Below, one piece after another: positions 1-64,000 of a DNA stretch of 64,000 bases. The DNA is from Chiloscyllium plagiosum (lineage: Eukaryota): contig NC_057751.1 in NCBI RefSeq assembly GCF_004010195.1, forward strand, positions 18,983,387 to 19,047,386. Direction: 5' to 3'. Under the pieces are notes generated by a model, which did no database searches, was not told the DNA's origin, and worked only from the letters and a program-made list of their open reading frames with translations. The stretch's first letter is position 1, and each line of letters begins with the position of its first letter. The translations under genes were made by a program, and so were the position numbers.

Positions 1-181
1 TGGAGGCTGGTACAATTGCAACATTTAAGAGGCATTTGGATGGGTATATGAATAGGAAGGGTTTGGAGGGGTCTGGGCCGGGTGCTGGCAGGTGGGACTA
101 GATTGGGTTGGGATATCTGGTCGGCACGGACGGGTTGGACCGAAGAGTCTGTTTCCATGCTGTACATCTCTATGACTCTAT
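1..181 (+). mobile_element. CR1 (HER1-type) LINE 3' end
   Basis: Same 3' UTR as the copies at 2660-2830, 6890-7073 and 54440-54620; ends in the CTCTATGACTCTA tail. Confidence 0.85.
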
Positions 182-239
182 AAATGCTACAGTAAGTGTA
201 GAAAGGGAGGCAAAAGAAATGGGACAGTAACATTTTTGA

Positions 240-2830
240 TAAGAGATAGCATTACAGCTGTACAGAGGGAGGATATTTCTGGAAATACATCCAGGGAAGC
301 TATTTGGGTTGAACTGAGAAATAAGAAAGGTTTGATCACCTTATTGGGAGTGTATTTATAAACCCCCTAATAGTCAGAGGGAAGTTGAGAAACAGATTTG
401 TCAGGAGATCTCAGTTATCTAGAAAAATAATAGCATGGTTATGCCAGGGATTTTAACTTTCCAAACATAGACTGGGACTGCTATAGTGTTAAGGGTTCAG
501 ATGGAGAAGGATTCGTTAAGAAAATTTTCTATTTCAATATGTGGATGTACCTACTACAGAAGATGCAAAACCTGACTTACTCCTGGGAAATAAGGCAGGG
601 CAGGTGACTGAGGTGTCAGTGGGGGAGCATTTTGGGGCCAGCGACCATAATTCTATTAGATTTAAAATAGTGATGGAAAAGGATAGACCAGATTTCAAAG
701 TTCAAGTTCTAAATTGGAGGAATTTTAACAGTATTAGGCAAGAACTTTCAAAAGCTGATTGAGGGCAGATGTTCGCAGGTAAAGGGACGGCTGGAAAATG
801 GGAAGCCTTCAGAAATGAGATACCGAGAGTCCAAAGAGAGTAGATTCCTGTTAGGGTGAAAGGAAAGGCTGGTAGGTATAGGGAATGTTGGATGAATAAG
901 GAAATTGAGGTTTGGGTTAAGAAAAAGGAAGTATATGTCAGGTAGATAGATTGAATGAATCCTTAGAGTAAAAGGCAGTAGGAGTATACCTAAGAGAGAA
1001 ATCAGGAGGGCAAAAAGGGGACATGAGATAGCTTTGGCAAATACAGTTAAGGAGAATCCAAAGGGTTTTTACAAATACATGAAGGACAAAAGAGTAACTA
1101 GGGAGAGAATAGGGCCCCTCAAAGATCAGTAAGGCAGCCTTTGTGTGGAGCCACAGGAGATGGGGGAAGATACTAAACGAGTATTTTGCATCAGTGTTTA
1201 CTGTGGAAAATGACACGGAAGATACATAATGTAGGGAAATAGATAGTGACATCTCCAAAAATGCCCTTATTTCAGAGGAGGAAGTGCTGGATATCTTGAA
1301 ACATCCAAGTGGATAAATCCCCAGGAGCTGATCAGGTGTACCCTAGAATTCTTTGGGAAGCTCGGGAAGTAACCGCTGGGCCCCTTGGTGATGTATCTGT
1401 ATCATCGACACTCACCATTGAGCTGTCGGAAGACTGGAGGTAGGCTAATGTGGTACCACTGTATAAGGATGAGCCGGGGAATTATAAATCAGTGAGCCTG
1501 ACATCGGTGCTGGACAGGTTGTTGGAAGGAATCCTGAAGGACAGGATGTACACTTATTTGGAAAGGCAAGGACTGATTAGGGAGAGCCAACATGGCTTTG
1601 TGCGTGGGAAATCATGTCTCTCAAACCTGACTGAGTTTTCTGAAGAAGCAACAAAGAGGATTGATGAGGGCAGAATGGTGGATGTGATCTATATGGACCT
1701 CAGTAAGGCATTCAACAAGATTCCCCATAGGAGACTGGTTTACAAGATTAGATCTCATGGAATACAGGGAGAACGAGCCATTTGGATCAGAACTGGTGCA
1801 AAAGGAATGTGGTGGTGGTCGTGGTGAAGGAGGGTTGCTTTGCAAACTGGCCTGTGACCAGTGGAGTGTCATAAGGATCGGTGTTAGGTCCACTAATTTT
1901 TGTGATTTATGTAAGATGGTTTAGATGTGAGTATAAGAGGTGTAGTTAGTAAGTTTGCAGGTGACGTCAAAATTGGAGGTGTAGTGGACAGCGAAGAAGG
2001 TTTTCTCAGATTACAACAGAATCTTGATCAGATGGGCCAATGGGCTGAGAATTGGCAAATGGAGTTTAATTCAGATAAATGCAAGGTTTTTGGAAAGCAT
2101 ATCTGAGCAGGACTTATACACTTAATGGTAAGGTCCTAGGAAGTGTTGCTGAACAAAGAGACCTTGGAGTGCAGGTTCATAGCTCCTTGAGGGTGGAGTC
2201 GCAGGTTGATAAGATAGTGAAGGCAGCGTTTGGTATGGTCAGAGTATTACGTTCAGGAGTTGGGAGGTCATGTGGCAGCTGTACAGGACATTGGTTAGGC
2301 CACTTTTGGAATATCGCATGTAATTCTGGACTCCTTCCAATAGGAAGGATATTGTGAATCTTGAAAGGATTCAGAAAAGAGTTACAAGGATGTTGTCAGG
2401 GTTTGGAGGATTTGAACTAAAGGGAGTAGTTGAACAGGCTGGGGCTGTTTTCCCTGGAACACGGATGCTGAAGGGTGACCTTGTAGAGGTTTATGAAAAA
2501 TGAGTTGCATGGATAGGATAAATAGCCACGAGTCTCTTCCTGAGGGTGGGGGGAGTCCAGAACTAGAGGGCATAGGTTTAGGATGAGAGGGGAAAGATAT
2601 AAGAGACCTAAGGGGCAACGTTTTCATGCAGAGGGTGGTACATGTCTGGAATGAACTATCAAAGGGTGGAGGCTGGTACAATTGCAACATTTAAAAGGCA
2701 TTTGGATGGGTATATGAATAGGAAGGGTTTGGAGGGATATGGGCCGGGTGCTGGCAGGCGGGACTAGATTGGGTTGGGATATCTGGTCGGCATGGACGGG
2801 TTGGACTGAAAGAGTCTATTTGTTCCTCTA
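240..2830 (+). mobile_element. CR1 (HER1-type) LINE, 5'-truncated, decayed ORF2 (endonuclease + RT) and 3' UTR
   Basis: ORF fragments PDLLLGNKAGQV..SDHNSI (APE endonuclease), GNYKSVSLTS..QHGFVRGKSCLSNL..DLSKAFNKIPH (RT), RDLGVQVHSSL; multiple stops and frameshifts. Confidence 0.92.
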
Positions 2831-3232
2831 TGTCCAGCTGACTACTTGAGATTGAGGTCAGTGGGCACAAGTGAACTACCCCCTTTTTCTCAGTTCCATC
2901 CATACAGCATCACTGGATGATCCCTCATGAATATATTCTCAAAGTATAGAGATAATGTTTTCCCTAATCAAGAATACCACTCCCCCTCCTGTCTTGCCTC
3001 CCCTTCTATTCTTCCTGAACTCGGGAACACTAAGCTGCCAGTCCTCTCCCTGTTGGAGCCATATTGCTGTCATAGCTATGATACCCTAGCAGTCCCATGT
3101 TCGCAGCCACACCCAGAGTTCATCTCCCTTACTAGTCAGGCTTCATACATGGAAATGAATCTGCTATCACAATCCTGAAATTTCTAGGGATCCAGAACAC
3201 CACTTTGCCTGCTTACTGGTCTACAATTCATT

Positions 3233-3490
3233 GTGGATCCAGCTGGTCTGGAGGGAAGGTCTTTTGAGGAAAGGCTGAGAGACTTGGGTCTGTTCTCATT
3301 GGAAAGGCAGCGGCTCAGTGGGGATTTGATAGAGACATACAAGATGATCAGCGGAGTAGATAGGGTCGACTGTGAAAGTCTTTTTCGTAGGATGATGATG
3401 TCAGCTTGTATGAGGGAACATAACTACAAATTGAGCGGTGATAGATTTAAGACAGACGTCAGAGGCAGGTTCTTTACGCAGAGAGTGGTC
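3233..3490 (+). mobile_element. CR1 LINE ORF2 C-terminal fragment
   Basis: EERLRDLGLFSLERQRLSGDLIETYKM..FFTQRVV, typical CR1 ORF2 C-terminus. Confidence 0.85.
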
Positions 3491-5460
3491 TGTAATTGCC
3501 AGGGATTTCCCTATTTCCTTTCCTGGAGAGGAATTACATTTGCCTCCCTCCAGTCCTCAGGTACGATTCCAGCGGACAGCGAGGATGCAAAGATCTTTGC
3601 AAGCGGCGAAGCAATCACATTTCTCGTTTCCCAAAGTAGCCGAGGACAAATCTGGTCTGGCCCTGGCGACTTGTCAATCTTAATGTTTGTCAAAATTTTC
3701 AGCACATCAGCTTCCTCAATCTCTATCCGTTCCAGCATGCTTACCTGCTCCTCAATGATTTCATTCACAACAAGGTCCTTTTCTTTAGTAAAGACAGAAG
3801 CAAAAAACTCAGTTAGAGCTTCCCCTACCTCCTCAGACTCTATACACAAGTTCCCTGTGCTATCCCTGATCGGCCCTACTCTTTCTTTGATCATTCTCTT
3901 ATCCCTCACATACGTGTAAAATGCCTTTGGATTACCCCTAATCCTTCCTGCCAAGCCTTTTTCGTGCCCCCTCCTGGTTCTTCTCAGACCATTTTTGAGC
4001 TCCTTCCTCACCTGCCTGTAATCCTCTAGAGCTGAGCAAGACCCTTGCTTCCTCCACCTTACGTAAGCTGCCTTCTTTCTTTTGACGAGAAGCTCCTCCG
4101 CTCTCGACATCCAAGGTTCCTTCACCTTACCCGTTCTTGCCTGTCTCAGAGGAACACATTTGTGCATCACTCGCAACAACTGTTCCTTAAACAGTCTCCG
4201 CGTTTCTATAGTACCCTTTCCATGGAACAATTGCTCCCAGTCCATGCTTCCCAACTCACGTCTGATATTATCATACTTTCCTTTTCCCCAATTAAAGATC
4301 CTCGCATTGTGCCTGTTTCTCTCCTTCTCCATAGCTATGTAGAATGTGAGGCAGTTGTGGTCACTATCCCCAAAATGCTCTCCCACTGCAAGATCTGACA
4401 CCTGCCCCGGCTCATTGCCGAGCAGCAAATCCAAAATGGCCTCTCCCCTCGTCTGCCTGTCAACGTACTGAGTTAGGAAATCCTCCTGAACACACCTTAC
4501 AAAAACAGCTCCTTCCAAACCATCTGCTCGAAGGAGGTTCCAATCAATATTGGGAAAGTTAAAGTCACCCATTACAACAATCCTACTACATTCACACTTT
4601 TCCAAAATCTGCCGACCTATGCTTTCTTCAATCTCCCTGCTATTGGGGGGCCTGTAGTAAACCCCTAGTGAGGTGACTGCTCCCTTACTGATCCTAATTT
4701 CCACCCATACTGACTCAGTAGGCAGACCATCCTCGACAATGTCGCTGTGATACCCTCTCTGCTTAGCAGTGCTACACCCCCTCCTCTTTGTCCCCCCGCC
4801 TATTCTTTTTAAATATTCTAAACCCTGGAACATCCAGCAACCATTCCTGCTCCTGAGAAACCCACGTCTCTGTTACGGCTACAACATCATAGCACCAGGA
4901 ACTGATCCATGCTTTAAGCTCATCACTTCTATTCCTGATACTCCTTGCATTAAAGCAACACACTTTAACTGATCCCTTGGTTCTTTCCCAGGAAATTCCT
5001 TCCCGCTGGCTGCACTACCTCTTGCTGTTGCCTCATCTCCATCAACTCTCACCTCCGGTATATAGCTCAGGTTCCCACCTCCTGCCATACTAGTTTAAAC
5101 CCTCCTGAACGACTCAAGCAAACCTTCCACCCAGGACATTGGTCCCCTTCCAGTCCAGATGCAACCCATCCTTCTTGTACAGGTCCCACCTTCCCCAGAA
5201 GGCATTCCAATTATCTACATACCTGAAGCACTCCCTCCTACACCAGCTGCGCAGCCACCCGCTCCCTGTTCCTCGTCTCGCTATCTCGTGGCACCGGTAG
5301 TAAACCTGAGAACACTACTCAGTTCGTCCTGCTTTGCAGCTTCCACCCTAACTCCCTGAAATCACTTTTTATATCCGCGATCCTTTTCCTGGCTATATTA
5401 TTGGTGCCAATATGTAACACGATTTCTGGCTGTTCGCCCTCCCCCTTTCAGAATCTTATA
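3491..5460 (-). mobile_element. CR1 LINE: ORF1 3' part plus ORF2 endonuclease/linker
   Basis: CFNARSIRN..VAVTETW (4772-4963); 440-aa ORF 3511-4833 with GVYYRPPNS, GDFNFPNIDW, LDLLLGNEPG, SDHN, KSPGPD; ORF1 esterase-like DGLHLDWKGTNVLGGRF near 5110-5165. Confidence 0.9.
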
Positions 5461-5719
5461 CACCCTGAATCTTATTTCACCTTGTTAAACTGACATTACG
5501 ACATTGGAAGCATTCAGTATATTAAATGGCTGTACATAATGAATTCCTTTCCACCTTGTTAACCTTTGACCTTGCCTCCAACACCACATTGTCAACTGCA
5601 AGTTCATATCTGATCTGGGTCATGCTCAGCTGAACCTCTAGTTTCACAAAACTCAGAATTTAACTCTTTCTCTACCTGCTCATACCCGATACACATTCTC
5701 ATCTACATTTTGTAGTTTT

Positions 5720-7450
5720 TATAAATAACTTGGATGAAGAAGCAGAAGGACGGGTTAACATGTTTGCCGATGACACAAAGTTCAATGTTATTGTAGAGAG
5801 TGTCAAGGGCTATTTCAAGCTACAAGACATTGACAGGATGCAGATCTGGGCTGAGAAATGGCAGATGGCGTTCAACTTGGATAAATGGACAGTGATTCCT
5901 TAAGGAGAGTTGCATTTGAATGCCGAATACAGGATTAAAGACAGGATTACTGGCAGTGTGGAGGAACAGTGAGATCTTGGGGGTCCACATACATAGATCC
6001 CTCAAAGTAACCACCTAAGTTGCCTGGGTTGTTGAGAAGGTGTATGATGTTTTGGCTTTCATTAACAGGGGGATTGAGAGTGAGAACTGAGATTTTGCGG
6101 CAGCCCTATAAAAACCCTGGTTGGACCACATTTGTGCAATTCTGGTTGCCTCATTATCAGAAGGATGTGTTTGCTTTAGAGAGGGTGCAGAGGACATTTC
6201 CCACGATGCTGCCTGGATTGGAGGGGCTTTATTATAATTACAACAGGATCTTGACCAGATGGGCCAATGGGCAGAGAAGTGGCAGATGGAGTTTAATTCA
6301 GATAAATGCGAGGTGCTGCATTTTGGGAAAGCAAATCTTAGCAAGACTTATTCACTTAATGGTAAGGTCTGAGGGAGTGTTGCTGAACAAAGAGACCTTG
6401 GAGTGCAGGATCATAGCTTCTTGAAAGTGGACTCACAGGTAGATAAGATAGTGAAGGCGGCATTTGGTTGTGCTTTCCTTTATTGGTCAGAGTATTGAGT
6501 ACAGGAGTTGGGAGGTCATGTTGCAGCTGTACAGGACATTGGTTAGGCCGCTGTTGGAATATTGTGTGCAATTCTGGTCTCCTTCCTATCGGAAAGACGT
6601 TATGAAACTTGAAAGGGTTCAGAAAAGATTTACAAGCATGTTGCCAGGGTTGCAGGATATGAGCTATAGGGAAAGGCTGAACAGGCTGGGGCTGTTTTCC
6701 CTGGAGTGCCAGAGGCTGAGGGGTGACCTTATAGAGGTTTACAAAATTATGAGGGGCATGGATAGGATAAATAGATAAAGTCTTTCCCTGGGGTCGGGGA
6801 GTCCGGAACTAGAGGGGCATAGGTTTCGGCTGAGAGGGGCAACTTTTTCACACAGAGGGTGGTACGTGTATGGAATGAGCTGCCAGAGGATGTGGTGGAG
6901 GCTGGTACAATTGCAACATTTAAGAGGCATTTGGATGGGTATATGAATAGGAAGGGTTTGGAGGGATATGGGCCGGGTGCTGGCAGTTGGGACTAGATTG
7001 GGTTGAGATATCTGGTTGGCACGGACGGGTTGGACCGAAAGGTCTGTTTCCATGCTGTACGTCTCTGACTCTATAACTCAGAGGTGGAGAGAGCTTGGAG
7101 AGAAGGAAGGAAGAAAGAAAAAGAGGTGACTTGATAGAGATGTATAAGTCAATGAGAAGTGTAGAATAGATAGCCAGAGTTTTCCCCAGGGGAGAAATGG
7201 CTGTCACGAGGGGTCATAATTTTAAGATGATTGGAGGAAGGTATAGAGAAGATGTCAGAGGGAGATGCATGGAATACACTGCCAGCAGTGTTAGTTGAGT
7301 CAGTGACATTTGGGACATTGAAACGATTGCTGGACAAGCACATGAACGGCAGTAAATTGAGAGGTGTGTAAGATTAAGATTAAGATAAATGCTGGGCACC
7401 ACATTGTGGGCTGAAGGGCCTGTACTGTGCTGTACTGTTCTATGTTCTGT
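5720..7450 (+). mobile_element. Older CR1 RT/3' fragment interrupted by a younger HER1-type copy
   Basis: FADDTK motif at ~5763; host resumes at ~7074 and ends in TGTTCTATGTTCT tail. Confidence 0.8.
6233..7073 (+). mobile_element. CR1 (HER1-type) 3' portion nested in older CR1
   Basis: ORF 6464-6778 LYRTLVRPLLEYCVQFWSP..RLRGDLIEVYKIM; same 3' UTR and tail as 1-181. Confidence 0.9.
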
Positions 7451-7682
7451 TTCTTAATATCATGTGGAGTGAATTGAATTGGCTGAAGACTGCCAACTGG
7501 GAACAACTGTAGGATCATCCACCTGTCACACCATGGCTGTTATGAGACAGTAAAATACCGAAGCATTTCCCACAAGTTAATTATGTGTTATCACCTCATT
7601 GTTTATTTGAATTTGTTAATGTGCTGTTATGAATTGTAATGTTTGCATCTAACCCTCTCATTAATCATTTCATTCATTACAG

Positions 7683-7771
7683 TACCATAATCCGGGACCA
7701 CTTGTAAATGACATGGCTAAATGTTCAAATAGGGTAGAAGACCCATTTACCAAGAAATTAAACAGATGCAG
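7683..7771 (+). other. Candidate host exon (89 nt), product unknown
   Basis: Non-repeat sequence; branch-like CTAAC at 7649, TTCATTCATTACAG acceptor, CAG|GTAGGT donor; one open frame YHNPGPLVNDMAKCSNRVEDPFTKKLNRC. Confidence 0.25.
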
Positions 7772-8199
7772 GTAGGTGAGCAAAATCTCTTTTAAAAGTG
7801 AAGTTCCATTCTGAAAGAAAGGCCCGTGTCCTGAGCAAGAACCTGAGCTCTAACAGAAGAGGGAACAGAGCAATGCTCGAGTACCAAGGGGCAAGGGAGC
7901 AATGACTTCGAGGGCCTTTACAGTCACAGACTGAGAACCCCTCAACTGTGGAACAGTCCAATAGAAATCTGATATTGGGGACTGTAAGCCAATAGAAATG
8001 GTTACACAGGCCAGGGTCGTCCGAAGGAACAAGGTGACAATAGGGAGCAGGAAGCCAGCCCAAAGGGTGATTAAACAATTTTGTGAAGTGAGTACAAATA
8101 TAAACTTGCGAAGGATGTTAAATCAACTGTGATAGTTGCATAACATCATTAGGGAAAAGTGTACGGTCAGGATGCTGTGAAATTTTCAACACTATCACT

Positions 8200-9265
8200 G
8201 TGAGAATTTAGGAAATGGAGTCCTGACTTTGCATTAGTATTTACAGTAGAAAAGAGAACCGCAGACCAAATATTTCCAAGAATTAATATTGAATCAGGTA
8301 CGGGGCCTCAATAACTTTAAGATAGCAATAACAATGTAGAAATAATGCCATTGAAGATTACTGGTTGACATCATAACAAACGGTATACTACCGGTATTAC
8401 TGCTAAGGCAACTTTTACATTTCACATGAATGATTGGATGAAGGGACCGACGCATGGTTGGCAAATGTGCTGATCCAACAAAGTTAGGTAAGAATTACAT
8501 GTTCTGAAGAGGATAGTAGGAGGCTACTTGGTGAAGTGAGTGCGTAACAATTAGGCAAATGGAGTGCATTGCGAAAAAAAAATTAAAATTGATTGTCTTG
8601 GAAGGGAAAATAAGCTTATCTAAATGTTGAGAGATTGCAGAGGGATCTCTGTATCCTTGTGCATAAGTCACCACAAGGTTAATTTGCAGCTAATAATGTT
8701 TCTTATTTATTGCAAAGGGAAGAATACAAATACATTGGAAGCAGTTCAGACAAGATGCACTAGATTAAAAGAAGTTGATTAATATCTATAATCTTGTGCT
8801 CAAATGTTGGACAAGGTAGGTTTTTATCCATCCAAGAATAAGAACAGATGGTGACTTGATTAAAACACATACAGCCCTGTACAGGCCCCTCAGGACCTAT
8901 ACTCTCTTGTGGGAGAATATAGAACTGTGTCACGGTTTAATAAAACAAAGGGTGGTCCATTTCAAACAGATATGAGGAAAACTTTTTTTTTGTGGTGACT
9001 TATGCACAGAGATCCCTCTGCATCTCAAAGCTCTGCAATCTCTCAACATTTAGATAAGCTGATTTTGAGGGGAACCTCTCTTCCTCCAAAGAGATAGTCT
9101 TTGGATATTTTCAGGGCACAGATGGATAGATAGATAGATAGATAGATTCTTGGAAGCAAAGAGGTGATCAGTGGTCTGTTGTATAATCAAATCAGCCATG
9201 ATTTTATTGAATGACAGGGCAGGTTCAATGGGCCAAGTGGCTTTCTCCTCCTCATTTACATGTCT
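8200..9265 (+). mobile_element. Highly decayed CR1 LINE fragment
   Basis: Degenerate similarity to CR1 RT and 3' UTR; (GATA)n tract at 9120-9147. Confidence 0.55.
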
Positions 9266-9519
9266 GTGTTAAGGAAGGGGATTGCAGAATTTTGGCCCAG
9301 TGATGGTGAAGGAACAGTGGTAGAGTTCCAAGTCAAAATTGTGCTTGACCTGGAGTGATGGTGTTTACACACATCTGCTGTATATCCTCTAAATCTGCAC
9401 TGCTGTTAAAGGTCTCTGAGTTGCAGCAGTACATCTTGTTGATGGTGCACATTGCTGTCAGTGCTGAAGGTGTACAGGTTTGGGGTGGCAAAGCAGGGTG
9501 CATTGCTTGAACAGTGTAA

Positions 9520-9851
9520 AGATTAGATTAGATTAGATTACCTACAGTGTCGAAACAGGCTCTTCGGCCCAACCAGTCCACACCGACCCTCTGAAGAGTA
9601 ACCCACCCAGACCCATTTCCCTACATTTACCCCTGACTAATGCACCTAACGCTACAGGTAATTTAGCATGGCCAACCCACCCTAACCTGCATATTATTGG
9701 ACTGTGGGAGGAAACCAGAGCACCCAGAGGAAACCCACGCAAACACGGGGAGAGAATGTGCAAACTCCACACGGACAGTTGCCTGAGGCAGGAATTGAAC
9801 CCAGGTCTCTAGCGCTGTGGGACAGCAATGCCCCACACTGTGCCACCGTGC
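9520..9851 (-). mobile_element. HE1-type tRNA-derived V-SINE
   Basis: tRNA-like head with B-box GGTTCAATTCC, V-domain, (AATCT)n tail on minus strand. Confidence 0.9.
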
Positions 9852-10029
9852 ATTCATGAAGAAACTGCTGTTCAAGAGAGAAGAACAAGAACGCACGTCC
9901 CTGTGCACATGGGTAATCGTTCTCTCTTCCTCTAGGACCCAGAATAAAGATGAAGGATGTAAAACCATACTGTGTGAATATTTTGCTTTGACTGAGGGGA
10001 AGGGGGTGGGGGCAGAACGGGATGGCACA

Positions 10030-12520
10030 GAGGCCCAAGTACAGACACATTTGGGACGCCACTGGTCACCAACCTTCAGGCAGAATACTGTCCACCCACT
10101 ACCACTCGCTGTCTTCTTTCGGCGAGCCAATTCTATACTCAGACAGCCAAATTTCCCTGTATCCCATACCTCTTAACTATCTGAATGAGACAACTGTGAG
10201 AAAACTTATCTAATATCTTAATGAAATCCATATACACGACATCCACTGCTCGACCTTCATCAAATCGTCACTTCGCATTCCTCAAAACAAGTCAGTAAGG
10301 CTTGTAAGACATGACCTGCCCCTCTCAAAGTCATGCAGACTATCTTTTGATCAAACTCTCTCCCCAATTAGTCATAAATCCCCTCTCTCGGCATACTTTC
10401 CAGTACCTTGCTTGCCACAGCCTGACTAGTGATTTCCCTATTCCTTTTCTTGAACAGAGGAACAGCATTTGCCTGCCACCAAACCATCCGGTATGACTCC
10501 TGTGGAGAGTGAGGCTGCAAAGATAATCACCAGAGGTGTAGCGATCACATTCCTCACATCCTGTAATGACCTTGGATATATCTGATCCGGCCTTGGGGAC
10601 TTCTGTCTTGATGCTTCCTAAAAAATTCCAGCACATTCACTTTCTGAACATCAATCTATTCAAGGCTACTAACCTGGTCCATGGTGTTCTCACTCTCAAG
10701 GTCGCTCTCTCAAGTTAATACTGAAGCATAAAACTCATTTCGGGCTTGCCCTACCTCTTCAGACTCCAGGGACAAATTCTCTCCACTATGTCAGATCAGC
10801 CCTACCCTCTCGCTGATCATTCTCTTATTCCTCACATAAGTGTAGAACACATTTGGGTTTGCGCTAATCCTTCCTGCCAAGGCTTTTTTTGCACCCCCTC
10901 CCCCAGTCAATTTGAGTTCCTTCCTTGCTACCCAGTAATCCTTAAAAGGTGTGCCAGATCTTGCTTCCTCAACTTTACACAAACTTTCTTCTTCCTCTTG
11001 AGGATAAGTTCCTCTGCCCGTCATCCAAGGCTCCTTCACTTTACCATTCCTTGCCTGTCTCAGTGGGACAAAGTTTTCCAACATTCGCAATAAATGCTCC
11101 CTAAGCAACCTCCAACATTTGTTGTGCATTTCCCATTGAACAATTGTTCCCAATTTATACTCCACAGCTCCTATCTAATAGCAGTATAGTTTCCCCTCCC
11201 TCAATTAAATACCTTCCCACACTGTCTGTTCCTATCTCTCACCATGGCCATGGTAAAGGCTGTGGTCACTGTCACCGAACTGCTTTGCCACCGAGAGATT
11301 TGGCACCTGACCTGGCTCGTTGTCTAGAACGAAATTCAAAATGGCCTTCCCCCTAGTCGGCCTGTCGACAAATTGAGTCAGGAATCCTTCCTGGACACAG
11401 ACAAAAACCGGCTCTATACAGACCATCTGCACTAAGGAGGTTCCAATTAATACTGAGGAAGCTGAAGTCATCCAGACTCAGTAGCTGAACAACCTCCTCT
11501 TCTGTAGTTGTGATGCACTCTCTAGTTAACAATGCTACCTTTTTAATCCCCTCCCTGTTCTTTTTAAAAGATCCAAACCCCAGAACGTTCCCGCTCCTGT
11601 GAAATCCTATGTCTCCATTATGGGCACAACATCGTAATTCCAATACTGATCCGTGCTCGAAGTTCATTTCTCTTACTCTTGATACTCCTCGCATTGAAAC
11701 GTCCCTTTGCCCGACCAACTGTGTATCCTTCCTGAAAGACTCGCTAAATTCTATTTCTGCCCATTCAACAACTCCCCTCTCCTCTGACCTGTAGGTCTGG
11801 CTTCCATCCAAACATTCTCCCAAAGTGCTCGAACAAATCTTCCACCTAGGACATTGGTACCCCTCCAGTTTAAGTACCCGTCCTTCATGTACAGGTCCCA
11901 CCTTCCCCAGAAGGTACCCGAATGATTTACCTATCTGATGCCCTCCCTCCTGCACTAACCCTGTAGCCATGTGTTTAGCTGCACTCACTCTCTGTTCCTT
12001 ACCTCACCAGCACATGGCACCGGTAGTAATCCTGAGATTACTACTCTGCTCGTCCTGCTTTTTAGCTTCCAACCTAATTCCCAGATCCTCATCCCTTTTC
12101 CGAGCTATGTCATTGATGCCAATAATGCACCACGACTCCTGAACGCTCACCCTTCCCCTTCAGAAATCTTGCCGACACGATCAGAGACATACCTTCGGGA
12201 GTCCCGCTCGTGACCACACAATCTCCTGTCCGTTCCTTTAACGATCAAGTCTCCTACAGGCTCAGTTTCAGACCTGGCCACTATGGCTTTCCCCAGGTCG
12301 ATCTTTTCCACCCCCCTCTTTCCGTTCCCAGACTGTAACCCATCTACCTTTTTCCTGCACCTGACTACCTCCCTGTAATACACCTCTATTACCCCCTCAG
12401 CCTCCCGAACAATCCAAATCCTGCTCCAGCTCCAGTTCCCTAATGTGGTTTCCGAGGAGCTGGAATTGGGTGCAGATGAAGTCAGCGGGGACACTAGTGG
12501 TGACCACTTACCTTCCATAC
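10030..12520 (-). mobile_element. Decayed CR1 LINE (ORF1 remnants, endonuclease, part of RT)
   Basis: VQEGFLTQFVDRPTRGKAILNFVLDNEPGQV..GDSDH; ISANPNVFYTYVRNKRM; same family as 3491-5460. Confidence 0.85.
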
Positions 12521-13270
12521 CCTGCAGGAGCTTGTAACGACTGAACATATTGGACACTGCAAAGGTTATGCACTCCAATGACATTCCAACAATACTATTG
12601 AAGACTTGTACTCCAGAACTTGCCATGACTCCAGTTCAGCTACAGCCACAACACTGGCAAATTCCCAACGACGTGGAACACCACTCAGGTATTTCCTGTT
12701 CACAAAAACAGGACTGATCTAATCCTACCAATTAACACTCCATCAGGACACACTTGATGACCACTCTCATTGCTTAATTATGAAGCGGCCTCAAATCAAA
12801 GCCCTCATCTACCCCATCCCTGTAACTGTGCATTGGAGTTTTACCCCATGGCTAATCTGCACATCCCTACACACTACAGGCAATAAGGCCAACCCATCTC
12901 ACCTGCATATCTTTGGACTGTCGGAGGGAAGTGGAGCACCCAGAGGAAGCCTACACAGAGATGGGAGAATGTCAAAATCCATGCAAAAGCTGGAATCGAA
13001 CCTGTGCTTCTAGTATGGAGATGCAGCAGCACTAACCAAACAGCATTAAGGGGTACCTGAATTTTGATTTAGCAACACTAAAGGAGCAGTTTCCAAAGCA
13101 GCAGTTGCTTATTAATAACATGCTCCAGATACTCAGTTTGAGTTCTGCCAAGGTCCTTTGATTTCTGATCTCATTACAAACTTCCTATAAGCAGACGCAA
13201 AAGAACTGATTTCCAGTGGTGAGGACAGAGTCCGAGATATCAAGGTTACATTGGACTGAAGCCCTAACAG
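12520..13270 (+). mobile_element. Old LINE RT fragments with a degenerate minus-strand SINE (~12790-13040)
   Basis: DIPTILLKTCTPELA-like RT N-terminal motif at ~12580-12625; degenerate HE1-like sequence. Confidence 0.45.
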
Positions 13271-13338
13271 AAGTGGAACAGAAAACAAGACAGTGCATTA
13301 CTGACCCTTCAGTCCTCGATGTTGCACCGACCTGTGAA

Positions 13339-13838
13339 NNNNNNNNNNNNNNNNNNNNNNNNNNNNNNNNNNNNNNNNNNNNNNNNNNNNNNNNNNNNNN
13401 NNNNNNNNNNNNNNNNNNNNNNNNNNNNNNNNNNNNNNNNNNNNNNNNNNNNNNNNNNNNNNNNNNNNNNNNNNNNNNNNNNNNNNNNNNNNNNNNNNNN
13501 NNNNNNNNNNNNNNNNNNNNNNNNNNNNNNNNNNNNNNNNNNNNNNNNNNNNNNNNNNNNNNNNNNNNNNNNNNNNNNNNNNNNNNNNNNNNNNNNNNNN
13601 NNNNNNNNNNNNNNNNNNNNNNNNNNNNNNNNNNNNNNNNNNNNNNNNNNNNNNNNNNNNNNNNNNNNNNNNNNNNNNNNNNNNNNNNNNNNNNNNNNNN
13701 NNNNNNNNNNNNNNNNNNNNNNNNNNNNNNNNNNNNNNNNNNNNNNNNNNNNNNNNNNNNNNNNNNNNNNNNNNNNNNNNNNNNNNNNNNNNNNNNNNNN
13801 NNNNNNNNNNNNNNNNNNNNNNNNNNNNNNNNNNNNNN
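13339..13838. other. Assembly gap (500 N)
   Basis: Run of N. Confidence 1.
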
Positions 13839-15201
13839 AGAGATGAAATAACTTAAGGATCATCCACTGAGGCTTCGTGGGTGGAGCTAAGCAATAAGGA
13901 GGGGATGGTGATGTTATTGGGGTTGTACTATACGTCCCCCAAATAGTCATTAGGAATTAGAGAAAAAATATGCAGGGAGATTTGCTCCACAAGACTCCCC
14001 AATCAGGTCATCAGAGTTGGGATTTTAATTTTCCTAACATAGCCTGAGACTGTCAAATGGAGTGGAATTTGTTAAGTGCATTCAGGAAAGTTTCCTCAAG
14101 CAGTATATCAAGGGTCCAACTCGGGAAGGGCAAAATTCAACACACCATTAGAAAATAGGGTGGGACCAGCAATCATAGTTCTATTGATTTTAAAATAGTT
14201 ATGGAGAGGGACAAAACTGGTCCACAGTTTTAAGCCCTAAACTGGGACAAGGCGAATTCTGATAGAATTAGAACAGGAGATTGTAAGGGTCGACTGGAGA
14301 ATATTGTTTGCAGGCAAAGGGATCTCTAGCAAGTGAGAGGTCTTTAGAAGTGAGATCGCTAGAGTTAGAGATCTATGTTCCGGAGAGGCTAAGGGGTAAG
14401 GTTGGCAGGAATAGGAAACCTGGATGACAAGAGATATTGAAGCTTTGACCAGTCAAAAAAAAAAGGAGTTATGGCTCAGGTATCGGCAACTGGGATGAAG
14501 GGAATCCCCAGAGGTCTCCGGGGAATACATGCGTTTATGGAAGAAGGAAACAGGAGGGCAAAAAGGAGGCACGAGACGTTCTGGGCTGAGAAGATTAGGG
14601 TGAATCCGAAAAGGTACTTTAAAGTCTATTAAAAGGAAAAAGAAGAACTAGCTAAAGAATAGCACCTCTCCAGCAGCAAAATAGACATGTAGGTCTGGAA
14701 CCACAGGACAAGGCTCTGAATTAATATTTCTCCTCTGTGTTTACCATGGAAAAAGACAGGAAGACTTGGGATGTTCACTGTGATATTTTGGAGGACAGTA
14801 TTAAATGTATTAGAATGTATTAAAATGTGGATAAATCTCCTGGTCCTGACCAGATATATCCAAGAACACTGCAAGAGGCTAGAGAAGAAATTGCAGGGGC
14901 TCTGGTGGATAAGTTGAATCGTTGGCCATGGATGAGGTCCCAGAAGACTGTAGGGTAGTGAATGTTGTTCCGTCATTAAAGAAGGGCTGCAAATAAAAAG
15001 CCTGGGAATTATAGCCTAACATCTGTGGTGGGTAGGTTACTTGAGAAGATTCTGAGGAATTAGGTATACACACATTTGGAATGACAGGGCTTGATTAGGA
15101 ATAGTCAGGAAGGTTGACGAAGGTAGGGCAGTAGATGTAGTCTATATGGATTTCATTAAGGCCTTTGATATGGTAGGCTGCTCTGGAAGGTAGATCGCAT
15201 T

Positions 15202-15508
15202 GATTAGATTATATTAGATTACTTACAGTGTGGAAACAGGCCTTTCCGCCCAACAAGCCCACACCAACCATCCAAAGCGCAACCCACCCAGACCCACTCC
15301 CCTACATTTACCCCTACACCTAACACTACGGCCAATTAGCACAGCCAATCCACCCTAACCTGCACATTTTTGGACTGTGGGAGGAAACCCACGCAGACAC
15401 GGGGAGAATGTGCAAACTCCACATAGCCAGTTGCCTAAGGCAGGAATTGAATCAGGGTCTCTAGCGCTGAGAGGCAGCAGTGCTAATCACTGGGCCACCG
15501 TGTCACCC
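15202..15508 (-). mobile_element. HE1-type V-SINE
   Basis: Head, V-domain and tail; interrupts CR1 RT. Confidence 0.9.
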
Positions 15509-15757
15509 AGGATGACCTGGCAAATTGGATACAACATTGGCTTGATGGTCGGAAGCAGAGGGCAATAGTGGAAGAATGCATTTCAAATTGGAAGCCTTTG
15601 ACTAGTGCCGTGCCCCAGAGGTCGGTGCTGGGTCTGTTACCGTTTGGTATCTATATCAATGATTTGGCTGACAATGTACAAGGCATGTTTGCTGATGACA
15701 CAAATAGGCAGCATTGTGGACAGCGAGGAAGGTTATCAGAAGTTGCAGCAGGGAAAT

Positions 15758-16070
15758 TATTAGATTAGATTACTTACAGAATGGAAACAGGCCCTTCGGC
15801 CCAACATGTCCACATTGACCCTCCGAAGAGCAACCCAACCAGACCCATTCCCCGAAATTTACCCCTTCACCCAACACTACAGGCAATTTAGCATGGCCAA
15901 TTCACCTAACCTGCACATCTTTGGACTTTGGGAGGAAACTGGTGCACCCGGAGGAAACCCACGCAGATACGGGGAGAATGTGCAAACTCCACACAGACAG
16001 TTGCCTCAGGCGGGAATTGAACCTGGGTCCCTGGCGCTGTGAGGCAGCAGTGCTAACCACTGTGCCGCCC
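15758..16070 (-). mobile_element. HE1-type V-SINE
   Basis: Head, V-domain and tail; interrupts CR1 RT. Confidence 0.9.
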
Positions 16071-16769
16071 ATAAATAGACTGTGAAATGGTAAGTGGAAT
16101 TTTACAGGGATAAGTGACAGTTCAGGGATAGAGTATTATCACAGAGTGGAGTCACGGGTAGTCTTTTGGCCCTCTGGCCTTCATCAGTCAGGGCAGTGAG
16201 TTATGTTGTGGTTATGCAGGATATTGGCGAGGCCTCACTTGGAGCAGTGTGTTCAGTTTTGGTCACCTTGTTATAGGACGGATGTTATTAAAGTGGAAAG
16301 AGCGGAGAGGAAATGTACAAGGATGTTGCCTGGACTCAATTGCCTGATTTATACAGAGAGATTAGAAAAGCTAGGACCGTTTTCTTTAGAATGAAGGAGA
16401 TTGAGGGCCCTGATATAGGTTTATAAGATCACAAGAGGTATGGATAGGGTCAATGCACTTAGTCTTTTTTCCAATTTGGGAAATCGAAGACTAGAGGGTA
16501 TCAGTTTAAGGTTAGAGGGGAAAGAATATTTGGTACCCTGAGGGGCAACTTTTTTTTTATGCACAGGAAGGTGAATGTATGGAATGAGCTGCTAGCGGAT
16601 ATTGTTGAGGCAGGTACATTAACATTTAAAAGGTATTTGGACAAATACATGGACAGAAAAGAAATAGAAGGATATGGGTCAAGTGTAGCTAAAAGGGGTT
16701 AGTGTGGACAGACATTTTGGTCTGCATGGACCAGTTTGGACCAACGATCCTGTCTCTGTGCTGTCGGAC

Positions 16770-17322
16770 TTAGGTTAGGCCACATTCGGAATACTGCGTG
16801 TAACTCTGGTCTCCATCCTATCGGAAGCATGTTGTGAAATTTGAAATGTTTCAGAAAATACTAACAAGGATGTTGCCAGGGTAGGAGGATTTGTGCTGTA
16901 GGGAGAGGCTGGACAGCCTGGGGCTATTTTCCCTGGAGCTTCGGAGGCTGAGAGGTGACCTTATAGAGGTTATAAAATCAAGAGGGGCATCGATAGGGTC
17001 AATAGACAAGGTCTTTTACCTGGTGTGGGAAGTCCAAAACTAGAGGATATCAGTTTTTGGTGATTTAAGATTCAAAAGGGATCTACGAGGCAACTTTTTC
17101 ATGCAGAGCATGGTACATGTAGGGATTGAGCTGTCAGAGGAAGTGGTGGAGGCCGGTATGATTACAACATTTAAAAGGCAAGTGGGTGGGTATTTGAATA
17201 GGAAGGGTGGAGAGGGATATGTGCCAAATACTGGAAAATGGGACTGGATTTATTTAGGATATTTAGTCAGCATGGGAGAGTTGCACTGAGCGGTCTGTTT
17301 CCGTGTTGTATATCTCTATGAC
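16770..17322 (+). mobile_element. CR1 (HER1-type) 3' fragment
   Basis: ORF2 C-terminus and 3' UTR ending CTCTATGACTA. Confidence 0.85.
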
Positions 17323-18344
17323 TACGATGTGGCAAAGCAGCAAATATTAGATGCCTTTTTTTCAGCCAACTCCCCAGAAATAGTCTGAGGACAATGAATC
17401 CACTTCTGGACTAAATATTTTCTTGCCATAACTCTGCACCTGAAAGTAGTGGTGATGCTGACAATGACCCTCAGGCCCTGTGTTAATAAAGTACTGTAAC
17501 TCAGCAAACTTCAGAAAGTGTTCAAAGTTTTGTATTATATCATAAAAATATATGATTTTAACATTTACTTAGACCGTGCTATGGTTTGTGTTGGGCTAAA
17601 TCATTCGATTTTTACCGATGGTTTTGTTTTCTCCCTCCTCGTAGGCTCCATTATTTCTAATTCGTGAATTTGTATAACACAAGAACATGACAGCACAGTA
17701 CAAGCCCTTCGGCCCTCTATGGTTTCACAGGTTGGTGCAATAATCTGAAGCCTACATTTTCATCCATATGTGTATCCAATGACCCATTTAAATGCCCTTA
17801 AAGTTGGTGAGCCTATGACTGTTGCTGGCAGGGAATTCCACACCCTTAGTACTGTCCAAGTAAATAAACTACCTCTGACATCTGTCCTATATCTGTTACC
17901 CCTCAATTTAAAGCTATGCCCTCATTACTACCAGAAGAGGAAAAAAAGCTCTCACCGTTCACTCTACCTAATCCTCTGATCATCTTGTATGTCTCATTTA
18001 AGTCACCTCACAACCTTCTACTCTCCAATGAAAGCAGCCTCAGGTCCCTCAACCTTTTCCCAAAGGACCTTCCCTCCATACCAGGCAATATCCTAGTAAA
18101 TCGCCTCTAAACCTTTTCCAAAGCTTCCACATCCTTCCTATAATGCAGTGACCAGAATTGTGTGGCCACACCAGTGTTTTGTACAACTGCAACATGACCT
18201 CATGGCTCCGAACTCGATCCCTCTACCAATAAAAGCTAACACAGTGTGCCTTCTTAACAACATTATCAACCTGGGGGGTAACTTTCAGGGACCTGCGTAC
18301 GTAGATACCGAGATCTTTCCGCTCGCCCACACTACAACTAGCCT

Positions 18345-18550
18345 TGATTTGGAGATGCCGGTATTGGACTGGGGTGTACAAAGTTAAAAATCACACAACA
18401 CCAGGTTATAGTCCAACAGGTTTAATTGGAAGCATACTAGCTTTCGGAGCGACACTCCTTCACAATCACCTGATGAAGGAGCGTCGCTCCGAAAGCTAGT
18501 GTGCTTCCAATTAAACCTGTTGGACTATAACCTGGTGTTGTGCGACTTTT
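18345..18550. mobile_element. Penelope-derived fold-back pLTR element with hammerhead core
   Basis: ~77-bp inverted arms 18386-18462 / 18474-18551; imperfect TSD TACAACTAGCCT / TACCATTAGCCT. Confidence 0.8.
18467..18501 (+). ncRNA. Minimal type I hammerhead ribozyme motif
   Basis: CAC-CUGAUGA-A-GGAGC-GUC-GCUCC-GAAA-GC-UA^GUG: conserved core, stem II GGAGC/GCUCC, stem I CAC/GUG. Confidence 0.75.
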
Positions 18551-18769
18551 TACCATTAGCCTAGTACTCTTGGCTCCTGTTACTCCTTCCAAAGTGAATT
18601 ATCACATACTTTTCCACATTAAATTCCATGTGCCACCTCTGAGACCTGCTTTGCAACTTATCTATGCCCTTTTGTAACCTGCAACATCCTTCGGCACTGT
18701 CCACAACTCCACCGACCTTAGTGTCACCTGTAAAATTTACTAACCCATCCGTCAACACCCTCATCCAGA

Positions 18770-20776
18770 CTGACGAGGGAAGTTAAGAAACATAAAGTTA
18801 AAAGAGAAAATGTATAACATAGCAAAGATAAGTGGGAAAACGGAGGACTGGGAAGCTTTTAAAGAACAACAGAGGATTACTAAGAAGGAAATATGCAGAG
18901 AAAACATGAGGTACAAAGGTAAACTGGCCAATAACATAAAGGAGGATAGTAAAAGTATTTTTAGGTATGTGAAAAGCAAAAAAATGGTTAAGAATAAAAT
19001 TGGGTCCTTGAAGACAGAAACAGGGGAATATATTACAGGGAACAAAGAAATGGCATAAGAATTGAATTGGTACTTCAGATCTGTGTTCACTGGGGAAGAC
19101 ACAAGCAATCTCCCTGAGGTAACAGTGGCTGAAGGACCTGAACTTAAGGGAATTTATATTTGCCAGGAATTGGTGTTGGAGAGAGTGTTAGGGCTGAAGG
19201 TTGATAAGTCCCCAGGGCCTGGTGGTCTACATCCCAGGGTACTGAAGGAGGTGGCTCGAGAAATCGTGGATGCGTTGGTGATTATTTTCCAGAGTTCGAT
19301 TGATTCAGAATCAGTTCCTGCTGATTGGAGGGCGGCTAATGTTGTACCACTTTTTAAGAAACGTGGGAGAGAGAAAGCAGAAAATTATAGACCAGTTAGT
19401 CTGACTTCAGTGGTGGGAAGATGTTGGAGTCTATTATAAAGGATGAAATTACTACACATCTGGATAGTAGTAACAGGATAGGTCAGAGACAGCATGGATT
19501 TATGAAGGGGAAATCATGCCTGACTAATCTTCTGGAATTTTTTGAGAATGTAACTCTGAAGATGGACGAGAGAGATCCAGTGGATGTACTGTACCTGGAC
19601 TTTCAGAAAGCTTTTGATAAAGTCCCACATAGGAGGTTAGTGAGCAAAATTAGGGCGCACGGTATTGGGGGAAAAGTACTAACTTGGATTGAAAGTTGGT
19701 TGGCTGATAGGAAACAAAGAGTAGCGATAAATGGCTCCATTTTGGAATGGCAGGCAGTGACCGGTGGGGTACCGCAGTGATCAGTACTGGGACCGCAGCT
19801 TTTTACAATATATGTTAATGACATAGAAGATGGTATCAGTAATAACATTAGCAAATTTGCTGATGATACTAAGCTGGGTGGCAGGGTGAAATGTGATGAG
19901 AATGTTAGGAGATTACAAGGTGACCTGGACAAGTTAGGTGAGTGGTCAGATGCATGGAAGATGCAGTTTAATGTGGATAAATGTATGGTTATCCACTTTG
20001 GTGGCAAGAACAGGAAGGCAGATTACTACCTAAATGGAATCAATTTAGGTAAGGGGCAGTACAGAGAGATCTGGGTGTTCTTGTACACCAGTCAATGAAG
20101 GTAAGTATGCAGGTACAGCAGATAGTGAAGAAGGCTAATAGCATGCTGGCCTTCATAACAAGAGGGATTGAATATAGAAGCAAAGAGGTTCTTCTGCAAC
20201 TGTACAGGGCCCTGGTGAGACCACACCTGGAGTACTGTGTGCAGCTCTGGCCTCCAAATTTGAGGAAAGACATTCTGGCTATTGAGGGAGTGCAGCGTAG
20301 GTTCACGAGGTCAATTCCTGGAATAGCGGGATTACCTGACACTGAAAGACTGGAGGGACTGGGCTTGTATATCCTTGAGTTTAGAAGACTGAGAGGGGAT
20401 CTGATTGAGACAATAAGATTGTGAAAGGATTGGACACTCTGGCAGCAAGAAACATGTTTCCGCTGATGGGTGAGTGCCGAACCAGAGGACACAACTTAAA
20501 AATATGGGGTAGACCATTTAGGACAGAGATGAGGAGAAACTTCTTCACCCAGAGAGTGGTGGCTGTGTGGAATGCTCTGCCCCAGAGGGCAGTGGAGGCC
20601 CAGTTTCTGGATTAATTTAAGAAAGAGTTGGATTGAGCTCTCAAGGTTTGTGGAATCAAGAGTTATGGAGATAAGGCAGGAACAGGATACTGATAAGGAT
20701 GATCAGCCATGATAATACTGAATGGTGGTGCAGGCTCGAAGGGCAGAATGGCCTACTCTTGCACCTATTGACTATA
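18770..20776 (+). mobile_element. Relatively young CR1 LINE, 5'-truncated, near-complete RT
   Basis: Contiguous ORFs: KSPGPGGLHPRVLKE, NYRPVSLTSVVG, QHGFMKGKSCLTNLLEFF, YLDFQKAFDKVPH, GVPQ, FADDTK, LVRPHLEYCVQ. Confidence 0.93.
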
Positions 20777-21242
20777 GTCTATTTATAAAAATGATCAACA
20801 GCAGTGGCCCCAAAACAAATCCTTGCGGTATACCACTAGTGTCTGAACTCCAGGATGAACATCTCCCATCAACCACCACCTTCTATCTTTTTTCAGCTCA
20901 CCAATTTCTGATCTAAACCACCAGATCACCCTCAATCCCATGCTTCCACATTTTTTGCAATAGTCTACCATGGGGACCCTCATCAGCTGCCTTACTGAAA
21001 TCCATATACACCATATCAACCGTTTTACCTTTATTCACCTGTTTCGTCACCTACTTAAAGAACTTAATCAAGTTTGTGAGGCACAACCCACCCTTCACAA
21101 AACAGTGTTGACTATCCCTGATCAGAATTATTCCTTTCTTTTTCCAACACTTTAACCACAACCAAAGTAAGGCTCACAGGTCTACAAATTACCAGTGTTG
21201 TGTCTACTCCCCTTCAAGGGGCCATTTGCTATCCTCCAGCCT

Positions 21243-21830
21243 TAGAACATAGAACAATACAGCGCAGAACAGGCCCTTCAGCCCTCGATATTGTGCCGAC
21301 CTGTGAACTATTGTCATCTCGTCCCCCTACACTATCCCATCATCATCCATGTGCTTATCCAAGGATTGTTTAAATCTCCCTAATGCAGCTGAGTTGACTA
21401 CATTAGCAGGTAGAGCATTCCACGCCCTTACCACTCTCTGCGTAAAGAACCTGCCTCTGACATCTGTCTTGAATATATCACCCCTCAATTTGTAGTTATG
21501 CCCCCTCATACAAGCTGAAGGAAAAAGGATATCTGCTCTATCTAATCCTCTGATCATCTTGTCTCGATCAAATAGTCTCTTAGCCTTCTTCTTTCCAATG
21601 AGAACAGACGCAAGTCTCTCAGCCTTTCCTCATAAGACCAGGCAACATCCTGGTAAATCTCCTCTGCACCTTTTAAATGCTTCCACATGCTTCCCGAAAT
21701 GTGGGAACAAGAACTGTACGCAATATTCCAAGTGAGGCCACACCAGCGTTTTGTATAGTTGCAGCATAATATTGCGGCTCCGGAACTCAATCTCTCTACG
21801 AATGAAACCTAACACACTGTATGCCTCCTT
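21243..21830 (-). mobile_element. CR1 LINE 3' end
   Basis: LYKTLVWPHLEYCVQF; GHNYKLRG..FFTQRVVRAWNALP; GTTCTATGTTCT tail. Confidence 0.88.
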
Positions 21831-21946
21831 CTGGCACTATTCCTGTAGATCACAGGAAAACAGATTTGTACCAGGAAGCTCAGCTGGCATGAGAGTGAAG
21901 TTGACCATTGGGACAGATCAATTATCATTCTGCAGGCTGGAGGGGC

Positions 21947-22217
21947 TGTCCAAGTAATGAAACTACCTCTGACATCTGTTACCCCTCAATTTAAAGCTAT
22001 AACCCCTCATTACTACCAGAAGAAAAAAACTCTCACTGTTCACTGTACCTAATCCTCTGATCATCTTCTATGTCTTTTTTAAGTCACCTCAACCTTCTAC
22101 TCTCCAACGAAAACAGCCTCAAGTCCCTCAGCCTTTCCCCATAAGACCTTCCCTCCTCACCACACAACATCCTAGTAAACCGCCTCTAAAACCTTTCCAA
22201 AGCTTCCACATCCTTCC
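21947..22217 (-). mobile_element. CR1 3' fragment closely matching 17853-18138
   Basis: Shared strings TGTCCAAGTAA and CTCATTACTACCAGAAG. Confidence 0.7.
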
Positions 22218-22219
22218 AG

Positions 22220-22563
22220 TTGGAGGGGTTGCTGCGGCTGTGGAGGTTGCTGGAGCTGTGGGGGTTGCTGGAGCGGAGGGGGTCGCTGGGGCTGTGGGGG
22301 TCGCTGGGGCTGCTGGAGCTGTGGGAGTTACTGGAGCTGTGGGAGTTGCTGGGGCTGTGGGGGCTGCTGGAGCTGTGGGGGCTGCTGGAGCTGTGGGGGC
22401 TGCTGGGGGTTGCTGGAGCTGTGGGGGCTGCTGGGAGTTGCTGGGGCTGTGGGGGCTGCTGGGGCTGTGGGGGTTGCTGGGGCTGTGGGAGCTGCGGGAG
22501 TTGCTGGGGCTGTGGGAGTTGCTGGGGCTGTGGGGGCTGCTGGGGCTGTGGGGGCTGCTGGGG
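22220..22563. repeat. G-rich minisatellite, ~18-bp unit GCTGTGGGGGCTGCTGG(G/A) built from 9-bp subunits
   Basis: About 19 imperfect tandem units seen directly. Confidence 0.95.
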
Positions 22564-22825
22564 CTCCTCCGCTTCTCTCCCAGCGCCGCCGCGTTTGTGC
22601 TGAGGCGGAAGTACAGCTTACCTTCAGGAACGTTGAACAACTGAGGGCCAAAACAACGCTCCGCTTCCGGTAATAACCCGGGGAACGTGGCACGTGGCCC
22701 GACTGAACAATCAACATCGAAACCGCAGGGGGCGGGGCGACGGTCGAGTCACGTGACTGCTCGCTCCGCCCCCTCCTGTCGCCACGGTTGTCAATCATCT
22801 GTCAACAACCAATAGGACGTCGAGG
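22564..22825 (-). promoter_or_regulatory. CpG-island, TATA-less housekeeping-type promoter
   Basis: Unusually CpG-dense unique stretch; ETS-like sites (GCGGAAGT 22605, GCTTCCGGT 22663), E-boxes CACGTG 22691 and GTCACGTGAC 22748, GC boxes 22728 and 22766, CCAAT 22809. Confidence 0.75.
22622..22680 (-). other. Probable non-coding first exon of a leftward host gene (5' boundary approximate)
   Basis: Consensus donor AAG|GTAAGC on minus strand at 22622/22621 just downstream of the promoter motifs; no ATG. Confidence 0.45.
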
Positions 22826-23120
22826 TTAAAAATCACACAACCCCCGGTTGAGTTGGAAGCGCGGGAGCTTTCGGAGCGTGGCTCCTCCATCCGGTGCGAG
22901 ACAGCTCCCACTCTCCCGCCAAGATCAGAGCGGTGCTGGGAAAGCACAGCAGCTCAGGCAGCATCCGAGGAGCAGGAACATCCACATTTTGGGCAAAAGC
23001 CCTTCATCAGGAATAGAGCCAGGAAGCCTCCAGGGCGGAGAGATAAATGGGGGGGAGGTAGCAAAGAGTACAATAGGTGAATGGGGATGGGGGTGAGAGG
23101 TCAGAGGGGAGGGGGGAGCG
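22826..23120 (-). mobile_element. Two Penelope pLTR fragments with degenerate hammerhead cores
   Basis: 22826-22895 resembles the 18345 element; 22923-23120 resembles the 48552/49580 pLTR (CCTGATGAAGGGCTTTTGCCCAAAA on minus). Confidence 0.7.
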
Positions 23121-23180
23121 GGAAGAAGGCAAATCCATTGCCGATTGTTGGGAAAACCCACTTTATTCATTAATGCCTTT

Positions 23181-24845
23181 TTAGTGGCTCAGTGGTTAGC
23201 ACTGCTGCATCTCAGTGGCAGGGACCCGGGTTCAATTCCTGCCTGGTGTTCGCGCATTCTCCCCGTGTCTGCGTGGGTTCCCTCCGGGTGCTCCGGTTTC
23301 CTCCCTCAGTGCAAAGATGTGCAGGTTCGGGTGGATTGGCCGTGCTAAATTACCCATAGTGCTCAGGGATGTGCAGGTTAGGGTGGATTGGCCATGCTAA
23401 ATTACCCATAGTGCTCAGGGATGTGCAGGTTAGGGTGGATTGGCCNNNNNNNNNNNNNNNNNNNNNNNNNNNNNNNNNNNNNNNNNNNNNNNNNNNNNNN
23501 NNNNNNNNNNNNNNNNNNNNNNNNNNNNNNNNNNNNNNNNNNNNNNNNNNNNNNNNNNNNNNNNNNNNNNNNNNNNNNNNNNNNNNNNNNNNNNNNNNNN
23601 NNNNNNNNNNNNNNNNNNNNNNNNNNNNNNNNNNNNNNNNNNNNNNNNNNNNNNNNNNNNNNNNNNNNNNNNNNNNNNNNNNNNNNNNNNNNNNNNNNNN
23701 NNNNNNNNNNNNNNNNNNNNNNNNNNNNNNNNNNNNNNNNNNNNNNNNNNNNNNNNNNNNNNNNNNNNNNNNNNNNNNNNNNNNNNNNNNNTGCTAAATT
23801 ACCCATAGTGCAGGGATGTGCAGGTTGGGGTGAATTGGCCATGCTAAATTACCCATAGTGCTCAGGGATGTGCAGGTTGGGGTGAATTGGCCGTGCTAAA
23901 TTACCCATAGTGCTCAGGGATGTGCAGGTTCGGGTGGATTGGTAATGCTAAATTACCCATAGTGCTCAGGGATGTGCAGGTTTGGGTGGATTGGCCGTGC
24001 TAAATTACCCATAGTGCCCAGGGATGTGCGTTCGGGTGGATTGGCCATGCTAAATTACCCATAGTGCCCAGGGATGTGCAGGTTAGTGTGGAATGGCCAT
24101 GCTAAATTACCCCTAGTGCACAGGGATGTGCAGGTTAGGGTGGATTGACCATGCTAAATTACCCCTAGTGCACAGGGATGTGCAGGTTATGGTGGATTGG
24201 CCATGGTAAATTACCCATAGTGCTCAAACATGTGCAGATTAGGGTGGATTGGCCATGCTAAATTACCCATAGTGCTCATGGATGTGCAGGTTTGGGTGGA
24301 TTGGCTTTGGGAAATTACCCATAGTGCTCAGACATGTGCAGGTTAGGGTGGATTGGCCATGCTAAATTACCCATAGTGCTCAGGGATTTGCAGGTTAGGG
24401 TGGATTTTGGCTGAAGCCGGGTGCAACTATTACAGCTTGTCTGTTGTTCTGCTAATCAGGGCTCCCACATTGTGGATCAAGATGTTTCGTGGAACTTCTC
24501 TCCCCTCTTTCATTTCGATAAATGTGAGATGTTGCATTTTGGTAAGGAAGGACTTATGCAGTTGATAGACAATAGACAGTCGGTGCAGGAGTAGGCCATT
24601 CGGCCCTTCGAGCCAGCACTACCATTCAATATGATCATGGCTAATCATCCTCAATCAGTATCCTGTTCCTGCCCATAGTGCTCAGGGATGTGCAGGTTAG
24701 GGTGGATTGGCCGTGCTAAAATGCCCGTAGTGTTAGGTGCATTAGTCAGGGGTAAATGTAGGGTCTTGGGTGGGTTGCTCTTCGGCAGGTTGGTGTGGAC
24801 TTGTTGGGTCGAAGGGCCTGTTTCCACACTGTAGGGAATCTAATC
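23181..24845 (+). mobile_element. HE1-type SINE with internal 52-bp tandem array (~15 visible units plus a gap) and a 271-bp captured insert
   Basis: SINE head ~23181-23316, array 23317-24405, insert 24403-24673, array and SINE tail resume. Confidence 0.9.
23446..23791. other. Assembly gap (346 N) inside the 52-bp array
   Basis: Run of N flanked by array units. Confidence 1.
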
Positions 24846-25272
24846 ACAAATTCTCTCGTGCTGAATTGATCCCACTAGCCACTCCAGAATATCTTTCCTC
24901 AATGAAGAATGTACAAATAGAAACTGCAGATGATGGATATTTGAAACACAAACAGAAAGACCTGGAGAAAGGGAAACAGATTGAATTGATTGCTCCTTCA
25001 CTGGACCAAAAGCGTTAACTCGGTTTCTATCAATTGTCCACAGTGTAAGTGCCAGCTTTGTACCTGTACTGAACACAGCATTAAAATTCACACAAAACCA
25101 TGTTATAGTCCAAAAGGTTAATTTAGCTGTATGAGCTTTCTGAGTTCTGCTCCTTCGTCAGGTAGCTTGGCAAAGCATTTGGCTAGTTTTGCAGGAAAAG
25201 ACTTCAGGCTCTTGCCATTGCCTTGCTGGCGTCCATATCCTTTGCAGAGTCCAATACCCTCAACTGTTTAAG

Positions 25273-25777
25273 AGTGGCATGGTGGCTTAGTGGTTAGCAC
25301 TGCAGCCTCACGGTCCTAGGTTCGATTCCAGCCTCGGGTGACTCTCTGTGTGGAGTTTGCACTTTCCCCCCGTCTCTGCAGGTTAGGGTGGATTGGCCAT
25401 ACTAAATTACCCATAGTGTTCAGGGATGTGCAGGTTAGGGTGAATTGGCCATGCTAAATTACCCATTGTGCTCAGGGATGTGCAGGTTAGGGTGAATTGG
25501 CCATGCTAAATTACCCATAGTGCTCAGGATGTGCAGGTTAGGGTGAGTTTGGCCATGCTAAATTACCCATAGTGTTCAGGGATGTGCAGGTTAGGGTGAA
25601 TTGGCCATGCTAAATTACCCATAGTGCTCAGGGATGTGCAGGCTAAGATGGATTGGCCATGCTAAATTACTCATAGTGTTAGATGCATTCGTCAGAGGGA
25701 AATGGGTCTGGGTGGATTATTCTTCGGAGGGTCGAAGGGCCTGTTTCCATGCTGTGGGGAATCTAATCTAGTCTAAT
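25273..25777 (+). mobile_element. HE1-type SINE with ~6 x 52-bp internal array
   Basis: Head with B-box GGTTCGATTCC, array 25378-25680, tail. Confidence 0.9.
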
Positions 25778-25939
25778 GGTATCACATGGAGTGAGGCTGG
25801 TGATCTCAAGATGAAGTCGGCATGGATTAGCGATTTTGGCTGAAGCCGGGTGCAACTATTACAGCTTGTCTGTTGTTCTGCTAATCAGGGCTCCCACATT
25901 GTGGATCAAGATGTTTCGTGGAACTTCTCTCCCCTCTTT

Positions 25940-27005
25940 CATTTCGATAAATGTGAGATGTTGCATTTTGGTAAGGCAGGACTTATGCAGTTGATAGACA
26001 ATAGACAGTCGGTGCAGGAGTAGGCCATTCGGCCCTTCGAGCCAGCACTACTATTCAATATGATCATGGCTAATCATCCTCAATCAGTATCCTGTTCCTG
26101 CCTTCTCTCCATAACCCTTGATTTCACTATCCTTAAGAGCTCTATCCAACTCTTTCTTGAAAGTATCCAGAGACTCAATGATGATTGGGCCCTGGTGAGT
26201 TTGCTGAATAAGGAGACTTAGGGGTGCAGGTGTTCCTTGGAAGTGGAGCTGCAGGTAGACAGGGTGGTGAAGAAGGCATTTGGCCTGCTTGCCATCATTG
26301 GTCAGAGTTAGGATGTCATTTTGTGGCTGTACAGGAAGTAAATGTTAGAACATTGCAAATAATTCTGGTCACCCTCCTATTGGAAAGATGCTGTTAAACT
26401 TGAGAGGGCGCAGCAAAGATGTATTAGGGTGTTGCATGGACTGGAGAGTTTGAATTTTAGGGAAAAGCTGCATAGGGTAGGACGTCTTTCCCTGGAGCGT
26501 TGGAGGCTGAGTAGTAACCTTATAGAAGTTTATAAAATCATGAGGGGCATAGTTTGGGTAAATAGCCAAGGTCTTTTCCTAAGGGTGGGGAGATCCAAAC
26601 CTAGATTAGGTTAGATTTCCTACAATGTGGAAACAGGCCCTTCGGCCCAACAGGTCCACACCGACCCTCCGAAGAGTAACCCACCCAGATCCATTTCCCT
26701 CTGACTAGTGAGATTAGATTAGAACTAGAAGGTTTAAGGTGAGAGGGGAAAGATTTTTTTAATAAAAACCCGAGAGGCAACCTTTTCACACAGAAGGTGG
26801 TGTGTATCTGGAATGAGCTGCCAGAGAAAGTGGAATAGGCTGGTACAATTACAATATTTAAAAAGGCATCTGGATGGGTACATGAATATGAAGGTGTAGA
26901 GGACCATGAGCCAAATGGTGGCAAATCAGACGAAGTCAGATTGGGATGTCAGGTCGGTCCAGACAGGTCGCATCAAAGGGTCTCTTCCCGTGCCATGTGA
27001 CTCTG
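25940..27005 (+). mobile_element. CR1 3' portion with nested CR1 tail (26004-26177, minus) and SINE tail fragment (26602-26720, minus)
   Basis: SLERWRLSSNLIEVYKIMRG and 3' UTR. Confidence 0.8.
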
Positions 27006-27123
27006 CTTAATTGTCCACCACCACTCAAACTAGATGTGACAGCAGTGCAGAGCTCTGATCCTGTGGCTTTAGGATCACGTAACCATCTAGCAAGTGGTGT
27101 TTGCTGTTTGGCACACAAGTAAA

Positions 27124-27381
27124 TGGCACGGTGGTTAGCATTGCTGCCTCACACTGCCTCGGGCAACTGTCTATGTGGAGTTTGCATATTCTCCCCGTGT
27201 CTGGTTTGCTCCGGTTTCCTCCCACAGTCCAAAGAGGTGCAGGTTAGGTGAATTGGCCATGCTAAATTGCCTGTAGTGTTAGGTGAAGGGGTAAGTGTAG
27301 GGGGGTGGGTTGCTCTTCAGAGTGTCGGTGTGGACTTGTTGGGCTGAAGGGCCTGTTTCCACACTGTCAGTAATCTAATCT
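27124..27381 (+). mobile_element. HE1-type SINE with internal deletion
   Basis: Head, V-domain, AATCTAATCT tail. Confidence 0.85.
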
Positions 27382-28310
27382 GAATCTTGTTTGGTTGCTG
27401 CATGTACTTGACACCACATTTTTAGTTATATTCTATGCTGGTGCTGGTGTGTCCTTGTGCATTGAACTCCCAGCCTTTTAGTAATTTGTAGAGTAGGGGA
27501 TTTTCCAGGCCATGAGATTCCAGATTGTAGCCGAATATAACTCTCTGCTCTTGATGGCCCACAACACTTCACGCGTGTCGGTTATTGAGTTGGTCGATCT
27601 GTTCAAAGTCGAGCCCGTTTACCACCGTGATAATGCCACACAGCACAATTGAGAACGTCTTCAACGCAAAAGAGCTTTGTATCCATGAGTATTTTTGTGG
27701 CGTTCACTCTGAGAGTCAAGAGTATGGTGCTGGGAAAGCACAACAGGTGAGGCAGCATCCGAGGAGCAGGAGAGTCAACGTTTTGGGCAAAAGCTGGCTG
27801 ACGCATCTGTGACAGTCAGATGGGTGAGGTCAGGCAAACTCCATTGCGGCCCCATGTTGGTTCCCCCACCAGTTTCCATAGAGCTAGTCTGATTCTCCAG
27901 TTCTGACGATGAGTCCGAGTGGATTTGGAGCATTAACTCTGCTCGTAGATGTCCAACCCACTGAGTTTCTAGTGTTCTATTTGTTTCACAATTCAGGCTT
28001 TGATTTAGGATTTTTTGGCATTCACCAATGATTTATCAATACTGACAATATTTCAATTCCAATTGTATTTAAACGCTTTCAGTTGTCACAGTGAGACTTG
28101 AACCTGTATCTCCGGAATATTTTTAGCCTAAACCTCTGAAGTCCCAGTTGAGTAACAAAGCCCATGTAACTGTGTTACACAGGCAGAGAAAGTCAACATT
28201 CTGCGCAAGTGTTGCCTTGTTTTCCCAGATGTTTGCACTGCAAATCACTGATACACTCCAAAATGAGGCTGGACATTTGAACCAGTGTTTGAGCTCTGAT
28301 TTAACTCAGT

Positions 28311-29541
28311 GATTTAGATGTACAGCATGGAAACAGATCCTTCAGTCCAACCCGTCCATGCCGACCAGATATCCCAACCCAATCTAGTCCCACCTGCCAG
28401 CACCCACCCTATATCCCTCCAAACCCTTCCTATTCATATATCAATCCAGATGTCTTTTAAATGTTGCAATTGTACAGCCTTGACCATTCCCTCTGGCAGC
28501 TCATTCCATACACGTACCACTCTCTGTGTGAAAAAGTTGCCCCTTAGGTCTCTTTTATATCTTTCCCCTCTCACCCTAAATCCTATGCCCTCTAGTTCTG
28601 GACTCAGTGACCCCAGGGAAAAGACTTTGCCTATTTATTTAGATTCGATTAGATTACTTACAGTGTGGAAACAGGCCCTTCAGCCTAACAAGTCCACACC
28701 GACCCGCCTAAGCACACCCAGCCAGACCCATTCCCCTACACCTAACCTGCATATGTTTGGACTGTTGGAGGAAACCCACGCAGACACAGGGAGAATGTGC
28801 AAACTCCACACAGACAGTCGCCGAGGTGGGAATTGAACCCGGGTCTCTGTGCCACTGTGCCGCACATAATCCATGCCCCTCATAATCTTATAACCTCTAT
28901 AAGATCACCCCTCAGCCTCCGACGCTCCAGGGAAAACAGCCCCAGCCTGTTCAGCCTCTTCCTATAGCACAAATCCTCCAACCCTGTCAACATCTTTCTA
29001 AATCTTTTCTGAACCCTTTCAAGTTTCACAACATCATTCCGATAGGAAGGAGACCAGAATTGCACGCAATATTCCATCAGTGGCCTAATCAATGTCCTGT
29101 ACAGCTGCAACATGACCTCCCAACTCCTGTACTCAATACTCTGACCAATAAAGGAAAGCATACCAAACGCCGCCTTAACTATCCTATCTACCTGCGACTC
29201 CACTTTCAAGGAGCTATGAACCTGCACTCCAAAGTCTCTTTGTTCAGCAACACTATCTAGGACCTTACCATTAAGTGTATAAGTCCTGCTATGATTTACT
29301 TTCCCAAAATGCAGCACTTTGCATTTATCTGAATTAAACTCCATCTGCCACTTCTCTGCCCATTGACCCATCTGGTCAAGATCCTGTTGTAATCTGAGGT
29401 AACCCTGTTCGCTGTCCACTACACCTCCAATTTTGGTGTCATCTGCAAACTTACTAACTGTACCTCATGCTTGCATCCAAATCATTTATGTAAATGACAA
29501 AAAGTAGAGGGCCCAGCACCGATCCTTGTGGCACTCCACTG
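28311..29541 (-). mobile_element. CR1 (HER1-type) RT C-terminal half + 3' UTR, with HE1 SINE at 28639-28863
   Basis: SGVPQGSVLGPLLFVIYINDLD; 179-aa ORF 28880-29419. Confidence 0.92.
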
Positions 29542-30217
29542 GATTGATTTAACAACATGTATACACTCATGGGATAGGAATAAATTGTCTTCCAGAATCT
29601 TGGACACATTGGAACATCTCTGGGCAGCTCAGAAGCCAGCAATTTTATATATTTTTATAGTTAAAATCAACAGTAAAAGAGAATCACTCTTAGGAAAGAA
29701 AAACACAAGTAAATATTTGAGTTTCACTTTCGAATGCTATCTGGACATCAGAGAGACCATTTGAATTATTTTTGCTGAACTACAGGTTGTCATGCTTGTC
29801 TTCCTGAACTGATCATCCGATCTTCCTTGTACTGGAATTCTGGGACATTCATCGAAATGGGACTCCAACTGACATAACAAAGGGAAGTGTTGTCCCATTA
29901 AGGGAGATATCGCAAGGCCTTCAGAAACTTTGCATTTACCAAAAGCTGCAACTGGTTATTCAAAGATTGATTAAATTTAGGAAAATCAACAGTATAATTG
30001 GAAGTGTGATTCTTGTTTTTCTCGTGCCTCAGTTAACACCATGTATCCTTATTTGATGATCTTTTGATTTGCAACAGTTTATATGTGTGTTTGCACGAGT
30101 AGAAGAGTGGTAAATATCCTCATAGGTATTCCATTCAAGCCTGCTCCATCGTTTAATACAATCATTGCTGATCGAGCACTTCATTGCCTTTACTCACACT
30201 ATCCCCATAACCCTTTA

Positions 30218-30531
30218 TGATTAGATTAGATTAGATTCCCTACAGTGTGGAAGCACGCCATTCAGCCCAACCAATTCACACCGACCCTCCGAAGAGTAAC
30301 CCACCCAGACCCATTTCCCCTGTGACTAATGAACCTCTAACTACAGGCAATGTAACATGGCCAATCCACCCTAACCTGCACATTCTTTGGACTGTGGGAG
30401 GAAACCGGAGCACCCGGAGGAAACTCACACAGACACGGGGAGAATGTGCAAACTCCACACAGACAGTCGCCCGAGGCTGGAATCGAACCTAGGACTCTGC
30501 TGTGAGGCAGCACTGAGCCATCGTGCTGCCC
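30218..30531 (-). mobile_element. HE1-type V-SINE inside an old minus-strand CR1 (~30105-32105)
   Basis: Head, V-domain and tail. Confidence 0.88.
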
Positions 30532-30718
30532 AATTTATGCTAATGGCAATCAGAAATCTATTAATCTTCAAACATATTCAACGACTGAGATTTCATAACA
30601 GCATTCCAAAGATTTAAAACCCTCCATGTAAACAAAATTCTCCTCTTCTTATCCCTAAGTGGTATTTCTTTATTTTGAAATGACATACTCTGTTTCAAGA
30701 CTCCCCAAGGCGAGGAAA

Positions 30719-31652
30719 TTAGGTTAGACTAGATTACATACAGTGTGGAAACAGGCCCTTCGGCCCAACAAGTCCACACCGACCCTCCAAAGGGCAACCC
30801 ACCCAGACCCATTCCCCTACATTTACCCCTGACTAGTCATAGAGTCATAGAAATGTACAGCACGGAAACAGACCCTTCGGTCCAACCCGTTCATGCCGAC
30901 CAGATATCCCAACCCAATCTAGTCCCACCTGCCAGCATCTATCCTGTCTGTACCTAACATATGCTTCCTTCTTTTTCTTAACCAAACCCTCAATTTCTTT
31001 AGTCACCCAGCATTCCCTATACCTACCAGCCTTCACTATCACCCTGACAGGAATATACTTTCTCTGGATTCTTGTTATCTCATTTCTGAAGGCTTCCCAT
31101 TACATCTGCCTCCAATCAGCTTTCGAAAGTTCTTGCCTAATACCATCAAAATTGGCCTTTCTCCAATTTAGAACTTCAACTTTTAGATATGTTCTATCCT
31201 TTTACATCATTATTTTAAAATGAATAGAATTATGGTCCCTGGCCCCAAAGTGCTCCCCCCGACACCTCATTCACCTGCCCTGCCTTATTTCCCAAGAGGG
31301 ACTAGTGCACCTAATACTATGGACAATTCAGCATAGCCAATTCACCCTAACCTGCACATCCCTGAGCACTATGTGTAATTTAGCATGGCCAATTCACCCT
31401 AACCTGCACATCCCTGAGCACTATGGGTAATTTAGCACGGCCAATTCACCCGAACCTGCACATCCCTGAGCACTATGGGTAATTTAGCACGGCCAATTCA
31501 CCCGAACCTGCACATCTTTGTACTGTGGGAGGAAACCCACGCAGACACGGGGAGAATGTGTAAACTCCACACAGTCACCCGAGGCTGGAATTGAATCTGG
31601 GACCCTGGTGCTGTGAGGCAGCAGTGCTAACCACTGAGCCACCGTGCCGCCC
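30719..31652 (-). mobile_element. HE1-type SINE with ~4 x 52-bp array, interrupted by an internally deleted CR1 (30838-31299)
   Basis: TSD GACTAGT at 30831-30837 and 31300-31306 around the CR1 insert; array 31313-31516. Confidence 0.85.
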
Positions 31653-32579
31653 TAAAAGATAGAGCTTCAATTAAGCATAGTGCGCCTGATGTGCATCTAC
31701 TCTTTAAGTATTTTCCAAGTTTCAAAGAGATCATCATATTCTTCAAGCGTGTGGAGAATACAGGCCGGGTTTGCCCAATATCTCTTCCTAGGACAATCCC
31801 ACCATCCAAGAACATGTATGCATTGTGTTCCCTTTATATCCTTCCTCAGATAAGGAGACAAAACTGTATTTATTACTCCATGTGTGGTCAAGTCAAGCTT
31901 CATGTCAATTAAAGCACAACTTTGTTATTCCTATTCTTTTCATAAAAAATAGATCTCATTAGCCTTCCTAATAGCTTGTCCCTGCATGTTAGCCTTCAGT
32001 GACACATTGCAAGAGCACCCACCTCCCTTTGTATAAAATCACTTTTTCTCCATTTATGAAATAGCATGCACATCCGTTTTGCCTACCAAAGAGGATAACC
32101 TCACGTTTGATTTGACTCAGTTATTGTCACGTAGTTTGTTACAAAATACAGTGAAAAGTTTGTATCGTGTCACCCCTATCGATCCCATCTTAAAACACAG
32201 AAACAAATCAAAACATTGAGTATAAAGGCAGAAGAAATTTTTTAAAAATTTGCAACTTTACAGTCGTTGTTAAGTGCACCATCATGGGCCTAGTGCCCAA
32301 AACAAGTTACAGAATCACAGAGTCGTACTGCACAGAAAAAGGCCCTTTGACCCAAACTGGTCTATGTCAACCTAAATGTCCATCCAAACTTGCCACATTT
32401 TCCTGCACTTAGCCCAAATCCATCTAATCATTGTCCATCTGAGATATCCCCACTGTTCAGTGCCAACTCACCTCCATCGATGCCCTTGCCACTATTAAGT
32501 CCTTGCTGGACCTCGCCAATGTTGCCGGATACTGCACTGACCAACCATTCATCATGAGTCTGCTTCAGGCCTTCCTCAG

Positions 32580-35298
32580 TGTTAGAGAAATTAGCCCAAT
32601 AAAGCAGAGATCACAAAACACAGCTCGAAGCAAAATGAACAAATACAGCGATTTCGTGGAAGAGAAATCGACTAAGCTAAAAGTTTTTTTTTATTTCTAA
32701 AATATACTTTATTCATAAAATAATTTGATGGTCTGTACAGTTGGTCATGCCATACAAACATAAACATTTGCATACAGAGATCAGAATTTATCATTTGTAT
32801 ATACAGGTCTGTACGTTTATCAATCATATGTCCATATATTTAGCTGAGGCGTCAGCAGGTCCCAAATGACTGCGTGGGCCCACTGTTCTTCTTAGGCAGG
32901 CAGGTGTTACACGGTGGTCTTTCCCCACCGCGCCTTGGCTTCAGCTGCCCCAAGCTTCAGCGCGTACCTCAAAACGTAGTCCTGGACCTTGGAATGTGCC
33001 AGTCTGCAGCACTCAGTCGGGGTCAACTCCTTCAGCTGGAAGATCAACAGGTTTTGGACTGCCCAGAGAGCGTCCTTCACCGAGTTGATGATCCTCCAGG
33101 CACAGTTGATGTTCGTCTCGGTGTGCGCCCCGGGGAACAGACCATAGAGCACGGAGTCCCGCATCACGTGCTGCTCAGGACGAACCTCGACAAACACCAG
33201 TGCATTCCTCTCCAGACTTCTGCATAGGCACATTCCAGAAGGAGGTGTGTGACAGTCTCATCCCCCCCCCAGCTGCTTCAAGGCAGCGTGCGGTGCGGCT
33301 GAGAGTCCGGGCGTGCATAAAGGATCTCACAGGCAGAGCCCTTCTCACCACCAGCCAAGCCATGTCTTGGTGCTTGTTGGAAAGTTCTGGCAATGAGGCA
33401 TTCTGCCAAATGGCTTTGACAGTCTGCTCAAGGAACCTCTCGATAGGATCAGCCCTCTCCTTTTCCCGAAGGGTCTCAAGGACCCTACGTGCTGACCACT
33501 TCCTGATGGACTTGTGGTCAAAGGTGTTTTTCTTCATAAACTTCTCCACGGAGGACAGGTGATACGGAACGGTCCAACGACTCATAGCGTTCCGCAGCAG
33601 CGAGGCCAGGCCCATCCTTCGCAACACCGGGGACAGGTAGAACCTCAGTATGTAGTGACACTTGGTGTTTGCGTACCGGGGATCCACGCACAGCTTGATG
33701 CAGCCACACACAAAGGTGGCCATCAGGGTGAGGGTGGCATTGGGTGTATTTTTTCCCCGTTGCCCACATCGAGTCCCTTCAGACCCGGTCCATCTTTGAC
33801 CTCCATATAAACTGGAAAATGGCCCGGGTGACTGCAGCGGCACAGGGTCTGGGAATAGCCTAGACCTGTGCCATGCATAACAGTAATGACAGTGCCTCAC
33901 ACCTGATGACCAGGTTTTTCCCGTGATGGAGAGCGACCGTAGCTTCCATCTGCCCAGTTTCTGCCTCACTTTGCTGATACGCTCCTCCCAAGACTTGGCT
34001 CACGCCCCAGCTCCCCCGAACCAAATGCCCAGCACCTTCAGGTGGTCGGTCCTGACAGTGAAGGGGATCGAGAATTGGTCGGCCCAGTTCCCGAAGAGCA
34101 TGGCCTCGCTCTTGCCTCGGTTTACCTTGGCCCCCAAGGCCCGTTCGAACTGGTCACATATGCACATGAGTCTGCGCACGGACAGCGGATTCGAGCAGAA
34201 AATGGCGACGTCATCCATGTACAGGGAGGCCTTATCCTGCAGGCCCACACTGCCAGGAATAGTCACCTCTGTCAGGCTCGCATCCTTCCTGATGGGCTTG
34301 GCAAATGGCTCTATGCAGCACACAAGCAAGGCAGGAGAGAGAGAGAAGGCAGCCCTGCCTGACTCCAGATCTGACTGGGAAGCTATCTGATTCCCACCCA
34401 TTGACTGAGACTGCACTGACAATTTTGGTGTAGGGCAGTCTGATCCAATTGCAGATTCCCTCCCCAAAGCCCATTTTGGAGGGAACATCTCTCATATACG
34501 TGTGTGATATCCTGTCAAAGGCTTTCTCCTGGTCCAGGCTGATCAGGTAGGTGTCCAACCCTCTGTCCTGCACGTAGGCGATCGTATCCCTGAGGAGTGC
34601 GAGACTCTCAGTGATCTTCCTGCCCGGTACAGCATAGGTTCGACTGAGCTGAAACAGCACAGTTCAGGTAGCTGAAACTCTCTTCCCTGAGCAGAGAATC
34701 AAGCCAGGTTTTATATGGATATTGCGCAATGGTCTTAATCGAAAATCGGGAAAATACAATAATCAAGTAATCCAGTTACCATGGTGATAATCACAAAGTA
34801 GTTATCAGAAGAATGCCCTGAATGTGAACACAATGTAGCGCCTGGCAGCATCAGTCAGTCTTTAATGGGATCAGGAGATTCCAGCTCTCTTCCCCGGGTA
34901 GATGAGAATGTCCCTTTCCTTGGCAGTAAGATGTTTCTATTGTTTCTCTCCTGTGAGCGAGGTATTCTAGTGCCTCTCCGTCTGACCTCTGTCCTTTGTA
35001 AGGCGTTGGCATCACTGGGGTATGAGACTGCCCTTAGGGCTGTGCTTATCAGATACAGGAAGCTTATCGTTAGCTTGTCTTGGAAAGTGTATTCCCTGGT
35101 CTGCAAGTGCTATGGTCATGCCTGGGATCCCTTGTCAGCCTGTTTGGTCAATACTGAGGCATTCTGGGTGTTCTTGTATGGTTTGGACGGGTTTGATTTC
35201 CTGTGTTCTGTGTGGCCGTGTTAGGCATCGGACAGATAATCCTCCGTGTCTGAGTCAGACTGAGCAGAGGTTGTCTCAGGGGCAGAGCTGTTCCCCCA
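32580..35298 (-). repeat. ERV 3' LTR (~0.76 kb without the Tx1 insert; outer U3 boundary uncertain)
   Basis: Aligns with 40709-42300; TATAAAA on minus at 34709-34715. Confidence 0.8.
32684..34639 (-). mobile_element. L1/Tx1-clade LINE, 5'-truncated ORF2 with poly(A)
   Basis: SLDQEKAFDRISH, SGVRQGC, LYMDDV, LKVLGIWFG, C-terminal Cys/His region; poly-T at 32684; TSD TCGACTAAGCTAAAA (32668) / TCGACTGAGCTGAAA (34640). Confidence 0.92.
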
Positions 35299-35303
35299 GT
35301 GTT

Positions 35304-35692
35304 TAGATTAGATTAGATTACTTACAGTGTGGAAACGGGCCCTTCGGCCCAACAAGTCCACACCAACCCTCCGAAGAGCAGCCCACCCAGACCCATTCCC
35401 CTACATGTACCCCTACACCTTACACAACGGGCAATTTAGCATGGCCAATTCACCCTAACCTGCACATCTTTGGATTGTGGGAGGAAATCTGAGCACCCAG
35501 AGGAAACCCACGCAGACACGGGGAGAATGTGCCAACTCCACACAGACAGGCGGGAATCGAACCCAGGACCCTGGTGCTGTGAGGCAGCAGTGCTAACCAC
35601 TGAGCCACTGTGCTGCCCACCTTAAAGATTAGATTCCCTACAGTGTGGAAGCAGGCTCTTCGGCCCAACACGTCCACATAGACCCTCTGAAG
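35304..35692 (-). mobile_element. HE1-type SINE plus a second 3' fragment
   Basis: Full copy 35304-35620, tail fragment 35626-35692. Confidence 0.88.
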
Positions 35693-35694
35693 AA

Positions 35695-36950
35695 GCTGAA
35701 CGGTGAGGGGGGCAGAGGGCAGTAGTATTTCTCACAGGCGTGAACAGCACAGTCCGATGGCCGCGACCAGCACCACAATCCCGGCAATGATAGCAATGAA
35801 GGCTATCAGTCCCTGTAGCAGGGCCGTGCCCATGAGCCCAGCGGGGAGGCTGCCCAGTCCCATAGGTCCCAGTGGGAGTTCCCCTCATGCAGGACTGAAA
35901 TGAGGGCACATGTGCCATCAGGTAGAGAGCTACATCAATGGCTATGGGTCATGGGCTTTGGGGAGGGGGAAGACTGGGTGTGAGAGATGAATGGTACCAC
36001 CCAGGACAACAGCAGCCAGGGGTCAGCTTTGTGACCACAGATAAAATCGGTGCCATTGTAGGTCCGGAGTTGGTGGGTCTGGGTCCCAATCCAGACGGCG
36101 AGGGAAGTGATATTCTGGGGGGGTTGAGGACCTGTAGGTTTAATATACTGCATTCTCTAGCAGATCGCCGTGCTGTGGGAGTTAGGAGCAGGGAGTCAGT
36201 GCGCCGGCTCCAACCAGCTTCCCACCCAGATGGCTGTGTGCTTTTTAAACAGACAGATCCTGCAGGTGACCCGTGTGTGCTGGTGTCAGCAATGGTCAGG
36301 GCTGGAGGCTCATGGGAAAGGTTGTAGGCCGGGTAAAACCACCCTTTAAATTTGTCCAGGTGGTACCCTGCAGATCTCCAGTGGGCAGGGCTATTGTCCC
36401 CGTAGTTGCTCATAGCTGGTAGTATGTTGAGTGTGGGAACCTCAGGGGGACTGTTTGGTTACAGCCACCACTCTGTCACGTCAGAGATGGGTGGCACGGT
36501 GGCACAGTGGTTAGCACTGCTGCCCCACAGCACCAGGGACCCGGGTTCAATTCCTGCCACGGGTACCTGTCTGTGTGGAGTTTGCACATTCTCCCCGTGT
36601 CTGCGTGGGTTTCCTCCGGGTGCTCCAGTTTCCTCCCACAGTCCAAAAGATGCGCAGGTTAGGGGGAATTGGCCATACTAACTTGCCCGTAGTGTTAGGT
36701 GTAGGGAAATGGGTCTGGGTGGGTTGTTCTTCGGAGGGTCGGCGTGGGCTTGTTGGGCCGAAGGGTCTGTTCCCACACTGTGGGGAATCTAATCTTAAAG
36801 GGGATTGAAACTGAGGGAATGCCCCCGTGAGACTGGACGGGGACCTAGTGCAGACCCAGCAGCGGGTCTGATTAAATTGCTTGAGCATCCTCAGTAAAGT
36901 GTTGGCCTACAAGTCACGGCGGATTATTAAATGTCTCGCCCCTTATCCCT
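35695..36950 (-). pseudogene. env: Retroviral envelope remnant (gamma-type SU, membrane-proximal region and TM helix)
   Basis: NQTRCWVC (CxxC motif), NGTDFICGHKADPW, then WDLWDWAASPLGSWARPLLQGLIAFIAIIAGIVVLVAAIGLCC; frameshifts; SINE at 36489-36794. Confidence 0.8.
36489..36794 (+). mobile_element. HE1-type V-SINE inserted in env
   Basis: Head, V-domain and tail. Confidence 0.9.
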
Positions 36951-37639
36951 GTTTCCCGGCAAGTCACAGTGTGACGGTCAGACAGGTCAGACTGAGGGTG
37001 ATGATGGTGAAGGCTGCACTGGATCTGTCTCCGGTTTCCTGAGCGGTGCCTTCCCCTCTCTGGTCCCGGTCCACTGGAAGTGGAGCTCTGTTGCAGGAGG
37101 TGGCATGCATCCATTTGGGCCGTCCTTCCACTTTTACAGCTGTCCGGGTGGTCAGAAGGATCTCTCTGTCGGAGAGAGAGAGTCCTTTTCGAGTGATTTT
37201 AGCATGGCATAGACCCTGGGTTGGAACGGATGAATTGGCACTGGTTGGGGTTTGGGCAGCACAGCTCTGACCTGGTCGTGCTTGACATTAATGCTTCTGC
37301 GGAGGGCTTGTACACAGTTCAGCAGAGCCTCTTGCGTCAGGAGAAGGGCTGTGTCCATGGAGAGCTTTGGGGGTCTGGTGGCGGTGGGCATAGGTTCCCC
37401 CATGAGCAAATCAAAAGGGGTGAGTCCGGTCATGCCGTTTGCCTGACCACATATAGTGTAAGGAACTAGTGGCAAGGCATCTGGCCAGGTCAGTCCTGTG
37501 TCTTGGGTGATCTCGATCGATGTGGCTTTAAGGGGAATCGTTCATCCGTTTGACCATGCCTGATGACAGGGGTTGGTAGGGGATGTGGTGTTGTCATGGT
37601 ATGGTCTAGTGCCTTGCTAATACCAGTCGTGAGCCTAGC

Positions 37640-38567
37640 AGTGATGTGAGCACTGCTGCCTTACAGTGCCAGGGACTCGGGTTCGATCCCAGGCTCGGGC
37701 GACTGTCTGTGTGGAGTTTGCGCATTCTCCCCGTGTCTGTGTGGGTTTCCTCCAGGTGCTTCGGTTTCCTCCCACAGTCCAAAGATGTGCAGGTTAGGGT
37801 GGATTGGTCATGCTAAATTACCCATAGTGCTCAGGTATATGCAGGTTAGGGTGGATTGGTCATGCTAAATTACCCATAGTGCTCAGGGATGTGCAGGTTA
37901 AGGTGGATTGGCCATGCTAAATTACCCATAGTGCTCAGGAATATGCAGGTTAGGGTGAATTGGCTGTGCTAAATTACCCATAGTGCTCAAGGATTTGCAG
38001 GTTCGGGTGGATTGGCCATGGTAAATTACCCATAGTGCTCAGGGATGTGCAGGTTAGGGTGAATTGGCCGTGCTAAATTACCCATAGTGCTAGGGATGTG
38101 CAGGTTAGGGTGAATTGACCATGCTAAATTACCCCATAGTGCTCAGGGATGTGCAGGTTAGGGTGAATTGACCATGGTAAATTACCCATAGTGCTCAGGG
38201 ATGTGTAGGTTAGGGTGGATTGGCCATGGTAAATTACCCATAGTGCTCAGGGATGTGTAGGTTAGGGTGGATTGGCCATGCTAAATTACCCCATAGTGCT
38301 AGGGATGTGCAGGTTAGGTGAATTGACCGTGCTAAATTACCCCATAGTGCTCAGGGATGTGCAGGTTAGGGTGGATTGGCCGTGCTAAATTACCCATAGT
38401 GCTCAGGGATGTGCAGGTTAGGGTGAATTGGACATTCTAAATTGCCCATAGTGACAGGTGCATTAGTCAGAGACTAGTGGGTCTGGATGGGTTACTCTTC
38501 AGAAGGTCGGTGTGGATTGGTTGGGCTGAAGGGCCCATTTCCACACCGAGGGAATCTAATCTAATCT
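37640..38567 (+). mobile_element. HE1-type SINE with ~13 x 52-bp array, inside integrase
   Basis: Array 37784-38452 between SINE head and tail. Confidence 0.9.
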
Positions 38568-39460
38568 TATACCAGGATTGCGTGACAGTGTGTAACATGC
38601 CCCTCTTGCCTGTGTGGCCCACGCCATGGACTTCCAGAGCCAATGTGTGTAGGTGGGCTCTCAAGCAAATGATGTGGCCAACGGGGTGGACAACTGCGTG
38701 GCCCCAATGCGGGTCCAACTGTACTTTTGTTGCGGTGGAGCAACTCGCACCGCTTCCACAGGGTCAGTGACCTACTGCAGCCGTTGCTATTCTGGGGGCC
38801 TGCCTGCAGGATGTCGGTGATGGGATGCAGTGCGGCTACCCAGGCTGCTGCAACATTCCTGAGGGTGGCAGAGGTATGGGCAGCGCATTTTATAACCGCT
38901 AGGGCAGAGGGTAACAGGACTGCTTCCAGGAGGTTGGAGATTAGCGCAGCGTTATTGCAGTGGCCTTCCCTGCTGAAGTGATGAACCCTCTCTATTCCCA
39001 GAGTCCGAATGCCTGAAGGAGGACCCATCCGTAAAGAGTATGAGGTCAGTGTTGCCTAAAGGGGTTTCAGAGAGGTCAGGGGTGACCACCTGCTGAACAA
39101 GGTTGAAACAGTCATGGCTGTCCGCAATGGAGTTCTGAGGGAGTGTGAGCAGGGAGGCGGGGTTCAATGCAGGAGCACACTTTTAGGGACAGGTTAGCTT
39201 TGGACAGTAAAGCGACCTCATTGCCAGGTCTCCAGGTGACAGTGAAATGTTGGGTTGCTGCTGAAGTTAGCAGTAAGAAGACCGAATGGGGAATCAGTAC
39301 AGTGCATGGGTCATGCAGCACGATGGGGATGGCATTTTCTACTGTTACCCCAGCTGCTGCCTCAGCTCTCAAACATGCCAGCATTCCCCTTACATTGGCA
39401 GTACATGCACAGAGTAAAACAACAACAGGGCGCTGGAGATCCCCATGGAACTTTGTCAAG

Positions 39461-39779
39461 ATGATTAGATTCCCTACAGTATGGAAACAGGCCCTTTGGC
39501 CCAACAAGTCCACACTGACCCTCTGAAGAGTAACCCACCCAGACCTATTCCCCTACATTCACCCCTGACTAATGCACCTAACACTCTGGGCAATTTAGCA
39601 TGGCCAATTCTCCCTAACCTGCACATCTTTGGATCGTGGGAAGAAACTGGAGGAAACCCACGCAGACACGGGGAGAATGTGCAAACTCCACACGGACAGC
39701 TGCCCGAGGCGGGAACTGAACCCGGGTCCCTGGCGCTGTGAGGCAGCAGTGCTAACCACTGAGCCCACCGTGCCACCCC
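39461..39779 (-). mobile_element. HE1-type V-SINE inserted in pol
   Basis: Head, V-domain and tail; pol frame continues across it (GFVSG|ILTKFHG). Confidence 0.9.
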
Positions 39780-40732
39780 CTCCTGCCGGATACAAACCCC
39801 TTGGATTCATTGACATCGAGGTAGAAGGGCTGGGTGTCGTCTGGGACCCCCCGCCCCCCAGGGCAGGAGCAGAGACTAGTCGCTGTTTTCAATCGGTGAA
39901 TGCCTGTTCCAACTTTGGTGTCCTTAGCTGTCTGCTCAGGTGATGATGCCTCCCATAGGGGCTCACCAGTGGCACGGTGGTCTGAGATCCAATGCCTGCA
40001 ATGATTCACCATTCCCTGGAAAGCCTGCAGCTGAGTGGCTGGTGGGGGAAAGTGTGAGAATTCGTATCCCAAGCAGTTTACTTTGACTTGGCAGAGTTGC
40101 ATTTTCTCCGTTGAAACCCTGCCTTCAACGGAACAAATGAGACTTGTTCCGGGGTGGTCCTTCTCCCAAGGATTTGGGGTCCCGCAACCTCATGAACCTC
40201 TGGTTCGAGCTGGGAATACAGAACAGACTGCAGCACTGACAAACACAGGAACAGACAGGACGGACAGATGAGACAAATACAGGACAAACACAAGGCAGAC
40301 AAACAAAAGAACAGGGCCCCTGTCAATTCCCTTCAAGCTGAGGATCTCAGGATTAAAGCTTAATCTGCGGTCTTTCAGTCTATCATGCCAGGCTTCCACT
40401 GCCCATCCATCTTTCCCCTGGCTGGATCAGGTTCATTCCCCAATCCTGGTTCAAGTTGGATCACGCGTCTTCCAAATTAGTTAAAATTTAGGTGACCAAT
40501 TTAGGAGTTTACCTGACTAGCTCCTCACGCCAAGCCCGTGGTTGCTCAGTGCCGAATTGCCGCAGTAGTTGGATTAGAATTGTGCCTACCCTCCTCAATT
40601 GTCCAGCCATTCTCTAGGTCTGACTCGCCAGGTCCGAATTGGGCTAAATTTAAAATGGCAGGTTCGCTTACCCTGTTGAAAGAAAAGGGGCTGCTGACTA
40701 AATCCAAACTGTAGGAGAAATTAGTCCAATAA

Positions 40733-41317
40733 ACACAGAGAGCGTGGAATGTCCTGCCCGCTAATGTAGTCAACATTAGGGAGATTTAAACAATCCTTGG
40801 ATAAGCACATGGATGATGACGGGATAGTGTAGGGGGAAAAACAATGACTGCAGATGCTGGAAACCAGATTTTGGATTAGTGGTGCTGGAAGAGCACAGCA
40901 GTTCACGCAGCATCCAAGAAGCAGCAAAATCGCCGTTTCAGGCAAAAGCCCTTCATCAGGAATAGGGGGCGAGCTGAGAATAGTTCACAGGTTGGCGCAA
41001 CATGTGCAGTGGCACAGTGGCACTGCTGCCTCACAGCACCAGGGACCCGGGTTCAATTCCCGCCTCGGGCAACTGTCTGTGTGGAGTTTGCACATACTCC
41101 CTGAGTCTGCATGGCTTTCCTCCCGGTGCTCCAGTTTCCTCCCACAGTCACAAAGATGTGCAGGTTAGGGTGAATTGGCCATACTAAATTGCCCACAGTG
41201 TTAGGTGAAGGGGTAAATGTAGGGGAATGGGTCTGGGTCGGTTGCTCCTAGGAGGGTCGGTGTGGACCTGTTGGGCTGAAGGGCCTGTTTCCACACTGTA
41301 AGTAATATAATCTAATC
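40733..41317 (+). mobile_element. Nested pile in LTR U5: CR1 3' tail, Penelope solo pLTR (40838-40961, minus), HE1 SINE (41006-41317)
   Basis: TAGGGGG duplicated around the pLTR; hammerhead CCTGATGAAGGGCTTTTGCCTGAAAC on minus. Confidence 0.8.
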
Positions 41318-41471
41318 AAAAAAGCAGCGATCACAAAACACAGACTGAAGTGAAATGAACAAATAGTTTATTAACACAGCGATATCGCGGAAGAGAAATT
41401 GACTAAGCTGAAACAGCACAGTCTGTCCAGATAGCCGAAACTCTCTTCCCTGAGCAGAGAATCAAGCCAGG

Positions 41472-41798
41472 ATTTTTTTTCTTTTTTTTCGTGCTGTGTG
41501 CTCTCCCGGTTATATTTTTTTCCCCCTCTTTCCTCTGTTAATCTTTTTATTTAACCCCCACACTACCACCTAAGTGCGGTAGTGCTTATTTTATCCCCAG
41601 CACCCATGGTGTGTGTGTGCAGGTGTGAGACACAGTGAAAGACACAAAGTGCACGAATCTTTATTCAATTTCCACCACCAGGAAGTTAGGAAAACACCCG
41701 GGTGGCCAGTGACAAACACTGCCCTTCACATCAAAGGGCAGTGCTGTGTGATCAAAACAGTGAAGGGGAAGGTAGGGACTAAATCAAAGAGAGAAATG
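41472..41798 (-). mobile_element. Non-LTR retroposon 3' end, family unassigned
   Basis: Poly-T at left end; 11-bp TSD ATCAAGCCAGG (41461-41471 / 41799-41809); absent from the other LTR. Confidence 0.8.
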
Positions 41799-42734
41799 AT
41801 CAAGCCAGGTTTTATACGGATATTGTGCAATGGTGCTATTCGAAAAGCGGGAAAGTACAATGATCAAGTAATCCAGTTACCATGGTGATAATCACATAGC
41901 AATTATCAGAAGAATGTCCTGAATGTGGATACAATAAAGCATTCTGGCAGCATCAGTCAGTCTTTAATGGGACCAGGAGATTCCAGCTGTCTTCCCGGGT
42001 AGGTGAGAATGTCCCTTTCCTTGGCAGTAAGATGTTTCCATTGTTTCTCTTCTGTGAGCGAGGTATTCTAGTGCCTCTCCGTCTGACCTCTGTCCTTTCT
42101 TTGTTATCACTGGGGTATGAGACTGCCCTTAGGGCTTTGGGACAGCTGTGTTTATCGGATCCAGAAAGTGTACTCCCCGGTCTGCGAGTGCTACGGTCAT
42201 GCCGGGTAGCCCTTGTCAGCCTGTTTGGTCATTGCTGAGGCATTCTGGGTGTTTCTTGTACGGTTTGGACAGGCTTGATCTCCTGTGTTCTGTGTGGCCA
42301 TGCTGTGGGTAGGGGCAGGGCGGCAGATCTCTGCCCAAACTCACTTTCGCTTCTACGATTATACGCTGGATGCAGATGCCATCAGGAGCTGAAAGTCACT
42401 CCCACTGCGGCGGCCAAGAGTCGGTGTGAGGGCCGTCCCATCGATGCCTCACTGTCCCCCCAACCCCCTCAAATCCGCACTGGGCTCTGCCGCTACGACT
42501 GAGCTGTTCCCCAACAGGTAAGTAAAATCCAAGAGATCGATAAAACGCAAAGGAAGAAAAAGAAAAGAAAAGTGGACAGAGTAGACAAGCCCCGGGCTCA
42601 AAAAGCCCTACTCCACCACCATCTTGCTGAAAGAAGTTTTTTTTCTCTCCGTGATTTATGTTCAGGCACAATCACAATCATGCACTTGTTTACAGCCACT
42701 TCCTCACTATCTATTGGGTTGAAGTTGTGGAAAG

Positions 42735-42935
42735 AAACTTTACGCAGAGAGTGGGAAGGGCGTGGAATGGCCTACCTGCTAATGCAGTCAACTTTAGGGA
42801 GATTTCAACATTCCTTGGAGAAGCACATGGATGATTTTGGGATAGTGTAGGGGGAACGAGTTGAGAATAGTTCTCAGGTCAGCGCGACATTGAGGGCCGA
42901 AGGGCCTGTTCTGCGCTGTATTGTTCTCTGTTCTA
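42735..42935 (+). mobile_element. CR1 3' tail
   Basis: Matches the 21243-21450 family; GTTCTCTGTTCTA tail. Confidence 0.8.
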
Positions 42936-43516
42936 TCACGGGCAGAGCAGAGATTTGAACCAACGGGCACCGATTTGGATTGGGAGCAAAACTTGGAATT
43001 GGACTGGAAGTGCAAATCAATATCCAATTAGAACTTTCAATGGAGCTGGAGGCTTGAACGAGATTCGAAAAGAGCAGGAGGTGACAGTCAAAGATGGTAT
43101 CTTTCTTTTAAGAACAAACAGACTGAGAGCCACAGAGGAGATTGAAGAAGAAGAGAGGCTACAATTGAATGTGGAGGTGAAGAGCACAGAACTGAGTGCC
43201 AGAACTGAGCTTGTAACAGAGCGTGGGCAGAGGGCAGGAGCAGAGAGATGAAGCAGAGAATCAAAGAGCAGGTGCACCAAGACAAGAGTTCACAGGAGGT
43301 GACATTCAAAGGGGAGCTGAAAGCAAGAGCAGGAACAAGAAGGATCAGTGATTGAAAAAGAGTGTTACAGGGTTGAGGAGCTAAATAGCATTCTACAATT
43401 CCTGTGTTAACAAGATCAAAGGTGAAATGGTCACCCTCCTGATTTCTTTTTGGAATAGTGTCAGGGGAATTAAATGTTTTTCCATGTCTCCATGTCCCAA
43501 GAGAGTTCATTTTTTT

Positions 43517-43860
43517 TAGATTAGATTAGATTCCCTGCAGTGTGCGAACAGGCCCTTCAACTCAACCAGTCCACACCGACCCTGCAAAGAGTAACCCACC
43601 CAGACCCATTTCCTTCTGACTAATGCACCTATCCCTAGGCGTAATTTAGCATGGCCAATTCACCCTAACCTGCACATCCCTGAGTACTATGGGTAATTTA
43701 GCACGGCCAATTCACCCTAACCTGCACATCCCTGAGCACTATGGGTAATTTAGCATGGCCAATTCACCCTAATCTACACATCCCTGAGCACTATGGGATT
43801 GAACCTGGGACCCTGGTGCTGTGAGGCAGCAGTGCTAACTACTGAGCCACCGTGCCACCC
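43517..43860 (-). mobile_element. HE1-type SINE with ~3 x 52-bp array and deleted central part
   Basis: Array 43640-43796 joined directly to the B-box region. Confidence 0.85.
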
Positions 43861-44377
43861 CCATCTTGTACCTGTTTATAAAGATTGAGGAGTTTAGATC
43901 TCCTGTGCAATTACAACAGACCAGAATAAAACAATGCCTGGGAAGGTGTTCCCAAATTGTTGTTTGAAAGGGAATTCCAGGATTTGGTCAAACGACAAGA
44001 AGAAAAATTGACAAGGTAACTCCAAGTTGAAATGGTATGCACTTGCAGAGAAATTTGCAGATGGTATTTTCTCATGTATCAATTGCCTGTGTTCTCGCTG
44101 GTAGAGATCATGAGTTTTGAAATGTGCTGCCTAAGAAGTTGATGAGTTGCAACCCTCCATTGGAATTGGAGGCAGTGATTACTGAAGCTGAAGGATAGCG
44201 TGCTGAATAAGTGGGTTGCTGTCCCCTGAATGGGTGGCACAGTGGCTCAGTGGTTAGCACTGTTACCTCATAGCACCAGAGTCCCAGGTTCGATACTGAG
44301 CCACCTGCACAGTCTCCTCCTGAGCAGGAGAGTCAACGTTTTGGGTATAAGCCCTTCATTCCTGATTGGAAGATTTT

Positions 44378-45266
44378 GGGTGGCACGGTGGGCTCAATGA
44401 TTAGTACTGCTGCCTCATAGCACCAGGGTTCCAGGTTCGATTCCAGCCTCGGGCGATTGACTGTGTGGAGTATGCACATTCTCCCCGTGTCTGTGTGGGT
44501 TTCCTCCGGGTGCTCCAGTTTCCTCCCACAGTCCAAAGATGTGCAGGTTCGGGTGAATTGGCCATGCTAAATTACCCATAGTGCTCAGGGATGTGCAGGT
44601 TCGGGTGAATTAGCCATGCTAAATTACCCATAGTGTTCAGAGATGTGCAGGTTAGGGTGATTTGGCCATGCTAAATTACCCATAGTGTTCAGGGATGTGC
44701 AGGTTCAGGTGATTTGGCCGTGCTAAATTACCCATAGTGCTCAGGGATGTGCAGGTTAGGGTGGATTGGCCGTGCTAAATTACCCATAGTGCTCAGGGAT
44801 GTGCAGGTTCGGGTGAATTAGCCATGCTAAATTACCCATAGTGTTCAGAGATGTGCAGGTTAGGGTGGATTGGCCGTGCTAAATTACCCATAGTGCTCAG
44901 GGATGTGCAGGTTAGGGTGGATTGGCCGTGCTAAATTACCATAGTGCTCAGGGATGTGCAGGTTCGGGTGATTTGGCCGTGCTAAATTACCCATAGTGCT
45001 CAGGGATGTGCAGGTTCGGGTGATTTGGCCATGTTAAATTACCCATAGTGCTCAGGGATGTGCAGGTTCGGGTGATTTGGCCATGCTAAATTACCCATAG
45101 TGCTCAGGGAAATGCAGCTTAGGTTGATTTGGCCATGCTAATAGTGTTAGGTGCGTTAGTCAGAGGGAAATGGGACTGGGTGGGTTACTCTTCGGAGGGT
45201 CGGTGTGGACTGGTTGGGCCGAAGGGCCTGTTTCCATACTGTAGGGAATCTAATCCAATCTAATCT
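44378..45266 (+). mobile_element. HE1-type SINE with ~11-12 x 52-bp array
   Basis: Array 44538-45142 between intact head and tail. Confidence 0.92.
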
Positions 45267-46369
45267 TTAGAAGGGATGCAAAGGAGATTGACCAGGCTGC
45301 TACCTGGACTGGAGGGCATGTCTTCTGAAGACAGACTGGAGGAGGTTGGGCTTTTCTCATTGCAGCAAAGAAGGATGAGAGGGGACTTGATGAGGAGTGG
45401 GTAGATAGAGTGGATAGTAGAGACTTTTCCTATTATCCACTATGCCTATTACAAGGGGGCATAACCTTAAGGTGATTGGAGGAGATGTTTAGGGGAGATG
45501 TCAGAGGTAAGTTCTTTACACAGAGAGTGGTAGGTGCATGGAATGCACTGCCAGCAGTGGGAGTTTGACCTCTTACCAGCAGTTTGTGCTCTCCAAGGGT
45601 CCACTGTCAAAAAGCAGAGATGACCATTAGCTCAATGTATCGATCAACCAGCTGGGGAGTCTTCACCTCCTTTATTAGGACTGTGTTCACTCGCAGTGTT
45701 TATGTCTGTACCCGGAGTGCTTCCTTGTGCTTCTGCTGAACAGCTTCAATTAGATCGGACGGAAGGTGGTTCTCAATCATAGTCATTCAAGAATAAATAC
45801 AATTCTCTATTCTTCTTTGCAAAATAGTGAAGTATTGTAACATTTAATTCACAGCTTCAGTGGAGGTTCATATTTAACTTAAGTCTCAATTACTGGGGAC
45901 CTTATTGGAAAGCTAAATAAAAGTCAAATGAGGCTGGAAAAACACAGCAAGCCAGGCAGCATCAGAAAGGGAAGTTGACATTTCAGGTCGAGATCCTTCA
46001 TCAGAATTGGGGAGGGGGAAGGGAGCTCAGAATTAAATGATGGGTTGGGGAGCTTGGGGCTGGGGGGGACTATAGTGATAGTTGGATGTAGATAGGGCTA
46101 ATTGTGATAGGTCAGTGGAAAGAGTGGAGCGGATAGGTGTGAAGGAAGATGGAAAGCTAAGGTCAGGTCAAGGAGGTGAGGAGAAGGCCAAAAGTGGGTA
46201 CTGCAGATGCTGGAAACCAGAGTAGAGATCAGAGCGGTGCTGGAAAAGCACAGCAGGTCAGGCAGCATTCGAGGAGCAGGAACATCGATGTTTTGGGCAA
46301 AAGCCCTTGATCAGGAATAGAGGCAGGAAGCCTCCAGGGTGGAGAGTGCTGGACATGGGATAAGGAGAT

Positions 46370-47125
46370 TTCATAGAATTCCTACAGTATGGAAACAGGC
46401 CTTTCAGCCCAACAATTCTACACCAATCCTCCAAAGAGTAACCCACCGAGACCCATGCCCCTATTACTCGACATTTACCTCAGACTAATGCACTTAACCT
46501 CCACATCACTGAACGCTATGGGCAATTTCCCATGGCCAATTCATCTAAACTGCACATCCCTGAGCACTATGGGTAATTTAGCATGGCCAATTCACCTAAC
46601 CTGCACATCCCTGGGCACTATGGGTAATTTAGCATGGCCAATTCACCTAACCTGCACATCCCTGAGCACTATGGGTAATTTAGCATGGCCAATTCACTCT
46701 AACCTGCACATCTTTGGACTGTGGGAGGAATCCGGAGCACCCAGAGGAAACCCACGCAGACACGGGGAGAATGTGGAAACCCCACACAGACCCCAAGGCT
46801 GGAATTGAACCCGGGTCCCTGGCGTTGTGAGATTAGGTTATATTACTTACAGTGTGGAAACAGGCCCTTCGGCCCAACAAGCCCACACCGACCCTCCAAA
46901 GAGCAACCCACCCCTACACCTAACACTACGGCCAATTTAACATGGCCAACTCGCCTAACTTGCACATCTTTGTGACTGTGGGAGGAAGCCGGAGCACCCG
47001 GAGGAAACCCACGCAGACACGGGGAGAATATGCAAATTCCACACAGACAGTCACCCGAGGCTGGAATTGAACCTGGGTCCATGGTGCTGTAAGGCAGCAG
47101 TGCTAACCACTGAGCCACTGTGCCC
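46370..47125 (-). mobile_element. Two adjacent HE1-type SINEs, the first with ~4 x 51-52-bp array
   Basis: Copies 46370-46830 (array 46512-46712) and 46831-47125. Confidence 0.88.
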
Positions 47126-48552
47126 CCCCCCCCCTATTAATAGTGACGCGAGTGCTGGAAAGGGACCGAGGGGGGGGAGGGGGATGGGTGGGAAAGTTAT
47201 TTGACATTAGAGAACTCAACGTTGAGTTCTCTGTAGGCTGTCGAGGTGGAAGATGAGGTATTGTCCCTCCAACTTGTGGTCTGATGCACTATGGCAATGG
47301 AAAAAGCCGAGGATAGACAGGTTGGAGGGGAAGCGGGAGGGGGAATTGAAATGGGCCGTGACTGGAAGGCCAGGCTGGCCATTTAGGGTCCGGCGAAGAT
47401 GCCTGGTTGCACCGATGTAGGCAAGCCTACATCAGGAGCACTGGATGCAGTCGGCGAGGTTGGAGGGGGTGCAGGTGAACCTCTGCCTCACCTGGAAGGA
47501 CTGTTTGGGGCCCTGGATGGAGGTGAGGGAAGTGATGTACGCCAGGCATTGCATCTTTTTCGGTTGCTGGGGAAGATATGGGAGAGTTGTGGGGGTGGAG
47601 AGTATGGAGGCGGTTTGAGAGGTTGGTGAGGAGTGTGGCGCAAACCGAAGAATGGCGAAGGAAATGGTCCTTGAGGAAGGCAGAATGGGATAGAGAGGGA
47701 AAGATGTTCTGAGTGGAGTGGTGGAATTGGAGTTGGCGGAAGAGTTTAAGGATGATATACTGGATGCGAAGGCTGGGGGGGTGAGGAAAATGAGGACAAT
47801 AAGATCCTATGTTTGGAGGGAGCGTTTAGAGCAATGGAGCATGGATTGGAGGAGGTGCAGAGGAGGGCTCTTCGGATGACGCCTGGGAAAGATCATTTTT
47901 GGAAATATGATATTTGCGAAGCTCAGGAGTGGAATGTCTCCTTGTTAGAGCAGATGAGATGGAGGAATTGAGAAAGCGGGATGGAGTTTTTGCAGGATAG
48001 GCGGTGGGAGGAGGTGTTGTCCAGGTAGCTATGGGAATATAGTATATGTCAGTCCGTAAACTGTCAGCAGAGATAGAAATGGAGAGCTCAAGAAAGAGAG
48101 GGTGGTGGCTGAGATGGATCAAGTGAATTTGAGGGCAGAACGGAGGTTGTTAGTGAAGTTGATAAACTGCTCCAGTTCAGCCTGGGTGCAGGATGCAGCA
48201 CAGACACAGTCATCTATATAACGGGGAACAGCACCAGAATATGTACTGAAGAAAGACTGTCTGACATGACCGACAAAGAAGCAGATGTAGCTGGGGCCCA
48301 TGCGAGTGCCCATGACCATCCCCTGGATATGGGGAAAGTGGGAAGAATTGAAGGAGAATTTATTGAGAGTGATGACTAATTCAGCGAGCTATTGGTGGGA
48401 GGGACTGGGTGGGAAAAGACTGAGGGCCTGCAGGCCATCATTGTGAGGTATGAGTGTGCATAGTGACTGCACGTCCATCGTGAAGAGGAAGGGAACTGGA
48501 AGTTTCCGAGAAGGTGGAGGGCATTGTTTGTGTGGTTTGACACAATCCCTCA

Positions 48553-48587
48553 ATTCCTGATGAAGGGCTTTTGCCCGAAACATCGAG
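48553..48587 (+). ncRNA. Minimal hammerhead motif in solo pLTR (48552-48683)
   Basis: CUGAUGA-A-GGGC-UUUU-GCCC-GAAAC-AUC^GA. Confidence 0.65.
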
Positions 48588-49582
48588 GTTCCTGCTCCTC
48601 GGATGCTGCCTGTCCTGCTGTGCTTTTCCAGCACCACTCTCATCAGGACTCTGGTTTCCAGCATCTACAGTCCTTGTTTTTACCACAATCTCCACCTTGC
48701 CCTGTAACCAAGAAAAAAATGCAATATCTGCCAGCACACCATCTCCCTCACCTCCATCCAGGGCCCCCAAACAGTCCTTCCATGTGAGACAGAAATTCAC
48801 CTGCATCTCCTCCAACCTCATCTACTGCATCCGGTGCTCCCAATGTGGACTTCTGTACATCAGTGCGACCAAACGCAGATGATGTGACCATTTCGCCCAA
48901 AATCTTTGTCGGGCCCGAAATGGCCAGCCTGCCCTCCCAGTCACCATCCATTTCAGTTTCCCTTCCTGCGACATGTCCATCCTTGCCCACCTCCATTGCC
49001 GCAGTGAATCAGACCGTGAATTGGAGGAACAACAACTTGTCTTTCACCTGGGCAGCCTACTGCCTGGAGGACACCACGTTGAGTTTTCCAATTTCAAATA
49101 ACCTTCCCACCCATCCCCTGGCACCCTTTCCAGCAGTAGCCCTTGGATACCAACTTGAGGAACATTTCAGGGAACATCTCTGGGACACACGCATTAAACA
49201 ACCCCACCTCTCTGTGGCTGAACACTTCAACTCCCCCTCCCACTTCACCAAAGACATGCAAGTCCTGGGCTGCCTCCACCACCAGATTCTAGCCACCCTG
49301 GAGAGAAAACGTCTTCTACCTTGGGAGCCTCCAACCACATGGGATCAGTACTGATTTCACCAGTTTCCTCATCTCCCCTCCCTCCACCTTATCTCAGATC
49401 CAGCCCTCCAGCTCACTTTCGCCCCCTTGAACTGTCCTACCTGTCTATCTTCTTTCCCACATATCCACTCCAACCTGTCACCATCAACCACCCACCGTCA
49501 TCTAGCTATCACATTCCTCGCTACCTTCCCCCCAGCTCCACACCATTGCCATTTCTCTCTTAGCTCCCTTGGGCACTCCCAC

Positions 49583-49618
49583 ATTCCTGACGAAGGCCTT
49601 ATGCCCGAAACGTCGATT
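49583..49618 (+). ncRNA. Minimal hammerhead motif in Penelope 3' pLTR (49140-49680)
   Basis: CUGACGA-AGGCCUUAUGCCC-GAAAC-GUC^GA. Confidence 0.6.
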
Positions 49619-49719
49619 CTCCTGCTCCCCGGATGCTGCCTGACCAGCTGTGCTTTTACAGCACCACACTTTTTGACGTCTTCCTTAATACCTACCCGTG
49701 ACCATAACCCCTACCCATT

Positions 49720-50018
49720 TGGGCGGCACGGTGGCACAATGGTTAGCACTGTTACCTCACAGCACCAGAGACCAGGGTTCAATTCCCGCCTCAGGCGACT
49801 CTCTGTTTGGAGTGTGCACGTTCTCCCGTGTCTGTGTGGATGTGCTCCGGTTTCCTCCCACAATCCAAAAATGTGTAGGTTAGGGTGAATTGGCCATGCT
49901 AAATTGCCCGTAGTGTTAGGTGAAGGGGTAAATGTAGGGGAATGGGTCTGGATGGGTTGCGGTTCGGTGTGGACTTGTTGGGCCGAAGGGCCTGTTTCCA
50001 CACTGTAAGTAATCTAAT
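49720..50018 (+). mobile_element. HE1-type V-SINE
   Basis: Head, V-domain and tail. Confidence 0.9.
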
Positions 50019-50861
50019 TACTTTCCCCCAGCTCCAACCCCATCCCTCTATTTATTTCTGAGCTCCCAACCCCCACCTAGTCCCGATGAAGGATCTCGAC
50101 CTGAAATATTGACTGCTTGATGCTGCCTAATTTGCTGTGTTCCTCCAGCCTCCTATCTGGTTTGAAGGAGTTGTTGAGGTCTGGGTCAGATCAGCTATAA
50201 TCTTACAGAATCTCAGGCCCTGGCTGAAAGGCTTATTGCTGGACCAATTTCTTATCTTCTTCACCGAGCTGTTCCAGACGTATCTGAGTCAGTAAGAGTA
50301 ACCAGGGCAGAATCCTTGTGAAGGTAAGGTCCTGCCTCCATTGTGTTGTGTGGCACTGTCACTGTGCTAAATGGGACAAACTTCGGATGATCTAGTAACT
50401 CAAGACTCGGCATCCGTAAGACATTGTAGGCCATGAGCAGCAGAAGAATGGTGCACCAGCATAACCTGCCTTGGCCCATGGCCCAGCCTTGTTTTGGGCG
50501 AGACCAGAACCCCTCAAAATCTTTCAAGAAAGACGCTTTGACCCTAACATTTTCTCATTATAACGGCAGATGGGAAACGTCTGTTCCGAACACAATGCGA
50601 CTGGTCAAACTACTTGACGTTAAGCAAAACACAATTTATTTGAACAATATAGTTAAAATACAACCAAAGGAAGAAGTCATTAAAACACTATTGGGAAAAT
50701 TAACAGAATAATAGAAACAGTAATTATTACTGATTAACTGTTTCAATACAAGAACATCCCATAAACAGACCCATTGGCAAAAGGGTGAATTCAGACACAG
50801 ATTCTCACATGCTATTATAGAGTCATACAGCACAGAGAGAGGCCCTTTGGCACAAATTGGT

Positions 50862-51155
50862 CCATGCCAAACAAAGACACGCACAAGAATTCCGAGAAGC
50901 ATGGCATTCCAACCAGAACTCTGTCAACAAACACATCGAGTTGGATCCCATCTACCACCCCCTTAGAAAAGGAACAGGAAGTGACTTCACCACAGGAAAT
51001 AACATCACCACAGGAAGTGACATCACCAACCCAAACATATAAATAGAAAGCAGAAAGTTCCAGCATTGTTTTGCATGAGGTCCACTGAAGATGTTAAGGT
51101 AATGAAACGTCTGGAAATGTACCTTTCACCTCAGCGAGCAAACCTACATCCAAAA
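50862..51155 (+). mobile_element. Penelope-like element 3' end of a different family, nested in a minus-strand CR1 tail (50818-51570)
   Basis: AKQRHAQEFREAWHSNQNSVNKHIELDPIYHPLR (GIY-YIG C-terminus) followed by a hammerhead. Confidence 0.8.
51081..51115 (+). ncRNA. Minimal type I hammerhead ribozyme motif
   Basis: UCCA-CUGAAGA-U-GUUA-AGG-UAAU-GAAAC-GUC^UGGA: 4-bp stem I UCCA/UGGA. Confidence 0.7.
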
Positions 51156-51749
51156 CTGAAATGTCTGTCCACGCTAACCCTATTTCCCTGCACTTGGCCC
51201 ATATCCTTCTAATCCTTTCCTATCCACCATTTGTCCAAATGCCTTTTAAATGTTGATAATGTACCTGCCTCAACCACTTCTGCTGACAGCTCACTCCATA
51301 TGCATGTGTGTAAAAAAAAAAGTTGCCCATCAGCTTCCCTTTTATTCTTTCACCTCTAACGTGAAACTGATGCCCTCTAGTCCTCGATTCCCTAACTCTG
51401 GGGGAAAAAAACGTGCATTCACTGTATCCATGCATCTCATGATCTTATACACCTTAATAAGGTTCGCCCTCAGTCCCCTACGCCCTAAACAAAAACATCC
51501 TTGCTTGTCTAATGTCTCCCTATAAGTCAGACCATTGAGTCCTGGCAATATCCTTGTAAATCCTTGTTCTCTAATCCAGGAGGAAAAAACATCAAGAGAA
51601 ATTTCAGAGAGAGTAGCACGTAGGAGCTTGAAGCTCCTAATTCTTTTGAGACCGCAATAACTTCTGCTTAAAGTCAAGCTTACCAACTAAACAAACCCAG
51701 GGAAATAGCGAGGAAGGAGATCAATCTGAGACTGGTACAGTTGGGAAAA

Positions 51750-54620
51750 GAAATAAGTCAAACAGTCAGGAACAAAGCAGAGATCAAGGTAGAACTGCTA
51801 AATTAAACTGCATTTATTTCAATGCAAGAGGCCTAACAGGGAAGGCAGGTGAATTCAGGGCATGGTTAGGAACATAGGACTGGGATATCATTGTAATTAC
51901 AGAGGTGTGGCTCAGAGATGGACAGGACTGGCAGCTTAATGTTCCAGGATACAAATGCTATGGGTTGGATTGAAAGGGGGGCAAGAGAGGAGGGGGAGCA
52001 GTGTTTTTGATAAGCGCTGTACTTAGGGAGGATATTCCTGGGAATTCACCCAGGGAAGTTATTTGGGTGGAACTGAGAAATAAGAAAGGGATGATCACCT
52101 TATTAGGATTGTATTATAGCCTCCCCAGTGGGAAATTGAGAAACAGATTTGTAAGGAGATCTCAGCTATCTGTAAGAATAATTGGGTGGTTATGGTAGGT
52201 GATTTTAACTTTCCAAACATAGACTGGGACTGCCATAGTGTTAAGGGTTTTGATGGAGATGAATTTGTTAAGTATGTACAAGACAATTTTCTGATTCAGT
52301 CTGTAGATGTACCTCCTAGAGAAGGTGCAAAACTTGACCTACTCTTGGGAAATAAGGCAGGGCAGGTGACTGAGGTGTCAGTGGGAGAGGTCTTTTGGGC
52401 CAGTGACCATAATTCTATTAGTTTTAAAATAGTGATGGAAAAGGATAGGCCGGATTTAAAAGTTGAAGTCTTAAATTGTAGGAAGGCTAATTTTGATAGT
52501 ATTAGGCAAGAACATTCAAAACTTGATTAGGGGCAGATGTTCGCAGTTAAAGGGATGGCTGGAAAATAGGAAGCCTTCAGAAATGGGATAACGAGAGACT
52601 CAAGACAGTATATTCATGTTCGGGTGAAAGGTAAGGCTTGTATGTGTAGGGAACACTGGATGACAAGAGAAGTTGAAGTTTTGGTTAAGAAAATGAAGGA
52701 AGCATATGTCAGGTATAGACATCAGAGATTGAGTGAATCCTTCGAAGAGTGTAAATGCAGTAGGAGTATACTTAAGAGGGAAATCGGGTGGGCTAAAAGG
52801 GGACATGAGATAGGGTTAAGGAAAATCCAAAGAGATTTTATAAATATATTAAGGAGAAAAGGGGATAGAATAGGGCCCCTCAAAGATCAGACTAGGTGTG
52901 GAACCACAGGAGATGGGGGACATACTAAGCGAGTATTTTAGATCAATGTTTACTGTGGAGAATTACATGGAAGATATAGAACATGGAAAAATAAATGGTG
53001 ACATCTTGAAAAATGTCCATATTACAGAGGAGGAGGTATTGAATGTCTTAAAGTACATAAAACTGGATAAATCCCCAGGACCTGATTAGATGTACCCTCG
53101 ATCTCTGTGGGAAGCTGGGGAAAGTGATTGTTGGGCCCCTTGCTGAGACATTTGTATCATCGATAACCACAGATGAGGTGCCGGATTACTGGAAGTTGGC
53201 TAATGTTGTGCCACTATTTAAGAAAAATAGTAAGGAAAAGCCAGAGACCAGGGAACTATAGACCAGTGAGCCTGACATTTGTGATGGCCAAGTTGTTGGA
53301 GGGAATCCAGAGGGACAGGATTTACTTGCATTTGGAAAGGCAAGGACCAATTAGGGATAGTCAGCATGGCTTTGTGCGTGGGAAATCATGTCTCACGAAT
53401 TTAATTCAGTTTTTTGAAGAAGTAACAAAGAGGATTGATAAGGGCAGAGTGGTGGACGTGACCTATACAGATTTCAGTAAGGCATTCAGCAAGGTTCCTC
53501 ATGGTAGAATGGTTAGCAAAGTTATCTCATGGAATAAAGGGAGAACTAGCCATTTGGATACAGAACTGCTTGAAGGTAGAAGACAGAGGATGGTGGTGGA
53601 CGGTTGCTTTTCAGACTGGAGGCCTGTGACCAGTGGAGTGCCACAAGGATCGGTGCTGGGTCCACTACTTGTCCTCATTCATACCAATGATTTGGATGTG
53701 AACATAGGAGGTATAGTTAGTAAGATTGCAGATGACACCAAAATTGGAAGTACAGTGAACAGTGAAGAAGGTTACCTCAGAGTACAACGGGATCTTAATC
53801 AGATGGGCCAATGGGCTGAGGAGTGGCAGATGGAGTTTAATTTAGGTAAATGCGAGGTGCTGCATTTTGAAAAGGCAGATCAGAGCAGGACTTATACAAG
53901 TAATGGTCAGGTCCTGGGGAGTGTTGCTGAAGAAAGAGACCTTGGAGTGCAGGTTCATAGCTCCTTGAAAGCTGAGTCACAGGTAAATAGGATAATGAAG
54001 AAGACGTTTGGTATGCTTTCCTTTATTGGTCAGAGTATTGAGTCCAGGAGTTGGGAGGTCATGTTGCTGCTGTACAGGACATTGGTTAGGACACTTTTGG
54101 AATATTGTTTGCAACTCTGGTCTCCTTCGTATCGGAAATACGTTGTGTAACTTGAAAGGGGTTGGAAAGGATTTACAAGGATTTTGCAAGGTTTGGAGGA
54201 TTTAAGCTACAGGGAGAGGCTGAACAGGCTGGGTTCCTTTTCCTGGAATGTCGGAGATTGATTTATGAAATCATGAGGGGCGTGGATAGCGTCAATAGAC
54301 AAGGTCCTTTCCCTTGGGTTGGGGAGTTCAGAACGAGATGGCACAGGTATAGGCTGAGAGGGGAAAATTTTATAAGTGACCTAACATACAACATTTTCAC
54401 GCAGAGGATGTGTGTGTGGAATGAGCTGCTAGAGGAAGTGGTAGAGGCTGGTACAATTGCAACATTTAAAAGGCATCGAGATGGGTATATGAATAGGAAG
54501 GGTTTCGAGGGTATGGGCTACATGCTGGCAAATGGGACGAGATTGGGTTCGGATATCTGGTTGGTATGGACGGGTTGAATCGAAGAGTCTGTTTCTGTGC
54601 TCTATGAATCTATGACTCTG
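51750..54620 (+). mobile_element. CR1 (HER1-type) LINE, nearly full ORF2 (disrupted) + 3' UTR
   Basis: CIYFNARGL at ~51810, GDFNFPNIDW, 325-aa RT ORF 53173-54150 (QHGFVRGKSCLTNL, GVPQGSVLGP, IADDTK); CTATGACTCT tail. Confidence 0.93.
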
Positions 54621-55192
54621 TGACCCCCATAACTAGAACGACTGGTCTCTGACAGCTGACACACCCAGGCTGCTTCTATTGTTCCAGCTTTTTAAAAAAA
54701 AACCCAAGGTCTCACAAGCTCTTTACTGGATTCAGTAGCTCCAAACCTCTGCCTTGCAACCTCTCTTCCAAAAAAAAACTACATAACCTCTTGAAAGCCA
54801 CAACATCATCACAGGCACTACCATCAAGCCAGGCGATGGTTCAGTTGAGAGTACAGAAGCAGCACCAGGTTTACCTGAAAATGATGTGTCAACCGAGTGA
54901 AGCTGCCCAAGAAGCCAACTTGCATATCAAACTGCAGCAGCAGCAAGTAATAGACAGAGCTAAGTGATCCCACAGCCAAAGGATCTCATTGAAGCTCTGC
55001 AGTCTTGCCACATTGAGTTGTGAATGGTGGTGGATAATGAAACAACTCACCAGAGAAGGTTTCATAAATATCCCTATCCTCAATTATGGGAGAGGCCAAC
55101 ACATCAGTGGAAAACCCTTTCAAGTTACACAATGTCCTTCCGATTGGAGGGAGACTAGAGTTGCACACAATAGTTCAAAAGTGCCCTATGAC

Positions 55193-56682
55193 CATAGAAC
55201 ATAGAAAAGTACAGTCCAGAATAGGCCCTTTGGCCCACTATGTTGTGCCGAGATATAATCCAAATGTCAAATATAGTAACTTAACCTACGCACCCCTCAA
55301 CTCCCTGCTATCCATGTGCATGACCAGCAGTCGCTTAAATGTCCCCAGTGACTCTGCTTCCACCACCACCAACTGGCAACGCATTCCATGCACACTCAAC
55401 TCTCTGCGTAAAGAACCTACCTCTGACATCTCCTTTATACCTTCCTCCTAATATCTTCAAACTATGACTCCTCCTACCAGTCAGTCCTGCCCCTGGGGAA
55501 AGGTCTCAAGCATTCGCAGCAATCTTCCGTCAGGTCACCCCTCAGCCTCCGATGCTCCAGGGAAAACAGCCCCAGCCTGTTCAGCCTCTCTCTGTAGCTC
55601 AGATCCTCCAACCCTGGCAACATCCTTCTAAATCTTTTTAGATTAGATTACTTACAGTGTGGAAACAGGCCCTTCAGCCCAACAAGTCCACACCAACCCG
55701 CCAAAGTGCAACCCACCCAGACCTACACCTAACACTACAAGGAATTTAGCATGGCCAATTCCCCCTAACCTGCACATTTTTGAATTGTGGGAGGAAACCG
55801 GAGCACCCGGAGGAAACCCACACAGACACGGGGAGAATGTGCAAACTCTACACACAGAGTCGCCTGAGGTGGGAATTGAACCCGGGTCTCTGTCGCTGTG
55901 AGGCAGCAGTGCTAACCACTATGCCACCGTGCCACCCACGGTTTTCTGAACCCTTTCAAGTTTCACCACATCTTTCCAATAGGAAGGAGAGCAGAATTGT
56001 ACGCAATATTCTGATAGTGGCTTAATCAATGTCCTGCACAGCCGCAACATGACCTCCCAACTCCTGTACTCAATACTCTGACCAATAAAGGAAAGCATGC
56101 CAAACGCCTCCTTCACTATCCTATCTACCTGCGACTCCATTTTCAAGGAGCTATGAACCTGCACTCCAAGGTATCTTTGTTCAGCAACACTATCTAGGAC
56201 CTTACCATTAAATGTATAAGTCCTGCTAAGATTTGCTTTCCCAAAACGCAGCACTTCGCATTTATCTGAATTAAACTCCATCTGCCACTTCTCAGCTCAT
56301 TGGCCCATCTGGTCAATATCCTGTTGTAATCTGAGGTAACCCTCTTCGCTGTCCACTACACCTCCAAATTTTGGTGTCACTGCAAACTTACTAACTGTAC
56401 CTCTTATGCTCGCATCCAAATCATTTACGTAAATGACAAAACGTAGAGGGCGCAGCACCAAAACTTGTGGCACTCCACTGGTCACAGGCCTCCAGTCTGA
56501 AAACCAACCCTCCACCACCACCCTCTGTCTTCTACCTTTGAGCCAGTTCTGTATCCAAATGGCTAGTTCTCCCTGTATTCCATGAGATCTAACCTTGCTA
56601 ATCAGTCTCCCATGGGGAAACCTCGTCGAACGCCTTACTGAAGTCCATATAGATCACATCTACCACTCTGCCCTCATCAATC
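55193..56682 (-). mobile_element. CR1 3' tail (55193-55510) and HER1-type RT fragment (55532-56682) with HE1 SINE at 55638-55938
   Basis: ORFs 55919-56281 and 56297-56521 are CR1 RT. Confidence 0.88.
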
Positions 56683-57458
56683 NNNNNNNNNNNNNNNNNN
56701 NNNNNNNNNNNNNNNNNNNNNNNNNNNNNNNNNNNNNNNNNNNNNNNNNNNNNNNNNNNNNNNNNNNNNNNNNNNNNNNNNNNNNNNNNNNNNNNNNNNN
56801 NNNNNNNNNNNNNNNNNNNNNNNNNNNNNNNNNNNNNNNNNNNNNNNNNNNNNNNNNNNNNNNNNNNNNNNNNNNNNNNNNNNNNNNNNNNNNNNNNNNN
56901 NNNNNNNNNNNNNNNNNNNNNNNNNNNNNNNNNNNNNNNNNNNNNNNNNNNNNNNNNNNNNNNNNNNNNNNNNNNNNNNNNNNNNNNNNNNNNNNNNNNN
57001 NNNNNNNNNNNNNNNNNNNNNNNNNNNNNNNNNNNNNNNNNNNNNNNNNNNNNNNNNNNNNNNNNNNNNNNNNNNNNNNNNNNNNNNNNNNNNNNNNNNN
57101 NNNNNNNNNNNNNNNNNNNNNNNNNNNNNNNNNNNNNNNNNNNNNNNNNNNNNNNNNNNNNNNNNNNNNNNNNNNNNNNNNNNNNNNNNNNNNNNNNNNN
57201 NNNNNNNNNNNNNNNNNNNNNNNNNNNNNNNNNNNNNNNNNNNNNNNNNNNNNNNNNNNNNNNNNNNNNNNNNNNNNNNNNNNNNNNNNNNNNNNNNNNN
57301 NNNNNNNNNNNNNNNNNNNNNNNNNNNNNNNNNNNNNNNNNNNNNNNNNNNNNNNNNNNNNNNNNNNNNNNNNNNNNNNNNNNNNNNNNNNNNNNNNNNN
57401 NNNNNNNNNNNNNNNNNNNNNNNNNNNNNNNNNNNNNNNNNNNNNNNNNNNNNNNNNN
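56683..57458. other. Assembly gap (776 N)
   Basis: Run of N. Confidence 1.
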
Positions 57459-57559
57459 ACGTGCAAACTCCACACAGTCAGTCGCCTGAGGCGGGAATTG
57501 AACCCGGGTCTCTGGCGCTGTGAGGCAACAGTGCTAACCACTGGGCCACCGTGCCACCC

Positions 57560-58375
57560 ACTTCAGAAGTAGAGATGTCTTCCTGTAGTTGTACAGGGCC
57601 TTGGAGAGACCACACTTATGGAGTACTGCATAGAATTTTAGTCTCCTTACTGACAAAATGACATACTTGCCAAAAAGTGAGTGTAGCGAAGATTCCCTAG
57701 GCTGATACCAGGGATAGCAGGACTGTGCTGAAAATGTGTTGCTGGAAAAGCGCAGCAGGTCAGGCAGCATCCAGGGAACAGGAGAATCGACGTTTCTTCA
57801 GAAGGGCTTATGCCCGAAACGTCGATTCTCCTGTTTCCTGGATGCTGCCTGACCTGCTGCGCTTTTCCAGCAACACATTTTCAGCTCTGATCTCCAGCAT
57901 CTGCAGACCTCACTTTCTCCTCATAGCAGGATTGTCCCAGAAAAACAATTAGTGAATACAAGTCCATTGAACCAGAGTTTAGAAGGATGAGAGGGATCTG
58001 ATTTAAATGTATAAAATTCGAATGTGGCTGGATAGAGTGGATGCAGGGAGCATTCTTTACTGTGTATGTGGATTTCAAAACCGGGGCAGAGTCTCACGAT
58101 GCAGGGTTGACCACGTAGGATTGAGAGGAGGTTAAATTTCTTCACTCAAGAGATAGCAAACCTGTAGAATTCTCAACCACAGCAGACTGTGAAGGCCAAA
58201 TTACTGAACATATTCAAAAAGGAGATAGGTTGATTTTAAGTTTCAAAGGCATCAAAAGGGTATGGGAAGAAAGCAGGAATATGACATTCAAATGGAGGAT
58301 CAAATATGATCATACTGAATGGTGGGGCAGGCTCAAAGGCTGATTAGCATATTCTTACTTTCTATGTTTCTATCT
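57560..58375 (+). mobile_element. Old CR1 3' portion, preceded by an HE1 head fragment (57459-57559, minus)
   Basis: Degenerate LYRAL.RPHL.EYC region and 3' UTR with TTTCTATGTTTCTAT tail. Confidence 0.75.
57727..57922. mobile_element. Penelope-derived fold-back pLTR element
   Basis: ~70-bp near-perfect inverted arms 57727-57796 / 57816-57885; TSD ATAGCAGGACTGT / ATAGCAGGATTGT; partial hammerhead GAAGGGCTTATGCCCGAAACGTC in the loop. Confidence 0.85.
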
Positions 58376-58620
58376 CTTGTTTCCTGTATGGACCCACCTC
58401 TATCACTCCAGATAGATAGGATCCTATCTCCCATTCTCCATTGTCTGCCACCTCTCAATGTAGCCCTCCCCTCTGTCTATTCCCAACCTCTCTCTTCACT
58501 CATCTTATTTCTATCTATTTCCTCCTCTTTCTATCCACATCTCTCTGTCACACTATTTCCATCTCTCTCTACAACTAACCTTCTCTTTGTATCTACTCCT
58601 GTCTTGCTCTCTCGGACAAA

Positions 58621-58875
58621 GCTGTTGGAGTATCCATTGTTTACGAAGACCTTGTGTACACAAAAATGAGGAAGAACACCTTACAAGGTCTTCATAAAGA
58701 AGATATACCCTAACAGCTTCGTCCGCCGATGCCTACCGAATAGACACTGCCAAGAGGACAATGTACATCCTAATAAACTGGTCACCCTGCCCTACATTAA
58801 GAAAATAGCAGAAATGACAACCAGACCACTAGAAATCATAGTGGCACACCAACCCACAAGCATACTACGTCAACC
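58621..58875 (+). mobile_element. Penelope-like linker fragment with short 5' inverted duplication
   Basis: YPNSFVRRCL..LVTLPYIKKIAEMTTR..IIVAHQPTSILRQ; 58621-58655 is an imperfect inverse of 58683-58717. Confidence 0.7.
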
Positions 58876-58877
58876 CA

Positions 58878-59178
58878 AGGGGGCATAGCTTTAAATTAAG
58901 GGGGGGGGGGGTAGTTATAGGACAGATGTTAGGGGTAGGTTCTTTACTCAGTGAGTCGTGAGTTCATGGAATGCCCTGTCAGTAGCAGTGGTGGACTCTC
59001 CCTCTTTATGGGCATTTAAGCGGGCATTGGATAGGCATATGGAGGATAGTGGGCTAGTGTAGGTTAGGTGGGCTTGGATCGGCGCAACATCGAGGGCCGA
59101 AGGGCCTGTACTGCGCTGTATTCTTCTATGTTCTATGTCTGTTTCTATGCTATACATTTCTATGAATCTATGACTCTA
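58878..59178 (+). mobile_element. CR1 3' tail(s)
   Basis: FFTQ.VVSSWNAL region and CTATGTTCTATG / CTATGACTCTA tails. Confidence 0.8.
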
Positions 59179-59431
59179 AGTGAAAACAACAAATGTGAGG
59201 ATCTCAGCGGGTCAGAGAGCATCCATGGAGAGAGAGCAAGTTAACGGTTCAAGTCGAGACGACGCTTCATCAGAAGTGTTGAATAAGCGATCTATCACAG
59301 CCTCCTTCAGTGGTTCCCAGCATTACAGATGATAGTCTTCAGCCAAATGGCATTGAGGCTCTGCAAGTGGGCTATGGGCCCCTGACAATATCCTACAAGA
59401 CCACGCAAGATATGTGCTCCAGGACGTGGGT

Positions 59432-60130
59432 CTGAAAGAAAAGAGATACAGACAGACAGGAGAGCAAGAGACAGGGGAGAGAGAGAAAGCCAGGGGACAA
59501 AGAAAACGAGAGATAGGGAGAGAGAGATAAAATAAAAGACAGAGAAGAACACTGAGAGAGACGAAAGAGAGACGGGTGGAAGAGAACGACAGAGCAACAC
59601 AGGTGACAGGGACAGTAAGAGAGAGAGAGACTTACAGAGTAAAAATTGAGAAAAGACAAGTGAGAGCAAGACCAACAGGATAGACAGACACAGAGATGAA
59701 GAAAGAGACAGGCAGAGATGGAGAGAGTAAAAAAGAGAGATGAGAGAGAATCAGAGAAAGAAACATAGGAGCGAGACAGAGGCAGTGAAGGGAGAGTGAG
59801 AACAAAGAGGAGAGAAAGGCAGACAGTGTGAGACAGAGACAGAGAGACACACATAGAGAGAAACTGGTAGTCAGAGATGGACAGAGAACATACAGCAGCA
59901 CAGTACAGGCCCTTCGGCCCTCGATGTTGTACCGGCCTTTTATCCTACTTGAAGATCAGACAAACCTACATTGTGAAAGCAAGAGAGGGAGCGAGAGGAG
60001 AGAGACAGATGAAGAAAGAGGGGAAGAAAAGGTAAACAGAGACTATGAGGGACAGAGGGAAACCGAGGATGTGAGACTAGACCAGCAGCTGCCAGAAAAG
60101 AGAACCAAAAGTCAAAGATACGTTGGTGTA
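59432..60130. repeat. GA-rich low-complexity tract (CT-rich tract also at 58375-58612)
   Basis: Degenerate (GA)n/(GACA)n. Confidence 0.85.
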
Positions 60131-60468
60131 ATGAAAGGCTGAGAGCAGATCGGGGCAACACAATCCAATCCCTCTTGGAGGATGAGGGTTTGGCTGAGCT
60201 ACTGAATGAATTGGAAAAGTCATGGTGTCCAGAATCCAGTAACCTGCTCCCATCAAGACCTAAGCAGTGACTTAGTGGTTTAGTATCACTTCCTTGTTTT
60301 AAACTGCATTATTCTATTTATACATGAAAAAAAATTTGGTACATTATTTTTAGCAGCCTTCTCAGCAGCTCAAACGTTTCTTTTGAAATGTCGCTTTGAG
60401 ATTTTCTGTCCCTTTCGAGCGAAAATTGTTCTTCCAAACGAGAACCTCAAAAATTACAGCAGAAAGAC

Positions 60469-60765
60469 GAGCACTGCTGCCTTGCAGCACCAGGGTCCCA
60501 GGTTCGATTCCAGCCTTGGGCGACTGTCTGTGTGGAGTTTGCACATTCTTCCCGTGTTTGCGTGGGTTTCCTCCGGGTGCTCCGGTTTCCTCCCACAGTC
60601 TAAAGATGTGCAGGTCAGGTTGGATTGGTCATGCTAAATTACCTGTAGTGTTAGGTGCATTAGTCAGGGGTGAATGTGGGGAAATGGGTTACTCTTCGCA
60701 GGGTCAGTGTGGGATTGTTGGCCCGAAGGGCCTGTTTCCACACCGTAGGGAATCTAATCTAATCT
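60469..60765 (+). mobile_element. HE1-type V-SINE
   Basis: B-box, V-domain, tail. Confidence 0.9.
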
Positions 60766-60923
60766 GAAAAGATAAAACCAGGCCCATTCACTAGCATGGT
60801 AGGGCTGCCATAGTTGCTATTGGAGGAAGAAGGGAACAAGAGCTTGCTGTGTAGAAAATGAGTGTTCGCTCTCTTTACCTGACAATCTGTTCAAATTAAT
60901 TGCCAGCCTTACAAAAGGAACAG

Positions 60924-61045
60924 GTAAAAACAAGGACAGCAGATGCTGGAAACCAGAGTCTGGATCAGGGTGGTAGTCTGCAGGTCAGGCAGCATCCGAG
61001 GAGCAGGAAAAATCGACATTTTGGGCAAAAGCCCTTCATCAGGAA
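60924..61045 (-). mobile_element. Solo Penelope pLTR (~122 bp) with degenerate hammerhead
   Basis: Exact 16-bp TSD CTTACAAAAGGAACAG at 60908-60923 and 61050-61065 (20 bp with one mismatch). Confidence 0.85.
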
Positions 61046-61092
61046 CAGTCTTACAAAAGGAACAGCCATGCTTTGAGAAGGACCTGTAACTT

Positions 61093-61788
61093 TAGATTAG
61101 ATTAGATTACTTACAGTATGGAAACAGGCCCTTCGGCCCAACGAGTCCACTCCGACCGTCCGAAGGGCGACCTTTACATTTACCCTTTCACTTAACACTA
61201 TGGGACAACTTAGCGTGGCCAATTCACCCTAACCTGCATATCCCTGAGCACTATGGGTAATTTAGCACGGCCAATTCACCCTAACCTGCATATCCCTGAG
61301 CACTATGGGTAATTTAGCATGGCTAATCCACCCTAAGCTGCATATCCCTGAGCACTATGGGTAATTTAGCATGGCCAATCCACCCTAACCTGCACATCCC
61401 TGAGCACTATGGGTAATTTAGCATGGCCAATCCACCCGAACGTGCACATCCCTGAGCACTATGGGTAATTTAGCATGACCAATCCACCCTAACCTGCACA
61501 TCCCTGAGCACTATGGGTAATTTAGCATGGCCAATCCACCCTAACCTGCACATCCCTGAGCACTATGGGTAATTTAGCATGGCCAATCCACCCTAACCTG
61601 CACATCCCTGAGCACTATGGGTAATTTAGCATGGCCAATCCACCCTAACCTGCACATCCCTGAGCACTATGGGTAATTTAGCATGGCCAATCCACCCTAA
61701 CCTGCACATCCCTGAACACTATGGGTAATTTAGCATGGCCAATCCACCCTAACCTGCACATCTTTGGACTGTGGGAGGAAACCGGAGA
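61093..61788 (-). mobile_element. 5'-truncated HE1-type SINE with ~11 x 52-bp array
   Basis: Array 61194-61762, very homogeneous units. Confidence 0.92.
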
Positions 61789-62012
61789 CATTAGACATTG
61801 TCACTTTAAAAAGAACTGTACCCTGTAACTATATATTACCGTTTTGGGGGGTGGGGAACAGACATTGCTGTTTGAAGAAGGCCAGACACTATTGACTTTC
61901 ACAACAGGCACCATACAGACATTGCCCTTTTAAGTGGGACGGACCTGGCAGCATTAGCGGGCGTGGTTACTATAAGAGGAAGTGAGCCCTCCTCAACGCT
62001 TCAGTTGCACAC

Positions 62013-62071
62013 AAACAGAAAAGTTACTTTCAGGGTGAAACAGAAAAGTTACTTTCAGGGTGAGACAGAAA
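62013..62071. repeat. 25-bp tandem duplication AAACAGAAAAGTTACTTTCAGGGTG
   Basis: About 2.4 copies seen directly. Confidence 0.9.
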
Positions 62072-62599
62072 CTGGAAGGGGGAGGGAAGAGCATGAAATG
62101 AGGAAGTAGGGAGCGAAGTTGCTCCTGAAATCTTGGAGCCGGAGGACTTTTTGGAGGTAACAACCAAGCGGGTTTGAAATGTTTGTCCAGGCTCTGGGGT
62201 GAACCACTCTTGTGTCTGCCCTCACGCTGAACAGAGGTTGGGCTGCTCCTTCAAAAACACTGCAGCCAGGTTTTTAGGCTCAACTGCAACTCGAAAACTG
62301 TCTCCGGCTTCACTGAGAAACCAGGAGGCAAGCTATTGGAGCACAAGCTCTCAACTCTTCCCAGAGACAGAGTCTATGCAGTGAATTGCTGCTGAACCCT
62401 TCCTGACCGTTACCAATGGCCTCCTGGATCACTGTTGCCCTCCGGAGCAAGATTTCCGTCCTCTTCTACTCACCATTGCCTTCCCCGAGCAGCCCAGGCA
62501 CTTAACAGTATCTCTGCTGGCTTTCTGCTTGCAGCAGTGGGTTACCCACAGGGGAGGAGCAGACAACACCTCGGTGTAGCTCTCTCCTGCAAATCTATG

Positions 62600-63730
62600 C
62601 CTCCCAACAGTGGGCCGCCCTCTCGGACAGTGGGGTGCCCCCCACCCCCAGCGATGCCTGTTGAATAGTGGTGCCCCCTCGGCAATGTCGGTTGGATGAT
62701 GGGGTGGTGCCTATTGGACGGTGGGCTGCCTGTTGGGCGATGCCTGTTGGACGATGGGCTGCCCCTTGGGTGGTGCCTGTTGGACGGTGGGCTGCCCCTT
62801 GGGCGATGCCTATTGGACGATGGGCTGCCCCTTGGGTGTATTGGACGGTGGGCTGCCTGTTGGGCGATGCCTGTTGGGTGGTGGGCTGCCCCTTTGGCGA
62901 TACGTGTTGGACGGTGGGCTGCCCCTTGGGCGATGCCTATTGGACGATGGGCTGCCCCTTGGGCGATGCCTATTGGATGGTGGGCTGCCCTTTGGGCGAT
63001 GCCTATTGGACGATGGGCTGCCCCTTGGGTGGTGCCTGTTGGACGGTGGGCTGCCCCTTGGGCGATGCCTATTGGATGGTGGGCTGCCCCTTGGGCGATG
63101 CCTGTTGGACGGTGGGCTGCCCCTTGGGCGATGCCTATTGGACGATGGGCTGCCCCTTGGGTGGTGCCTGTTGGACGGTGGGCTGCCCCTTGGGCGATGC
63201 CTATTGGACGATGGGCTGCCCCTTGGGTGGTGCCTGTTGGACGGTGGGCTGCCCCTTGGGCGATGCCTATTGGACGATGGGCTGCCCCTTGGGTGGTGCC
63301 TGTTGGACGGTGGGCTGCCCCTTGGGCGATGCCTATTGGACGATGGGCTGCCCCTTGGGTGGTGCCTTTTGGACGGTGGGCTGCCCCTTGGGCGATGCCT
63401 ATTGGATGGTGGGCTGCCCCTTGGGCGATGCCTATTGGACGGTGGGCTGCCCCTTTGGTGTCTGTTGGATGGTGGGTTGCCCCTTGGGCGATGCCTGTTG
63501 GATGGTGGGTTGCCCCTTGGGTGATGCCTGTTGGACGGTGGGCTGCCCCCTCGGTGATGCCCTCTGGACAGTGGGCTGATGCCCCTCGGATAGGACAGTG
63601 TCCCCTTATGGATGCCTGCCACTTGCTGGGCTGATGCCCTTCGGATAGTATGGCGCCCCCCCCGCCCCCCCCACCTTGGCGATGCCTTTCGAAGAGTGGG
63701 CCGATGCTCCTCGGACAGAGTGGTGTCCCA
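62600..63730. repeat. 33-bp GC-rich minisatellite GGGCGATGCCTATTGGACGATGGGCTGCCCCTT, ~26 core units with degenerate flanks
   Basis: 11-codon periodicity in ORFs 62668-63579, 62696-63634 and 62721-63524. Confidence 0.95.
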
Positions 63731-64000
63731 CTGTTGCTGACCTAATTTTTCTCTCTCTCTCACTCTCTCTCTTTCTTTTCCCCCAATCCCCAACAGCCGT
63801 GCGTTGCCTGAGTAATGGAGCCAGATACGATCGATCACCATGATGCCCAGCAGAATGGGATGGCGGCGGGCGAGCAGGATGACCACTTTGACGCTCAGGT
63901 AGCCTTGGGGACCTCGTCTCATGGCGCAATGCCCCTGTGCCATGTCTGTGCCCCCTCTCCCATCTTGCTGGGTCAAGGGGCAGGCAGGATCTATTCACCC

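What the first reader, a model, noticed from the sequence alone, without database searches (positions are those of the whole stretch)
23181..61788. SINE-VNTR composite: eight HE1-type SINEs with an expandable 52-bp internal array
Arrays of GGGATGTGCAGGTTAGGGTGGATTGGCCATGCTAAATTACCCATAGTGCTCA occupy the same SINE position at 23317, 25378, 31313, 37784, 43640, 44538, 46512 and 61194, with about 3 to 15+ units, in both orientations, while other copies here have one unit. All share the junction CCCATAGTGCTCAGGGATGTG, absent from plain copies, which points to one origin, plausibly slippage between CCCACAGT and CCCATAGT flanking the unit. The layout is analogous to an SVA-type composite, a SINE that seeds minisatellites. 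One copy lies inside the ERV integrase, so it post-dates the provirus.
Basis: partly seen in the sequence, partly recalled or inferred. Interest (0 to 1): 0.7.

Follow-up and report, generated by a model that had tools for sequence, protein, structure and literature searches.

The report
Minisatellite spreading among shark SINE copies
Eight copies of a common shark jumping element each hold a chain of the same 52-letter repeat, which arose once from the element's own sequence and seems to have been passed sideways between different lineages of the element rather than only riding along with it.

Summary
Eight V-SINE (HE1-type) copies carry 52-bp arrays of about 3 to 15 or more units at one SINE position, on both strands; 13 plain copies have one unit. 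The interpretation needs changing.
(1) The unit is the SINE's own V-domain 3' end. Its junction comes from a partial internal repeat in an older, longer SINE form (12.9 kb copy, 46.5 kb terminus), not from CCCACAGT/CCCATAGT slippage.
(2) Array copies are not one clade: they have four tail types, three shared with plain copies (AU p=0.002; 0.04 without one copy).
(3) Non-terminal units are 2.3% diverged against 6.5% for their host heads and tails (8 of 8 loci), loci share one pool of variants, and only the 3'-terminal unit looks old.
Best reading (0.5): a single-origin SINE-derived minisatellite moved and refreshed between resident SINE copies by ectopic recombination. Main rival (0.33): several chimeric master copies plus biased local turnover. 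No read-level or genome-wide check was obtained. It is not an SVA; it is closest to squamate SINE-derived satellites. I found no shark case in nine literature searches, and could not check Dfam or Repbase.

The parts
23181..24848 (+). Array-bearing SINE A23.3: head 23181-23315, array 23316-24406 (346-N gap 23446-23791), insert, last units 24672-24727, medium tail
24407..24671 (+). 265-bp templated insert inside the A23.3 array, 99.2% identical to 25836-26100, with about 4-bp microhomology at each joint
25836..26100 (+). Donor of that insert, about 60 bp downstream of the A25.4 tail
25274..25775 (+). Array-bearing SINE A25.4: array 25377-25678 (5.8 units), part of head deleted at the 5' joint, short (X) tail
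30720..31654 (-). Array-bearing SINE A31.3: array 31316-31516 (3.9 units); medium tail split off (30720-30836) by a CR1-type fragment (about 30840-31298) flanked by a 7-bp duplication
37647..38567 (+). Array-bearing SINE A37.8: 5'-truncated head, array 37784-38453 (12.9 units), X tail; inside the pol of a decayed ERV on the - strand
43517..43860 (-). Array-bearing SINE A43.6: tRNA head joined directly to the array (most of the V domain deleted), array 43641-43797 (3 units), X tail
44378..45265 (+). Array-bearing SINE A44.5: full head, array 44538-45141 (11.6 units), X tail
46370..46830 (-). Array-bearing SINE A46.5: array 46487-46712 (mostly 51-bp units), long (L) tail that keeps the partial internal repeat which seeds the unit
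61090..61787 (-). Array-bearing SINE A61.2: 25 bp of head, array 61196-61762 (10.9 units), Y tail like most plain copies
12820..13040 (-). Older array-free SINE with about 1.3 units; junction-like sequence at 12857-12876; model of the seed
36830..40200 (-). Decayed gammaretrovirus-like ERV pol region (stops and frameshifts) hosting A37.8; plain copies at 39.6 kb and 36.6 kb sit in or next to it

Best explanation
A SINE-derived minisatellite with one origin that moves as a module between SINE copies. Step 1 (seed seen, event inferred): an older long SINE form had the start of the unit repeated 52 bp downstream; mispairing of this repeat duplicated the 3' end of the V domain once, and the array fixed A37 and mostly C47. 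Step 2 (shown as a pattern): the array came to sit in front of four different SINE tails, so it was exchanged between subfamilies. Step 3 (inferred): much of the exchange is DNA-level ectopic recombination (synthesis-dependent repair or gene conversion) between dispersed copies, anchored in the long conserved head on the 5' side and blocked by tail-specific indels on the 3' side. This brings in or refreshes units from a genome-wide pool and spares the 3'-terminal unit. Step 4 (shown): arrays also turn over locally. Ordinary retrotransposition of an array-bearing short-tail master probably added copies too. The array is a selfish passenger; no host function is claimed.
For: Four tail indel types among 8 array copies, three shared with plain copies. 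Monophyly rejected: AU p=0.0024 with 22 copies, p=0.042 without A61.2. Non-terminal units 64/2770 (2.3%) against host head+tail 87/1343 (6.5%), lower at 8 of 8 loci, Wilcoxon p=0.008; on homologous positions 1-36, plain single units 24/399 (6.0%) against 47/1875 (2.5%). Polarity: first units 7/247, last units 18/244, p=0.024; last units match plain units (p=0.51). Weak 5'-to-3' rise in divergence, rho 0.26, permutation p=0.03, 51 units. Little differentiation between loci (Fst-like 0.05, p=0.095, 59 units) with the same variants in up to 8 loci. None of 10 toy models of local turnover gave the first/last asymmetry. The 265-bp microhomology-flanked insert shows recent template switching inside one array. 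No T4 Pol III stop in heads or arrays (the only two hits lie in the A23.3 insert), so RNA-level spread is also possible.
Against: Terminal units are not random plain-host units: CA at unit positions 40-41 in 5 of 6 readable terminal units against 2 of 13 plain copies, p=0.01. This fits inheritance from array-bearing masters, or transfer of the donor's terminal unit too. Four of five full short-tail copies have arrays (clade bootstrap 90), as an array-bearing master predicts. Strongly biased local turnover lowered internal divergence to 1.6-5.0% in simulation, so the age gap is not decisive. The first unit was less diverged than the last at only 6 of 8 loci; the two exceptions have ragged 5' joints. 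Head and tail divergence includes some subfamily differences. Six of 52 unit columns (polymorphic or CpG) were excluded. n is 8 loci in one window, with no reads and no orthologues.
Confidence: 0.5

Rival explanations
1. SVA-like spread only: a few chimeric master SINEs (made by reverse-transcriptase template switching between subfamily RNAs) carried the array, and all copies inserted with it. The young look of internal units comes from biased local duplication and deletion.
For: CA state shared by terminal units (p=0.01); short-tail clade with 4 arrays in 5 copies (4/5 against 1/9 for Y-type tails, p=0.023, types assigned by eye); intact B boxes and no T4 terminator; locus-specific variants repeated within arrays; biased turnover can reach 2.3% internal divergence; V-type domains have been proposed to mediate module and tail exchange (PMC6887750, passage).
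Against: Needs at least four masters. Simulated local turnover treats both ends alike, whereas the first unit is young and the last old. Local turnover should differentiate loci, yet Fst-like is 0.05.
Confidence: 0.33
2. Assembly artefact: gap filling routed through an abundant 52-bp repeat, inflating or homogenising the arrays.
For: The window has three N gaps, one inside an array, so it is probably a short-read-based assembly. Consensus-like internal units and low between-locus differentiation are what pooled reads would give.
Against: A falsely expanded single unit would have matching first and last units; they differ at 2-10 of 36 positions at all 8 loci. Locus-specific variants recur in neighbouring units. 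Polarity follows SINE orientation on both strands. Joints with 4-bp overlaps are not what long-k assembly makes unaided (inference). Exact unit numbers remain unverified.
Confidence: 0.1
3. Independent slippage in each plain SINE copy after insertion, as for most Alu-derived minisatellites.
For: Local duplication is the usual route for TE-derived tandem repeats in human (PMC3389668, passages).
Against: Medium, X and Y tails lack the junction bases, so such hosts cannot template the unit. A37 is in 59 of 59 non-terminal units. Host-private changes in the last unit are mostly absent from other units.
Confidence: 0.04

Closest known systems
SINE-derived satellites (sSat1-3) of squamates, Vassetzky et al. 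2023, PMC10702118 (read parts 1-4 of 5 of the text; supplements not seen)
   Same: Tandem units shorter than, and derived from, a tRNA-SINE; many dispersed loci share one unit; units more alike than the SINEs (89% against 64% in cobra); a form with both SINE termini around the array exists.
   Different: Here a cartilaginous fish and a V-SINE; unit of 52 bp (about 67-290 there); all 8 loci keep a SINE tail and some head, a form the paper calls uncommon; spread across tail subfamilies and 5'/3' polarity are not described in the parts read. The paper leaves open whether sSats occur outside squamates.
HE1 V-SINE / HER1 CR1-like LINE pair of sharks and rays (table entry in PMC3747384 and passage in PMC4824008; original papers not held)
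   Same: tRNA head, V domain, tail shared with CR1-type LINE 3' ends in this window.
   Different: No internal array mentioned in the passages seen; HE1 consensus not available for direct comparison.
SVA (SINE-R/VNTR/Alu) of hominids (definition from a passage of PMC3389668; other details recalled)
   Same: Non-autonomous retroelement with a central variable-number tandem repeat between fixed ends.
   Different: No foreign modules; the repeat is the SINE's own body; tRNA-type head; CR1-type tail rather than poly(A); not monophyletic.
Alu- and LTR12-derived minisatellites (PMC3389668, passages)
   Same: Initiation at short direct repeats; LTR12 repeats proposed to be propagated by transposition.
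   Different: Alu cases vary in unit boundaries and units match best within their locus; here one unit and one variant pool are shared by all loci.

Membership tests
V-SINE (HE1-type) | tRNA-derived head with Pol III A and B boxes | tested here: met
   B-box-like motif in 7 of 8 array copies (one degenerate; A61.2 lacks that part of the head); A-box pattern matched in 4 of 8. Rfam found nothing at gathering thresholds.
V-SINE (HE1-type) | Conserved V domain | tested here: met
   By-eye comparison of window copies with fish Ac1-like V-SINE consensuses in the PMC6887750 supplement: colinear through head and V domain up to about unit position 46. Not scored by alignment.
V-SINE (HE1-type) | 3' tail shared with a CR1-like partner LINE | tested here: met
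   Tail aligns to 5 of 5 LINE 3' ends tested; 75-86% over 37-55 bp by BLAST; one of them follows an RVT_1 ORF (E 1.4e-22).
V-SINE (HE1-type) | Identity to the published HE1 consensus | not testable with these tools
   V-SINE paper PMC155270 not held; no HE1 sequence in the supplements searched (one file could not be searched). The name HE1 rests on anatomy and recall.
SVA-type composite | Modules from unrelated elements (Alu-like, SINE-R) around the VNTR | tested here: not met
   Head, unit and tail all align to the plain SINE profile.
SVA-type composite | VNTR-bearing copies form one retrotransposing lineage | tested here: not met
   Four tail types; AU p=0.0024, or 0.042 without A61.2.
SVA-type composite | Retrotransposes with its VNTR | tested here: inconclusive
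   The short-tail clade suggests it; no clear target-site duplications around the copies; no transcript evidence.
SINE-derived satellite (sSat) | Tandem unit is a sub-segment of a SINE | tested here: met
SINE-derived satellite (sSat) | At least four middle monomers, SINE sequence continuing at an end | tested here: met
   5 of 8 loci have about 6 or more units; all 8 continue into SINE sequence.
SINE-derived satellite (sSat) | Units more homogeneous than the parent SINEs, within and between loci | tested here: met
   2.3% against 6.5%; Fst-like 0.05.
SINE-derived satellite (sSat) | Subtelomeric enrichment | not testable with these tools
   No genome held for this window.

The most novel reading that the evidence does not exclude
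A parasite of a parasite: a 52-bp minisatellite that homes into resident SINE copies by ectopic, head-anchored recombination, adds young units on the 5' side of the old unit, and so colonises a large share of a SINE family whatever the subfamily (8 of 23 bodied copies here, 5.6% of the window's called bases), with dispersed loci evolving in concert.
Probability: 0.33. Interest if true: 0.75.

Novelty: new variant of a known kind. Interest (0 to 1): 0.5.

Why it matters
How tandem repeats start and spread to dispersed sites is an open question. Here seed form, plain hosts and arrays coexist, and SINE subfamily markers give each locus a built-in record of host lineage and age. This makes transposition versus ectopic conversion directly testable with existing shark assemblies. 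It would extend SINE-derived satellites beyond squamates and may account for part of the tandem-repeat excess reported for short shark chromosomes and chromosome ends (bioRxiv 10.1101/2022.10.17.512540, passages). In practice it is also a source of VNTR markers and of assembly gaps.

Tried and rejected
No genome is held for the window, so no census. Exact-pattern scans of viral, metagenome and prokaryote genome contigs found nothing. No read-level lay was obtained, so array length, polymorphism, orthologous state and expression stay open. Three units fold no better than shuffles (DNA z +1.03, RNA z -0.83), so a hairpin-driven mechanism is rejected. Rfam: 0 hits. The first tree (AU p=0.0016) was flawed by a misaligned recurrent deletion in three rows; it was redone. 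A PDB search of the integrase-side frame found nothing; the RT-side frame gave only weak hits (E 0.038). Heads next to arrays are not younger than in plain copies (5/167 against 13/372), so there is no sign of conversion tracts entering the head (low power). The six-locus polarity figure (2/186 against 16/182, p=0.0005) is a post hoc subset and is not relied on. Earlier scan findings: nothing. Nine literature searches showed no description of this array; Dfam, Repbase and subscription papers could not be checked.
Full report
Context. The window is vertebrate repeat-rich DNA with CR1-type and other LINE remnants, a decayed ERV and 27 loci of one tRNA-SINE. A cartilaginous fish is inferred from the SINE type; the species was not determined. 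There are three N gaps. No genome is held, so all statistics come from this window.

Observation. TRF and a motif search confirm eight arrays at the reported places, with about 3 to 15 or more units on both strands. The junction matches 57 times, all in arrays, and never in 100 shuffles. Arrays cover 3472 bases, 5.6% of the called sequence. Thirteen plain copies have one unit.

Host. Each array copy has head remnants, a V domain and a tail. By eye the head and V domain are colinear with fish V-SINE consensuses in the supplement of PMC6887750, and unit positions 1-46 are the 3' end of that domain. The tail aligns to five LINE 3' ends in the window, as expected for the HE1/HER1 pair listed in PMC3747384. 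I could not compare with HE1 itself.

Origin of the unit. Two copies show a longer SINE form in which the start of the unit recurs downstream: the end of A46.5 (52 bp after the last unit's start) and the old array-free copy at 12.9 kb (about 46 bp, with a small deletion), the only junction-like sequence outside arrays. The other tails have lost these bases and cannot template the junction. All 59 non-terminal units have A at position 37, whereas the 8 terminal units have G 4, A 2, T 1, gap 1. One origin is well supported.

Lateral spread. The eight array copies have four tail indel types: long (A46.5), medium (A23.3, A31.3), short X (A25.4, A37.8, A43.6, A44.5) and Y (A61.2). The last three also occur in plain copies. 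On head+tail (22 copies, 293 columns; the 12.9 kb copy and fragments left out; a misaligned deletion masked in three rows), monophyly is rejected at AU p=0.0024, or 0.042 without A61.2. Most deep branches have low support; the X clade has 90. Repeated collapse of an ancestral array is a poor alternative, because plain copies have CG or TG at unit positions 40-41 (11 of 13) while arrays have CA.

Relative age and polarity. At non-CpG columns with at least 80% conservation, non-terminal units differ from their consensus by 2.3% (64/2770) and host heads and tails by 6.5% (87/1343), lower at 8 of 8 loci (six unit columns, terminal units and fragments excluded). On the same positions 1-36, plain single units differ by 6.0% and array units by 2.5%. 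First units (7/247) are like internal units (41/1610); last units (18/244) are like plain ones (first against last p=0.024; lower at 6 of 8 loci). Loci are barely differentiated (Fst-like 0.05, p=0.095) and share variants, yet some variants repeat within one array, showing local duplication. In toy simulations of local turnover, five settings left all positions at 5.6-7.3%. Five settings biased towards pure units lowered internal divergence to 1.6-5.0% but treated both ends alike.

Against this reading. Terminal units share the array-type CA state (5 of 6 readable against 2 of 13 plain, p=0.01), so they are not simply random plain hosts. The X clade looks like the offspring of an array-bearing master. 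Heads beside arrays are not visibly younger. The sample is eight loci.

Other anatomy. A23.3 holds a 265-bp insert 99.2% identical to sequence 1.4 kb downstream, with about 4-bp microhomologies: a recent template switch if real. A25.4 and A43.6 have head deletions at the 5' joint, while no 3' joint loses the tail. A31.3 is split by a later CR1-type fragment. A37.8 lies antisense between an MLV/XMRV-like RNase H (E 6.6e-6) and a weak integrase C-terminal hit; a plain copy lies in the same pol, so this does not date the array. The unit has no unusual structure.

Mechanism. Shown: seed, single origin, presence in several subfamilies, young and shared internal units, an old terminal unit, local turnover. 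Inferred: exchange by ectopic DNA repair anchored in the conserved head (0.5), versus chimeric masters with biased local turnover (0.33), artefact (0.1) or independent slippage (0.04). The first two may both have acted. An RNA-templated version of the exchange cannot be told apart here.

Comparison. It works like the squamate sSats (PMC10702118, text parts 1-4 of 5 read; supplements not seen) and meets the features testable here. It fails two defining SVA features. TE-derived minisatellites are common in human (PMC3389668, passages). Nine searches showed no report of this shark array; Dfam, Repbase, the original HE1 papers and one supplement file could not be seen and might describe it. Outside collections gave no copies, and no read-level check was obtained.

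Verdict. Real; a new variant of a known kind; interest 0.5. It would deserve 0.75 if homing into resident SINEs is confirmed.

Noticed in passing
window 62708-63578: 33-bp GC-rich minisatellite, 26.6 copies, open in several frames (stop-to-stop ORFs of 274-399 aa); could be an 11-residue repeat exon or a non-coding VNTR.
   Followed up: no
window 22225-22565: GC-rich 9/18/45-bp minisatellite about 600 bp upstream of A23.3.
   Followed up: no
window about 35700-40400, - strand: Decayed gammaretrovirus-like ERV (pol; an env-like stretch seen by eye only) with stops and frameshifts and three SINE insertions; no LTR pair showed in the self-comparison.
   Followed up: partly
window 44232-44310: Lone SINE head followed by a short inverted copy of its own start; it ends at the same B-box position as the A43.6 head on the other strand.
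   Followed up: no
window 257-2832 and 52016-54619: Two long CR1-type LINE copies, 78% identical; RVT_1 and endonuclease hits in the second.
   Followed up: partly
window about 33000-35220, - strand: Non-LTR element with RVT_1 hits, Tx1-like by recall; 34698-35220 is 86% identical to 41799-42302.
   Followed up: no
window 18383-18553 and 57727-57885: Self-inverted 160-170 bp elements, MITE-like; the second has several relatives in the window.
   Followed up: no
heads of the copies at 15.3, 28.7 and 31.3 kb: The same deletion of about 18 bp between two short direct repeats in the V domain, in copies of different tail types: a recurrent deletion site.
   Followed up: partly
52-bp unit: Each unit holds one TTAGGG hexamer within a run of GG pairs; no role tested.
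   Followed up: no
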